Part shown: in pieces, positions 1 through 64,000 of the stretch
Layout of the letters: each line of letters opens with the position of its first letter
Numbering within the stretch: the first letter of the stretch is position 1
Source: Cyanobacteria bacterium P01_F01_bin.150
GTDB lineage: Bacteria; Cyanobacteriota; Cyanobacteriia; CAKZMO01
Direction of reading: 5' to 3'
Assembly: GCA_039189765.1 (NCBI GenBank)
Contig: JBCCYL010000001.1
Span: 96,001 to 160,000, forward strand
Length of the DNA stretch: 64,000 nt
Position numbers and translations under genes: made by a program
Notes under the pieces: model-generated
Databases searched by the model: none
What the model saw: only the letters and a program-made list of their open reading frames with translations
Told to the model about the DNA's origin: nothing

Positions 1-3000
1 TTGACGCTGTACTGTTGGCCGCTTGCTTAGCCATAATGCGATCGACAGCTTGAGCCAAAAATATCAGGCTACTAAATTGGGAAATGCCTTCTTCACTAGG
101 ATCAGCCTGCGCTGATGTGTCTTGATTATTCACCAGTGACCAGCCATGAATAATCGTCTGAGGCAGTCGATTCGAATTTTTCAAGGCCGCTATCAAATCG
201 TGATAGTCATCAGGACTGGCTGGATTAATTTGGTAAGTGTCTGCATCAAGTTGGGTAAAGCAACCGCCCTTTTGAACAACAATTACAGTCTGCTGGGTTG
301 ACTGTAACAGGGAAATAAGAGATTGCATTAGTTGTAATTCAGACTTAAACACTAACCAATGTTCAGGAGAAGCCACTCGCCCTTCAGACAATGGCAATGC
401 CTCCCGCTGCCAGGATGGCTGGTAAAACCACTGACTTATATCGGGATTTTTAGTAGCGGATTTAGCTGATACTGCGTCTTGGGATGCGGATGTGGACGAT
501 TGCAGATCAACCCAGTAGCGCTGACGCTCGAATGGATAGGTCGGCAGCGGAACACGCCTACGCTGCTCATAGGCATAAAATCCAGCCCAGTCAATATCCG
601 TACCGTTAAGCCAGAGCAGCCCCAGCGTCTTAAGAATAAGCGCATGATCGGGCTGGGATTCTTGGGGATGACGCAGGGATGTAAGCACAACACCAGGACG
701 TTCTGCCTGTGCTCGCTTAGCCAGTGTTGCCAGGGTCCGGCTGGGTCCCACCTCTAGCAAGACAGGATAATCGGACTGCCACAGCTTCTCAATGCCATCG
801 CCAAAGCGCACCGTTTGTCGAATATGTTGCCCCCAGTAGTTGGGATTCGTCGCCTCATCTGCCGTAAGCCAGGTCCCAGTGACATTGGACATCATGGGAA
901 TAGAGGGAGGGGTGAGTTTAACCTGACTAACCTGTTCCACAAACTGGGGGACAACGGGAGCCATCATGGACGAGTGGAATCCATGGGATGTCTTCAGAAT
1001 CCGTGCATTTAATCCCTCTTTTTGGCAGCGCTGCTCCAGTTGGACGATCGCCCCCTCCGGCCCAGACACCACACAAAGCTCTGCCCCATTGACCACCGCC
1101 AACTCCGTCTCCGGTTCCAGTAATCGCACTACCTGAACTTCCGATGCCGCCACCGATAGCATAGACCCAGGCTGGCAGCTTTGCATTAGCTGTCCCCGCC
1201 GAGCCACAAGGGCGATCGCATCCTCCAGGGAAAAGACCCCAGCGATCGCCGCCGCCACATATTCGCCAATGCTGTGGCCAATCAATCCCTGAGGACGAAT
1301 ACCCCAGGACATCCATAGCTTTGCTAGAGCATATTCGATAGTAAAGAGGGCTGGCTGGGCGTATTGAGTCGAATTGATTTTAGATTTTAGATTTTGGATT
1401 TTGGACGGATCGGTCCCCCTCCTCGGAGGGGCTAGGGGTGGGTTCTGCCTTCTACCTTCTGCCTTCTGCCTTGGGTCTGCCTTTTGCCTTGATTCATCGG
1501 GATAAATTAAATCCTTTACGTCTAAGTCAATATGCTTATTGAATTCTTCGCAGCATCGATCGACCCATGTGCGAAAGGTGGGTTCGGTATTGTAAAGATC
1601 GCGGCCCATATTGACATATTGACTGCCTTGCCCCGAAAACATAAAGGTAATGGGCGGATTGTCAGCAACAGGCGATTGGGTAAAACAGTACTGGGCATTA
1701 AGGGTGGCAAGGGCATCGGTGGCGCTGGTGTGATCGGCACAAATGGCGATGCGACGATGGGGGAGCGATCGCCGCCCTCTCTGTAGCGTATGGGCAATAT
1801 TCGCCAACAACTGATTAGGATTGGCGTTGAGATGGTTGGCGAGATCCGTTGTAGCGGTATCCAGGGCGCTGGTGGTTTTGGCGGACAGCAGCAGCAGTTG
1901 CCAGGGACGAGATGGGTTGGCACTGGCAGGTTTAGAGTTTGGCCCTTCCTCCAAGATAATGTGGGCATTGGTGCCGCCCATACCAAAGGAACTAACTCCG
2001 GCCCGTCGAGGTGTGCCGTTTCGGCTCCAGGGTACTAGTTCGGTATTGACCTCAAAGGGACTGGAGTCAAAATCAATTTTGGGATTGGGAGACTGGAAGT
2101 TAAGACTAGGGGGAATCTTTTGGTGGTGCATGGCCAGGGTCGTCTTGATTAGCCCGCTAATGCCTGCTGCCGCATCCAGATGTCCCACATTGGTTTTAAC
2201 AGAACCAATGGCACAGGTTTTGTCGACTCCGTTAGTGGAGCCATTTGAAGCATTGCCCTGGGTATCTCCCTTAGTCGATGAGCGAAAGACTTTTGTCAGC
2301 GCTGATAGTTCAATCGGATCGCCTAGAGCCGTCCCGGTACCATGAGCTTCTACATAATTAATGGTGTCTGGACTCACATCGGCGTGCTCTAGAGCTGCCG
2401 TAATCACTTCTGCTTGACCGGTAACGCTGGGAGCTGTTAGCCCTACCTTTTGGGCACCATCGTTGTTAATGGCTGAACCCTTGACAACGGCATAAATGGT
2501 ATCTCCATCGGCGATCGCCCTACTCAATCGCTTCAATACCACAATGCCAACCCCATTGCCAAATACCGTCCCCTGCCCGTCAGCATCAAAGGCTCGACAA
2601 TGGCCATCAGGGGACAGCACTCCATCTTCCTGAAAGATATAGCCCGAAGGTGTGGGACTACTGATCGATACTCCCCCAGCCAGCGCCATATCACACTCGC
2701 CCCGGAGAATGCTCTGACTAGCGGTATGCACGGACACCAATGATGTGGAGCATCCCGTTTGAATACCGCAGCTTGGTCCGGTCAGGTTCAATTTATAGGA
2801 CACACGGGTGGGCATTAGTCCCATCACATTGCTGATCACAGCCTGTACCCCATCTACCGAATCCCGAAAGGCCGGATTGCTATGGAGATTAATCAGATAG
2901 CTATTCAGTGCCGCCCCACCATAGACACCAATTTTACCTTCGTATTGCTCTGGGTCGTATCCCGCATGCTCCAGCGCCGTCCAGGCACACTCCAAAAACA

Positions 3001-3352
3001 GACGATGCTGGGGTTCAATAATTTCCGCTTCCCTGGGAGAATAGCCAAAAAATGCCGCATCAAACCCACCCACATCTTCGCAACTCGCATAGGCTCGAAC
3101 ATAATTGGGGCGATCGCGCTCAGCCGGACCCACCCCCGCTGCATCCAGCTCTTCATCGGACAAAAAGCGAATCCCCACTCGGCCCTGGCTCAACAACTGC
3201 CAAAACTCATCCACCGTCTCCGCCCCCGGAAACCGCCCCGCCATCCCAACAATGGCAACTCGCTCCTGCTTCTCACGCTGGATCGCTTCAATCTGGGTTC
3301 GAGCCTCTTTTAAGGCGCTTAAAATACGTTGGGATGAGTCTAAAGTGGTCAT
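1..3352 (-). CDS. Type I PKS, KS-AT-KR(partial); 3' end lies beyond the window edge
   Basis: Not in the ORF track. Translated by hand from ATG at 3352: MTTLDSSQRILSALKEARTQIEAIQREKQERVAIVGMAGRFPGA (docking helix + KS). KS triad QTGCSTS / EAHGTGT / NVGH. AT motifs FSGQGSQY, GHSIG (codons start at 1279, in frame) and SHGFHS (malonyl-type). Post-AT LPTYPFERQRYW, then WFYQPSW and IIHGWS, typical of the KR structural subdomain. Confidence 0.92.
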   Translation of the reverse strand, partial: MTTLDSSQRILSALKEARTQIEAIQREKQERVAIVGMAGRFPGAETVDEFWQLLSQGRVGIRFLSDEELDAAGVGPAERDRPNYVRAYASCEDVGGFDAAFFGYSPREAEIIEPQHRLFLECAWTALEHAGYDPEQYEGKIGVYGGAALNSYLINLHSNPAFRDSVDGVQAVISNVMGLMPTRVSYKLNLTGPSCGIQTGCSTSLVSVHTASQSILRGECDMALAGGVSISSPTPSGYIFQEDGVLSPDGHCRAFDADGQGTVFGNGVGIVVLKRLSRAIADGDTIYAVVKGSAINNDGAQKVGLTAPSVTGQAEVITAALEHADVSPDTINYVEAHGTGTALGDPIELSALTKVFRSSTKGDTQGNASNGSTNGVDKTCAIGSVKTNVGHLDAAAGISGLIKTTLAMHHQKIPPSLNFQSPNPKIDFDSSPFEVNTELVPWSRNGTPRRAGVSSFGMGGTNAHIILEEGPNSKPASANPSRPWQLLLLSAKTTSALDTATTDLANHLNANPNQLLANIAHTLQRGRRSLPHRRIAICADHTSATDALATLNAQYCFTQSPVADNPPITFMFSGQGSQYVNMGRDLYNTEPTFRTWVDRCCEEFNKHIDLDVKDLIYPDESRQKADPRQKAEGRRQNPPLAPPRRGTDPSKIQNLKSKINSTQYAQPALFTIEYALAKLWMSWGIRPQGLIGHSIGEYVAAAIAGVFSLEDAIALVARRGQLMQSCQPGSMLSVAASEVQVVRLLEPETELAVVNGAELCVVSGPEGAIVQLEQRCQKEGLNARILKTSHGFHSSMMAPVVPQFVEQVSQVKLTPPSIPMMSNVTGTWLTADEATNPNYWGQHIRQTVRFGDGIEKLWQSDYPVLLEVGPSRTLATLAKRAQAERPGVVLTSLRHPQESQPDHALILKTLGLLWLNGTDIDWAGFYAYEQRRRVPLPTYPFERQRYWVDLQSSTSASQDAVSAKSATKNPDISQWFYQPSWQREALPLSEGRVASPEHWLVFKSELQLMQSLISLLQSTQQTVIVVQKGGCFTQLDADTYQINPASPDDYHDLIAALKNSNRLPQTIIHGWSLVNNQDTSAQADPSEEGISQFSSLIFLAQAVDRIMAKQAANSTAS

Positions 3353-3487
3353 AGGATAGTGAGTAAATTTTAGATTTTAGATTTTAGATTTTAGATTTTG
3401 GATTTTATAAAGGGGAGTTAGGGAGTTAGGGAGTTAAGGAGTTTTGAATTAGCATTTCTGCCTTTTGCCTTCTGCCTTCTGCCTTTA

Positions 3488-11700
<8,213 letters not shown>

Positions 11701-11704
<4 letters not shown>

Positions 11705-14700
11705 GCACCACCCCCCTGAGCCAATTCCTCAGCCAACAATTCTAACAACTCTTCATCAGAAAACTCACTAAAATCATCCTCGGATGATTTTGGATTTTGG
11801 ATTTTAGACTTTGGATTTTGAAGATCGAGTTGGGGAATTGGGGAGTTAGGGAGTTGTGGAGTGACAGAGGTTCGTTCCCCCTCCTGGGAAGGGCTAGGAG
11901 GGGGTTCTTCTGCCGTTCTTTCCCCTTCATCCTTCTGCCTTCTGCCTTCTGCCTTTAATTCATCCTTCATCCTTCTGCCTTCTGCCTTTAACAGCTTTGG
12001 CAGTAAATGGTTTGCCAACTGATTGACCGTGGGGTAATCAAAAGCGACAGTGGGAGAGAGGGTAAAGCCCAGAGTCGATTGGAGTTTGTTCTTTAATTCC
12101 ACAGAGGTAAGGGAATCCATACCTAAGTCGAAAAATCCTTTGTCCGGGTTAATGTCTTCCGCTTTGAATCCGAGAACTTGAGCAATCTGATGACAGATAT
12201 GGACAGCTAGGGCGGAGTGGCGATCGCTCTCTGGCAACTCCCGTAATATATCGACGAAATTAGAGGTGTCAGAGGGAGCAGAACTGCTGCGGTTTGAGGA
12301 ACTCGATGTGTTTGAAGCTTGCCATGCTCGCTCCAGTTCAGACAAGAATGCCGACTGAATACCGTTTCTAAAGAACTGGGACCAGTTGACGGGCAGGACT
12401 CCCACCTGTGTGGGATTTGTGGTTATGACTTTCTCAAAGGCTCTCACTCCTTGGTTGGGGGCGATCGCTCCAATTCCCATTTCGGCCATGGTTTCATCGG
12501 CTTTGCGCTGGGCGGCTGAGCCAATATCGGACCAGACGCCCCAGTTAATGCTTAATGCGGGTAGCCCTAATGCCCGTCGATGGTGAGCAAGGGTATCAAG
12601 GAACGTATTAGCGGTAACATGATTAGCCTGACCGGGTGAACCGAGCAGTGCCGTGGCAGAGGAGAATAGGATAAAGTGCTCTAAATCTTTTGCGTGGTCT
12701 GACGCTTGGGCCAATTGATGCAGGTTCCAGGCTCCCTGAACCTTTGGACCTAGCACCCGCTCAAAGCGTTCCCAGGTCTGATGCCGCAATACCCCATCAT
12801 CTAGCAATCCTGCTCCATGAATAATGCCCTTTAATGACGGCATGGATTGCTCAAGGTCCTGCATAACCTGGATCATCCCCTTAATGTTAGCCACATCCAC
12901 CGCATAGGTTTGAACCCTTGCCCCCTGAGTCTCCAGGCTTTGAATCCGCTGCTGTTGCTGAGCATCTGGCTCACGACGACTAACCAGGGCAAGATGCTTA
13001 ACGCCTTGTTCCACTAACCAATCGGCAAACTGTAAGCCTAGTCCCCCAAGTCCTCCGGTAATTAGGAAGGTTCCATCCCCGTAGGTTGGGTTAGCGACAG
13101 CGTAACCCAACGGAGTATTTACACTTGCTGAACTATCTTTTGTTGGGTTTTCTTCGTCAACCCAATCTACGTGGGTAATCACAATTTTGCCAACATGCTG
13201 AGCTTGCTGCATGGTGCGGAAGGCTTGGGGTGCATGGTCGATAGGAAATATCATCTGGGGGAGGGGCTGTAAGTCACCATTCTCAAAGTGACGCGCGACC
13301 GCCCCCAACATCTCCTGAATCAGCCCTGGATCTTTGCGGCACTGCTCCACCATATCAACCAAGGTATAGGCAATATCAGGATAAGCTTGGGCAACGCGAT
13401 CGCTACTCCACACATCCCGCTTGCCAATCTCAATAAAGTGCCCCCCCGATTTCACACAGGCCAAGCTCTTGGCAATAAAGTCTCCAGAAAGAGAATTTAA
13501 GACCAGGTCAACCCCTTCGCCTCCAGTCCACTCCATTACTTCATCCGCAAAGTCCAGACTCCGCGAATTCGCCACCCGCGCCACGCCCAACTGACGCACC
13601 TGCTCCCACTTTGCCGGACTCGCCGTAGCAAAAACCTCCGCCCCCGCCAAATGCGCTAGCTGAATCGCTGCTTGGCCAACACCGCCGGAAGCAGCATGAA
13701 CCAAAACGGTTTTGGCTTTTAGATTTTTGGGAGAGGGTTGGGGAGTTAAGGCGTTGGGGCGTTGGGGCGTTGGGGAGGTTCGGTCCCCCTCTTGGGAGGG
13801 GCTAGGAGTAGGTGAATTTTGGATTTTAGATTTTAGATTTTGGAGATCGAGTTGGAGAGTTGAGGAGTTGGGATGTTGGGGAGTTGGCGCACTCCGATCT
13901 CCCTCCTGGGAGAGGTTAGGGGTGGGTTCTTCTGCCTTCTGCCTTCTGCCTTCTGCCTTCTGCCTTCCCAATCCTCCCAAATGATATAGAGCGTAATAGG
14001 CTGTAAGAAATGTCACCGGAAGTGTTGCCGCTTCTTCAACTGTGAGCGATCGCGGACGATAAACCACCAAGTTGGCGTCAATGGTGATGAACTGACTAAA
14101 GCTGCCGGGGGCGATCGCCATCACTTCATCCCCGACTTGAAGAGAATTCTCTCGGCTATCGTTAACCTGACGGCCAACCGCTACAATTCGGCCCACACAC
14201 TCGCAGCCCAGCAGCCCTGGATCGCCAGGGTACAAGTCTAAAGCATTTAGCACATCTCGGAAATTTAGACCTGTCGCCTGTACTTGAATTTCTACTTCGC
14301 TGGGATTAGGCGAGCGCCGTTCAATTGATGCAAAATAGAGATTATCGATCGTGCCTCGTTCTGCAATGGCAAGCCGGAACGGAACCCCACCCCAGCCCTT
14401 CCCTTGGTAAGGTGAGGGGGCCGAACCTCCGCTCATCTCTCTTGCCAAGAAGGTCGCCCCTCCGGTCTTCCCCCTTGCCAAGGGGGGACTAAGGGGGGGG
14501 ATTCTTGAGTTTTCATGGATTGACCACATCTTGTATTGAGTCAAACGAGAGACGTAGCGATCGCTTCCCCTCAAGGCAACTTGATGCTCCAACTGTTTAT
14601 CGCCTTGTTCTGCTTCGGTCTGATAAATTTCATGCCAGAGCGATCGCACTTGCGCCTCTGTCGTCATATTGGCATCTATATCCACGCAGCGGCAGCGTAG

Positions 14701-17700
14701 CTCAGGATATTCGAGGGCGATCGCTTTCCCCATGCCCCACAATAACGATTGGGCCATACCTGAAATCGTTTCAGATTTCTTGCCAGCAGAACTATCAGTA
14801 GAACTATTAGCAGAACTATTAGTAGAAATACCCGTAGAAACGGCATCCTGCGTAATCAGCCATAGCTCTGGTGGTGATGCTAAAGCCCTATGCTCCAAAG
14901 CCTGCACTAGGGTTAACACCTGAGTACAGAGCATTTCTGAATTTATAGACAGTTGCTCACTATCAAGCTGATCGGCCGATGGTGCATCTAGTCCTGCCAG
15001 ATAAATAATCCCGCATAGCTGGGCATGTTGATCGGCGAGTTGATTGATGACCGTATCCAACACCCACCCAATACTTTCAGAAGAATAATCGTCAATAAAA
15101 ATGACTTCAGCATTGCTGGCTGAAGATAGCGTATCGCTATGATTACTAATCAACGAACAGGATTGGGACGGATCGGTGGCAATATGCTGGGCGATCGCCT
15201 TTCCTGCACCCTGCCGATCGGCCCAAATCAGCCAATGCTGCTCTAATTTCTGATTCTCAACACCCTCTACCCTATGTCCAATTCCCCTGTTCTTCCCAGC
15301 CCCCGCCAGCAGGACCGTTTGCTGGGCAATGCCCCCGGCATTTGTCAGGTTAGGAGAAATAATCTGACAATCCTCAAACCCACTATCTGCCAGACACTGC
15401 TGCCAGGTGCTCTCGTCCATTAGCGGATAGTCAGAGCGAACTCTATCATTAAATCGCCACCAACCCTCCGTCAACCCAAAAATTAAATCTAGCCAAAGCG
15501 TTGGCTGAGTGCCCTCCAGAACCACTAGCTGCCCGCCCTCTGCCAGTAGCTGATGCACATGGGTTAACGTTATCTGAATATTTTGAGTCGCATGGAGGAC
15601 GTTGGCGGCAATCACAATATCCCAATGATGTAAAGGCAAGTTTTGGGTATGAGGTGCCTGCTCAATATCCAATACGCGATAGTCCACAAAGGGATACTCT
15701 TGGAATCGCTCCTGAGCATTGGTAAGAAACAGCGGTGACACATCGGTAAACGTATATTCTGTCACTCGATTCTGTAAGTGAGGCAATAGATGAGCGGTGG
15801 TCCCTCCCGTACCTGCGCCAATTTCAAGAATGCGCAGAGGACGATGGGCCGGATAGGCGTTGGCAATTTGGGCGATCACCCCCTGCACCAATTCATTCAT
15901 CAATCGAGGTCCAGGAGAATCCTGATACAGGCGCGTAATCCGAGTTGCATCCCCATTAGGGAACAACAATTGCAGCGGATCGACATCCCCACGCATCACC
16001 GCCGCCAGATTAGACCCACAGTCAGCCAGTAACGATAACTCTGTCTCCGCAACCGGAAATTTCTCCTGTAACTCTTGCTGCAATGCCTCAGGCGTAAGAT
16101 CCCAGGGTTCTTTAAGAACCCTGGGATCTGTGGCACATTCAATCAACCGATCCAATAACCTCTGATGATTGGGCTGAATATTCAAATAGCTAGCTTGAGA
16201 AGGATGCTGATCCCAGCCTAATTCCTGCAATGCTTGAACAGCATAGGCAACGCTTAATTGCTCTAATTGAGGTAGCGCCTGCCCGTAGGTCTGTACCTGA
16301 GATGTTTGAAGCTGCTCAAATGCATGGATAGTAAGGCGATCGCCCACCGTATCCAATCCCGGCAAATCCGCGAGTAACTTCCTACGATGGGGATAAAGCT
16401 GCCAATCAACCCGATAAAACCAATCGTCAATAGAATCTTGATGCTGTACCCCATCAGACGACAGCCGCCCAAATAATTGCGCTGCTGAAACTGGCTGTAA
16501 CCGAACCCCCGTCAAAGTTGCAACTAACTGACCACCACCTTTAGAGAAGCGAATATCAGCAGTCCGATCTTTGGACCGATATTCAACCTCCACCCAAAGC
16601 TGAAGTTGATGGTCATGGCCATCAACTTCACCCTCATTTTCCAATGGATTAAAGACCTGAAAGGAACCAATACCAACAGGCAAATACAGCCCTTGAACCT
16701 TATCTGGCAATGCAGCCCCAATTGATTGCAACCCTGCATCCAATAATGTCGGCTGCAAATTGTAGCGCCTATCAACCCGATTGCTAGGTAAAGATATCTG
16801 AGCGATCGCCCCTCCTTCCCCCTGCCATAATTGTTCAATTACCTGTAGCGAGGGACCATAGTCAATCCCAATCTCTCGATAAGTCCGATAGTAATCAGCA
16901 ACAGCAACAGATTTTAGATTTTGGGGAGAGAGTTGGGGAGTTGGGGAGTTGGGGAGTTGGGGAGTTGGGGAGATTCGGTCCCCCTCTTGGGAGGGGCTAG
17001 GGGTGGGTTCTCCTACCTTTCCAATTTTTCCTTCAGCATGCTGTTGCCACTCATTTGTTGTATTTGATATCGGCTGACTTAGGATTTTGAAGGAATAGTT
17101 ATCGTTGTCCTCTGGGGTTAAAACTAGTTGGACTGTACGCTCGGATGCGTTCGCTCCATCCTTATGTTCCGTATTGTCATCCTCTAAACGATCAGACTGA
17201 TCATCACCAAACACCATCGCTGAACGGATAGCCACATCCTTAACAACCCAAGAACTTTCGGTACCAATAGCTTGCGAATGAGTGGCTTGAGCCGCAGCGA
17301 TCGCCATTTCCAAGTAAGCGGCGGCAGGCAGAATAGCGGCGTCGAGAATCCGATGGTCTTTAATAAAGGAGACGCGATCGCGCTTTAGGACTGACTCAAA
17401 ATGTTTTGTATTGACTCCCGCCAGTGGGACTTGACGATTCAGGAGAGGATGTTTGGAGCGAGTGGATAAATAAGAGGGAGGCTGGGGTTGCTCCATCCAG
17501 TAGCTTTGGCGCTGAAATGGATAAGTCGGTAGAATCAGGCGCTGGCGATTGGGCCAAAAATACTGATCCGATGCGGTTGCATTTGTTGACGTGCCAGAGT
17601 TAACCGCATACATTAAGGCCCAATTAATGTCTTTCCCCTCAACGTAAGCTTTTGCCAAATTTGCAAGAGCCGTTTGGCGTTCAGCTTGCCTAGGGTTTTC

Positions 17701-19596
17701 TGGAGCCAGCAGAGAACGGATTGGAGTAAGGTCGTATTCTGACTTTAGATTCAGGCTAATTTGTCCACAAAAAAATTGGGTGGATTGATCATCTAATCCA
17801 CCACCGTTGCTAAATGCTTCTAATAGCTGACAACATTCTTCAATGGTTGTTGCCACGATGGCTAGGCGATGGCCGTAGTGCGATCGCCCCGTTGCTGCCG
17901 TAAAGCACAAATCATCTAGCGATACATTAGGAAACTGCCGTAGATAAGCCACATAGGAATTGGCTACGGCAGCTAAAGCCTCTAGTGTTTTAGCCGACAA
18001 CACCAGAAGATGGACTTGGGGGTACTCGTTAACGTTGCTATCGTCATCTCCGTTAAGATCCCAGGGTTCTTTAAGAACCCTGGGATCTGGGGCTGAACTG
18101 GGTTCTGGGTCTGAAGATTCAACAATAATATGAACATTAGTGCCGCTCATGCCAAAAGAACTAACGCCAGCAAGAATGGGTTCATTGTCCCTTTGGCTTG
18201 TGTGGAAGGCTGTAAGTTTAGTCGGAATCTCAACCGGAAGGCGGTCCCATGGGATATAGGGATTAGGTGTCTGGAAATACAGGTGGGGCGGAATCTGACG
18301 GTGCTGGAGTGCAAGGATAACTTTAATTAGCCCAGCAACCCCAGCAGACGCTTCTAAATGCCCAATATTAGTCTTAACCGATCCGACCCTCAGGGGCTGA
18401 TGGGGCGATCGCCCTTCCCCTAACACCTTCCCCAGCGTAATTAGCTCGATGGGGTCACCCAACGATGTCCCCGTTCCGTGGGCTTCCACATACTGGATTT
18501 GGGCTGGAGAAATATTGGCGTTGGCGATCGCCTGACGAATCACATCAGCTTGGGCCGAACCGTTAGGGGCCGTTAGACCATTGCTTTGGCCATCATGATT
18601 CACTGCCGAACCGCGAATAATACCAAGGATGCGATCGCCATTTGCCACCGCATCGTCGTAGCGCTTCAGTACAACTATGCCACAGCCCTCTCCGCGACTG
18701 TAACCATTGGCATCCGCATCAAAGGTCTTACAGTGGCCATCTGTCGAAAGCGCCTTTAGCTTACAAAAGCCAATGGATGGTTCTGGCGACAGCATGGCGC
18801 TAACGCCCCCAGCCAAGGCCATTGAGGCTTCTCCTGCACGCAGACTTTGGCAGGCCAAATGTACCGCTAGCAGGGAAGATGAGCACGTCGTATCAAGCTG
18901 TAGCGTTGGCCCTTGCAGGCCCAATACGTACGACAAGCGCCCGACCGCAATACTGCGGGTATTGCCGAGACTGCTAAACGCATCAATCCGCTCTGGATCG
19001 CCGGAACGAACACTGCGGCTGGCATAGTCATCAAAGCTAAGACCAATAAATACTCCAGTCTGACTGCCTCGCAAAGCTTCCGGCGACTGGCCAGCTCGCT
19101 CAATCGCGGTATAGCTCACTTCCAGCAACAGTCGCTGCTGCGGATCAAGACTAATCGCTTCCCGAGGCGAAATACCGAAAAACTGGGGATCAAACTGATC
19201 AATATCGTCAATAAATCCTCCCAGACGGGTATACATTTTCCCCGGAACATCGGGATCAGGGTCATAGAATTCATCAATATTCCAACGCTGTGACGGGACT
19301 TCTACCATCGCATCCCGACCATTACTTAGCAGGGTCCAGTATGCCTCTGGATCATTGGCGCTACCGGGAAAACGACAGTCCATTCCGATAATGGCAATGG
19401 GTTCTATCGATGCAGACGGTTGCGATAAATGCCCTTGCGCCTTTTCCTGTAGCTGAGCCTCTAAATGGCGGTTTTGCTCGTCCAGAGATTCTAGCTCCGA
19501 GCGCATTTGCCGCATCTCAGTCAATGCGTCCAGCAGTAGCTTCTGGTAGTTAATTCTTTGATTATCAGAAACATTATCGCCAGACATAGAGGTCAT
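11701..19596 (-). CDS. Type I PKS module lacking an AT: KS-DH-cMT-ER-KR-ACP (2631 aa)
   Basis: KS DTTCSSS/HGTGT/NIGH; no AT core; DH HRILDAAILP and DAGLQ; cMT LEIGAGTGG; ER NFRDVL and HAASGGVG; KR GGLGGLG and LLDD; ACP GMDSL; acidic C-terminal docking helix. ATGA overlap with the upstream gene. Confidence 0.95.
13081..13170. repeat. Inverted pair of REP-like elements in the ER-KR linker
   Basis: Encodes VDWVDEENPT...LGYAVANPTY. Confidence 0.75.
16097..16129. repeat. 33-bp dispersed palindrome (also at 18056-18088 and 10185-10217)
   Basis: AGATCCCAGGGTTCTTTAAGAACCCTGGGATCT, read as DPRVLKEPWDL. Confidence 0.9.
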
Positions 19597-22500
19597 CTGC
19601 CACCTCGCTGCTGCACCTTGGCAATCTCTGCGGCTAAGAGTTGAGCCAATTCTTTTTCAGTAGCTTGCTCTAACGTTGACCCTTTATGGCGCGATGTCCC
19701 GTAATCTTTTGAGGGTTTTGTCAATGTAGGTCGGATATTTCTGGGTGACTTGCTAATAGCGTTCGGGGACGATCGAGACAAATACTCGGCCAAGGCATCA
19801 ATCGTCGGAAAATTCCATGCCACCGTCACATCTAGAGGGGTGTCCCTTCCAAGCCAGTCTTCCAAATCCTGGGCCAATTCCACAGCCATCACTGAGTCAA
19901 TTCCGTAGTCTGCAAAAGACTTTTGGCGATCGATTTGTGCAGACGCGATTTTGAGGCGATCGCTTAGCCATGTCACCAACCAAGACTGGATTGATTTTAG
20001 AGTTTGGACTTTGGCTTTTGGGGCGTTGAGGAGTTGGGGCGTTGAGGAGTTGGGGTGTTGAGGCGTTGAGGTGTTGAGGTGTTGGGGTGTTTGGTCTTTG
20101 TCGGTGTAAGGTGCCTTTTGCAAGGCGTATCGTACCGATGAGTCACTATCAGACTCTTCTTTACTTCGGTTAAATTTAGCAGGCCTGCTAGCATCATCAT
20201 CTTGATCGCGTTTTAGCCATGAATCTAACGCCCTATCCTCACCCGCTAAGGATTGTTCAATATTGCCAATGGATCGTTTATAGGTAGAGGCAAGATCAGT
20301 CATTTGAGTACCGGACGGGATTATGCTCTTATCCACCGATGCTTCCAGCATTGCCCGGTCAAGAGTCGATTGGAATCGCTGTTGTATCCATAGAAGCGAT
20401 CGCTCCAGTTCTTTACTATCCAAAGCATTAAGCGAACCATGACCATTAGCAATCTTTGTTTGTGATAATTGAGCTGATAACTGAGCCAACGCACACTCCA
20501 CACTCGCCCAGAGTGTTGCCCACGTCGCCAGTTTGCCAATCCAAGTTGAGGCATATTGCTGGGCTGTAATGTTGCTATTAAATACAGCACAGTGCTTAAA
20601 CCGATGCTGTATTTGCGCTACTGCCTCCATTAACCCATCGGCAATATGGGGAACTTTTAAGCTATTTCTCAACCAACCCAGCAAATCATTGACTGTATCT
20701 CCCGCAGTAGATGAAGCCGAACCATTGTCTAAACCAACGGCGTGGCTTAAGCGCGCCCCCAAGAACATTTCTAAGGTCTCAGTTGGCCCTTCAAAAATCC
20801 TTAGAACTCTAGCATCGCGTAGAATTTGAGGCGCTATGTTGGTTTCAATATAGCCTCGCCCCCCCAACGTCTGAACCAGGGTGTCCGCAGCCTGCCAGAA
20901 TAATTCAGGTGCAGCAATCTTACAAGCAGTGTAGGCATCCATAGGAACAGACTCTTCTCGGTCCAGACGCTGAGCAATCTGATTGACCAGGGTTTCAACC
21001 GCAGTAATCGCCATTGTGATGTGGCTTAAACGCGTTAGCGTCACTGGGTTATCCAGCAACCGTCCCGTCGATATAGATCGACGACTGCTGTAACGCACCA
21101 TTAACTGCACACAGCGCTTCATTCCGCCAACGCTAGCCGCAGCGATCGCCAATCGTCCGTACATCATGGCATCCTGGGCAACCGTCATACCTTTGCCCAC
21201 CTGCCCCAATAGCTGGGAGGACTCCACCGGAACCTGATCCAGATACACCGTATTCTGCACCATACTCCGCATGCCCATGGTCAGCGCTTCTGGTCCCTGC
21301 CGAAGACCAGGGGAATTTTGCCGCACCACAAACCCGCTGATGCCCGCCCAGGTCCCATCCACAAGCTGATGCTGGGTAAACACATTGATAACGCCAGCCC
21401 AAGCCGCCGAACCACTCCAAATCTTGGTACCGCTAATTAGAGCGGCCATAGAGTACACAGAGTCCGCTGGCGGCGCAACCGCCTTCGTCTGAATCGCCCG
21501 AGGATTAGACCCCGCAACAGGTTCAGTCAGGGCAAAGGCTGCTAGCTCTCGTCCCGTCGCCAATTGAGGCAACAACTCATCCTTCAAAGCAGACTTGCCG
21601 TAGTTGAGAATGGGGCGAATGCCCAACACATTGTTTAGACCCACAAACAGCGCCAGAGTCGTATCAACAGCCCCCAACTGCTGCATCACCTGCATCATAT
21701 CCAAGTTGCCCAATGCCAACCCTCCATAGGACTCTGGCACCTGCATTCCTAACAACCCCTGATTGCCAAAATCCAGCAATACATGGGGTGAAATCGTCCG
21801 TCGCTCATCCATTAACTGGGAATTAATCCGATGGTCCGCATAGTCCCGCAGCCAGCGGATAAGAGACTGAACCTTAGGATTTTGGATGTTAGATTTTGGA
21901 TTTTGGGGTTCGGACTTAGGATTTTGGGGGGAGAGTTGAGGAGTTGGAGCGTTGGAACGTTGGGGTATTGGAAAAGCTTGGTCCCCTTCTTGGGAGGGGC
22001 TAGGGGTGGGTTCTTCTGCCTTAGCTTCTGCCTTCTGCCTTCCGCCTTCTGTCTTTAATTCTGCCTTCTGCCTTCTGCCTTCTGCCTTAACTTCTGCCTT
22101 TAATTCTGCCTTCTGCCTTCTGCCTTCTGCCTTAATAACCCCTGCCAACTCCCCTGCCAGCCAATCCGTCTTGCACTGCTGGCGCTGAATTTTGCCACTG
22201 GAGGTTTTGGGAATACCGTTGGGCTTAACTAGGGCGATCGCGCCTATCTGAAGCGCATGACTATGGGATACTGCCGCCCGCATTGCCGCCATAATATCTG
22301 TGGTTAAGGCTTCGTCTTTTAGTTTTCGCACCCAGGTCCGTTCAACTTCCTGAACAACCACAATTTGCTGCTGTCCACTTTGGCCATCGGCACCAATGCA
22401 TTCAACGCTAAAAACTGCTCCGTGGCCTTGGCGTAGGGCAGGATGACATGCAGCGATCGCAGCTTCTATATCCTGAGGGTAGTGATTTTGACCCCGAACA

Positions 22501-23915
22501 ATAATGACATCTTTGATGCGACCCGTGATATATAGATCTCCCTGGGATATGAACCCTAGATCGCCAGTGCGGAGGAACGACTCTTGTCGATCCTCAACTC
22601 TGCCGTTAAACACCGCTTCTGTCTCATCAGCACGCTGCCAATACCCCTGGGCCACACTGTTACCAGTTACCCAAACTTCCCCCACTTGTCCGTCATCACA
22701 AACGCCGCAAGTATCTGGATGAACCACTAGAACCGACTGCCCCAACAACGGTTGACCACAGCTAACCCGTAGCGGTATTGCCGTTGATTTGTCATCATCC
22801 TGGGAAGCATCTCGTTGATGGTCATACACAACGCTGGGAACCTCATTTTTCTGCCCCCCCGTGACAAATAGGGTCGCCTCTGCCAAACCGTAACAAGGAT
22901 AGAAAGCCCGTTGCCGAAACCCACAGCCTTCAAAGGCTTGGGCGAAACGCTCTAGGGTTGACCATTGAACCGGTTCAGCACCAGTAAAGGCTACATCCCA
23001 GGAACTCAGGTCAATCTCAGATCGCTGCTCTGGAGGAATTTTCTGAATACAAAGATCGTAAGCGAAATTAGGTCCACCGCTACTTGTAATCCCATAGCGG
23101 GCGATCGCATCCAGCCAGCGCTTTGGCTTTTGCAGAAAGTGGACTGGGGCCATCAGCGTAATTGGAAATCCCCCATACAGCGGCTGGAGAATACCGCCAA
23201 TCAGTCCCATATCGTGGTAAGACGGCAACCAGCTTAATCCGCGACTATCGCTATCATGGTCAAATCCCTGGTAAATCTGCGCCAGATTATGGAGCAAATT
23301 GCCATGGCTAACCATCACTCCCTTGGGCGTTCCCGTTGCCCCAGACGTATATTGGAGTAATGCCAGACTGTCTTCCGTAATCCTTGGCTTTATCCAGGAC
23401 TCAGCTTGACCAGATACATCGTCCGTTGCGATCCATTGAATAGGGAATGAAACGTCATTCCACTGCTGATCACCCAGGGATGACTGTAGTGATGCAATGG
23501 CCTCTGCGGTGGTCATCACAATAGCGGCCTGGGCATCTTGGGCGATCGCCGTTACTCGGTGCTGATGTCGATTATTGCGAGGCAAATAGGCAGGCACTGG
23601 AACCACACCGGCGTAAAGACACCCAAAGAAGGCCGCCACAAACTCCAATCCGGCAGGATAAAGCATTAATGCTCGTTCTCCTACACATTCACTGCCCGAC
23701 TCAGCGTAGAGAGCCTGAATGTGGGCAGCAATGGCCCGCGCCTGCTGATCCAAGGCATCGTACGTTAAGTAGCGCTCGTCCCGTTCTCCATCTGCTAGAA
23801 ATCGGTATATCTGCTGAGGTTGGTGAGCCGCACGCTCACATAGCATATCAACCAATGTTGGCCATTGCCCTAAATTGAAATTCGTAGACAGAGAACGTGA
23901 ATTCGCAACCACCAT
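19593..23915 (-). CDS. Loading protein: fatty acyl-AMP ligase + acyl-CoA/ACP dehydrogenase + ACP (1440 aa)
   Basis: FAAL motifs LQYTSGATGTPKG, WLPSYHDMGLIG, YGLAE, RTGDLG, PKTSSGK. ACAD motifs FALTEPVAGS, GGRGY, IFEGPTE. ACP YGIDSVMAVEL. C-terminal docking helix. Confidence 0.95.
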   Translation of the reverse strand: MVVANSRSLSTNFNLGQWPTLVDMLCERAAHQPQQIYRFLADGERDERYLTYDALDQQARAIAAHIQALYAESGSECVGERALMLYPAGLEFVAAFFGCLYAGVVPVPAYLPRNNRHQHRVTAIAQDAQAAIVMTTAEAIASLQSSLGDQQWNDVSFPIQWIATDDVSGQAESWIKPRITEDSLALLQYTSGATGTPKGVMVSHGNLLHNLAQIYQGFDHDSDSRGLSWLPSYHDMGLIGGILQPLYGGFPITLMAPVHFLQKPKRWLDAIARYGITSSGGPNFAYDLCIQKIPPEQRSEIDLSSWDVAFTGAEPVQWSTLERFAQAFEGCGFRQRAFYPCYGLAEATLFVTGGQKNEVPSVVYDHQRDASQDDDKSTAIPLRVSCGQPLLGQSVLVVHPDTCGVCDDGQVGEVWVTGNSVAQGYWQRADETEAVFNGRVEDRQESFLRTGDLGFISQGDLYITGRIKDVIIVRGQNHYPQDIEAAIAACHPALRQGHGAVFSVECIGADGQSGQQQIVVVQEVERTWVRKLKDEALTTDIMAAMRAAVSHSHALQIGAIALVKPNGIPKTSSGKIQRQQCKTDWLAGELAGVIKAEGRRQKAELKAEVKAEGRRQKAELKTEGGRQKAEAKAEEPTPSPSQEGDQAFPIPQRSNAPTPQLSPQNPKSEPQNPKSNIQNPKVQSLIRWLRDYADHRINSQLMDERRTISPHVLLDFGNQGLLGMQVPESYGGLALGNLDMMQVMQQLGAVDTTLALFVGLNNVLGIRPILNYGKSALKDELLPQLATGRELAAFALTEPVAGSNPRAIQTKAVAPPADSVYSMAALISGTKIWSGSAAWAGVINVFTQHQLVDGTWAGISGFVVRQNSPGLRQGPEALTMGMRSMVQNTVYLDQVPVESSQLLGQVGKGMTVAQDAMMYGRLAIAAASVGGMKRCVQLMVRYSSRRSISTGRLLDNPVTLTRLSHITMAITAVETLVNQIAQRLDREESVPMDAYTACKIAAPELFWQAADTLVQTLGGRGYIETNIAPQILRDARVLRIFEGPTETLEMFLGARLSHAVGLDNGSASSTAGDTVNDLLGWLRNSLKVPHIADGLMEAVAQIQHRFKHCAVFNSNITAQQYASTWIGKLATWATLWASVECALAQLSAQLSQTKIANGHGSLNALDSKELERSLLWIQQRFQSTLDRAMLEASVDKSIIPSGTQMTDLASTYKRSIGNIEQSLAGEDRALDSWLKRDQDDDASRPAKFNRSKEESDSDSSVRYALQKAPYTDKDQTPQHLNTSTPQHPNSSTPQLLNAPKAKVQTLKSIQSWLVTWLSDRLKIASAQIDRQKSFADYGIDSVMAVELAQDLEDWLGRDTPLDVTVAWNFPTIDALAEYLSRSSPNAISKSPRNIRPTLTKPSKDYGTSRHKGSTLEQATEKELAQLLAAEIAKVQQRGGR

Positions 23916-23960
23916 AAGCCTTCAACGCGAAATGTTAGTGAAGATTTTTACATGAACTAT

Positions 23961-23975
23961 CGATGCCTATTCTCA
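23961..23975. promoter_or_regulatory. Fur-box-like site upstream of the FAAL gene
   Basis: CGATGCCTATTCTCA; right half matches the 7-1-7 consensus TGATAATnATTATCA (9/14). Confidence 0.35.
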
Positions 23976-24078
23976 TTAAGAGAGGACCACTAGATGTCTG
24001 CATCGCCTTAAGTTCTGTTCGAAATGCCTAATTAAATATAATATCTTTGCACCCAGCAACCAATAGATGAGACCATAA

Positions 24079-24107
24079 CGATTTTAATTCTCAACAGTCC
24101 TTGTCAA
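24079..24107 (-). promoter_or_regulatory. Fur-box-like site next to a minus-strand TTGACA (candidate PKS operon promoter)
   Basis: CGATTTTAATTCTCA at 24079-24093 (10/14); TTGACA on the minus strand at 24107-24102. Spacing to TAAAAT is short (15 nt). Confidence 0.45.
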
Positions 24108-24340
24108 ATAAAGGAAGATTAAAGAATTGCCTCGTTACCGATAAAGCTGACCTCTTCTGACTTTTAACATCCTTATCCTCAACATGTGGGGCAAAAAAGA
24201 ATGTTGGAGCTACGCAAATATTATTGCATACTTTTCCTGATAGGATAACTGGGTGTATTGAATATATAGAGGTTGGGCATAGAGTTCTTCAGATATAACA
24301 TTAGTCTATTTCATTTTTTTTTTTCAGAAGCTTTAATAAT

Positions 24341-26749
24341 TTGTCCAGGAGTATTATGTCATTACGATTAGTATGTTCCAGTGTTGGAGTGACTTGGCTC
24401 TTGCTGTTATGCACGGGACGTCCAGCTGGGTCTCAATCCGTACCCTCTATTATATGTGCAGAACAAATTGTAGGTACTGATTCAGATGCGACCCCTGTCT
24501 ATCAGTCAGCATCGGCTCCTCTCCATCCACTTCAGCCTGTTGGCATTGGTTTGGACGTTAGCCCCAACCAGGAAGCCGTATCTAAGTTACGGTCGGCGGA
24601 AGATACTATGAAATGTCAGAACACACAAAATAGTCATGAGCAGCTATCCCAATCTGTTTCACAGATTGGAGATGAGAGAATCGCCCAGCTAATCGTTCCC
24701 AGCATCGGAGATCTGGATGATGGTGATGAAGATTTCTACGTGCCAGATTCGTCCGCAGGAACTCGAACAGATACGCCAATCATTGAAGTGCCGGCCACCA
24801 TTCAAGTTATCCCAGATGCGGTGATTGAAAGCCAGACTCCATTATCAACTTCAGATATTTTGCGCAACTCTGCGGGGGCAACCACTGGTCGTGTATCCAG
24901 TGATAACTTGGGGTTTCTGCCCATTATTCGTGGATTTGAAAGTCAAATTTTTCTGCGTAATGGCCTACCTGACAGTACATTAAACCGAGTTGCTGGTGTC
25001 ACTAATATTGAAAGTGTGGAGATTGTCCGAGGCCCGATCTCTCTTTACGGCTTATCGAACTTGGGCGGGACCGTCAACTTTGTCACGGAACAGCCTTTAG
25101 ATGATCCCTTTTACAGTGTGGAATACACCCTGGGAGAATTTGGCCTACACCGTCCCAGTCTAGATTTTTCGATACCGCTAAACAGTGACGATGATGATGG
25201 CGACGATGAAAACGGCGATTTAGCCCTAAGGGTTAACGCGACTTATGAAAACTCCAGGAGTTTTCGAGACGATTTTCAAAATCGCTATACCTTTGTATCT
25301 CCGGTGTTAAGGGCTATTGATACTGAAGATACCTCCCTGGTGATTGATATGGAGTATTTTAATTTTCAATCCGATGGCGGAACAGTAGAACTGCCTGCGG
25401 TGGGGACTGTCGTTGATAACCCCAATGGAGAGGTGGATTTGGATGCTAACTTAGGTAGTGATCCAGATTTTGCTAGCGATCGCCAAATTACCACCCGTGT
25501 TGGCTACCTGTTTAGTCACAACATCAATGATGATTGGACCATACGAAATGAATTTTTATATTCCTCCAGAGAGGACGTAGAGTCTACAGGCTTTATTCCC
25601 CGTGAACTTTTAGAGGATCAGCGGACCTTACTGATTTTTCCATTTGAGAACCCTAGCACAGAAACCAATATAAATCTCAATACCAACATTAGTGGTGAGT
25701 TCACCACTGGACCCATTAACCACGATCTATTGGTTGGAGTTGAACTGGCTAGGGCAACGGAAGTCGATATTCTGAACTTTTCAGAGGATACTGTTGATAT
25801 TTTTACTGGGGATAGGGTCAATCCGATTCCGTTTGAAGATCTGATCCAGGATTTTACGACCTTTGAGAATATTGAAAATGAAGTTAATACGGTCGGTGTC
25901 TATTTGCAAGATCAGATTAAGTTACTCGATGATCGACTTATCTTTGTCGCAGGTGGACGCGTCGACTTCGTCGATGAAACCTATGAAGACTTAAATGCCC
26001 CCGAACTCAGTTATGAGCGTAACACGACCGCTTTTAGTCCTCGGCTTGGTTTAGTGTACATGCCGTCTGAAAATATTTCTGTATACGGTAGCTTTGCCCG
26101 CTCGTTTTTTCCAGTGGTCGGTCGAGAGGTTGATGAAAATGATGAGTTTTCAGATGCATTTGAGCCAGAACGGGGGACCCAATTCGAAATTGGGGTGAAG
26201 GCTGAACTTAACGAGAAGCTACTGGCAACTCTGGCGCTTTATGACCTTACCCGTACTAATCTCACCGTTGAAAATCCCTCTGGGCGGGGTCAACTCCAGC
26301 TTGGCGAACAGCAGAGTCAGGGAATTGAGCTAAATGTAACGGGAGAGATTCTATCCGGGTGGAATGTATTTGCTGGCTATGCCTACACAGACGCTAGGGT
26401 GGCCGAAGATGACCAGTTTAGTTCTGGGAATGCCATCAACAACGTTGCCAGGAATGCCGTTAGTCTCTGGACGACCTATGAATTACAGAAAGGAAGTCTG
26501 GAAGGATTAGGGTTTGGTCTGGGACTCTTTTATCAAAGTGAACGGGAAGGTGACCTCGACAATACCTTTGAGTTGCCTAGCTTTCTGCGTACCGATGCCA
26601 CAATTTTCTACAAGCGCGATCGCCTCCGTACCTCTCTGACGGTTCAAAATCTGTTTAACGAAGAGATTTTTGAGGGGGCAAGGAGCAATGTTCGGGTGAT
26701 TCCAGGTGCCCCCCGAACGGTTCTTGGGCAGATTGCCTGGGAGCTATAG
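24341..26749 (+). CDS. TonB-dependent outer-membrane (siderophore-type) receptor
   Basis: Hydrophobic N-terminal leader (start may be the downstream ATG, MSLRLV). Plug motifs GTRTDTPIIEVPATIQVI, IRGF, IESVEIVRGP..LYG..GGTVN. Barrel motifs FSPRLG, PERGTQFEIGVK, NLFNE. Terminal strand ..QIAWEL. Confidence 0.95.
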   Translation: MSRSIMSLRLVCSSVGVTWLLLLCTGRPAGSQSVPSIICAEQIVGTDSDATPVYQSASAPLHPLQPVGIGLDVSPNQEAVSKLRSAEDTMKCQNTQNSHEQLSQSVSQIGDERIAQLIVPSIGDLDDGDEDFYVPDSSAGTRTDTPIIEVPATIQVIPDAVIESQTPLSTSDILRNSAGATTGRVSSDNLGFLPIIRGFESQIFLRNGLPDSTLNRVAGVTNIESVEIVRGPISLYGLSNLGGTVNFVTEQPLDDPFYSVEYTLGEFGLHRPSLDFSIPLNSDDDDGDDENGDLALRVNATYENSRSFRDDFQNRYTFVSPVLRAIDTEDTSLVIDMEYFNFQSDGGTVELPAVGTVVDNPNGEVDLDANLGSDPDFASDRQITTRVGYLFSHNINDDWTIRNEFLYSSREDVESTGFIPRELLEDQRTLLIFPFENPSTETNINLNTNISGEFTTGPINHDLLVGVELARATEVDILNFSEDTVDIFTGDRVNPIPFEDLIQDFTTFENIENEVNTVGVYLQDQIKLLDDRLIFVAGGRVDFVDETYEDLNAPELSYERNTTAFSPRLGLVYMPSENISVYGSFARSFFPVVGREVDENDEFSDAFEPERGTQFEIGVKAELNEKLLATLALYDLTRTNLTVENPSGRGQLQLGEQQSQGIELNVTGEILSGWNVFAGYAYTDARVAEDDQFSSGNAINNVARNAVSLWTTYELQKGSLEGLGFGLGLFYQSEREGDLDNTFELPSFLRTDATIFYKRDRLRTSLTVQNLFNEEIFEGARSNVRVIPGAPRTVLGQIAWEL

Positions 26750-26761
26750 GAGTAAGCAGAT

Positions 26762-28081
26762 ATGCGATCGTTTCTGCGAATTTGGGTCGGGCAGCTTGTT
26801 TCCACCATCGGCAGCTATATGACGGTGTTTGCCCTAATGATTTGGGTGTGGCAACAAACTGAGTCGGCGACGACCCTTGCCCTTATTACTTTTTTCTCCC
26901 AGCTCCCCCGGATTTTTATTACGCCAGTGGCTGGCCTAATTGTCGATCGCTTTGATCGAAAGCGCCTGATGATTTTGGGAGATGTGGTCGCCCTATTGGC
27001 TACGGTGGCGATCGCCCTCCTCTATTACATTGGTGTCCTGCAAATCTGGCATTTGTATGGAGCGGTGGCCATTTATGGCTGCTTTGGTCAAGTGCAAAAC
27101 TTGGCGTATTCCACCTCTATTGCCCTATTGGTTCCTAAGGCGCAGTATACTCGTGCAGAGAGCATGGTGGCGGCAGTAAACTACAGCGGTGCCATTTTCT
27201 CGCCGATTTTGGCGGGAAGTTTGTATCCTCTCATTGGTCTATCTGGGATATTTACAATTGATTTCTCCACCTTTTTAATTGCTTTTGGTACGCTGCTGTC
27301 GGTCACCATTCCTAAACCGGATGCCCCATCGAAGTCTGAAGCTGCGGCCCAGGATAATGCCCCACTTGGGCAAAAGCTCACCTATGGGTTTCGCTATATT
27401 GCTGCTCGACCGGGGTTAGTGGCGATGGTGATTGCCTTCTCTCTGTTTGCGGTTCCTAACGATATTAGTAAAGCGCTCTATAACCCAATGATTCTGGCTC
27501 GTAGCGGTGGCGATGCCCGTATTTTGGGCATTGTCACCACAGCGGCAGGGCTAGGGGGAGTCTTGGGTGCAGTGGGCATTAGTGTATGGGGGGGATTTAA
27601 GCGCAAAATTCACGGCATGCTGGTGGGGTTTGCTGTGGCTGGTTTTTTCAAAATCATCCTAGGGCTGGGGCAAACGTCTTGGGTGTGGATTGCAGCCCAC
27701 TTGTGTTCGACCTTAGCCGTGCCGCTCTTCTATAGCTCTAGTAATGCCATCTGGTATTCTAAGGTGCCACCCTCGTCCCAAGGTCGTGTGCTGGCAGCGG
27801 ATCAAATGATTGGCCTGGTGATTGGGGCGATCGCCCCCCTAATGGCTGGTCCGCTAGCTGATTATGTGATGGAACCAGCTATGTCTAACGATGGCTGGCT
27901 GGTTCCTGTTTTTGGTTCTATCATAGGATCTGGGCCTGGGGCAGGGATTGCCCTGCTGTATGCAGTTATGGCATTTTTAATGATGCTGGTGGGGCTGGGA
28001 GGATATGCCGTTTATACCCTCCGAAATGTAGAAACCATTTTGCCCGATCATGATGAAAGTCCCCCCACTCCCGTACGTTAG
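26762..28081 (+). CDS. MFS transporter (DHA3/EntS-like), candidate metallophore exporter
   Basis: About 12 hydrophobic segments; MFS motif A GLIVDRFDRKRLM; N-terminal IWVGQLVSTIGS; 12 bp downstream of the receptor gene. Confidence 0.88.
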   Translation: MRSFLRIWVGQLVSTIGSYMTVFALMIWVWQQTESATTLALITFFSQLPRIFITPVAGLIVDRFDRKRLMILGDVVALLATVAIALLYYIGVLQIWHLYGAVAIYGCFGQVQNLAYSTSIALLVPKAQYTRAESMVAAVNYSGAIFSPILAGSLYPLIGLSGIFTIDFSTFLIAFGTLLSVTIPKPDAPSKSEAAAQDNAPLGQKLTYGFRYIAARPGLVAMVIAFSLFAVPNDISKALYNPMILARSGGDARILGIVTTAAGLGGVLGAVGISVWGGFKRKIHGMLVGFAVAGFFKIILGLGQTSWVWIAAHLCSTLAVPLFYSSSNAIWYSKVPPSSQGRVLAADQMIGLVIGAIAPLMAGPLADYVMEPAMSNDGWLVPVFGSIIGSGPGAGIALLYAVMAFLMMLVGLGGYAVYTLRNVETILPDHDESPPTPVR

Positions 28082-28123
28082 GGTTCTGCCATGGTAATAG
28101 GTGCATTGTTCTCATGTTGTGCT

Positions 28124-28138
28124 GTGCAAATTTTGCAC
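28124..28138. promoter_or_regulatory. Palindromic operator candidate GTGCAAAnTTTGCAC, copy 1
   Basis: Perfect 7-1-7 GTGCAAATTTTGCAC upstream of the RTX gene at 28297. Confidence 0.5.
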
Positions 28139-28296
28139 GGTTTTGTGCTTAGGCCGTTTATGGTCTTAATTGAGCGTCCTCGGGTTTCGTTTTGAGACGA
28201 AACAGAATTAACGCAGGAGTAGGCACGACATGCCCACTCCTGCCGCCTAACGTTGATACTCCGTCCTCTGTTGTAAGCATGTCAAGGATTTAAGCA

Positions 28297-29313
28297 ATGA
28301 CAACCGTTAGTTTTTCCATGTCCCGCACTATTTTGGTTGAGACTGAAGATCGGGACCCAACGGACGTTAGACGAAAAGCCAGCGAGGTGACATTTGAATT
28401 CAATCTAGACTCGCCCCCACCGCCAGAAGGAGTAAATATTACCATCACTAGTGATGCCATCCAGATTTTTAGTGCTTTCGTACTTGGCTTCACAGAAGCA
28501 GATATTCAAGTCGTGGGTGCGGATCGTCCCGTTCCTGATTTTGACTTTTCTGCATTTGATCTGAATATCACCAGTCAACGCGCCACCGTTACGCTTAGCC
28601 ATTTTGATGATGAAGATGACACGCCTGACCCAAGCAGCCCATTTCCTTCCTACGATGGATTTAGGGAAGTAACCTTTTTTGTGGAAGACGGAGATGATTA
28701 TGATGTTGATCCAGACAACGATGATGTTCTAGTTTGGTTTGCCGATGAGCGAAATCAGCTACCTCAAAATGCCCGTAATTCCAGGGTTATCGATGTTCCA
28801 AATTTTGTTGGCACTAGGGGCAGTGATACATTTTTAGGAACTAAAGACAACAATATTGTGAGAGGGAAAGGGGGTGACGACACTCTTTCCGGCATACGCG
28901 GAAAAGACACGATTGCTGGTGGTGGTGGGGATGACATCATTAATGGCGGCGGCGGTAGCGATCGCCTCAGAGGGGGCGGCGGCAACGATGAGATATCAGG
29001 GGGCGGCGGTAAAGACAACATAGCAGGCGGCGGCGGTGACGATACCCTTTTAGGAGGCGGTGGCAGCGATACAATTGTTGGTGGCGGTGGTAACGATATT
29101 TATGTTTTGGAACGAAAGTCAGGCCAGGATACGTTTAGAGGCTTTAGAGTCGGTCAAGATCAGTTGGGGTTGTCAAACAATTTAACGTTTGATGGGTTGA
29201 CTATCACTGCCCAGGGAAACAATACCCTGATTCGAGCTGGTAGCAACTCCCTGGCAATTCTACAAGGTATACAGCCAGATGCCTTGTCCGAAGCTGACTT
29301 TATAGTCGTTTAA
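28297..29313 (+). CDS. Small RTX (hemolysin-type Ca-binding) protein with one acidic beta-rich repeat domain
   Basis: Tandem GGxGxDxUx nonapeptides; C-terminus ..LAILQGIQPDALSEADFIVV typical of cyanobacterial T1SS substrates; N-terminal domain resembles the giant-protein repeat. Confidence 0.88.
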   Translation: MTTVSFSMSRTILVETEDRDPTDVRRKASEVTFEFNLDSPPPPEGVNITITSDAIQIFSAFVLGFTEADIQVVGADRPVPDFDFSAFDLNITSQRATVTLSHFDDEDDTPDPSSPFPSYDGFREVTFFVEDGDDYDVDPDNDDVLVWFADERNQLPQNARNSRVIDVPNFVGTRGSDTFLGTKDNNIVRGKGGDDTLSGIRGKDTIAGGGGDDIINGGGGSDRLRGGGGNDEISGGGGKDNIAGGGGDDTLLGGGGSDTIVGGGGNDIYVLERKSGQDTFRGFRVGQDQLGLSNNLTFDGLTITAQGNNTLIRAGSNSLAILQGIQPDALSEADFIVV

Positions 29314-29361
29314 TCTACTATTTGAATTCATTAGAAAACGATAGACGAGTACTCACCAGCT

Positions 29362-30759
29362 ATGCCAGAACTTAGTATTACAGCCGATCCTTTAATTCTT
29401 ATTGAAGATGAAGGAACCACAACAACCATTACCATCAGTTCCAATGAGCCGCTGCCAGAAGGCGGTCTGACTGTTTTAATTGAAACCGGTAAGCCATTTG
29501 CGCTGGGAGACTTTAATGCCTTTCAAGCTTCCTTTTCTGGGGGAGTTTTGATCAGAGGCTTATTAGATAATAGCGGCCTTGAGTTTCGCTTGACGAACCA
29601 AACGGCAACAATCACCCTTCCGGTATTTGACGATCCGGATCGAACAGCAGATGGAGCCGTAACCGATCCATCAGGTCCGTTAAGAAACGACGATCAGGGC
29701 GAAGAACAAACCACTATCTCCATTGGCTCAGGAGAGGGATACACGGTCAGTCCAACAGCAGGTAGCATCACTCTCACCTTTTTTGATACCGCTCCGCCTG
29801 CCTCCACGCCTACGCCCGCCCCTACGCCTACACCAGACCCCATATCTACGCCCGCCCCCACACCTACGCCAGACTCTACTCCAGAGCTTAGTATTAGTGC
29901 CGATATTCTTACCCTCTTGGAAAATGAGGGCACGGAAACGACGTTTACGATTACGTCTAGTGAGCCGCTACCAGAGGGTGGCTTAGTGATTTCGCTTGAA
30001 ACCAATAAGCTAGGTGCCCTAGATGACTTTGTTGGGTTTACCACATCTTCTCAGCTTTCAACCACTGGGGGGGCCGTAATAGAGGTTGCCCAGGATGGCA
30101 GCGACTTTACCTTCCGTCTAGATTCGCAAACGGCAACCATTCGCCTCCCCATTGATAATGATAACGATACGGGGAAAGAGCAGACCACTTTTTCTATTGC
30201 TACAGGAGACGGGTATACCGTTAGTCAAACCTCTGGAGCGGTTACCCTTACCCTTCTAGACATTAATCCACCCACAAATGGAGCCGATCGCATTCGAGGT
30301 TCAGACACTGCGGATACGATTAGTGGAAATGGCGGTAGAGATATTTTAATTGGCCTTGCTGGCGATGATACGATTACTGGCGGTGCTGGTAGAGACTCTG
30401 TAAGGGGCGGACGCGGCAAAGATTCTCTTTTTGGCAATGGCGGCAACGACAAAATATTTGGTGGTCAGGGGAACGACACCATGTTTGGAGGTGGCGGTAG
30501 CGATATTATTGTCGGAAATAGAGGTCGTGACACGTTTGTGTTGGAGCAAAAGTCAGGTCGTGACACCTTTAGAGACTTTACAGATAGTCAAGATCGGCTA
30601 GGTCTATCTGACGGTCTTGAATTTGATGATTTAAGCTTTATCGATCGAGGAAAGAATGTTCTGATTAGATCTGGTAATAATGCACTGGCTCTAGTGCGAG
30701 GCATCAATGCAGATCAGCTAACCGAGGCTGACTTTGTAGATGTTGAGAGTCCAATATAA
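29362..30759 (+). CDS. RTX protein with two acidic beta-rich repeat domains and a Pro/Thr linker
   Basis: Two repeats starting PELSI(T/S)AD..L(I/L)E(D/N)EGT; PTPAPTPTP linker; GGxGxD nonapeptides; C-terminus ..QLTEADFVD. Confidence 0.88.
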   Translation: MPELSITADPLILIEDEGTTTTITISSNEPLPEGGLTVLIETGKPFALGDFNAFQASFSGGVLIRGLLDNSGLEFRLTNQTATITLPVFDDPDRTADGAVTDPSGPLRNDDQGEEQTTISIGSGEGYTVSPTAGSITLTFFDTAPPASTPTPAPTPTPDPISTPAPTPTPDSTPELSISADILTLLENEGTETTFTITSSEPLPEGGLVISLETNKLGALDDFVGFTTSSQLSTTGGAVIEVAQDGSDFTFRLDSQTATIRLPIDNDNDTGKEQTTFSIATGDGYTVSQTSGAVTLTLLDINPPTNGADRIRGSDTADTISGNGGRDILIGLAGDDTITGGAGRDSVRGGRGKDSLFGNGGNDKIFGGQGNDTMFGGGGSDIIVGNRGRDTFVLEQKSGRDTFRDFTDSQDRLGLSDGLEFDDLSFIDRGKNVLIRSGNNALALVRGINADQLTEADFVDVESPI

Positions 30760-30830
30760 TACCCCATTGGTTATCCCAGCCAATATCGGTTCCCTGTCCC
30801 TGATGGGGAACTGTATGGTTGTCGAGTAAG

Positions 30831-31889
30831 TTACCGCTGGACTGAACCTACAGTTAAGCCAGAAGCCGCGATCGCCCTTTTGCAGTACTCAGGCCGCTGG
30901 TCCCCTGCAAATACCTGACGATTGAGTCGGTGAGCGACAGCCAGCATCTCAGCATTAGGGAGCCAGGGAAAAATAATGGCGTCATTCGGTTTGGAATAGA
31001 GCTTGATCGTCTGTTCCAACGATTGTCCCTGAAGCATCGCTTCTGGAAGGATTAAAACCGTTGTCGCCGCATCCACTAACCAGTCATGGTCCCAATCATC
31101 GGCAGTAGCAGCAAGGGCAAAGGCTGCGTCTGGAATCATATTGTAAAATTCGGGGGACGCGGTGTCACCGCAAAATATAAAGTGGCGATCGCCCAATAAG
31201 TACCAGCCAGATTGAATAGCTTTGATCTGAATCGATGGCTGAGGAACTGGGGTTACCTGAGAAGCTAGCGTAGTCTCTATCAGCACATTGCCAACGGCGG
31301 CTTCCGAAGCGTGTGGCTGCGGCTTTGTATCCTGCTGTTGAGTTTTCTTATGGGGTATGACCGCAACGATCTCCGGCTTAGCCGCTGCATGGCTAGATGT
31401 GGAGGTTTTGCTATCTTTTGATATAGGCTGATTTTTCTGAGCGTCTGTCTTCTTTACCTTCTTCTCGCGCAGGGCTTGCCTCAAGTCTTTGTGGGTCAGC
31501 TTTTTACCGGATTGGGCCTTTTCCAGATACTCCTGTCTAACCGTTGGGGGCGTTGAAGGAGCCGCTAACAGATATAGTGCCGACGTAGCAATGTCTAGTT
31601 CCTCTAGAGTAGCCTGTTCGCCAAAGCTCTCATATACATTAATAAAATTGTAAGCAGTGCGTCGACTCCAGCCAAATTCAGCTTTTAGCCAAACGTCAAA
31701 CTGACCATATTGCAAATGATCACGCACACTGGCTAACCGCTTGCCGATTTCCCAAATATCCTGAGCGGTGCGGCGTAATCGATCCTGAATTTCGCCCGTA
31801 TGCTGACGCACTAAAGCACGCTGTGTAGGCTCTAATACCTCATAGTTGAAGTGTGTCACAATGTCTTTGCCACTATTCGCGTTAGTCAC
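30831..31889 (-). CDS. DUF3102-like HTH protein fused to a degenerate DNA N4/N6-methyltransferase-like domain
   Basis: N-terminal IWEIGKRL..VRDHL.YGQFDVWLKAEFGWSRRTAYNFINVYE and SALYLLAAPSTP; C-terminal WYLLGDRHFIFCGDT...YSKPNDAIIFPW...LNRQVFAGDQRPEYC. GTG at 31889 is preceded by GGGAGG; the ORF track starts at 31901. Confidence 0.75.
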   Translation of the reverse strand: MTNANSGKDIVTHFNYEVLEPTQRALVRQHTGEIQDRLRRTAQDIWEIGKRLASVRDHLQYGQFDVWLKAEFGWSRRTAYNFINVYESFGEQATLEELDIATSALYLLAAPSTPPTVRQEYLEKAQSGKKLTHKDLRQALREKKVKKTDAQKNQPISKDSKTSTSSHAAAKPEIVAVIPHKKTQQQDTKPQPHASEAAVGNVLIETTLASQVTPVPQPSIQIKAIQSGWYLLGDRHFIFCGDTASPEFYNMIPDAAFALAATADDWDHDWLVDAATTVLILPEAMLQGQSLEQTIKLYSKPNDAIIFPWLPNAEMLAVAHRLNRQVFAGDQRPEYCKRAIAASGLTVGSVQR

Positions 31890-32048
31890 GGCCCCTCCCA
31901 ATGTCTTCCTAAATTAAGTTCTACAGATTTTCTTAACCTGACTTTGTAGGTCCCATTGTGTTCTATATATGCATGACTACTGTCCTAAGCGTGTCCAGTC
32001 CAGACATATGCTCAACATCTTCATAATCATCATACCCAAAATGAAGAG

Positions 32049-32092
32049 TTGACAAAATATACACTCTTGTTGGTTAATGAGAACAATTGCCA
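32049..32092 (+). promoter_or_regulatory. Sigma70-type promoter with an overlapping Fur-box-like site
   Basis: TTGACA at 32049-32054, GTTAAT at 32073-32078, TGAGAACAATTGCCA at 32078-32092 (10/14). Confidence 0.55.
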
Positions 32093-32262
32093 TCTATCAA
32101 GAGTGACGTACATATAATAGTTAGCGAACAATCGAGGGGAGTTTAAATGGTGAAATTACGGAGTTTAGAGGGAAAAGAGATAAATTTCAGGATAGAGCAA
32201 AGTAACTATTTCCCATCTAATCCCACTCCCAAACTTGTTTAAATCCGACTGTTTGTTAGCAC

Positions 32263-33027
32263 TTGTTATCTTTTGGCAACCATTTATGTGTGGTGAAACT
32301 TGAGTCTATGATCACCCAATCTTCTGTTACTGTTGGAGACTTATTGCTAGAGATTGATCACATTTTTATCTGTGTTGATGCTGAACCCGATCCAGGGGCC
32401 TTTGCACGACTTGGCCTTATATGTTCTGACCAAGTGGTTCGTCGTGAGCAACAGGGCATAGCATCACGCCTCGTTTTCTTTAACAACGTCTACCTTGAGT
32501 TTGTGTGGGTAGAGGATGCCGAACAGGCTGAGATTTATGCCATGCGTTCTGGAATTGACTACCTATCCCGTGCTCAGTGGAAAGTGTCCCAGTATTGTCC
32601 ATTAGGGGTTGCATTACGACACTGTAATGTGAACGACCCAGATCCAGACTTAAATGTTTTTAATCATACGTCAAATGTCGCTGATGGGGTAATCCGACTA
32701 GAAGCCAGTAACTTAGTTGCTCAGTGGGAGCCATTTTGCTACATAATTCCGTCGGCGATCGCCCTCACGACGCTTTTTGCACGCTCTCGTACCATGCAGG
32801 GGCAGCTTACTAATCACGCCTTAGGCATTCAGCGATTGACCCATGCTCACATGTCAATGGAGCATGAGGGACCCTTGACGCCGCCCATGTCCATGCTAGA
32901 GAAGGTTGGCATTGTTGAGTTAACTCAGAATCAGCAATTTGAGCTTATCTTGACCTTTGATCAGCATCGACAAGGACGGTGTCTAGATCTGGTATCTTTA
33001 GATATTCCGGTTATCTTGAGATACTAA
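32263..33027 (+). CDS. VOC/glyoxalase-like (Glyoxalase_3-type) protein
   Basis: EIDHIFICV, G.ASRLVFFNNVYLEFVW, NHALGIQRLT. True start probably the internal ATG (MITQSS). Confidence 0.75.
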   Translation: MLSFGNHLCVVKLESMITQSSVTVGDLLLEIDHIFICVDAEPDPGAFARLGLICSDQVVRREQQGIASRLVFFNNVYLEFVWVEDAEQAEIYAMRSGIDYLSRAQWKVSQYCPLGVALRHCNVNDPDPDLNVFNHTSNVADGVIRLEASNLVAQWEPFCYIIPSAIALTTLFARSRTMQGQLTNHALGIQRLTHAHMSMEHEGPLTPPMSMLEKVGIVELTQNQQFELILTFDQHRQGRCLDLVSLDIPVILRY

Positions 33028-33030
33028 AGC

Positions 33031-35043
33031 GTGGGGTTTCGTTTTCAGTCTAAACAGAATAATGGTGTTGTGGGTGGGTCGCGTCCACGGCACTCGCCTA
33101 AAGCCGATCCCAAAAGCATGGATAGGATCGGGTTAATACTGTGGCGATCGCTTCGGCCCTATTGGCTTGATACAGCACAACGATGGTCAGCCTGGGGCCT
33201 ACTGTTCTTGTTATTACTGTTATCCATCGGTAGCAGCGCTGCTTTAATTTGGGAAACGATTGAACGGGGCAATATTTTATCTGCCCTAGCGGCCCAAGAT
33301 GGGCAAAGATTTGCCAGCTCCATCATCATCTTTATTGGCTTGTTAATTGCGAGTGTTCTGCTTTTATCGTTCAAAACTTACGTGCAAGAACGTTTAGGGT
33401 TGAACTGGCGCAACTGGCTAACGCGACAAACCCTGAGCCAATATCTACAGCCCTATAAGTTCTATCAGCTTCAATATCCCATTGACAATCCTGATCAGCG
33501 TATTTCTGATGACCTTAAGACGGTCTGTCAGGATTCACTAATGTTTCTCACGATTCTGTTCGACTCAGTGGTCCAGCTTATTGGCTTTGGCAGTGTTTTA
33601 TGGCTAATTTCTAAGCCATTGATGGGAATTTTAGTCACCTATGCAATAGCTGGTACCGTTGTCACTACCCTGATATTTGGTAGAGTCCTACTGGGCATCA
33701 ACCGTCAGCGATTACAGCAGGAAGCTGATTTTCGCTATGGATTGATTCGAGTGAAAGAACAGGCAGAGGCGATCGCGTTTTATCAAGGTGCCTCAAACGA
33801 GTATGGTCAGGCTAAAATCCGTTTCCTAAATGCGTATCAAACAGTTCAGCGGCTCATTCGCTGGCAGTTTGGGCTAACCATTTTTCAAAATGGCTACCAG
33901 TACTTGACGTTTATTTTGCCGTTTATCATTCTAGCTCCTCAAATTTTTGCTGGGAACCAGGAAATCGGCACAGTGGTACAGTCCCAAGCCGCATTTGAGC
34001 GCATCGGCTTTGCCCTGGGCTTAGTCATCACCCAATTTGACAAGCTAAGTGCATTTGGAGCCGCAGTTAAGCGCTTAGATGGACTAAACAAAGGTTTAGA
34101 AAAGGCAGAAATAAAGGCAGAAATAAAGGCAGAAATAAAGGCAGAAGGCAGAAGGCAGAAGGCAGAAGAACCCACCCCTAGCCCCTCCCAGGAGGGGGAC
34201 CGGAGTAGCCCAACGCCCCAACGCCCAACGCCCAACGCTCAACTCTCCAACTCTCCAACTCTCCAACTTCCCAACTTCCCAACGCCCCAGCTCTCCAACG
34301 CCCCAACGCCTCAACGCCCTATCCAAAATCTAAAATCTAAAGTTATTTCCTTTCAAAATTTAACGTTGACGACGTCGGCTAAAACGCTGGTGCGTGATTT
34401 ATCCTTTGAGGTTGCGGAAGGGCGATCGCTTCTTATCACTGGAGCCAGTGGTGTGGGTAAAAGCTCATTGGTGAGGGCGATCGCAGGGTTATGGCAGTCA
34501 GGGGAAGGAGTGATCGGGGTTCCGCCCCGAGAGCAGCTCTTGTTTTTACCCCAGCGCCCCTATATGCCGTTGGGTGATTTGCGCTATCAGCTACATTATC
34601 CCCATCACCATGTTCAAAAACAGACTGAGACATTTGACATCCGGTTATCGAACAAGCAGCTATCTAACGAGCAAATATCTAACCAGCGATTAAAAGATAT
34701 TCTTGTTCAAGTTAATTTAGCCCATCTAACTGATTATTTAGGCAGTACAAATTCCGTATCTGCCCAAGAGTACGAGGATATGGACTGGTCACAAGTTCTT
34801 TCGCTTGGCGAACAACAACGTCTTGCCATTGCCCGTGTTGTCCTTAATCCTCCGGTCTATGCCATCCTCGATGAAGCCACCAGTGCCCTCGACGAAGCCA
34901 ACGAAGCCAACGTCTACCAGCTTCTGCAAACTCTCCCTACTACGCTTATCAGCATTGGTCATCGCCCCTCACTCACTGCTTATCACCAAACCCTCCTCAC
35001 CCTCAACCCAGACGCTACCTGGACCTTAAAATCTATCCCGTAG
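33031..35043 (+). CDS. ABC half-transporter (SbmA/BacA-like TMD + ATPase; YddA/ABCD-like)
   Basis: DNPDQRI, EADFRYGLIRVKEQAEAIAFY, Walker A GASGVGKS, signature LSLGEQQR, Walker B ILDEATSALD, GHR. Start may be the later ATG (MDRIG). Confidence 0.93.
   Translation: MGFRFQSKQNNGVVGGSRPRHSPKADPKSMDRIGLILWRSLRPYWLDTAQRWSAWGLLFLLLLLSIGSSAALIWETIERGNILSALAAQDGQRFASSIIIFIGLLIASVLLLSFKTYVQERLGLNWRNWLTRQTLSQYLQPYKFYQLQYPIDNPDQRISDDLKTVCQDSLMFLTILFDSVVQLIGFGSVLWLISKPLMGILVTYAIAGTVVTTLIFGRVLLGINRQRLQQEADFRYGLIRVKEQAEAIAFYQGASNEYGQAKIRFLNAYQTVQRLIRWQFGLTIFQNGYQYLTFILPFIILAPQIFAGNQEIGTVVQSQAAFERIGFALGLVITQFDKLSAFGAAVKRLDGLNKGLEKAEIKAEIKAEIKAEGRRQKAEEPTPSPSQEGDRSSPTPQRPTPNAQLSNSPTLQLPNFPTPQLSNAPTPQRPIQNLKSKVISFQNLTLTTSAKTLVRDLSFEVAEGRSLLITGASGVGKSSLVRAIAGLWQSGEGVIGVPPREQLLFLPQRPYMPLGDLRYQLHYPHHHVQKQTETFDIRLSNKQLSNEQISNQRLKDILVQVNLAHLTDYLGSTNSVSAQEYEDMDWSQVLSLGEQQRLAIARVVLNPPVYAILDEATSALDEANEANVYQLLQTLPTTLISIGHRPSLTAYHQTLLTLNPDATWTLKSIP
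34100..34340 (+). repeat. Composite heptamer/hairpin cassette (representative copy; about 10 full or partial copies in the window)
   Basis: (GCAGAAG)n - CCCACCCCTAGCCCCTCCCAGGAGGGGGAC - (CCCAACT/CCCAACG)n - (AAATCCA/AAATCTA)n. Confidence 0.9.
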
Positions 35044-35203
35044 ACAGAAGAACCCACCCCTAGCCCCTCCAAGGAGGGGGACCGGAGTAGCCCAACTCCC
35101 CAGTTTTTCCGCTCCCCAACTCCCCAACTCCCCAACTCCCCAACTCCCCAACTTCAAAATCCAAAATCCAAAATCCAAAATCCAAAATCGACCCAACCCT
35201 CCC

Positions 35204-37075
35204 ATGACTCATCCCCACCGCCAACCCTTCAAGCTTCAATTTCTTCAACGGCTATGGCAAGTGGCTCGGCCCTACTGGACCTCCTCCGAAAAATGGCGGG
35301 CATGGGGCTTACTTTTACTTTTGCTTTTACTATCTATTGTCAGTGCCGGGCTATTGGTTGTTGTTAGTATTTTTCTAGGGGATGTCACCTCTGCATTGGT
35401 GGCCCAGGATAGCGATCGCTTTTGGCAATCGGTTTTTATATTTATCGGTGTCATCCTAGTTGGCGTGCCACTTTTATCACTAAAAATCTTTGTTCAAGCC
35501 CAGCTCAGTTTGTATTGGCGTCGGTGGCTTACCCAAGAAATGCTACAGCGGTACTTTAGCAATCGCCAATTCTATAAACTCAGCCAGGTCAATCATCACT
35601 ACGATCGCACCTCTTCTGATATTGCGGCCAATATTGACAATCCTGATCAGCGCATTGCTGAAGACATTAATACATTTACAGAACAAGCCCTATTTTTTCT
35701 AATTGCTTTTCTGGACTCATGCCTCCAGCTTATGGCCTTTGTGGGTGTACTCTGGGCAATTTCTAAACCGTTAATGGCCTTTTTAGTCGCCTATGCAATG
35801 GGGGGAACGATGATTACAGGCCTTGTTTTTGGCCGTAAACTAATCTATCTCAATGTGGAGCAGCTAAAACGAGAGGCTAATTTTCGTTTTGGGCTGGTGC
35901 GAGTGCGTGAAAATACGGAGGCGATCGCCCTTTACGACGGTCAAGCCCAGGAGCTATCTATCCTCCAACAGCGATTCCAGTCGCTATTTGATAATTTTAA
36001 TCATCTAATCCGCTGGCAGCTGGGTCTCAACTTTTTTCAAAACGGCTACCAGTATCTAACGTTCCTTCTTCCTGCCCTAATTCTGTCTGGCCCCATCCTG
36101 AATGGCACGATGGAAGTGGGCGTACAGTCTCAAGCGGTGATTGCCTTCCGCAGCATTCTGATTGCCCTTGCGGTTATTATTCAACAGTTTGAGAAGCTAG
36201 CAGAATTTATGGCTAGGGGCGATCGCCTCCACGCGTTTCGGAACGCTATGCTCCCACCTCATCTGTCCTTCCCTATAAGTCCTTCGGACCGGCAGATAGG
36301 GGATCGGCAAACAGAGGACTCGGAGAAACTGGAGATTCGTCATAAGCCCAGCCGAACGGAGGTCATCCAAACGATTGAAGCTCCCTATATCGCCCTTGAC
36401 CATCTCACGCTTTACACGCCCGATCGCTCTACCGAACTGATTACCGATTTATCACTCACCGTGGAACCGGGGCAATCGTTGCTTGTTCAGGGTCCCAGTG
36501 GTGTGGGTAAAAGTTCATTACTGCGGGCGATTGCAGGGCTTTGGGAGACGGGATCAGGGACGATTAGAAGACCGCCTTTAGACCAAATCGTCTTTTTACC
36601 CCAGCGACCCTACATGGCATTGGGAACCCTGCGCCAACAGTTGATGTATCCTGTCACTCCATCTGCTTTAACTGGGGATGAATCTGTGGATGAAGAGCTG
36701 CTCCAGCATATTCTTGAGCAGGTGAACCTACCATTTCTAAAAAAGCAGTATGATGGATGGGACTCTATTGAGAACTGGTCGCAGATATTATCGGTGGGTG
36801 AGCAGCAACGGTTGGCGATCGCTCGTCTTCTCGTAACACGATCTTTACAAACTTCAATCCCAACCGACAATCAGACTAAGTCTCTGATATCACCAATAGT
36901 TACCAGCACCTATGCGATTTTAGATGAGGCCACCAGCGCCCTGGATCAAGACAATGAAGATCGACTCTATCAGACTCTATTTGAGCATTCCATTACATAT
37001 ATAAGCGTAGGACATCGGCCTAATTTACAGCGCTATCATCACCATATTTTGACGTTGGATAGGCAAGAACCCTAA
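35204..37075 (+). CDS. ABC half-transporter paralog (SbmA/BacA-like TMD + ATPase)
   Basis: DNPDQRI, EANFRFGLVRVRENTEAIALY, GPSGVGKS, LSVGEQQR, ILDEATSALD, GHR. Confidence 0.93.
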   Translation: MTHPHRQPFKLQFLQRLWQVARPYWTSSEKWRAWGLLLLLLLLSIVSAGLLVVVSIFLGDVTSALVAQDSDRFWQSVFIFIGVILVGVPLLSLKIFVQAQLSLYWRRWLTQEMLQRYFSNRQFYKLSQVNHHYDRTSSDIAANIDNPDQRIAEDINTFTEQALFFLIAFLDSCLQLMAFVGVLWAISKPLMAFLVAYAMGGTMITGLVFGRKLIYLNVEQLKREANFRFGLVRVRENTEAIALYDGQAQELSILQQRFQSLFDNFNHLIRWQLGLNFFQNGYQYLTFLLPALILSGPILNGTMEVGVQSQAVIAFRSILIALAVIIQQFEKLAEFMARGDRLHAFRNAMLPPHLSFPISPSDRQIGDRQTEDSEKLEIRHKPSRTEVIQTIEAPYIALDHLTLYTPDRSTELITDLSLTVEPGQSLLVQGPSGVGKSSLLRAIAGLWETGSGTIRRPPLDQIVFLPQRPYMALGTLRQQLMYPVTPSALTGDESVDEELLQHILEQVNLPFLKKQYDGWDSIENWSQILSVGEQQRLAIARLLVTRSLQTSIPTDNQTKSLISPIVTSTYAILDEATSALDQDNEDRLYQTLFEHSITYISVGHRPNLQRYHHHILTLDRQEP

Positions 37076-37208
37076 AGGAAAAGAGAGTAAAAGAAGGTGC
37101 CATCAGCTGTTTTTCTCCCAAAAAAATGTTATTTAATTTACATATTCTTTAAAAAGGGGACTTCCTCCCAGGAAATACGGATGTTATCATGATCCTCAGC
37201 AACATGAT

Positions 37209-37235
37209 TGGTAGTGATTCTCAGTAAGAATCACT
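37209..37235. promoter_or_regulatory. Fur-box-like site overlapping a perfect 9-5-9 inverted repeat, upstream of giant protein 1
   Basis: TGGTAGTGATTCTCA at 37209-37223 (11/14); AGTGATTCT-cagta-AGAATCACT at 37213-37235. Confidence 0.55.
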
Positions 37236-37723
37236 TTTAGAGAGGTATCGATCGCTTTTTCCGAGCTTTTTTGTAGTTCTCGTATATGTGGAAGGCTTAC
37301 TCAGGCAGTTTATCTACCTGCTCTAGCTCTTTATTTATGCTTGGTACTTGTAAGAGCAAAAGAATGAGCTTTGAATGAGCGCTAATGGGATCGGATAGTT
37401 TGTTATCCCCAAATCGGAGGAACGTTGTTTTTTCCGAACCGTCATCCTTGAGAGAGTAGAGCGCGGTGAAAATGGATTGTATCTGTTGATGCTTATGTCC
37501 GAGTGTCGCAGTGTAATGGCGTGTGTCTGAGAAGATATCGCGCTGTTTGACATATTTAGTTCTTGGGAATAAGGTCTGCGAGCTCTGGTGGCGTCCTTAG
37601 TTTGAACGCTTCTGATGGCTGTGTGTGTCTGGAGCAATCGCCTCGTCATCACTAATCCCCCAAGAAGCATTAGAGGTCCGAGTATCAGTTCAGATTTGTG
37701 TTATTGCAAGAATAGGAGTAGCA

Positions 37724-40700
37724 ATGCCAGTCGTTAGTTTAAGTACAAGTACCAATTTCAGCGGGTCAGAAAACGCCCTAATTGAAAATGAAGGTACAGA
37801 GCTAACTCTCACATTTAGCCTTGATGAGCCAGCGCCTGCTGGAGGGCTAAAGGTCTACGTTGACAGTGATGTTCCAGAAATCCTAAATCGCCTCAATCTA
37901 ATTTTGTTGGCGTTTGACCCTTCCAGATTATCTAATCTGACTGCCAGTCAAGCAGCCTTTACAGATTTTTCTAACAGTGGATTCACCGCCACCATTAATG
38001 CGGGTGCCACTGAAGCTTCGGTCACTGTTCCGGTTTTCGATACAAATGAGTCGACCCCTGATCCCTTTTTCCCGGATACTTATGACGGATTAACGACAGC
38101 GACCTTTACGCTTAAGACGCGAGACCAGATCGACTCCGTTGACGAAACAAGTCCCAGAGGGAATACCGGAAACGATTTGGCGGCGATAGAGAACGATGGC
38201 GTTCCCGTAAGTGACTACACCATTGGTACCGCGTCCAGCACCGTTCTATTTGTAGATGATGTCAGTCAGCTGCCTTCTGACCCCACACCCACACCCCCTC
38301 CCACACCCCCTCCCACACCCCCTTCGCCAGCGAACGGCTACGATGAAGCGACCAGTGGCGATATTTCTGATAATCCTTCTAATCCCATTGAGCTGGATCT
38401 TGCAGAAGGAACGACTCAATTGTCTGCAACGACAGGCGGTGGTGATCAGGAATATGTAACCGTAACGGTTCCTGATGGCACTCAGCTTGATTCCATTACC
38501 GTGGACTCCTATTCCACTGGGGATGTGGCCTTTATCGGTGTTCAGGAAGGCAGCACCTTTACTGAGCCACTAGATAATAGTGCTGATGTGGGTGAGCTGC
38601 TTGGCTATGCCTTGTTTGATAATGGCGACGAAGGGACTGACATTCTAGACAACATCGGTAGAGGTGATGGCGCAGAAGGGTTCACAGGTCCTTTGCCCAG
38701 CGGTACCTACACGTTTGCCCTTCAACAGTTGGGTGCCAGCAGCGACTACACTCTAGACTTTAATGTCTCTGAAGCGTCTGCTCCAACCCCCACTCCTCCT
38801 CCCACTCCAACCCCTACCCCTCCTCCTTCTGGTCCTCCGGTCGTCAGCTTTGAAGCTGTCCCGGCAACGATTTCTGAAGAAGCCCCCGCTGAGGATCGGC
38901 TGCTAAGGCTGGAGTTTTCTGTTGCTGGAGAAATTCCTGAAGGTGGTCTAGTAGTTCTCTTCGAAAACCTCTTTGGCATTACCGATCAGGCCGATAGCGA
39001 AGCTGAAGGAGCCGCCTTTGAAGGTTTAGGTCTAGCACCACCTTTTGACCAGGAAAATAATATTATCGGTATTCGCCTATTAGAAAACCAAGCTGCAATC
39101 CAGCTACCGATGATTAACGACTTGGTTGAGGAGACAACCACGTTTGACTTCCGCTTGCTTGAGGGCGAGGGCTATGAGCTTGATCCGGACCAGAATGCAA
39201 CGCTGTTCACCATCACTGACGACAATGGTGGTCCCGGTGTTGGTCCGACCATCGGCTTATCGGTATCTGAAACCAACCTGGCAGAAGGTGATACCTTTAC
39301 GGTCAACTTTGCAGTTGATGGCACGATCCCAGCCGGGGGCATTGATGTCCTAGTAACAAGCGATGAAAGTGTTGCGGGTCCCCTTGGGCAGTTTGAATTG
39401 TCTAATCTTGAGACACTACAGCTCTCTGGTGTTAGCAACCTGCGCCCCGGAGACGACCGTGGTCAAAGCTTTATTGCCACTATCACTGAGGCTAATGCAT
39501 CAATTACCCTATCTGTCTTTGATGACATTATTGCAGAGGAACCGGTTGACATTCCATTTATTTTAGCCAACGGTGAGCTTTACGAAGTAGACCCCAACGC
39601 GGCTGACGTAACCCTAACCATTTCTGATGAACCCCAACCCGTTGGTCCTACGGTTGGTATTTCCCTTGACAAGACCGACGCAGTTGAAGGGGATTCAGTC
39701 ACTCTATCGTTCAATGTTGAAGGGGATATTCCTGACGGCGGCCTTACGGTTCTAGTTAACGACACCACTAGTGCTCGCACTGGTGCCAGAAGTCTAACTG
39801 AATTTGATATTGCCGGAGTTCAGCTCAGTGATGGCATTGATGGATTCCCCATTGCGGCTGAAGGCGACAGCGGTTTCTTCGTTACGTTAACTGCTGCAAA
39901 TGCCAGCATCACTCTACCCGTAATTGATGACGGTGCAGATGAGGATGAGGCGCTAGAGATGTTCACCTTTGAGGTCATTGATGGTGAAGCCTATGAAGTC
40001 AGTGCTGATGCGGGTAGCGTAACGCTAAATATCAGCGATGCGGCACCTGTTGCCCCAACGGTCAGCCTGAGCACTGATGTGACTACGCTGATTGAATCCG
40101 AAGGGACGATTGTCACCTTTACCCTAGAAACATCCGGCACTCTTCCTGAGGTTGTCCTGGATGAGGATGGTGACTATGTCTCCGGTGGGTTACCTGTAAC
40201 ATTGCAGATTGATTCGGCTCAACTTGAGTGGTTCTTTGACTTTGACAACAACAGCCGTCCACGGACAAACGCTGAAACTGGTAGCTTCAATGAGGTTCTA
40301 GTCCTTGGCGATAACTCCACAGGTATTGCTGGCGGTCGCTTGATTGGTACATTGCTGCCACCCGATTTCAACACGGTGGAGCTGACTCTCACAGAGAGCA
40401 CTGCGTCCTTCCAGTTTGAAGTCTTTGACGACGTATTTGCTGAAGCGAATGAGGACATTACGTTCACCTTGTTGGGTGGTGATGGCTACGAAGTCGCAGC
40501 AGACGCCACTCCTGTAACCCTGACCCTACAGGATAGTCCTGATGGAACAATTGACGGCACGACTCCTGTTGTTAGCCTATCCGTCGATAGCACTACTGTT
40601 GCAGAGGGAGACGCTCTAACGGTTACCTTTAACGTGACTGGCGATATTCCTGACGGCGGTCTTCTTGTCTTTGTTGACAGTAATGCCTCTGGAGTACTGG

Positions 40701-43700
40701 GTGAGTTTAATCCAGACGAAGTTGTATTCACAGGCTTGGCGGCACCTCCAGGACCGGATACAGACGCGGGGGGTTTTGCTGCATTGATCAGTGAGAGCAC
40801 CGCAACAATTACCCTACCGGTCTTTAAGGATGGTTTGGGAGAAGGGGTAGAGACTTACACCTTCAACATTGTGGATGGTGAAGCCTACGATCCCGATCCG
40901 GCAGCTAGCGAAGTGACTCTTTCCATTGAAGAGACACCTCCAGTGATTTCCGTTGATTTAGTGGGCGGCGTATTTGACGGCAGTGATTTGCTGACGCCTA
41001 ATCTGGTTGAGGCTCCCGAAGCAGGCACACCCGTTTTGAGCGTTGTGGTTCAGTCTGATGCGCCTATCCCTGAAGAAGGATTGGTTGTTGATATCAATAC
41101 TGATCTTGCCGATATCACTGAATTTGTTGAAGGCTCTAACTTTGTCCCCACAGCCTTTGGTGGCGAAGTCCTCGGTGCTATTTATGATGCCGACGGCAAT
41201 GCAACTGGCTTGACGGTCAGAATGGATGCGTTTAATACCGTTATTAACTTTGTCGGTGGCTTAGGCCTAGAGGGCGACGGCCCCCACGAGGTTAACTTCT
41301 CTGTGGAGCCAGGCGCAGGCTATACTCCGGCGGCTGATAGTGCTGGCATTACGGTCTATGACACGATTGACCAGGTTCCAGCGGTTACATCAGTTCCTGA
41401 AGTTGGCATCAATATTGCGGAGCAGCGTCGTCCCCTTTCCGAAGGTAGCGGTGCAATTACCGTGGACTTCACCGTTACCGGTGACATTCCTGATGAGGGC
41501 GTTATCGTTTATGTCAGCACTGGAGAACGTGCTGGATTGGGCGATTTTGACTTGCTAAATGCAGGGGTTGTTGGCGGTACGTTCCCACCTCCCGATGGAA
41601 ATGCAGGCGGCTTTTACTTCAAGATCACCGAGCCGACAGCTAGCATCACCTTGCAAGCGGCTGTGGATGATGAGATTGAAGGGATTGAAGACGTTAACAT
41701 TGCGATTCAGCCTCTATCTGGCTACACCATTGCTGATGGTGCGGGTGAAGCAACTGCACTGCTTCGCGAGGGCCGAGGCTCTGAGATTCAGATCAGCCTG
41801 GACGGGTCTCCCGATGTTCTGGTTGAGGAAGAGGGCACGGTTGCAACCGTTGAGCTGAGCTTGAGTGCTCCCCCTCCTGCGGAAGGGATAGAGGTCACGA
41901 TTGATGCGGCTGAAATGATTGAGTTTGATCCTCAGACTCTAACCGTATCAGATGGTGTGATTCCGGTAAGCGCAAATGAAGACAACACTAGCTTCACTAT
42001 TCTTGTCCAGCAGCAGGACGTTAGCCTGAGCGTTGCGATCGCCAACGACGGTGAAGCAGAAGGTCTTGAAACCGCCACCTTTAGTTTGGCAGAGGGAGAG
42101 GATTATCAAATCGATCCCGAGGCTGGGTCCAGCACCTTTACCATTGTGGATACTGCCGCTGATATTCCGGCTGCGCCTATCACTGAGAGCACCCGTAGCT
42201 CCCGTGATTCCATTGGTGACACCATTGCAGAGGCTGAATCCACTGGTTTAAGTGCTGACAACAGCCGCGTCACGGTTCAAGCCGCTATTAACGGTAACTT
42301 CTTTAATGGCGATCGGGTTCGCACCGATACCACTGAAGATGTGGATATGTATTCGGTGGAGCTATCTGCGGGTGATGTATTGCGTCTTGATATTGATGCT
42401 CAAATCAACAGTGATGAATCTCCGGATACGGTGCTGCGGCTATTTGACGCCGATGGAAACCAGCTTGCTCAGAGCGATGATGATTTTGCTCCCGATGAGC
42501 TGTTTGCTCCTGGTCGTCGCGATTCCTACATCGAGTTTACGGCTGAAACTGCTGGAACTTACTATGTGGGCGTCAGCAGCTTTGGTAATGGTCTCTTTGA
42601 CTTCTGGACTAACGACGACGGCACGTTTGACAACGATTTCTACGATCCAAACGTAGCGGGTAGTGGTGCCGGTCGTAGCGACGGTCCATACACCCTAAAT
42701 CTGTCCCTTAATGAAGCACCTAATGCAGCAGAAACTGAGATTCCTGCCAGCACGGGTGAAGGGCCAACGGTTTCTCTCTCAGCCACAGCTGCCACCTATG
42801 ACAGCAGCGACAATCTGATTGCTAGCACTTTGGTTCAGTACACGCCGGAATTTAGAAACGCCTCTATTTTGACCCTGAGTCTTGATGTTGATGGTGAAAT
42901 CCCTGAAGGCGGTGTTGAGACCTACATAACCACTGACGTTGACCTTTCTACCCTCTTTAGTACTAGCCAACCCTTCAGCTCAGAGGGCGTAGAAGTGCTT
43001 GGGGCAGTGTACGACGATGCAGGTGCCCCCGTTGGCTTGAAGGTGAATCTCACCACGGCAAGTGGCTTTATTAACCTCAACCTCATTGATCCTGAGGAAG
43101 CACCCACCGATGGTGAAGGGACGATTACCGTTACCCTGGAGCCTGCAGCTGGCTATACCGTGGGTGAAGGGACCTTCTCTGCCACTATCTACGACACGCT
43201 AGACGATGTACCTGATTTGCCAACGGTACCCACGGTTAGTATCTCCGTTAGTGAGACAACGTTAATTGAGTCTGAGGGCAATACTACAACCCTTACTTTT
43301 GAACTCAATGAGGCACCTCCAGCGGGTGGATTGACGATCAACGTCGACAGCGGTGTGCGTGCAGCCTTGGGTGAGTTTGACGTGTTTAATGCTGAGATTG
43401 AGGGCGGTAATTTCCCCTCCCCCAACTTCCGCGCCAGCGGTTTCTTCTTCACCATGACGGAGCAAACCGCAACTATCACCCTAGCCGCCTTTGACGAAAC
43501 CACTAATCCAGAAATCTCGGCTGAAAATGCACTAGAAGGAATTGATGAGTTTACGTTTACCGTGCAGCCAGGTGCTGGCTATGCCATTGCTCCCAATTCC
43601 AATGCGGTGACCGTAACCATCGCGGATAATCCTGACTCGGTTGTCCTGCCTGATGACGATGGTAACGACGACGGTGGCTCTGATGCTGGCGGTTTGACTG

Positions 43701-46700
43701 AGAGCGAATTTAACGACACCATTGCAGATGCGATGGACACTGGTCTTAGCTCGACGAGCCCAATCTTTAGAGTTAATGGTGAGATTGATAACAGTCGTCA
43801 GACTCGCAACTTTGTTGATGCTACTGAGGACGTTGATATCTACGCCATCACTCTAGAGGCTGGCCAAGTGGTCATTCTAGACGTAGATGGCGGCGGTACT
43901 GGCGATGCGGGTGTAGAAGGGTCCTTGCTTGATAACATCCTGCGGGTGTTTGATGCAGATGGCAACGAAGTCGCTATCAATGAAAATGGTGGTGCACCAG
44001 ATGAAGTCTTCCAAGCTAACGGTGATGCTTATCTGGAGTTTGAAGCACCTGCGGCGGGTACCTACTATGTGGGAATTAGCAACCTAGGTAACAACTTCTA
44101 CGACCCCAACGTTCAAGCTAGCGGCAGCGGCTGGGAGTTTGAAGATCGCTTTGAGCCTGGTCCTTACAGATTTACGGCAACTCTGAAAGGGGCTGTTGCT
44201 AATGATAACGACAGCGTTAGCGGCAACGATGACACCATCGCCAACGCTCAGACTCTAGACCTAACGGCAGACAACCCCAACATCTTGGTTGAAGCGGCGT
44301 TTGAACAGCGCTATTTGGATCGTAGCAACACCGTGGATGCCACTGAAGATGTGGATATGTTTGCGGTCCAGCTACAAGCGGGTGATGTTATCACTGTCGA
44401 TGCGGACTCTGTACTGGTTGACTTTGACGGCTTCCCCTCCGGCCCTGCTCCTGATATCACTATCTTTGACGCCAATGGCGACAGAGTGGTAATTGGTCAA
44501 GATGAGAATGGTGAAGATATCGTTGCTTACTCCCGTATCGGTGGTGCTCCTGATGAGGCCTTTATTGCTGGACGCGATGGCTATATCGAGTTCACAGCCC
44601 CTGAAACCGGCACGTACTACATCGGTGCATCCCAGTATCGTAACGATAGCTACGATGCAAACGTGGTAGGCAGTGGTTCCGGTGCGGTCTTTAGTCCTCG
44701 TTTCGGCGTTCTAGCGGGTGGTGAATACACTCTAAACATTCAGCTCAACCCCGAAGGGTTTACGGGTGACGTGTACGAAGCATTCGACGGTACCCCTGCG
44801 GATGATGCACCTACGGTAAGTTTCACGACGACTGGTGGAACCTTTGCCCGTGGTGATGTCCTTGTCTCTGACCAGATTATTGAGTCTGAGGATGCGGGTA
44901 CGGCAATCCTTGACTTTACCTTCAATGTGGATGGTGAAATCCCTGAAGGTGGTCTAGAGGTGTTCGTCACTAGCGACACTGACATGACTACCTACTTCGA
45001 GGGATTGTCTTCTAACCCACGGGTGGCAGTCGGTGGGGAAATCACTGGTGGTCTGTACAACACGGCAGGCGAACTGATTGGCTTCAAGGCAGTATTAACG
45101 GCCAGCAATGCCCGGTTCCCCTACAATGCGGCCCATCGTGAAGATGATGACCCTACGGCACCAGAGACGCTGACCTTCTCCTTGGCAAGTGGTCCTGCTT
45201 ACCAGGTAGATGACTCCTCTTCCTCTTCTGCGGTTACCTTCTACGACGACCTGACGCAAGTTCAGGCCAGTGGTGGCCCTGTCCCTGAAGTGGCGATCGC
45301 GGTCGATACCAACGAACTGATTGAGTCCGAAGGCACAGAATTGACGCTGACGGTGAACGTCACAGGCGACATTCCTGCCGAAGGTTTGTTGATCGCCATG
45401 GACGGTCAAGTCCCTGGCACAGAAGATTCAGCACGTGGCTTCCTGGGTGAGTTCGACGTATTCAACGCCGAAGTAACTGGTGGTCCATTCCCATCTCCCA
45501 ACGGCAGCGCCAGCGGCTTCTTCTTCCGCGTCTTTGAGAACACTGCAACGATTAAGCTACAGGTATTTGATGAGACCACCAATGATCAGATTGCACCGGA
45601 AGATGCCCTGGAGGGTGTAGAGGACTTCACCTTCTCTGTATTGGCAAGCGATGCTTACACCATCGACGCAACCGCCAGTTCGGTAGACATCACCATCAAG
45701 GACAACCCTGATTCTGTGCCTTTGACAGATGATGGTGGCGATGGTGGCAACGGTGGTGACGGTGGTGCAACCGATGGTCCTATCACCGATAACGATGGTC
45801 GTAGCACTATTGATGACACCATTGAGACCGCTAATCCGACTGGTTTGAGTCCAAATCAGACTGAGGTTAGTATTGAAGGCTCCATTGCTGTTCGCTGGCG
45901 GAATGCGGCGGAACAACGGGCTGACAACACTGAAGACGTGGATATGTACTCCTTCGACTTGGCTGCGGGTGAAACCGTATCCATCGATGCGATGTCTGTA
46001 CCGTTTGAGCTAGATGGCACCACCCAAGTGACGGCTCCTACGCTGCGAGTATTCAACGCTGCAGGTGAAGAGCTGGCCATCAGCGGTAGTGAAGTAGGTG
46101 GTCCTGTGGTAGCAGACCCCTCCCTTGAGTTCACTGCAACTGAAGCGGGTACCTACTATGTGGGTGTCTCCCAGTATCTGAACGATAACTATGATCCAGC
46201 TGTAAATGCCAGTGGTGATGGTGTTCAGTTAGTGGATGAAGGCATTAGTCCTGGAGAATACACGCTCAATCTGTCATTGACCACTGATCAGCCAGCGGTT
46301 CCTGTTATCAGCATCAACATTGAGCCAGACGTGCTGTCTGAGGAAGATGCCGATGATACGTTGGTTAGCGTCGGATTTAACGTTGATGGCGAGATTCCAG
46401 AGGGTGGCCTATCGGTGCTTGTTACCGGCAGCGTCAATATCCTTGACCAGGCAGATGGCGCACGGGACATCGTGTTTGATAATGCGGTTCTTGGTGAGTT
46501 CTTCGATCCTGCTACTGGTACTTTTGAAGTCATTGTTTCCGATAACAGTGGAGCAATCATTCTGCCTATCTTGAACGACATTATTCAGGAAGCGGATGAG
46601 GATTATACCTTCACCATCATTGAGAACGATGGGTCCATCGACTCCACCTATGCGGTCGATGCAGATGCTAGCACTGATACCTTCACATTGATTGATGGTA

Positions 46701-48334
46701 ACGGTGGCCCTGGCGTTGGACCTACGGTTGGTCTCTCACTCAGTGACACTGAGCTAACGGAAGGTGATGGATTTACCATCAACTTTGATGTGGATGGCGA
46801 GATTCCTGCTGAAGGATTGACTATTCTGGTGGATAGCCCAACTGTCTTTGCCTTGAGCGAATTCAATATCTTTGATGCGGATGGTAATCCTGCCTTTGAG
46901 TCCACTGGTATTGCAGGTGTACCTCTTGTTGGCGATACCGGAGCGAGCAGCTTCTTGGTAACGTTGACGGAGCCAGATGCCAGTATTACCATCACGACCT
47001 TTGAAGATGGTCCAAACGAAGGACTAGAGGAATTCAGCTACAGCATCGTAGATGGAGAAGTTTACGAGGTATCTGCTGATGCGGGTGAAGTATCCTTCAC
47101 GATTGATGATGGCGGAACGCCTGAGCCAGAGCCTCCGACGGATTCCATTGAAGTTGTAGTTACTGTCGAAAACTTATCTCCCAATGCAGGAACGTTTATA
47201 ACCCCACTTTGGGTCGGCTTCCACAACGGTGAATTTGATATTTACAATCGCGGGGAAGCGGCTACTCCAGGGTTGGAAAGCCTAGCTGAAGACGGAAGTG
47301 CCGATCTTCTATCCGCAGATTTCGTCAATAGTGGGTTTGGTGCAGTGGATGGCGTTATTATTGGCCCTGAGGGATTGGGTGGTCCAATCGACCCAGGTGA
47401 AGTGACGTCTGCAACCTTTACCCTCGATCTAACTGCTGACAATAGCCAGTTCTTTAGCTATGCATCGATGATTCTGCCATCGAATGACGCCTTTATTGCC
47501 AATGGCGACCCGATGATTCATAGCCTATTTGATGAAGAGGGTAACTTTGTTGGTGTAGATTTCATTGTTGCAGGCAGTGAGGTTCTCGATGCAGGGACCG
47601 AGGTCAATGACGAATTGGCTGAGACGACGGCATTCTTCTCTCAAGCGGCACCGAACACGGGTGCAGATGAAAATGGAGTTGTCGAACTCCATCCAGGCTT
47701 TATTGAAGGAGGTAGAATCCTAAGCGAAGATGGCAGCACGGAGGGGGCACCAGCGGCCTTTACCAATGCTGACTTTACCGCAGAGGGCTATCAGGTTGTT
47801 CGAATCACGGTAGAGGCAGTGACGTCTGAGCCTCCTGTGCCCCCTGCGCCTAGCACCAGCATCGACTTTGAGGATGATACTTTAGACGTTGGCGAAGTGG
47901 TCACCGACCAGTTTGACGGATTAAGCGTGTCCGTTGCAGGCGATTTGGAGGCTATGATCTTTGACACGGCTAATCCAACTGGCGGAGATTACGACCTTCG
48001 CAGTGATGATTTAGGTAAGGTCTTGATCATCTCTGAGGATGGTGACTCCACTGACCCGGATGACAATATCAGGGGTGGTAAAGTGGAGTTTGATTGGAAC
48101 AGCGGAGTCAGCCTTGATAGCATTGGCTTGCTTGATATGGAAGAGTCCGGTAGCACTATCACTCTGTTTGCTACTGATGACACGACAGTGTTGGCAACGA
48201 TCGAGATTCCAACCCTCGGCGACAACAGCTACCAGAGCCTTGACCTTGGTGTTGATGGCGTGGGTAAGATGGACGTCTACTTGGCCGGTAGTGGCGCGAT
48301 CACCGAAATCATTGTTAGCGATAGCAATGCGTAA
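37724..48334 (+). CDS. Giant acidic repeat protein 1 (~3536 aa): many beta-rich repeats, 4 PPC-like domains, spondin_N-like domain, shared C-terminal domain
   Basis: Start moved from GTG 37625 to ATG 37724: AGGAG lies upstream and MPVVSLSTSTNFSG aligns with the paralog start MVQVNLATSTNFSG. Four DVD(M/I)(Y/F)..L.AG...GTYY(V/I)G domains; ESLAEDG...SMILPSNDAF...DAGTEVN spondin motifs. Confidence 0.9.
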   Translation: MPVVSLSTSTNFSGSENALIENEGTELTLTFSLDEPAPAGGLKVYVDSDVPEILNRLNLILLAFDPSRLSNLTASQAAFTDFSNSGFTATINAGATEASVTVPVFDTNESTPDPFFPDTYDGLTTATFTLKTRDQIDSVDETSPRGNTGNDLAAIENDGVPVSDYTIGTASSTVLFVDDVSQLPSDPTPTPPPTPPPTPPSPANGYDEATSGDISDNPSNPIELDLAEGTTQLSATTGGGDQEYVTVTVPDGTQLDSITVDSYSTGDVAFIGVQEGSTFTEPLDNSADVGELLGYALFDNGDEGTDILDNIGRGDGAEGFTGPLPSGTYTFALQQLGASSDYTLDFNVSEASAPTPTPPPTPTPTPPPSGPPVVSFEAVPATISEEAPAEDRLLRLEFSVAGEIPEGGLVVLFENLFGITDQADSEAEGAAFEGLGLAPPFDQENNIIGIRLLENQAAIQLPMINDLVEETTTFDFRLLEGEGYELDPDQNATLFTITDDNGGPGVGPTIGLSVSETNLAEGDTFTVNFAVDGTIPAGGIDVLVTSDESVAGPLGQFELSNLETLQLSGVSNLRPGDDRGQSFIATITEANASITLSVFDDIIAEEPVDIPFILANGELYEVDPNAADVTLTISDEPQPVGPTVGISLDKTDAVEGDSVTLSFNVEGDIPDGGLTVLVNDTTSARTGARSLTEFDIAGVQLSDGIDGFPIAAEGDSGFFVTLTAANASITLPVIDDGADEDEALEMFTFEVIDGEAYEVSADAGSVTLNISDAAPVAPTVSLSTDVTTLIESEGTIVTFTLETSGTLPEVVLDEDGDYVSGGLPVTLQIDSAQLEWFFDFDNNSRPRTNAETGSFNEVLVLGDNSTGIAGGRLIGTLLPPDFNTVELTLTESTASFQFEVFDDVFAEANEDITFTLLGGDGYEVAADATPVTLTLQDSPDGTIDGTTPVVSLSVDSTTVAEGDALTVTFNVTGDIPDGGLLVFVDSNASGVLGEFNPDEVVFTGLAAPPGPDTDAGGFAALISESTATITLPVFKDGLGEGVETYTFNIVDGEAYDPDPAASEVTLSIEETPPVISVDLVGGVFDGSDLLTPNLVEAPEAGTPVLSVVVQSDAPIPEEGLVVDINTDLADITEFVEGSNFVPTAFGGEVLGAIYDADGNATGLTVRMDAFNTVINFVGGLGLEGDGPHEVNFSVEPGAGYTPAADSAGITVYDTIDQVPAVTSVPEVGINIAEQRRPLSEGSGAITVDFTVTGDIPDEGVIVYVSTGERAGLGDFDLLNAGVVGGTFPPPDGNAGGFYFKITEPTASITLQAAVDDEIEGIEDVNIAIQPLSGYTIADGAGEATALLREGRGSEIQISLDGSPDVLVEEEGTVATVELSLSAPPPAEGIEVTIDAAEMIEFDPQTLTVSDGVIPVSANEDNTSFTILVQQQDVSLSVAIANDGEAEGLETATFSLAEGEDYQIDPEAGSSTFTIVDTAADIPAAPITESTRSSRDSIGDTIAEAESTGLSADNSRVTVQAAINGNFFNGDRVRTDTTEDVDMYSVELSAGDVLRLDIDAQINSDESPDTVLRLFDADGNQLAQSDDDFAPDELFAPGRRDSYIEFTAETAGTYYVGVSSFGNGLFDFWTNDDGTFDNDFYDPNVAGSGAGRSDGPYTLNLSLNEAPNAAETEIPASTGEGPTVSLSATAATYDSSDNLIASTLVQYTPEFRNASILTLSLDVDGEIPEGGVETYITTDVDLSTLFSTSQPFSSEGVEVLGAVYDDAGAPVGLKVNLTTASGFINLNLIDPEEAPTDGEGTITVTLEPAAGYTVGEGTFSATIYDTLDDVPDLPTVPTVSISVSETTLIESEGNTTTLTFELNEAPPAGGLTINVDSGVRAALGEFDVFNAEIEGGNFPSPNFRASGFFFTMTEQTATITLAAFDETTNPEISAENALEGIDEFTFTVQPGAGYAIAPNSNAVTVTIADNPDSVVLPDDDGNDDGGSDAGGLTESEFNDTIADAMDTGLSSTSPIFRVNGEIDNSRQTRNFVDATEDVDIYAITLEAGQVVILDVDGGGTGDAGVEGSLLDNILRVFDADGNEVAINENGGAPDEVFQANGDAYLEFEAPAAGTYYVGISNLGNNFYDPNVQASGSGWEFEDRFEPGPYRFTATLKGAVANDNDSVSGNDDTIANAQTLDLTADNPNILVEAAFEQRYLDRSNTVDATEDVDMFAVQLQAGDVITVDADSVLVDFDGFPSGPAPDITIFDANGDRVVIGQDENGEDIVAYSRIGGAPDEAFIAGRDGYIEFTAPETGTYYIGASQYRNDSYDANVVGSGSGAVFSPRFGVLAGGEYTLNIQLNPEGFTGDVYEAFDGTPADDAPTVSFTTTGGTFARGDVLVSDQIIESEDAGTAILDFTFNVDGEIPEGGLEVFVTSDTDMTTYFEGLSSNPRVAVGGEITGGLYNTAGELIGFKAVLTASNARFPYNAAHREDDDPTAPETLTFSLASGPAYQVDDSSSSSAVTFYDDLTQVQASGGPVPEVAIAVDTNELIESEGTELTLTVNVTGDIPAEGLLIAMDGQVPGTEDSARGFLGEFDVFNAEVTGGPFPSPNGSASGFFFRVFENTATIKLQVFDETTNDQIAPEDALEGVEDFTFSVLASDAYTIDATASSVDITIKDNPDSVPLTDDGGDGGNGGDGGATDGPITDNDGRSTIDDTIETANPTGLSPNQTEVSIEGSIAVRWRNAAEQRADNTEDVDMYSFDLAAGETVSIDAMSVPFELDGTTQVTAPTLRVFNAAGEELAISGSEVGGPVVADPSLEFTATEAGTYYVGVSQYLNDNYDPAVNASGDGVQLVDEGISPGEYTLNLSLTTDQPAVPVISINIEPDVLSEEDADDTLVSVGFNVDGEIPEGGLSVLVTGSVNILDQADGARDIVFDNAVLGEFFDPATGTFEVIVSDNSGAIILPILNDIIQEADEDYTFTIIENDGSIDSTYAVDADASTDTFTLIDGNGGPGVGPTVGLSLSDTELTEGDGFTINFDVDGEIPAEGLTILVDSPTVFALSEFNIFDADGNPAFESTGIAGVPLVGDTGASSFLVTLTEPDASITITTFEDGPNEGLEEFSYSIVDGEVYEVSADAGEVSFTIDDGGTPEPEPPTDSIEVVVTVENLSPNAGTFITPLWVGFHNGEFDIYNRGEAATPGLESLAEDGSADLLSADFVNSGFGAVDGVIIGPEGLGGPIDPGEVTSATFTLDLTADNSQFFSYASMILPSNDAFIANGDPMIHSLFDEEGNFVGVDFIVAGSEVLDAGTEVNDELAETTAFFSQAAPNTGADENGVVELHPGFIEGGRILSEDGSTEGAPAAFTNADFTAEGYQVVRITVEAVTSEPPVPPAPSTSIDFEDDTLDVGEVVTDQFDGLSVSVAGDLEAMIFDTANPTGGDYDLRSDDLGKVLIISEDGDSTDPDDNIRGGKVEFDWNSGVSLDSIGLLDMEESGSTITLFATDDTTVLATIEIPTLGDNSYQSLDLGVDGVGKMDVYLAGSGAITEIIVSDSNA

Positions 48335-48474
48335 TTGAGCTGCATTCCATTTCAGCTCACTGTGCTTTGCAGATGGAACAGACTTGACTGGGGTTATCTA
48401 AATGTCCTTTGCATTAAATAGCCTGAGTCAGACTGAACAACCCTCTGCCTAGCATCGTAATAACCACATTAGCT

Positions 48475-48520
48475 GGGACGTTTTTGCAGGGGGTGCCCCT
48501 TGCAGAAACGTCCCTATTTT
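48475..48520 (+). terminator. Intrinsic terminator after giant gene 1
   Basis: GGGACGTTTTTGCAGGGG-gtg-CCCCTTGCAGAAACGTCCC hairpin followed by TATTTT. Confidence 0.75.
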
Positions 48521-48551
48521 AATGATAGGTCTACGGCTATAACCCTTTCAC

Positions 48552-48577
48552 TTGTGAAAAATTTGCACAAATGATAC
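48552..48577. promoter_or_regulatory. Palindromic operator candidate, copy 2
   Basis: TTGTGAAAAATTTGCACAA followed by ATGATAC, upstream of giant gene 2. Confidence 0.5.
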
Positions 48578-49220
48578 CAGTCGTCACACCCATAAGTATT
48601 GTTACGTAGGTTAAAATAGTATCCAAGAATTAGAAATCAGCTTTCTCAGTTGGAGCTCAGCAAACGCTAAGGTGGTTTCTAATATATATATGCAAAACTG
48701 TGGTACCGGCGATCGCTCCTTCCCTTTACAAATGGCCATTAGACCTGATACCTACAAATGGCTGGCGATCGCTCCCATACCCAAAGTCTTTTGTTCTTGG
48801 CAATTGTTTCAAGAGCAAGACTCAGGCATGTACTCCTAAGATTTTTATTCTCTCTCAGTATTTTTACCAGCTTCATAGTCTCTTTAAATAAAAAGCATCA
48901 TCTTGCCAATTCAGTGATGCTACTATATTCAGTGCAACACTATTGATAACGTTATTTCTCAGATAGATTTTGATATTCGTCAATCTCTTATAAACGTTCT
49001 CCTAGATCCCAGCCGAACCTAGTGGCTACCCCCCTGGCAGAATAAACTTTAGTCTGCCGGATTAATTGGCCGTAAAGCGATTGGCAAGTGGGAGACGAAA
49101 AGCTGCTAGTTTGTACTGCGCCAGCATGGGTTTATATGTATGGCGCTAGGCTGATTCGTCAAGCCGTATTGAAGTGGAAAAGTGTTTTTGCAATCTTGCA
49201 TATTGGAGCAATAGCAGTAG

Positions 49221-52200
49221 ATGACAATAATTAATCTGAGCGCAAGTCCTACAACCCTAATTGAAGACCAGGGGACGCGAGTTACCTTTCAAATCTCTTT
49301 GAGTGAGGCACCTCCTACTAATGGTTTACAGGTTAACTTTGGGACAGGTAAGGACAGAGGATTAGCGGACTTTTTGGTACTTCCTGCGGATGGTGCAGTA
49401 TATGACGGAGCTTTCCCAGTTGCGTCTTTTCCCGATTTAAGTGGGGTTACTCTTCTGATTACCTCACAAAATCCGACTATTTCATTCAACATTTTTGATG
49501 ATGCTGATCTTCCGGCTGATGATCCAAATGCAACCGTCAATGATGATGTTGGAGAAGAGCAGACTACCTTCTCTATTTTGCCTGGTGATGGCTACACCGT
49601 TGGTGATAATGGCTCCGTAACGCTAACGCTTCTAGATACGGAAGGTGCTGAAGGCGGTGAAGGTGCTGAAGGCGGTGAAGGTGCTGAAGGCGGTGAAGGT
49701 GCTGAAGGCGGTGAAGGTGCTGAAGGCGGTGAAGGTGCTGAAGGCGGCGAAGGTGCTGAAGGCGGCGAAGGTGCTGAAGGCGGTGAAGGTGCTGAAGGCG
49801 GTGAAGGTGCTGAAGGCGGCGAAGGTGCTGAAGGCGGCGAAGGTGCTGAAGGCGGTGAAGGCGGTGAAGGTGCTGAAGGCGGTGAAGGTGCTGAAGGCGG
49901 TGAAGGTGCTGAAGGCGGCGACGTCACCGTTAGCTTTAGTACGACCTCTGGTACCCTCAGCGAAGTCGATGGCCCTGCACTGGTACTCAACTTCAGTGTG
50001 GATGGCGAAATCCCTGAAGGTGGCATCACAGTCAACCTGGAAGGAGATACTGCCGAGATTCTCCAGCAGTTCTTGGCTCCAGATGGCGATGGTGCAGTCC
50101 AAACTCGAGTTACCGAAGAAGGCACTACCCTTTATCGCTTTGACACGTCGTTTGTCCCTGGCGCGGGAATTGAAGGCGGAACACTGGATGTGTTCTCCCT
50201 GGAAGATGGCGACCCAGCAGAAGACAACTCTAACCCAGCAGCAGCAGGGACTGGCTTCTTAAGCAACTTTAGCTTCACCATCACCGAATCGACAGCTAGT
50301 ATTACCTTGCCAGTGTCTGATGACATTGTCCAAGAGGCGGACCAAACTTTCAGCTACACACTTGTAGCAGGGGATGGTTACACCGTAGACCCAACTCAAA
50401 ACTCAGGTACATTCACCGTAACGGATGGGGTCACTCCTGCCACATCCCCAACCGTTGGTGTTGTAGTTAGTGAAACCAACCTAGTCGAAGAAGAGCAAAC
50501 CAGAACAACGCTTACCTTCACCACAGCGGGAGACATCCCTGCTGAAGGACTGTTGGTTCAGTTGCAAGGACCAACCAGGGCCGTCGCTGAATTTGACGTT
50601 AATGGCACGAATAATACCCAGCCTCGTTTGCCGGAAGATGAATTAGAGGTAACTGGTCCGGTTGTCACCGGCGGTAATATCGCTGGTACCGATGAAGTAG
50701 CCGGTTCGGTATTCTTCCGAATTGCAGAACCCACAGCATCTATAGATATCGCTGTCTTTGATGATGATGTGATTGAAGGCACTGAAAATCTGACCTTCAC
50801 CCTAGTTGATGGCGAAGCCTATGAAGTTGACTCTGCGGCCAGCTCCATTGCAGTGACTATTACTGATAGTGATGGTTTTGAAGGTTACCAGCCTGGTGAT
50901 GCAGCTAGATTAGTAACTCCCCCTGCTCCTGCTCCAACCAATCCTGGAGAACAAGCTAATGCTGACTTTGTAGATCAGCTTGAAGGTGAGGAACTTCTTG
51001 ACGAACTACAAGACGGTGGTTATGTAATCTACTTCCGTCATGCCATGACCGAGCGCGACTTCGCGGATCAAGTCACAGCAGATGTTAACGATTTTTCCAC
51101 TCAGAGGGTACTGAGTGAGTTTGGTATACAACAATCCCTCGCTATCGGTGAAGGTTTTGAACTAGCTGAAATTCCTGTTGGCTCTGTAACCACTAGTGAT
51201 TATGGCCGTGCTGTTAAGACTGCTGCGATCGCATTTGGTGAGTACCAGAAAGACTCTGCGCTGAACTTCCTGCCATTTGAAGACTACACCGATGCACAAA
51301 TCGAAGAGATGCGGGCTAATGTACTGCCTTTCTTGACTACAGAACCAGAAGCTGGAGAAAACAGCGTCATCGTTGGTCACGATGATCTCTTTGAGGCTGG
51401 AACGGGCATTTATCCTGATCCACAGGGTATTGCTTATATTCTTGACCCAGACGGTATGGGTGGTTTCGAAATTGTTGCTAACCTACTGCCTGAGGAATGG
51501 GTTGAGCTAGCTGAAGGCGGCGAAGGTGCTGAAGGTGGCGAAGGTGCTGAAGGTGGCGAAGGTGCTGAAGGTGGCGAAGGTGCTGAAGGTGGCGAAGGTG
51601 CTGAAGGCGGCGAAGGTGCTGAAGGCGGCGAAGGTGCTGAAGGCGGCGAAGGTGCTGAAGGTGGCGAAGGTGCTGAAGGTGGCGAAGGTGCTGAAGGTGG
51701 CGAAGGTGCTGAAGGTGGCGAAGGTGCTGAAGGTGGCGAAGGTGCTGAAGGTGGCGAAGGTGCTGAAGGCGGCGAAGGTGCTGAAGGCGGTGAAGGTGCT
51801 GAAGGCGGTGAAGGTGCTGAAGGCGGCGAAGGTGCTGAAGGTGGCGAAGGTGCTGAAGGCGGCGAAGGTGCTGAAGGCGGCGAAGGTGCTGAAGGCGGCG
51901 AAGGTGCTGAAGGCGGTGAAGGTGCTGAAGGCGGTGAAGGTGCTGAAGGCGGCGAAGGTGCTGAAGGCATCACCGTAGACATTAGCAGCAGTCCAAATGT
52001 TTTAGTTGAGGAAGATGGCACAAACCTAACTGTATCCTTTGAACTAAGTGAAGCGGCTCCAGCGGGTGGTCTACGGGTGTTCGTGGATAGCGATATTCCA
52101 GGAATCGTCAGCCGATTGAATCTACCTTTCTTTGCCTTTAACCCTCAGGTGGAGAATGTCGATCCGTCATCCTTCGTCACATCCTTTGATAACTCTGGAT

Positions 52201-55200
52201 TTGCCCTCACTATTGATGAAGGATCAACTGGAGCATCTTTTACTATTCCAGTCTTCGATAATGCTGAGCCTGCTGATATAGCCCCTGAAGTGTTCGATGG
52301 GCTAGTTGAAGCTACGTTCACGCTGCAAACAGAGGTCAGCACTGAAGATCAGACTGATGTTGGTACTCTAGGTGATTACAGTGTTGGCGATGGAGTAACA
52401 GCCGTTGTTTTCGCAGACACAGCTAGTCAGCTTGAAGGCGCTGAAGGCGGTGAAGGTGCTGAAGGCGGTGAAGGTGCTGAAGGCGGTGAAGGTGCTGAAG
52501 GCGGTGAAGGCGGTGAAGGTGCTGAAGGCGGTGAAGGTGCTGAAGGCGGCGAAGGTGCTGAAGGCGGCGAAGGTGCTGAAGGCGGCGAAGGTGCTGAAGG
52601 CGGCGAAGGTGCTGAAGGCGGCGACGTCACCGTTAGCTTTAGTACTACCTCTGGTACCCTCAGCGAAGTAGATGGTCCCGCACTGGTATTGAACTTCAGT
52701 GTGGATGGCGAAATCCCTGAAGATGGCGTTACAGTCAACATAGAAGGGGATACTGTAGAGATTCTTCAACAGTTCTTGGCTCCAGATGGCGATGGTGCAG
52801 TGCAAACTCGGGTTACCGATCAGGGCACTACCCTTTATCGTTTTGACACTTCCTTCGGTCCTGATGCGGGACTTGAAGGTGGAACGCTGGATGTATTCTC
52901 CCTGGAAGATGGCGACCCAGCGGAAGACAACTCCGACCCAGCGGCAGCCGGAACAGGTTTCTTGAGCAACTTTAGCTTCACCATCACCGAATCGACAGCT
53001 AGCATTACCTTGCCAGTGTCTGATGATATTGTTCAAGAGGCAGACCAGACCTTTAGCTACACACTTGTAGAAGGGGATGGTTACACCGTAGACCCAACTC
53101 AAAACTCAGGTACATTCACCGTCACCGATGGAGTCACTCCTGCTACATCACCAACCGTTGGTGTTACAGTCAGTGAAGCCAACCTAGTCGAAAACGAGCA
53201 AACCAGAACAACACTTACCTTCACTACTGAGGGGGATATCCCTGCTGAAGGGCTGCTGGTTCAGCTACAAGGATCGGCCAGAGCCGTTGCTGAGTTTGAC
53301 GTGAATGGCACGAATAATACCCAACCTCGTTTGCCGGAAGATGAGTTAGAGGTAACAGGTCCTATTGTCACAGGCGGTAACATTGCTGGTACCGATGAGG
53401 TAGCCGGTTCGGTATTCTTCCGAATTACAGAACCTACAGCAACCATAGATATCGCTGTCTTCGATGATATTGTGGCTGAAGGCACTGAGAACTTGACCTT
53501 CAACCTAGTTGATGGCGAAGCCTATGAGGTTGACTCTGCAGCTAGCTCCATTGATGTGACTATCGTTGATGACAACGGCGACCTTGACGACGTCACCGTT
53601 AGCTTTAGCACCACTTCTGGCATCCTTAGTGAAGTCGATGGCCCTGCCTTGGTGCTGAACTTCAGTGTGGATGGCGAAATCCCTGACGGTGGTGTCACAG
53701 TCAACCTGGAAGGGGACACTGCAGAAATTCTGCAGCAGTTCTTGGCTCCGGATGGCGATGGTGCGGTTCAAACTCGGGTTACCGATGAAGGCACTACCCT
53801 TTATCGCTTTGATACCTCCTTTGGCCCTGATGCGGGACTTGTAGGTGGAACACTGGACGTATTCTCCCTAGAAGATGGTGACCCAGCGGAAGACAACTCT
53901 GATCCAGCGGCAGCCGGAACAGGCTTCTTGAGCAACTTTAGCTTCACTATCACTGAGGCAACAGCCAGCATTACCTTGCCAGTGTCGGATGACATTGTTC
54001 AAGAGGCGGACCAAACCTTTAGCTACACACTCGTAGCAGGGGATGGTTACATCGTAGACCCAACTCAAAATTCAGGGACATTCACCGTCACTGATGGGGT
54101 CACTCCTGCCACATCGCCAACCGTCGGTGTTGCAATCAGTGAAACCAACTTAGTTGAAGACGAGCAAACCAGAACAACGATTACCTTCACCACAGAAGGA
54201 GACATCCCTGCCGAAGGACTGTTGGTTCAGCTGCAGGGTTCTGCCAGAGCCATCGCTGAGTTTGATGTGAATGGCACAAATAACACCCAGCCTCGTTTGC
54301 CAGAAGGCGAATTAGAGGTAACGGGTCCTGTTGTCACAGGCGGTAATATCGCTGGTACTGACGAAGTAGCCGGTTCAGTGTTCTTCCGAATTACAGAATC
54401 TACAGCATCAATAGACGTCGCTGTCTTTGATGATGATGTGGAAGAAGGCACTGAGAATCTGACCTTTACACTAGTGGATGGTGAAGCCTATGAGGTTGAC
54501 TCTGCGGCCAGCTCCATTGCAGTGACTATCGAGGATGGTGATAGCTTTGAGGGTTACCAGCCTGGTGACGCTGCTAGATTAGTCACTCCTCCTGCTCCTG
54601 CTCCAACAAATGAGGGAGAGCAAGCTAATGCTGACTTTGTCGATGTATTAGAAGGTGAAGAACTCCTGGATGAGCTACAAGACGGTGGGTACGTAATCTA
54701 CTTCCGTCATGCCATGACAGAGCGCGACTTCGCGGATCAGGTCACAGCAAATGTCGATGACTTCTCTACTCAAAGGGTTGTCAGTGAATTCGGAGTCCAG
54801 CAATCCCTGGCCATTGGCGAAGGATTTGAGGCAGCCGAGATTCCCGTTGGTTCTGTAACCACCAGTGACTATGCTCGTGCAATTGAAACTGCGGCGATCG
54901 CGTTCGGTGAGTATCAGAAGGATTCTGCACTGAACTTCCTGCCGTTTGAGGACTACACTGATGCGCAAATCGAAGAGATGCGGGCTAATGTGCTGCCTTT
55001 CTTAACGGCGGAACCAGAAGCCGGTACAAACAGCGTCATCGTTGGTCACGACGATCTCTTTGAAGCTGGAACGGGCATCTATCCTGATCCTCAGGGTATT
55101 GCTTACGTTCTTGACCCCGATGGTGACGGTGGTTTTGAGATTGTTGCCAACCTATTGCCTGAAGAGTGGATTGAACTGGCTGAATTTGATGGAGGCGACG

Positions 55201-55688
55201 CTCCTGCTGACATCGACTTTGACGAGGTCTTGGAAGTGGGTGATGTGGTCACAGACCAATTTGAGGGTCTAACCATTTCAACGCCTAACAACGAATTTGG
55301 TGCGATGATCTTCGACAGTGCTAACCCCACAGGCGGAGACAAGGACCTCTTAGCACCTGAATTGGGCAACGTTCTGATCATCTCTGAGGATGGTGACAGT
55401 GCTGATCCGGACGACAACATGAGAGGTGGTACGCTGAGCTTCGATTGGGATGACCTAGTCAATGTTGACAAGGTTGGTTTCCTCGATATCGAAGAGCAGG
55501 GCGGCTCTATCAAGCTGTACGGCGTTGACGATGTCCTCATTCAGGAAATTGCTATTCCTGGTATGGGCGATAACAGCATCCAAGACGTATCCATCGGCGT
55601 ATCTGGTGTATCTCGTATGGATGTCATGCTTGCCGGTAGTGGAGCATTAACTGACATCAGCTTCCTCAGCTCAACAGATGCTGCATAG
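49221..55688 (+). CDS. Giant acidic repeat protein 2 (2155 aa): beta-rich repeats, three (EGAEGG)n tracts, two histidine-phosphatase-like domains, shared C-terminal domain
   Basis: GGAG upstream of ATG; two copies of GGYVIYFRHA..TSDY.RA..TA..IVGHDD; three near-identical ~315-aa blocks. Confidence 0.9.
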   Translation: MTIINLSASPTTLIEDQGTRVTFQISLSEAPPTNGLQVNFGTGKDRGLADFLVLPADGAVYDGAFPVASFPDLSGVTLLITSQNPTISFNIFDDADLPADDPNATVNDDVGEEQTTFSILPGDGYTVGDNGSVTLTLLDTEGAEGGEGAEGGEGAEGGEGAEGGEGAEGGEGAEGGEGAEGGEGAEGGEGAEGGEGAEGGEGAEGGEGAEGGEGGEGAEGGEGAEGGEGAEGGDVTVSFSTTSGTLSEVDGPALVLNFSVDGEIPEGGITVNLEGDTAEILQQFLAPDGDGAVQTRVTEEGTTLYRFDTSFVPGAGIEGGTLDVFSLEDGDPAEDNSNPAAAGTGFLSNFSFTITESTASITLPVSDDIVQEADQTFSYTLVAGDGYTVDPTQNSGTFTVTDGVTPATSPTVGVVVSETNLVEEEQTRTTLTFTTAGDIPAEGLLVQLQGPTRAVAEFDVNGTNNTQPRLPEDELEVTGPVVTGGNIAGTDEVAGSVFFRIAEPTASIDIAVFDDDVIEGTENLTFTLVDGEAYEVDSAASSIAVTITDSDGFEGYQPGDAARLVTPPAPAPTNPGEQANADFVDQLEGEELLDELQDGGYVIYFRHAMTERDFADQVTADVNDFSTQRVLSEFGIQQSLAIGEGFELAEIPVGSVTTSDYGRAVKTAAIAFGEYQKDSALNFLPFEDYTDAQIEEMRANVLPFLTTEPEAGENSVIVGHDDLFEAGTGIYPDPQGIAYILDPDGMGGFEIVANLLPEEWVELAEGGEGAEGGEGAEGGEGAEGGEGAEGGEGAEGGEGAEGGEGAEGGEGAEGGEGAEGGEGAEGGEGAEGGEGAEGGEGAEGGEGAEGGEGAEGGEGAEGGEGAEGGEGAEGGEGAEGGEGAEGGEGAEGGEGAEGGEGAEGGEGAEGGEGAEGITVDISSSPNVLVEEDGTNLTVSFELSEAAPAGGLRVFVDSDIPGIVSRLNLPFFAFNPQVENVDPSSFVTSFDNSGFALTIDEGSTGASFTIPVFDNAEPADIAPEVFDGLVEATFTLQTEVSTEDQTDVGTLGDYSVGDGVTAVVFADTASQLEGAEGGEGAEGGEGAEGGEGAEGGEGGEGAEGGEGAEGGEGAEGGEGAEGGEGAEGGEGAEGGDVTVSFSTTSGTLSEVDGPALVLNFSVDGEIPEDGVTVNIEGDTVEILQQFLAPDGDGAVQTRVTDQGTTLYRFDTSFGPDAGLEGGTLDVFSLEDGDPAEDNSDPAAAGTGFLSNFSFTITESTASITLPVSDDIVQEADQTFSYTLVEGDGYTVDPTQNSGTFTVTDGVTPATSPTVGVTVSEANLVENEQTRTTLTFTTEGDIPAEGLLVQLQGSARAVAEFDVNGTNNTQPRLPEDELEVTGPIVTGGNIAGTDEVAGSVFFRITEPTATIDIAVFDDIVAEGTENLTFNLVDGEAYEVDSAASSIDVTIVDDNGDLDDVTVSFSTTSGILSEVDGPALVLNFSVDGEIPDGGVTVNLEGDTAEILQQFLAPDGDGAVQTRVTDEGTTLYRFDTSFGPDAGLVGGTLDVFSLEDGDPAEDNSDPAAAGTGFLSNFSFTITEATASITLPVSDDIVQEADQTFSYTLVAGDGYIVDPTQNSGTFTVTDGVTPATSPTVGVAISETNLVEDEQTRTTITFTTEGDIPAEGLLVQLQGSARAIAEFDVNGTNNTQPRLPEGELEVTGPVVTGGNIAGTDEVAGSVFFRITESTASIDVAVFDDDVEEGTENLTFTLVDGEAYEVDSAASSIAVTIEDGDSFEGYQPGDAARLVTPPAPAPTNEGEQANADFVDVLEGEELLDELQDGGYVIYFRHAMTERDFADQVTANVDDFSTQRVVSEFGVQQSLAIGEGFEAAEIPVGSVTTSDYARAIETAAIAFGEYQKDSALNFLPFEDYTDAQIEEMRANVLPFLTAEPEAGTNSVIVGHDDLFEAGTGIYPDPQGIAYVLDPDGDGGFEIVANLLPEEWIELAEFDGGDAPADIDFDEVLEVGDVVTDQFEGLTISTPNNEFGAMIFDSANPTGGDKDLLAPELGNVLIISEDGDSADPDDNMRGGTLSFDWDDLVNVDKVGFLDIEEQGGSIKLYGVDDVLIQEIAIPGMGDNSIQDVSIGVSGVSRMDVMLAGSGALTDISFLSSTDAA
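49641..49919 (+). repeat. 18-bp coding tandem repeat (EGAEGG), 15.5 units
   Basis: GAAGGTGCTGAAGGCGG(T/C) repeated over 279 bp, with one extra 9-bp half unit. Confidence 0.97.
51510..51968 (+). repeat. 18-bp coding tandem repeat (EGAEGG), about 25.5 units
   Basis: Same unit over 459 bp. Confidence 0.97.
52434..52622 (+). repeat. 18-bp coding tandem repeat (EGAEGG), 10.5 units
   Basis: Same unit over 189 bp, with one extra 9-bp half unit. Confidence 0.97.
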
Positions 55689-55720
55689 GATAGCTAACTA
55701 GTACCGCGTCAGCTTTATTT

Positions 55721-55759
55721 TGAGGGAAAATCCCGTAGGGATTTTCCCCTCATTTATTT
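55721..55759 (+). terminator. Intrinsic terminator after giant gene 2
   Basis: TGAGGGAAAATCCC-gta-GGGATTTTCCCCTCA followed by TTTATTT. Confidence 0.75.
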
Positions 55760-55780
55760 CCTGACAGAGTACTAGCATAT

Positions 55781-55795
55781 TGCAACTATTTGCCA
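55781..55795. promoter_or_regulatory. Weak Fur-box-like site upstream of the PiuC-like gene
   Basis: TGCAACTATTTGCCA (8/14), just after the terminator of giant gene 2. Confidence 0.35.
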
Positions 55796-55976
55796 GTACT
55801 CTGGCTAGCTGCAATGGCTACCAATCAGAGGGGCTGATCAACCTTCTAATATGGAGGTCTTGATCAGTCTCTTTATTTTTTTATAAAGCGATCGCCTTTT
55901 TACCTATTAAGGTGACAAATTGAACGACACTATAATGTAGGACTATTATTTACAACCACTCTATATGTGAAGAAAT

Positions 55977-56639
55977 ATGATTGTTGAAATTCCTAATGTT
56001 TTTTCTCAAAATGAAGTAAAAGATATTGTTGATAAACTTTCTGCCTCAGAATTTATTGATGGAAAGAAAACGGCGGGTTGGAATGCTCGGGCTGTTAAGA
56101 ATAATGAGCAGCTCAAAGCCAGTGATCCTGCTGCTGCTGCTCTCAAGGAGATGGTGAAAACGAAGCTCAACAAAAACTTTCGTTTTCAGTCAACGGTTCG
56201 CCCAAAGAATATCCATACTCTGCTGTTTAGTCGGTACGAAGTCGGCATGTCCTATGGGCGACATAATGACAATGCAATGATGTCGGGGAAATGGCGAACT
56301 GATGTTTCCTTCACCATCTGGCTAACTGCCCCTGAAACCTACAAGGGAGGAGACTTAGTTATTGAAGGCCCAAGTCGTGAATCATCCTATCGTTTAGCCG
56401 CAGGGTCAGCCATTACCTATCCATCCTCAACTCTCCACCGTGTTGATCCAATTACTGAGGGAAGTCGATGGGCGATCGTAGGCTGGGTCCAGAGTTGGAT
56501 AAGAGACCCGGCCCATCGCGAAATTCTATATGATTTGGATACAGCTCGTCGCTCCATTTTTGATACCCATGGCAAAAATAAAGAATTTGATTTGGTGTCT
56601 AAGAGCTTAACTAATCTACTGCGTAGCTGGATGGAGTAA
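55977..56639 (+). CDS. piuC: PKHD-type Fe(II)/2-oxoglutarate dioxygenase (PiuC/YbiX family)
   Basis: FIDGKKTAG..A..VKNNEQ, FSRY..GMSYGRHND (HxD), RTDVSFT, Y.GGDL, YPSSTLHRV.P(I)T.GSR, WVQSWIRD..RE.LYDLD, NLLR.W.E. Confidence 0.9.
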   Translation: MIVEIPNVFSQNEVKDIVDKLSASEFIDGKKTAGWNARAVKNNEQLKASDPAAAALKEMVKTKLNKNFRFQSTVRPKNIHTLLFSRYEVGMSYGRHNDNAMMSGKWRTDVSFTIWLTAPETYKGGDLVIEGPSRESSYRLAAGSAITYPSSTLHRVDPITEGSRWAIVGWVQSWIRDPAHREILYDLDTARRSIFDTHGKNKEFDLVSKSLTNLLRSWME

Positions 56640-56669
56640 AACTAAACCAAAACGCAACTTAATCCCTGA

Positions 56670-56702
56670 TCCCTGAGCTTTTTATCAGCTTTGGGGTTTT
56701 TT
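56670..56702 (+). terminator. Probable terminator after the PiuC-like gene
   Basis: CCCTGAGCT...AGCTTTGGGG hairpin followed by a T-run. Confidence 0.55.
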
Positions 56703-56721
56703 AATATGGCCGTAAGCACTG

Positions 56722-56745
56722 ATGCAAAATTTGCACAAGTGATAC
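56722..56745. promoter_or_regulatory. Palindromic operator candidate, copy 3
   Basis: ATGCAAAATTTGCACAA followed by GTGATAC, upstream of giant gene 3. Confidence 0.5.
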
Positions 56746-56992
56746 TGCCATCTTCTTAAGGCATCGAAATCACTGAATGAGTAATATTTAGGCAGGTGGT
56801 GTGGGCGCGTTGGCTTGCTTACCTCCGCTTTGCCCATAGTGACCTAACCACCGCCTAAAGTTGATCCCCGTTACATTAAAAGAGTGGAAACAATAGATAA
56901 GCTTCCAAGTAGATTAAGTAATATCACCAATGATCACTATAGGAAAAAAAGAGTGTTCAATCTTTATGGGCAATGTTAATATACTAACGAGC

Positions 56993-57013
56993 TATTGCAA
57001 TATAGTCTCAATA
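56993..57013. promoter_or_regulatory. Fur-box-like site upstream of giant protein 3
   Basis: TATTGCAATATAGTCTCAATA: palindromic TATTG/CAATA flanks around a TGCAAT..TCTCA core. Confidence 0.55.
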
Positions 57014-57490
57014 ATTTTGTCTTTAAACAGGTTTAACTATTCTGGTCATAAGCTTTCTTCTGTTGTAAGCTAAACTGAATTGCTTTTTGATTGTGCAACG
57101 CCAGAATTCAGTAATGAGAGACGAGTTCAGACGATAAAAAGAGGGTTTGAGGGTTCTCAAGTATGACGGGACAAAGATGTAAATAGTTAGTGGCCTTTAT
57201 AGTCATTTGCTGTTTTAATTTTGTCTTAATTTTATATTGCTATTGCCAGTAGCCTATCCAACGGTTTTCTAACTTAATTGATCCTTTTGGCTTTCGAGTC
57301 ATGCGGAGGGATCCTGTTGTGGCTGGTGCTGCATTTGTGGCGGTGTGATAGCAAGTATGTCGTTAGTCGTGGAACAGCATTCAACGTTGAGGAAGAGTAT
57401 TCTTTCTCAATTTGTTTAATGCAATGTTCTATTTGTGATGCTCTACCCTATCTTGTGGCCAGCTAGACAATATCGGAGATAGTCCAAACT

Positions 57491-60400
57491 ATGGTACAAG
57501 TCAATTTAGCGACTTCAACGAACTTTAGCGGTGATGCTAATGCCGTTATTGAGGATCAAGGCAATGAGCTAACGTTTGAATTTAGCCTAGATGAGGCAGC
57601 CCCTGCAGGAGGCTTAAAGGTTTATGTTGATAGCAATGTTCCGGAGATCTTAAATCGATTTAATCTACTAGCGTTAGCCTTTGACCCTTCTAGGTTTTCC
57701 AATCTAACAACCAACCAGGAGTCGTTCACCGATTTCTCCAACAGTGGTTTCTCGGTGACCATTAACGCTGGTGCAACGGAAGCCTCAGTCACTATTCCGA
57801 TTTTTGACACTGATGAGTCAATCCCCGATCCGTTCTTCCCAGAGACCTATGATGGATTGACAACGACAACGTTTACCCTCAAGACGCGAGATCAAATTGA
57901 CTCTGCCGATGAGACAAGCCCCAGGGGGAGCACAGGAAATGATTTGGACTCCGTAGAAGGTGATGGTGTCCAGATTAGCGACTACACCATTGGTACCGCT
58001 TCAAGTACCGTTCTGATTGCAGATACGGTCAGTCAGTTACCTGGGCCTGTACCAACCGATGGCTATGACGAAGCTGTTAGTGGAGACATTTCAAACGATC
58101 CCAGCAGCCCTCTTAGCTTGCCTTTAGCTGAAGGGACGACAAGTCTGTCGGCAACCACAGGTAACGCAGACCAGGAGTATGTAACCGTCACGGTTCCAGA
58201 TGGCTTTGAACTTGAATCGTTAGTGCTTGAGTCTTACTCCCCATCCGATGTTTCCTTTATTGGCGTGCAAGAAGGCACAACCTTTACCGAGCCACTGGAC
58301 AACAGCGCAACGCTTAGCGAATTTTTAGGCTACACCCTATTTGGCATTAGTGCTATTGGCACTGACATTCTAGACAATATTGGCAACGGCTCCAATGGTG
58401 CAAACTTTGGTGGGCAGGGATTTGAAGGGCCACTACCTTCCGGTGACTATACGTTTGCCATACAGCAGCTTGGTGGTCCTAGCGATTACGAATTAAGCTT
58501 CAATATTGCTGCTGTTGATGACGGCGATGGCGGCGGCGATGGCGGCGATGGCGGCGGCGATGGCGGCGATGGCGGCGGTGGTGACGGCGGCGGTAACGAT
58601 GGGCCTCCCGTAGTTAGCTTTGAAGTGGTGCCAAACACCTTCTCAGAAGAGTCCGCAAACAATTTAGTCGAATGGAAGTGGACCGTTACCGGTGAGTTCC
58701 CCGAAGATGGCCTCATCGTCAACCTCGATACCTCTGGAGGAGATGAACCCTTTGCCTTTACTGGACAATTTGCCGCTCAACCCGAACCCGAATTTATCAA
58801 CGCAGACATCGTTGATTTTGACTTTAGCGGCAGACTCAATATTCAGCTATCCGAGCCTGAAGCATCATTTAAGCTCTACTTTATTGACGACATCATTGAA
58901 GAAGGCACCCAAACCTTTGAATTCCGACTTGTAGATGGCGAAGGCTACACCGTAGACTCAGCCCTCAACGGCAGTGTCTTTACCATTACTGATGATAATG
59001 GGGGTCCCGGTTTCGGTCCCACCGTTGGTCTGTCCGTGTCCGAGACGGACTTGGCCGAAGGCGACCCTCTAACCGTTACCTTTACGACTGAAGGTGATAT
59101 TCCTGATGACGGGGTACAGGTCCTGGTTCAAAGTGATGTATTTGGTGCTCTGGGGCAATTTGAGCTAGCCGACCTAAACAACATCACCACCACTGGCATT
59201 GCAGGCTTGCCTGAAGTCGGTGACGGGGGCGGCAGTAGTTTCTTGGTCACCATCACCGACCCCATCGCAACAATTGATCTAAGCGTCTTTGATGACATCT
59301 TGTCGGAAGACCCTCTCGATATCGCATTCACTCTGGCCAATGGTGAAGAATATGAGGTAGACCCTGACGCTGCCGGTGTGACCCTAACCATTTCCGATGA
59401 AGTTCAGCCTGCCGGACCGACGGTTGGGCTGAGCGTTGATAAAACCACCGTAGTAGAAGGTGAGGCATTGACCCTCACTATTGCCGTGGACGGAGAGATT
59501 CCTCCAGAGGGATTACAGGTTCTGATTAATGATGTGGACAGCGTGCAAAATCAAGTCAGAAGTCTGACTGAGTTTGATATTGCCAGCGTGCAAACGGAAG
59601 GGATTGATGGGTTCCCCATCCCTGCAGAGGGCGACAGCGGGTTCTTTGTAACAGTCACTGAACCTACGGCTACGATTACGCTAAATGCATTTGATGAGGG
59701 TGCGGACGAAGACGAAGCGGCTGAATCATTTACCTTTGCGGTGATTGATGGAGAAGCCTATGAGGTAGACCCAGATGCCAGCGGTGTCACGGTCAACATT
59801 GTTGACGTAGCTGACGCTTCAGAGACGCCCGTCGTCACTCTCACCGTAACGCCGCTTGCTAGTGAAGATGACAATCAAACCATAACTCTTACTTTCAATG
59901 TTGAAGGGGAAATCCCAACAGATGGGCTACCCATTACAATTGAGGGTGACTTTCTAACCCTGTTTGATCCACAACTTCGCCTGCTTAATCAAAATATTCC
60001 TTTGGCAATTGAACCAGCGACCGGTCTTGTCCCCATCGCCAATCGAGGCAGCGAATTTGATATTGCGCTTACAGCGCCGGAAGTAACCGTTTCTGTTGTC
60101 CTCTTTGATGACATCCTTGAAGAAGAAGCTCTGGAACTAAGTTTCGCGGTATCAGAAGGAGATGGCTATATTGTTGGTGGAGATGGCCCAGCAACCGTTA
60201 CCATTGTGGACGGTGATAGTGTGACTCCTGGCAGCGGTCCAACTGTTAGCCTCTCGGTCACCAACACTAGTGTGGCAGAAGGTGATGAGCTTACAGTTAA
60301 CTTTGATGTGGATGGTGCCATCCCGGATAGCGGTCTTACTGTTTTTGTAGATGGTCCTCCTGCGGCAATCGGCGAATTCGCAATCTTTGATGAGAACAAC

Positions 60401-63376
60401 AATCCATTGGTTACGACTGATGGCGTTGCTGGTTTTCCAGTACCAGATAACGACGCAGGTGGTTTCTTTGTAACCCTTGTGGAAGAGCAAGCTTCGCTGA
60501 CTCTCTCAGTCTTTGAAGATGGCCCTGGCGAAGGTGAGGAAAGCCTGACTTTTGACTTAATTGATGGTGAAGCATACGAAGTATTAGAATCGGCATCATC
60601 CGTTGATCTCACCATTACGAACGACACCCCCGAAGGCACAGCAATCGTCGGCGTAACGTTAGACCCCGCAGTGGTTTCTGAAGAGGGTGATGCACCTGCA
60701 TTTACGGCAACCTTTACTGTTACTAATGCTGAGATTCCTCCAGTCGAATTGGATGCCGATGGCAACTATGTCTCTGGCGGACTATCGGTGTTCGTGAATG
60801 GTGGTCTTGATATCATCAATATTTTTGATGATGCGACTGGGCTTCAAATCCTTGATGGCATTGCCCTGGGCTCTTTCTTTGATCCTGAACAGCCCGGCCT
60901 TGTGGAGTTTATTCTGCTAGAGCCTACTTCTACCGCGACCCTCAATATCCTTAATGACGTGATTGAAGAGGGCAATGAGGACTTTACATTCTCCCTCGTC
61001 AATGACGATGCGGGTGTGCTGGGTTCCTCCTACGCCGTTAGTCCAGACGCTGCTAGCATTACCGTCACGATCGCGGATGATAACGGTGGTCCAGGGGTTG
61101 GACCCACTGTTGGCATCACCGTAACTGACACTGAGTTGGTTGAAGGCGAAGAATTTACGCTCAACTTTACCCTTGAGGGGGATGATGTACCATCTGCGGA
61201 TAACCCTTTAACCGTTTTGGTTGATAGCCCAACCTTTGCCGCTTTGGGTGAGTTTTTGTTGTTCGATGAAAATGGGACTCCCCTCTTTAGCACTACTGGT
61301 ATTGATGGTGTTCCCGTTGTGGGTGATACCGGAGCGAGCAGCTTCTTGGTTGACCTAATTGACTCGACTGCCAGCATCACGCTTTCTGTTTTCGATGATG
61401 GCCCAGATGAAGGACTGGAGACGCTCACATTTGATGTGGTGAACGGAGAGGAGTACGAAGTATCTGAAACTAACAGTTCTGTTACCGTTAACATAAACGA
61501 TGCTGAATCAACTCTGCCAGTTGTTTCCTTCGTTACGACAACTCCGGTGGTAACTGAAGATGAGCAACCAGTAGCAGAATTTGTATTCACTATCGACGGT
61601 GACATTCCTGACGATGACCAAGGGTTGGTCGTTACCGTTGGTGGTGACGGGATTGAAAAGCTGTTTGCGCCTCGCTTCCTTGATGGCAGTGTTCCCTTGG
61701 CGTTTGATCCAGCAGATGGCGTCATTCCGATTGGCTTTACGGGAACAGAAGTGATCCTCGGGTTTACCGCATCAGAGGTTACCTCCGCAGCAACCATTTT
61801 CAATGACATTGTCGAAGAAGAATCCGATGTCTTAACCTTCGAGATCTTGCCAGCAGACGGTTACACCATTGGTCAAGGAACGGCTAGCGTTACCGTTGAG
61901 GATGGCCCTAGTGCGACCCCTGGAGAGGGTCCAACCGTAAGCCTGTCTGTAAGCGATTCGGACTTGTTCGAAGGAGATGAATTCACCGTTAACATTACCG
62001 TGGATGAGACGACTGGAGCCATCCCAGAAGGTGGTCTGGAACTCTTTATTGATGGTGGACCCACTGATTTAGGAGAGTTCAACATCTTTGGTGAAAACGG
62101 AATCGACCCTGACACTGATTTAGTTGGGTTAGCTGGATTCCCAGAACAGGGTGATGATCTTGGTGGCTTCTTCGTGACTGTAGTAGAACCCCAAGCCTCT
62201 ATTACCTTATCAGTGTTTGAAGATGGCCCCACCGAAGGTCAAGAGCTGCTTACCTTTGAACTAGCCAATGGTGAACTCTATGAAGTGGCGGCGGATGCCG
62301 GTAGCGTGGACTTGACGATCAATGATGGCGGTGAGGATGCAGTCTTTGCGGCTAAGTCAGGCGTTACTAGCGTATTCCTTGACTTCGCTCTGTTGGAGGA
62401 CGTCGCAGGCCTAACTCTCGTCAGTGCGGATAGTGATGCCGTCCCAGCGACTCGCCCCTCCTTTCTAGATCCGTTCCAAGTTGGATTTGCCATCACTGAT
62501 GACACCGACTTTACCTTTGCCCCTGCGCCGTTTACGCCCCTGGGTGGCACCATTGAGCACTCTGGCACCATTACCCTGGGATTGGGTGGCGCTGAAGCAA
62601 CCATCGGTGAGTTTTCCATTGGCTTTGATCCGGCGCGGGCGTCCGATACCGCCAGCGGTTTCTTTGTCGCTGATACATTGGATGACGCTTTGGGTCTAGA
62701 GGTGCTGTTTGATATCAGCGCCCCTGGAACAGTTATTACCTCTGGTGGCAACCTGGAAATTAGTGCCGCCGATCTGCTGCTTGCGCCAGAATTGGCTGGG
62801 GCATTGGGACTGGATGATTTGGCTGGAGCCGATGTGGGTGATGCCCAAATTGATGCAGTTGTTGCACTTACTGATGCCCCAGCGCCTAGCGCTAGCCTTG
62901 ACTTCGAGGGGGATGCCCTAGAGGTTGGGGATGTGGTGACTGACCAGTTTGATGGCTTGACCATTGCGGTTGAAGGCGAGTTGGAGGCGATGATCTTTGA
63001 TACGGCTAATCCAACCGGAGGCGATTACGACCTTCGCAGTGATGATCTGGGTCAAGTGTTGATTATCTCTGAAGACGGTGACTCTGCTGATCCGGATGAC
63101 AACATCAGAGGCGGGACCTTGATGTTTAATTGGGATGGCGGAGTTAGTCTTGAGAGCATTGGTCTGCTTGATATTGAAGAGTCAGGCGGTGTCGTCACGA
63201 TCTACGGTGAAGATGATATGACCGTGTTGGCCACTGTTGATATTCCTGGATTGGAAAACAATAGTTACCAGAGCCTCAGCATCGGAACTGATGCTGTCGG
63301 CAAGATTGATGTATCGCTAGTGGGCAGTGGTGCCATCACGGAAATTATCCTTGGCGATACCGAAGCTGCATCATAG
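57491..63376 (+). CDS. Giant acidic repeat protein 3 (1961 aa): beta-rich repeats, possible HtaA-like domain, shared C-terminal domain
   Basis: GGAG upstream; first ~340 aa closely parallel giant protein 1; Gly/Asp tract at ~58519-58600; same MIFDTANPTGGDYDL C-terminal domain. Confidence 0.9.
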   Translation: MVQVNLATSTNFSGDANAVIEDQGNELTFEFSLDEAAPAGGLKVYVDSNVPEILNRFNLLALAFDPSRFSNLTTNQESFTDFSNSGFSVTINAGATEASVTIPIFDTDESIPDPFFPETYDGLTTTTFTLKTRDQIDSADETSPRGSTGNDLDSVEGDGVQISDYTIGTASSTVLIADTVSQLPGPVPTDGYDEAVSGDISNDPSSPLSLPLAEGTTSLSATTGNADQEYVTVTVPDGFELESLVLESYSPSDVSFIGVQEGTTFTEPLDNSATLSEFLGYTLFGISAIGTDILDNIGNGSNGANFGGQGFEGPLPSGDYTFAIQQLGGPSDYELSFNIAAVDDGDGGGDGGDGGGDGGDGGGGDGGGNDGPPVVSFEVVPNTFSEESANNLVEWKWTVTGEFPEDGLIVNLDTSGGDEPFAFTGQFAAQPEPEFINADIVDFDFSGRLNIQLSEPEASFKLYFIDDIIEEGTQTFEFRLVDGEGYTVDSALNGSVFTITDDNGGPGFGPTVGLSVSETDLAEGDPLTVTFTTEGDIPDDGVQVLVQSDVFGALGQFELADLNNITTTGIAGLPEVGDGGGSSFLVTITDPIATIDLSVFDDILSEDPLDIAFTLANGEEYEVDPDAAGVTLTISDEVQPAGPTVGLSVDKTTVVEGEALTLTIAVDGEIPPEGLQVLINDVDSVQNQVRSLTEFDIASVQTEGIDGFPIPAEGDSGFFVTVTEPTATITLNAFDEGADEDEAAESFTFAVIDGEAYEVDPDASGVTVNIVDVADASETPVVTLTVTPLASEDDNQTITLTFNVEGEIPTDGLPITIEGDFLTLFDPQLRLLNQNIPLAIEPATGLVPIANRGSEFDIALTAPEVTVSVVLFDDILEEEALELSFAVSEGDGYIVGGDGPATVTIVDGDSVTPGSGPTVSLSVTNTSVAEGDELTVNFDVDGAIPDSGLTVFVDGPPAAIGEFAIFDENNNPLVTTDGVAGFPVPDNDAGGFFVTLVEEQASLTLSVFEDGPGEGEESLTFDLIDGEAYEVLESASSVDLTITNDTPEGTAIVGVTLDPAVVSEEGDAPAFTATFTVTNAEIPPVELDADGNYVSGGLSVFVNGGLDIINIFDDATGLQILDGIALGSFFDPEQPGLVEFILLEPTSTATLNILNDVIEEGNEDFTFSLVNDDAGVLGSSYAVSPDAASITVTIADDNGGPGVGPTVGITVTDTELVEGEEFTLNFTLEGDDVPSADNPLTVLVDSPTFAALGEFLLFDENGTPLFSTTGIDGVPVVGDTGASSFLVDLIDSTASITLSVFDDGPDEGLETLTFDVVNGEEYEVSETNSSVTVNINDAESTLPVVSFVTTTPVVTEDEQPVAEFVFTIDGDIPDDDQGLVVTVGGDGIEKLFAPRFLDGSVPLAFDPADGVIPIGFTGTEVILGFTASEVTSAATIFNDIVEEESDVLTFEILPADGYTIGQGTASVTVEDGPSATPGEGPTVSLSVSDSDLFEGDEFTVNITVDETTGAIPEGGLELFIDGGPTDLGEFNIFGENGIDPDTDLVGLAGFPEQGDDLGGFFVTVVEPQASITLSVFEDGPTEGQELLTFELANGELYEVAADAGSVDLTINDGGEDAVFAAKSGVTSVFLDFALLEDVAGLTLVSADSDAVPATRPSFLDPFQVGFAITDDTDFTFAPAPFTPLGGTIEHSGTITLGLGGAEATIGEFSIGFDPARASDTASGFFVADTLDDALGLEVLFDISAPGTVITSGGNLEISAADLLLAPELAGALGLDDLAGADVGDAQIDAVVALTDAPAPSASLDFEGDALEVGDVVTDQFDGLTIAVEGELEAMIFDTANPTGGDYDLRSDDLGQVLIISEDGDSADPDDNIRGGTLMFNWDGGVSLESIGLLDIEESGGVVTIYGEDDMTVLATVDIPGLENNSYQSLSIGTDAVGKIDVSLVGSGAITEIILGDTEAAS

Positions 63377-63510
63377 GATCCTAGACCTTGTTCAAGCTTT
63401 CTAGGAAGATTAGAATGTCAGGATGAAGAGCATTTTAGGGTCTTCTAGCCCCTTTCCTAATATTCTCTTTACCTCTTGTAAGTTTGACGACTGAGTCAGG
63501 AAGATTTCAA

Positions 63511-63546
63511 CGGGATACTGCGGTCTTTGCTACAGTATCCCGCTTT
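63511..63546 (+). terminator. Hairpin after giant gene 3
   Basis: CGGGATACTG-(12 nt)-CAGTATCCCG followed by CTTT. Confidence 0.55.
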
Positions 63547-63560
63547 AAAGTAAAAACCTT

Positions 63561-63723
63561 ATGAATCAACCATTTGTTAGTTTGAGTGCAAAGCCAGATT
63601 CAGCTTTAGAAGGCGATCGCACCACAGTTACCCTAACGTTTAGCCTAAATATTATTCCTCCAGAGTCGAGTCTAACCCTCTAAGGTAGACAGCCCAGACT
63701 TGGGGGAATTTGACGTTTATTGA
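63561..63723 (+). pseudogene. Frameshifted remnant of a beta-rich repeat domain of the giant-protein family
   Basis: ATG 63561 gives MNQPFVSLSAKPDSALEGDRTTVTLTFSLNIIPPESSLTL*. Skipping one base continues KVDSPDLGEFDV, matching the family pattern VSLS..EG..T.TF.L...P..GLT..VDS...LGEFDV. Confidence 0.6.
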
Positions 63724-63751
63724 TTCTAGTAATTTACAGGACCCTACTTCC

Positions 63752-64000
63752 ATGACCCTACCCGATCGCGTGATTGACGCCCTTGATACGGCCCTTGCGG
63801 AAAACCTGCCCCCAGAAGTCCCTGGTGCTGCCGTCGCTATCCTTACCCCTGAAGGGGAATGGTTTGGTGCTGCTGGGCTATCAGATTTAGAAAACAATGT
63901 TGCTTTAGCACCGGACGATCGCTTCGAGGCAGGCAGCATCACCAAAACCTTTGTCGCCACTACGCTACTGCAGCTCGTTGAAGAAAATCAACTTGAACTA
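63752..64000 (+). CDS. Serine hydrolase (beta-lactamase / D-Ala-D-Ala peptidase family), 5' part
   Basis: MTLPDRVIDALDTALAENLPPEVPGAAVAIL...AAG....DDRFEAGSITKTFVATTLLQLVEE: F.xGSxxK catalytic motif; open to the window end. Confidence 0.85.
   Translation, partial: MTLPDRVIDALDTALAENLPPEVPGAAVAILTPEGEWFGAAGLSDLENNVALAPDDRFEAGSITKTFVATTLLQLVEENQLEL

What the first reader, a model, noticed from the sequence alone, without database searches (positions are those of the whole stretch)
28297..63723. Family of giant acidic modular surface proteins embedded in an iron-acquisition island
Seen: five intact genes plus one remnant are built from the same ~130-160-aa Asp/Glu-rich beta repeat (VSLS...EG....F...G.IP.GG....S...L.EF...SGF......ASITL.VFDD..E..E..TF.L..G..Y.V). 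They total about 25 kb and are interleaved with a TonB receptor, an MFS exporter, a PiuC-like dioxygenase and Fur-like boxes, next to a FAAL-primed PKS. The giants show no signal peptide, no Cys that I could find, and few basic residues. Inference: an iron-starvation-induced extracellular scaffold whose long polyanionic stalks display interchangeable cargo domains, perhaps to bind Fe(III) colloids or minerals or to retain an amphiphilic siderophore near the receptor. I know of no characterised system with this architecture.
Basis: partly seen in the sequence, partly recalled or inferred. Interest (0 to 1): 0.88.

Follow-up and report, generated by a model that had tools for sequence, protein, structure and literature searches.

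The report
Secreted repeat-protein array in siderophore island
A cyanobacterium carries a row of huge, very acidic, apparently secreted proteins built from one repeated module, and related rows sit beside iron-uptake genes in other cyanobacteria, which suggests an untested helper for getting iron from outside the cell.

Summary
Five ORFs (25,479 nt) plus a frame-shifted remnant contain 36 copies of one 105-160-aa beta-sandwich repeat. The proteins are Cys-free, very acidic and lack signal peptides.

The repeat is not a plain Pfam Calx-beta domain (3 of 36 copies at E<=1). It is a remote Calx-beta relative (hhalign 93%) and defines a large family (2,233 clusters); every named source among the listed relatives is cyanobacterial.

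The two small proteins end in RTX repeats. The three giants end in a CBM-like jelly-roll domain. In other cyanobacteria that domain caps signal-peptide-less phosphatases and hydrolases, so export probably uses a C-terminal route.

The link to iron uptake is conserved. In 10 of 14 related loci (Calothrix, Rivularia, Plectonema, Phormidesmis, Lyngbya, a Gloeocapsa plasmid and MAGs) the repeat genes follow FAAL-PKS / (ExbBD-TonB) / TonB-dependent receptor / MFS. FurA-box-like palindromes precede 15 of 40 repeat genes, against 4 of 54 other genes. In the window itself only one such site exists.

Iron induction, secretion and metal or siderophore binding are untested. Best reading: a secreted accessory module of a lipopeptide-siderophore system. 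This is a new variant of the RTX/type I giant exoprotein kind. I found no published description.

The parts
2..23915 (-). Type I PKS genes (KS-AT...; two KS-DH-cMT-ER-KR-ACP modules) headed by a FAAL-acyl-CoA dehydrogenase-ACP gene (19593-23915). Divergent from the receptor gene.
   Evidence: Pfam. Orthologous FAAL genes lie in the same position in L002, L005, L006, L008 and L013 and in L014.
24341..26749 (+). TonB-dependent siderophore receptor
   Evidence: Plug + barrel. TIGR01783 scores 318.6 bits against a cut-off of 223.5. 51% identical to the Gloeocapsa plasmid receptor.
26762..28081 (+). MFS transporter of the MFS_3/EntS-like kind; probable siderophore exporter
   Evidence: Orthologues lie directly before the repeat genes in 8 loci.
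28124..28138 (.). Palindrome GTGCAAAnTTTGCAC (exact). Candidate operator ahead of the first repeat gene.
   Evidence: 3 matches in the window at up to 2 mismatches, 0.37 expected, and 0 of 100 shuffles reach 3. Exact copies occur in L005, L006 and L008.
28297..29313 (+). Small family member: 1 repeat + RTX nonapeptide block + C-terminal tail
   Evidence: Pfam HemolysinCabind 4.6e-17.
29362..30759 (+). Small family member: 2 repeats joined by a Pro/Thr linker + RTX block
   Evidence: HemolysinCabind 1.4e-26.
30831..31901 (-). DUF3102 gene on the opposite strand. Probably an inserted, unrelated gene.
   Evidence: No counterpart in the related loci.
32263..33027 (+). 254-aa ORF of unknown family that abuts the first ABC gene
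   Evidence: Only a weak Glyoxalase_3 match, E 0.0012, below the cut-off.
33031..37075 (+). Two fused permease-ATPase ABC genes of the ABC_membrane_2/SbmA-BacA kind (33031-35043, 35204-37075). Candidate inner-membrane transporter of the island.
   Evidence: Relatives in L003 and, at 47% identity, in L014.
37724..48334 (+). Giant 1: 15 repeats, 4 PPC stretches, a spondin-like domain (residues 3178-3392 of the GTG form) and a C-terminal jelly-roll domain (3412-3569)
48554..48568 (.). Second copy of the GTGCAAAnTTTGCAC palindrome (1 mismatch)
49221..55688 (+). Giant 2: 8 repeats, three (GEGAEG)n arrays from 18-bp tandem repeats, two histidine-phosphatase-like PRK06193 domains (586-760, 1797-1986) and the C-terminal jelly-roll domain
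55977..56639 (+). PiuC/YbiX-type Fe(II)/2-oxoglutarate dioxygenase
   Evidence: NF003974 scores 291 bits against a cut-off of 143. Not found beside the repeat genes in L001-L013.
56722..56736 (.). Third copy of the GTGCAAAnTTTGCAC palindrome (1 mismatch)
56995..57016 (.). FurA-box-like site ATTGCAATATAGTCTCAATAAT, 475-496 nt upstream of giant 3
   Evidence: 15 of 19 matches to the Anabaena FurA consensus. Within 2 mismatches of TTGAGA-N5-TCTCAA. Sequence read.
57491..63376 (+). Giant 3: 10 repeats, an N-terminal PPC-like domain (about residues 185-345), an unassigned domain (about 1608-1800) and the C-terminal jelly-roll domain (1802-1960)
63561..63723 (+). Remnant: first half of one repeat, broken by a stop and a frame shift
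63752..64000 (+). Start of the next array member. Its first 35 residues are identical to the start of P0024, as printed. P0024 is 1336 aa: serine hydrolase PF00144 + 3 repeats + C-terminal domain.

Best explanation
The genes encode a family of exported, modular exoproteins.

Architecture:
- Each protein is a chain of divergent Calx-beta-type beta-sandwich modules. These probably bind calcium and so make a stiff, strongly anionic stalk.
- The chain carries binding domains (PPC, spondin-like) and hydrolase-type domains (histidine-phosphatase-like; a serine hydrolase in the next gene).

Export:
- It uses a C-terminal route, not an N-terminal signal peptide.
- The small members have RTX repeats plus a tail.
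- The giants have a CBM-like jelly-roll domain, which may also tether them to envelope or sheath glycans.

Role:
- The array is a conserved accessory module of a TonB-dependent lipopeptide-siderophore island: FAAL-PKS(-NRPS) synthesis, MFS export, receptor import.
- In relatives it probably belongs to the Fur regulon.
- The most likely job is extracellular and iron-related: holding iron-bearing colloids or particles, or the amphiphilic ferri-siderophore, at the cell surface. The displayed hydrolases may also process it.

Shown: the repeat family, the composition, the domain map, the conserved gene order and the operator-like motifs.
Inferred: secretion, calcium binding, iron regulation and every step of the function.
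For: Repeat family:
- 36 repeats in 5 ORFs.
- AF2 model of one repeat: pLDDT 94.7, a beta sandwich.
- hhalign against 61 bona fide Calx-beta domains: 93.3%, E 2.8e-7. Control against the C-terminal domain: 0.5%.
- 2,233 representative proteins at E<=1e-3. All named sources among the 120 listed relatives are cyanobacteria.

Export:
- No signal peptide, Cys-free, D+E 15-21%.
- RTX blocks in the two small members and in most relatives.
- The giants' C-terminal domain ends 73 of the proteins examined. Only 4 of those 73 look signal-peptide-bearing by a crude hydrophobicity rule. They include PhoA-, PhoD- and PhoX-type phosphatases and 5'-nucleotidases that start directly with the mature enzyme.
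- The domain's model (pLDDT 88.3) resembles CBM6/CBM32/CBM4 jelly rolls, TM 0.41-0.56.

Linkage:
- Of 13 loci found with giant 3 plus one plasmid locus, 9 have a receptor and/or MFS gene directly upstream of the repeat genes (L001, L002, L004-L008, L013, L014).
- L003 has a broken receptor and the ABC pair.
- L002, L007 and L013 add ExbB-ExbD-TonB.
- The Gloeocapsa island also holds NRPS, tyrosinase, sucrase-ferredoxin and a HlyD/C39-ABC pair.

Regulation:
- TTGAGA-N5-TCTCAA (up to 2 mismatches) occurs 25 times in 45.7 kb of intergenic DNA. Shuffles give 2.7 (maximum 7 in 100). Coding DNA has 17 in 295 kb.
- 15 of 40 repeat genes have such a site within 700 nt upstream, against 4 of 54 other genes.
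- The motif contains the core of the published Anabaena FurA consensus (PMC4005646, Discussion passage). L006 has a 17-of-19 match in the FAAL/receptor promoter.
Against: - No expression, localisation or binding data exist for any member.
- In the window only one Fur-like palindrome was found (upstream of giant 3). Consensus matches are not enriched there: 14 observed against 14.4 in shuffles. The E. coli-type consensus reaches at most 14 of 19 in intergenic DNA.
- The palindrome was discovered in the same upstream regions in which it was then counted, so the enrichment is partly circular.
- The 14 loci were chosen by likeness to giant 3. They are orthologous islands and so are not independent. 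The rest of the 2,233-cluster family was not examined for context. Neither were roughly 20 further proteins with the same C-terminal domain that carry the same MAG label.
- L010 and L011 have upstream sequence without iron genes. L009 and L012 have no upstream sequence.
- PiuC is not conserved beside the repeats. The ABC pair recurs only in L003 and L014.
- No HlyB/HlyD/TolC genes lie in the window.
- Phosphatase partners of the C-terminal domain, and the phosphatase-like cargo of giant 2, fit phosphorus scavenging as well as iron.
- Foldseek did not place the repeat with solved Calx-beta structures. The best matches were type II cohesins, TM 0.34-0.54.
Confidence: 0.45

Rival explanations
1. 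General adhesin or matrix proteins. The array is an ordinary set of RTX-type surface adhesins or sheath proteins for aggregation, biofilm or gliding. Low iron switches them on as part of a lifestyle change, but they take no direct part in iron capture.
For: - The architecture (long chains of beta-sandwich extenders, RTX ends, acidic, Cys-free) is that of RTX adhesins (the family traits are recalled).
- Partner domains are adhesin-like: Big_9/cadherin, DUF4347, PPC.
- The family is far larger than the set of siderophore islands.
- A SwmA-like RTX protein rose with particles in Trichodesmium colonies and was read as a movement protein (PMC9723768, passage).
Against: - The gene order directly behind receptor and MFS is kept across distant cyanobacteria while the repeat proteins themselves diverge to 29% identity.
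- Individual repeat genes have their own Fur-like sites.
- Hydrolase cargo is not typical of pure adhesins.
Confidence: 0.25
2. Exoenzyme carriers. The repeats are inert spacers. The point of the array is to display hydrolases (serine hydrolase, amidase, histidine phosphatase) that remodel or cleave the island's acylated siderophore outside the cell, or that scavenge phosphorus and other nutrients.
For: - Two PRK06193 histidine-phosphatase-like domains in giant 2.
- A serine-hydrolase member follows the remnant.
- A stand-alone serine hydrolase sits between the MFS gene and the repeat genes in Gloeocapsa.
- Relatives with PF00144 and PF01425 amidase domains.
- The C-terminal domain caps many phosphatases.
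- Enzymatic removal of siderophore acyl tails is an established idea (abstracts of 10.64898/2026.07.24.740629 and PMC13592322).
Against: - Giants 1 and 3 and both small members carry no recognisable enzyme domain.
- Ten to fifteen repeats is a great deal for a spacer.
- The cyanochelin acylase CcsQ is an Ntn hydrolase, a different family (abstract).
Confidence: 0.15
3. Linkage without function. The repeat genes and the siderophore island travel together on plasmids or islands and keep their order by descent or co-transfer only.
For: - The Gloeocapsa copy is on a plasmid.
- Transposases and Uma2 or DUF3102 genes are scattered in the loci.
- The loci were selected as orthologues.
- L010 and L011 show repeat genes without iron genes.
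Against: - The order is kept although the receptors are 51% and the repeat proteins only 29% identical.
- Fur-like sites precede both receptor and repeat genes.
- A second shared palindrome precedes repeat genes in the window and in Nostocales-type loci.
Confidence: 0.1
4. Hemophore-like shuttle. The secreted proteins themselves bind the metal or the ferri-siderophore and hand it to the adjacent TonB-dependent receptor, as HasA does for haem.
For: A C-terminally signalled secreted protein encoded beside a TonB-dependent receptor is the HasA/HasR logic (recalled). The two small members (338 and 465 aa) directly follow the receptor and MFS genes.
Against: No similarity to hemophores. The proteins are mostly giant. 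No docking evidence: no complex prediction was run.
Confidence: 0.05

Closest known systems
Giant RTX / type I-secreted repeat adhesins (LapA, MpIBP, SiiE, FrhA class; traits recalled from the literature, and see the review PMC3034196 listed)
   Same: - No signal peptide, acidic, Cys-poor.
- Long tandem chains of beta-sandwich extender domains with cargo domains near the C-terminus.
- RTX nonapeptides in the small members here and in most relatives.
   Different: - The three giants have no RTX block. They end in a CBM-like jelly roll instead.
- The extender is a distinct Calx-beta-like family.
- No cognate ABC/MFP/OMP genes lie in the window.
- There is a conserved position inside a siderophore island.
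Calx-beta domain (Pfam PF03160)
   Same: - Profile-profile match of 93.3% over 86 columns, including the hallmark ...DD...E..E.F.L motif after the long strand.
- Beta-sandwich model.
- True Calx-beta proteins match the second half of the repeat profile.
   Different: - Only 3 of 36 repeats reach E<=1 against PF03160. The best whole-protein score, 25.9 bits, is below the cut-off of 27.
- The first half has its own motif (G.IP.GGL.V.VD...L.EF) and variable inserts of up to about 40 residues.
- No solved Calx-beta structure appears among the Foldseek rows shown.
Iron- and dust-responsive haemolysin-type calcium-binding (HTCaB) genes of Trichodesmium, Tery_0419/0424/2055/2710 (PMC5776111 and PMC12090762, passages read)
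   Same: Cyanobacterial RTX-domain exoprotein genes whose transcripts respond to iron supply. They have been proposed to act at the cell surface in using particulate iron.
   Different: - Those genes are described with CHRD domains.
- Whether they hold this repeat or sit next to receptors was not checked. Their sequences were not fetched and the paper's Table S3 was not read.
- No expression data exist for the present family.
HasA hemophore with HasR receptor (recalled)
   Same: A protein secreted by a C-terminal signal and encoded beside a TonB-dependent receptor, serving metal-cofactor uptake.
   Different: HasA is small, binds haem and has a different fold. Nothing here shows ligand binding or receptor docking.
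Cellulosomal scaffoldins (type II cohesins)
   Same: These are the best Foldseek matches of the repeat model (1qzn, 3ghp and others). The idea of a repeat scaffold that displays enzymes is also shared.
   Different: The matches are weak (E about 1e-3, TM 0.34-0.54, rmsd 6-10 A). No dockerin-like partners were seen. Cargo is fused, not docked.

Membership tests
Calx-beta domain (PF03160) | Match to the Pfam model at or above the gathering score | tested here: not met
   3 of 36 repeats at E<=1, best 0.0035. The best whole protein scores 25.9 bits against a cut-off of 27.
Calx-beta domain (PF03160) | Homology detectable by profile-profile comparison with bona fide Calx-beta domains | tested here: met
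   hhalign 93.3%, E 2.8e-7, 86 columns, against 61 domains from P0257, P0262 and P0266. Those three carry Pfam Calx-beta at 2.6e-150, 1.6e-134 and 2.3e-138. Negative control 0.5%.
Calx-beta domain (PF03160) | Calx-beta fold as seen in solved structures | tested here: inconclusive
   The model is a confident beta sandwich. However, the 50 Foldseek rows shown hold cohesins, pilins and CBMs, with no Calx-beta entry.
Calx-beta domain (PF03160) | Calcium binding by the acidic loops | not testable with these tools
   The acidic motif VFDD...E..E is conserved. Binding itself needs ITC or a structure.
RTX / type I secretion substrates | GGxGxD nonapeptide repeats near the C-terminus | tested here: met
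   Met for the two small members: HemolysinCabind 4.6e-17 and 1.4e-26. The three giants have none at E<=0.001, so for them this feature is not met.
RTX / type I secretion substrates | No N-terminal signal peptide; acidic; few or no Cys | tested here: met
RTX / type I secretion substrates | Cognate ABC exporter, membrane-fusion protein and outer-membrane factor encoded nearby | tested here: not met
   The window's ABC genes are of the ABC_membrane_2/SbmA-like kind and there is no HlyD. A HlyD + C39-ABC pair does lie next to the repeat genes in Gloeocapsa.
RTX / type I secretion substrates | Secretion shown to depend on the C-terminus | not testable with these tools
   Needs exoproteomics and secretion mutants.
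Fur regulon | Fur box in the promoter region | tested here: inconclusive
   Window: one site, 15 of 19, upstream of giant 3, with no overall enrichment. Relatives: 15 of 40 repeat genes have a TTGAGA-N5-TCTCAA site, and there are 25 intergenic sites against 2.7 expected. The motif was derived from the same regions.
Fur regulon | Iron-dependent expression and Fur binding | not testable with these tools
   No data found. Searches.
Siderophore uptake island | TonB-dependent siderophore receptor, exporter and synthesis genes together | tested here: met
   TIGR01783 above the cut-off. MFS_3/EntS-like. FAAL-PKS. The orthologous Gloeocapsa island adds NRPS, tyrosinase and sucrase-ferredoxin. The product itself is unknown.
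Cellulosome-type scaffoldin | Cohesin modules with dockerin-bearing partners | tested here: inconclusive
   Only a weak fold likeness to type II cohesins. No Pfam dockerin or cohesin match in any protein.

The most novel reading that the evidence does not exclude
Cyanobacteria that make an amphiphilic PKS-NRPS siderophore also secrete a dedicated protein partner for it. This is a Fur-controlled, calcium-stiffened polyanionic scaffold, tethered to the sheath by a lectin-like end. It concentrates iron colloids, mineral particles or the lipid-tailed ferri-siderophore next to the receptor and carries the hydrolases that release the iron. That would be a protein-plus-small-molecule, two-tier iron-harvesting apparatus not described in any bacterium. 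A by-product would be a new, non-RTX C-terminal export/anchor domain, used by many cyanobacterial and roseobacter exoenzymes that lack signal peptides.
Probability: 0.15. Interest if true: 0.85.

Novelty: new variant of a known kind. Interest (0 to 1): 0.65.

Why it matters
How cyanobacteria reach colloidal and particulate iron is an open question in aquatic biogeochemistry. So is how they avoid losing diffusible siderophores.

This locus, and its counterparts in culturable strains (Calothrix parasitica NIES-267, Gloeocapsa sp. PCC 7428, Plectonema cf. radiosum LEGE 06105), name concrete, deletable genes that are physically tied to a siderophore system and carry Fur-like sites. That makes the question directly testable.

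The work also defines two uncatalogued protein modules:
- a cyanobacterial Calx-beta-like extender with more than 2,000 clusters;
- a C-terminal jelly-roll domain that seems to replace signal peptides on phosphatases and other exoenzymes. This would matter for predicting cyanobacterial secretomes and for engineering secretion.

Tried and rejected
- Pfam, NCBIfam and PDB sequence searches of the repeat gave nothing significant.
- Foldseek of the repeat gave only weak cohesin-like matches, so I do not call it a cohesin.
I used giant 3 alone instead, which reaches only close relatives.
- E. coli Fur-box consensus scan: best intergenic 14 of 19, nothing convincing.
- The published Synechocystis Fur and IutR motifs are given only in figures, so they could not be used.
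- A PDB hit of alignment A4 to a lysophospholipase (8a24, E 7.9e-6) vanished with the clean domain alignment A2. I put it down to the GDSL parts of full-length rows in A4 and rejected it.
- The ESM Atlas gave only unnamed clusters for the C-terminal domain (best 0.88). It gave a PPC-like lead for residues 185-345 of giant 3 (0.91; leads only).
- AMIN domain on the receptor: no Pfam match in residues 1-147.
- Cyanochelin transport cassette: different make-up (SBP + FecCD-type), and no mention of RTX or giant proteins.
- CcsQ acylase: an Ntn hydrolase, unrelated to the serine hydrolase here.
- cce_3033 of Crocosphaera 51142, a relative, is mentioned once as up under ammonium limitation, together with iron-acquisition genes. 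That is too thin to use.
- No complex prediction was run, because no direct binding is claimed.
- Searches for a published description of repeat or RTX proteins tied to cyanobacterial siderophore clusters found none.

Full report

Yes. The + strand carries five long ORFs at 28297-29313, 29362-30759, 37625-48334, 49221-55688 and 57491-63376 (338, 465, 3569, 2155 and 1961 aa), 25,479 nt in all.

A profile iterated from one repeat finds 36 copies, distributed 1, 2, 15, 8 and 10. Domain E-values run from 1e-22 to 1e-42.

The remnant is real. 63561-63683 encodes 40 residues of the first half of a repeat and then stops. The next frame (63679-63723) continues with ...VDSPDLGEFDVY.

The proteins have 15-21% Asp+Glu and 1.1-7.4% Lys+Arg. 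Four have no Cys. The single Cys in the fifth lies in a 33-residue GTG-started extension of the 37625 ORF. That extension is probably not translated, because the ATG at 37724 gives an N-terminus like that of the 57491 gene. None has a hydrophobic N-terminal stretch.

**2. What is the repeat?**

- By sequence it is not a plain Calx-beta domain. PF03160 reaches E<=1 in 3 of 36 copies, and the best whole-protein score (25.9 bits) is under the cut-off of 27.
- A profile search of PDB sequences found nothing significant.
- AlphaFold2 on the 36-row alignment gives a confident beta sandwich (pLDDT 94.7, pTM 0.86).
- Foldseek against the PDB gives only weak matches, led by type II cohesins (E about 1e-3, TM 0.34-0.54). 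No Calx-beta entry appears among the 50 rows shown.
- Profile-profile comparison with 61 domains cut from three proteins that Pfam calls Calx-beta (Calx-beta E-values 2.6e-150, 1.6e-134 and 2.3e-138) gives 93.3% probability and E 2.8e-7 over 86 columns. It aligns the ...DD...E..E.F.L motif.
- The same test against the unrelated C-terminal domain gives 0.5%.

So the repeat is a divergent branch of the Calx-beta superfamily that the Pfam model does not capture.

The family is large. An exhaustive profile search finds 2,233 representative proteins at E<=1e-3 and 248 at E<=1e-30. Every named source among the 120 best word-indexed hits is a cyanobacterium. Partners in those relatives are PPC, Big_9/cadherin-like, DUF4347 and DUF4114. 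They often include a C-terminal RTX block and sometimes a serine hydrolase, an amidase or a histidine phosphatase.

**3. Ends of the proteins and export.**

The two small proteins end in RTX nonapeptide blocks. Together with the missing signal peptide, the acidity and the absence of Cys, this is the signature of type I secretion substrates. Those family traits are recalled knowledge.

The three giants have no RTX block. They share a 158-residue C-terminal domain that is 61-72% identical between them.

- The domain occurs in 199 proteins of 278-2000 aa at E<=1e-3.
- In cyanobacteria it sits at the very C-terminus of PhoA-, PhoD- and PhoX-type phosphatases, 5'-nucleotidases, glycerophosphodiesterases, GDSL and alpha/beta hydrolases, haloperoxidases and others.
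- Roughly twenty of these hits carry the same MAG label as each other, and three of those share the contig length listed for giant 3.
- Among the 73 proteins where the domain ends within 15 residues of the C-terminus, only 4 look signal-peptide-bearing by a crude hydrophobicity rule. Most have 0-2 Cys and begin directly with the mature enzyme.
- In Cys-rich, signal-peptide-bearing proteins from other phyla the domain is internal and tandem.
- Its model (pLDDT 88.3) resembles carbohydrate-binding jelly rolls (CBM32, CBM6, CBM4, CBM61; TM 0.41-0.56).

I infer that in these cyanobacteria the domain carries or accompanies a C-terminal export signal and may tether the protein to envelope or sheath glycans. 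None of the 14 related loci uses this domain. Their repeat proteins end in RTX motifs or PPC domains, so the window's genome has swapped the C-terminal module.

**4. Cargo.**

- Giant 1 has four PPC stretches and a spondin-like domain (NF038123, 8.9e-44).
- Giant 2 has two PRK06193-type histidine-phosphatase-like domains and three (GEGAEG)n linkers made by 18-bp tandem repeats.
- Giant 3 has an N-terminal PPC-like domain (Atlas lead only) and an unassigned domain.
- The ORF that runs off the window at 63752 has the same first 35 residues as P0024, as printed. P0024 is a 1336-aa protein with a PF00144 serine hydrolase, three repeats and the C-terminal domain. So the array continues past the window.

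**5. Surroundings in the window.**

Upstream, on the other strand, lies a PKS cluster primed by a FAAL-acyl-CoA-dehydrogenase-ACP protein.

Divergent from it come a TonB-dependent siderophore receptor (TIGR01783 above the cut-off) and an MFS_3/EntS-like transporter, then the two small repeat proteins.

A DUF3102 gene (opposite strand), a 254-aa ORF, two ABC_membrane_2/SbmA-like ABC genes and a PiuC/YbiX-type dioxygenase are interleaved with the giants. No HlyB/HlyD/TolC genes are present.

**6. Is the linkage conserved?**

A scan of one genome per species with giant 3 returned 13 loci. A tblastn of plasmids added a more distant one, at 29% identity, on Gloeocapsa sp. PCC 7428 plasmid pGLO7428.01.

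- In L002, L005, L006 (Calothrix parasitica NIES-267), L008 (Plectonema cf. radiosum), L013 and L014 the order is FAAL(-) / receptor / MFS / repeat genes.
- L002, L007 and L013 insert ExbD-ExbB(-) and TonB(+).
- L001 and L004 (Phormidesmis) begin inside or just before the receptor-MFS pair.
- L003 (a Lyngbya MAG) has a fragmented receptor, the ABC pair and transposases.

That is 10 of 14. L009 and L012 have no upstream sequence. L012 has DevBCA-like and sucrase-ferredoxin genes downstream. L010 and L011 have upstream sequence without iron genes.

The Gloeocapsa island shows what lies beyond the window's left edge: three PKS, a flavin oxidoreductase, two NRPS, a tyrosinase, a receptor fragment, a sucrase-ferredoxin and a 2OG oxygenase. 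Its receptor is 51% identical to the window's, and its ABC transporter is 47% identical to the window's second ABC gene (35204-37075). Tyrosinase with PKS/NRPS recalls anachelin chemistry (review PMC6562677, one passage).

Caveats:
- The loci were chosen by similarity to giant 3, so they are orthologous islands, not independent samples.
- PiuC is not conserved beside the repeats.

**7. Regulatory signals.**

K-mer counting in 23 upstream regions brought out two palindromes.

TTGAGA-N5-TCTCAA:
- It contains the core of the Anabaena FurA consensus AAATAAATTCTCAATAAAT (PMC4005646, Discussion passage).
- At up to 2 mismatches it occurs 25 times in 45.7 kb of intergenic DNA across the window and 14 loci. 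Shuffles give 2.7 (maximum 7 of 100). Coding DNA holds 17 in 295 kb.
- 15 of 40 repeat genes have one within 700 nt upstream, against 4 of 54 other genes.
- L006 has a 17-of-19 consensus match in the FAAL/receptor promoter.
- The motif was found and counted in the same data, so the enrichment is partly circular.
- In the window only giant 3 has such a site (56995-57016, 15 of 19). The receptor promoter has a half-site near 24086. Consensus matches are not enriched in the window overall.

GTGCAAAnTTTGCAC:
- It occurs three times in the window: at 28124 exact, and at 48554 and 56722 with one mismatch. 0.37 are expected, and 0 of 100 shuffles reach three.
- Each copy follows a stop codon and lies ahead of a repeat gene.
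- Exact copies hold the same position in L005, L006 and L008.
- Its regulator is unknown.

**8. Literature.**

I found no description of this family or of its link to siderophore clusters.

- The nearest precedent is Trichodesmium. Genes with haemolysin-type calcium-binding domains (Tery_0419, 0424, 2055, 2710) respond to iron and to contact with dust, and were proposed to act at the cell surface (PMC5776111, passages; PMC12090762, one passage). I did not fetch those sequences or read the paper's supplementary table.
- The cyanochelin transport cassette has a different make-up and no such proteins are mentioned (bioRxiv 10.64898/2026.07.30.741596, passages and section 5). Its supplements are closed.

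**9. Mechanism.**

Shown: a family of modular, Cys-free, polyanionic proteins built from a Calx-beta-type repeat, kept directly behind receptor-MFS genes of a FAAL-PKS(-NRPS) island in several cyanobacterial lineages, often preceded by FurA-like palindromes.

Inferred:
- Export by a C-terminal route.
- Calcium binding that stiffens the chain.
- Fur control.
- An extracellular role in iron acquisition: holding iron colloids or particles, or the amphiphilic ferri-siderophore, near the receptor, with displayed hydrolases possibly processing it.

I put 0.45 on this iron-accessory reading. The rivals are:
- general iron-regulated adhesin or matrix proteins (0.25);
- stalks that mainly display hydrolases for siderophore remodelling or phosphorus scavenging (0.15);
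- linkage by co-transfer only (0.10);
- a hemophore-like shuttle (0.05).

**10. Novelty and limits.**

In kind these are giant RTX/type I-style repeat exoproteins, so the class is known. Three things are new:
- the extender family;
- the non-RTX C-terminal module;
- the conserved embedding in a siderophore island with Fur-like sites.

I rate it a new variant of a known kind.

Unchecked:
- Expression, secretion and any binding.
- The genomic context of the wider family.
- The context of the other proteins with the same C-terminal domain that carry the shared MAG label.
- The metagenome and viral contig collections, which were closed.

Noticed in passing
window 47858-48331, 55206-55685, 62900-63373 (C-terminal 158 aa of the three giants): This jelly-roll, CBM-like domain caps many cyanobacterial and Rhodobacteraceae exoenzymes that lack signal peptides and Cys (PhoA, PhoD, PhoX, 5'-nucleotidase, GDPD, GDSL lipases, haloperoxidases). 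It may be an uncatalogued C-terminal export or anchor module. Pfam and NCBIfam have no model for it.
   Followed up: partly
window 28124-28138, 48554-48568, 56722-56736; L005 7215, L006 8174, L008 6906/12300/21012: Conserved palindrome (TT)GTGCAAAnTTTGCAC(AA), always after a stop codon and ahead of a repeat-protein gene. It is not a canonical terminator. It may be the operator of an unknown regulator.
   Followed up: partly
L014/L015 (Gloeocapsa sp. PCC 7428 plasmid NC_019746.1, 137000-204466): An orthologous island on a plasmid. It holds 3 PKS, 2 NRPS, a tyrosinase, an LLM oxidoreductase, a sucrase-ferredoxin and a 2OG oxygenase. This looks like an uncharacterised acylated, anachelin-like catecholate siderophore cluster. 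A HlyD + C39-ABC pair lies next to the repeat genes.
   Followed up: partly
window 49641-49918, 51510-51968, 52433-52621: 18-bp tandem arrays (11 to 25.5 copies, 88-97% matches) encode (GEGAEG)n linkers in giant 2. The gene also holds near-identical internal duplications of a two-repeat block (three copies) and of the phosphatase-like domain (two copies). It is a likely hot spot for length variation or assembly collapse.
   Followed up: no
window 34209-34319: A 16-bp tandem repeat (7.1 copies, 78% matches) inside the first ABC transporter gene. A period that is not a multiple of three is odd inside an open frame.
   Followed up: no
window 30831-31901 (-) and L014 12109-12684 (-): Opposite-strand genes sit at comparable spots between the MFS gene and the repeat genes: a DUF3102 gene in the window and a Uma2-family endonuclease gene in Gloeocapsa. 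L003 has transposase fragments. These islands collect insertions.
   Followed up: no
window 63752-64000 and beyond: The array continues past the window with a serine-hydrolase (PF00144) member. Three of the 120 listed C-terminal-domain hits share the contig length listed for giant 3: P0006, P0013 and giant 3 itself.
   Followed up: partly
window 32263-33027: A 254-aa ORF ends 4 nt before the first ABC gene. Its only family signal is a weak Glyoxalase_3-like match (E 0.0012).
   Followed up: no
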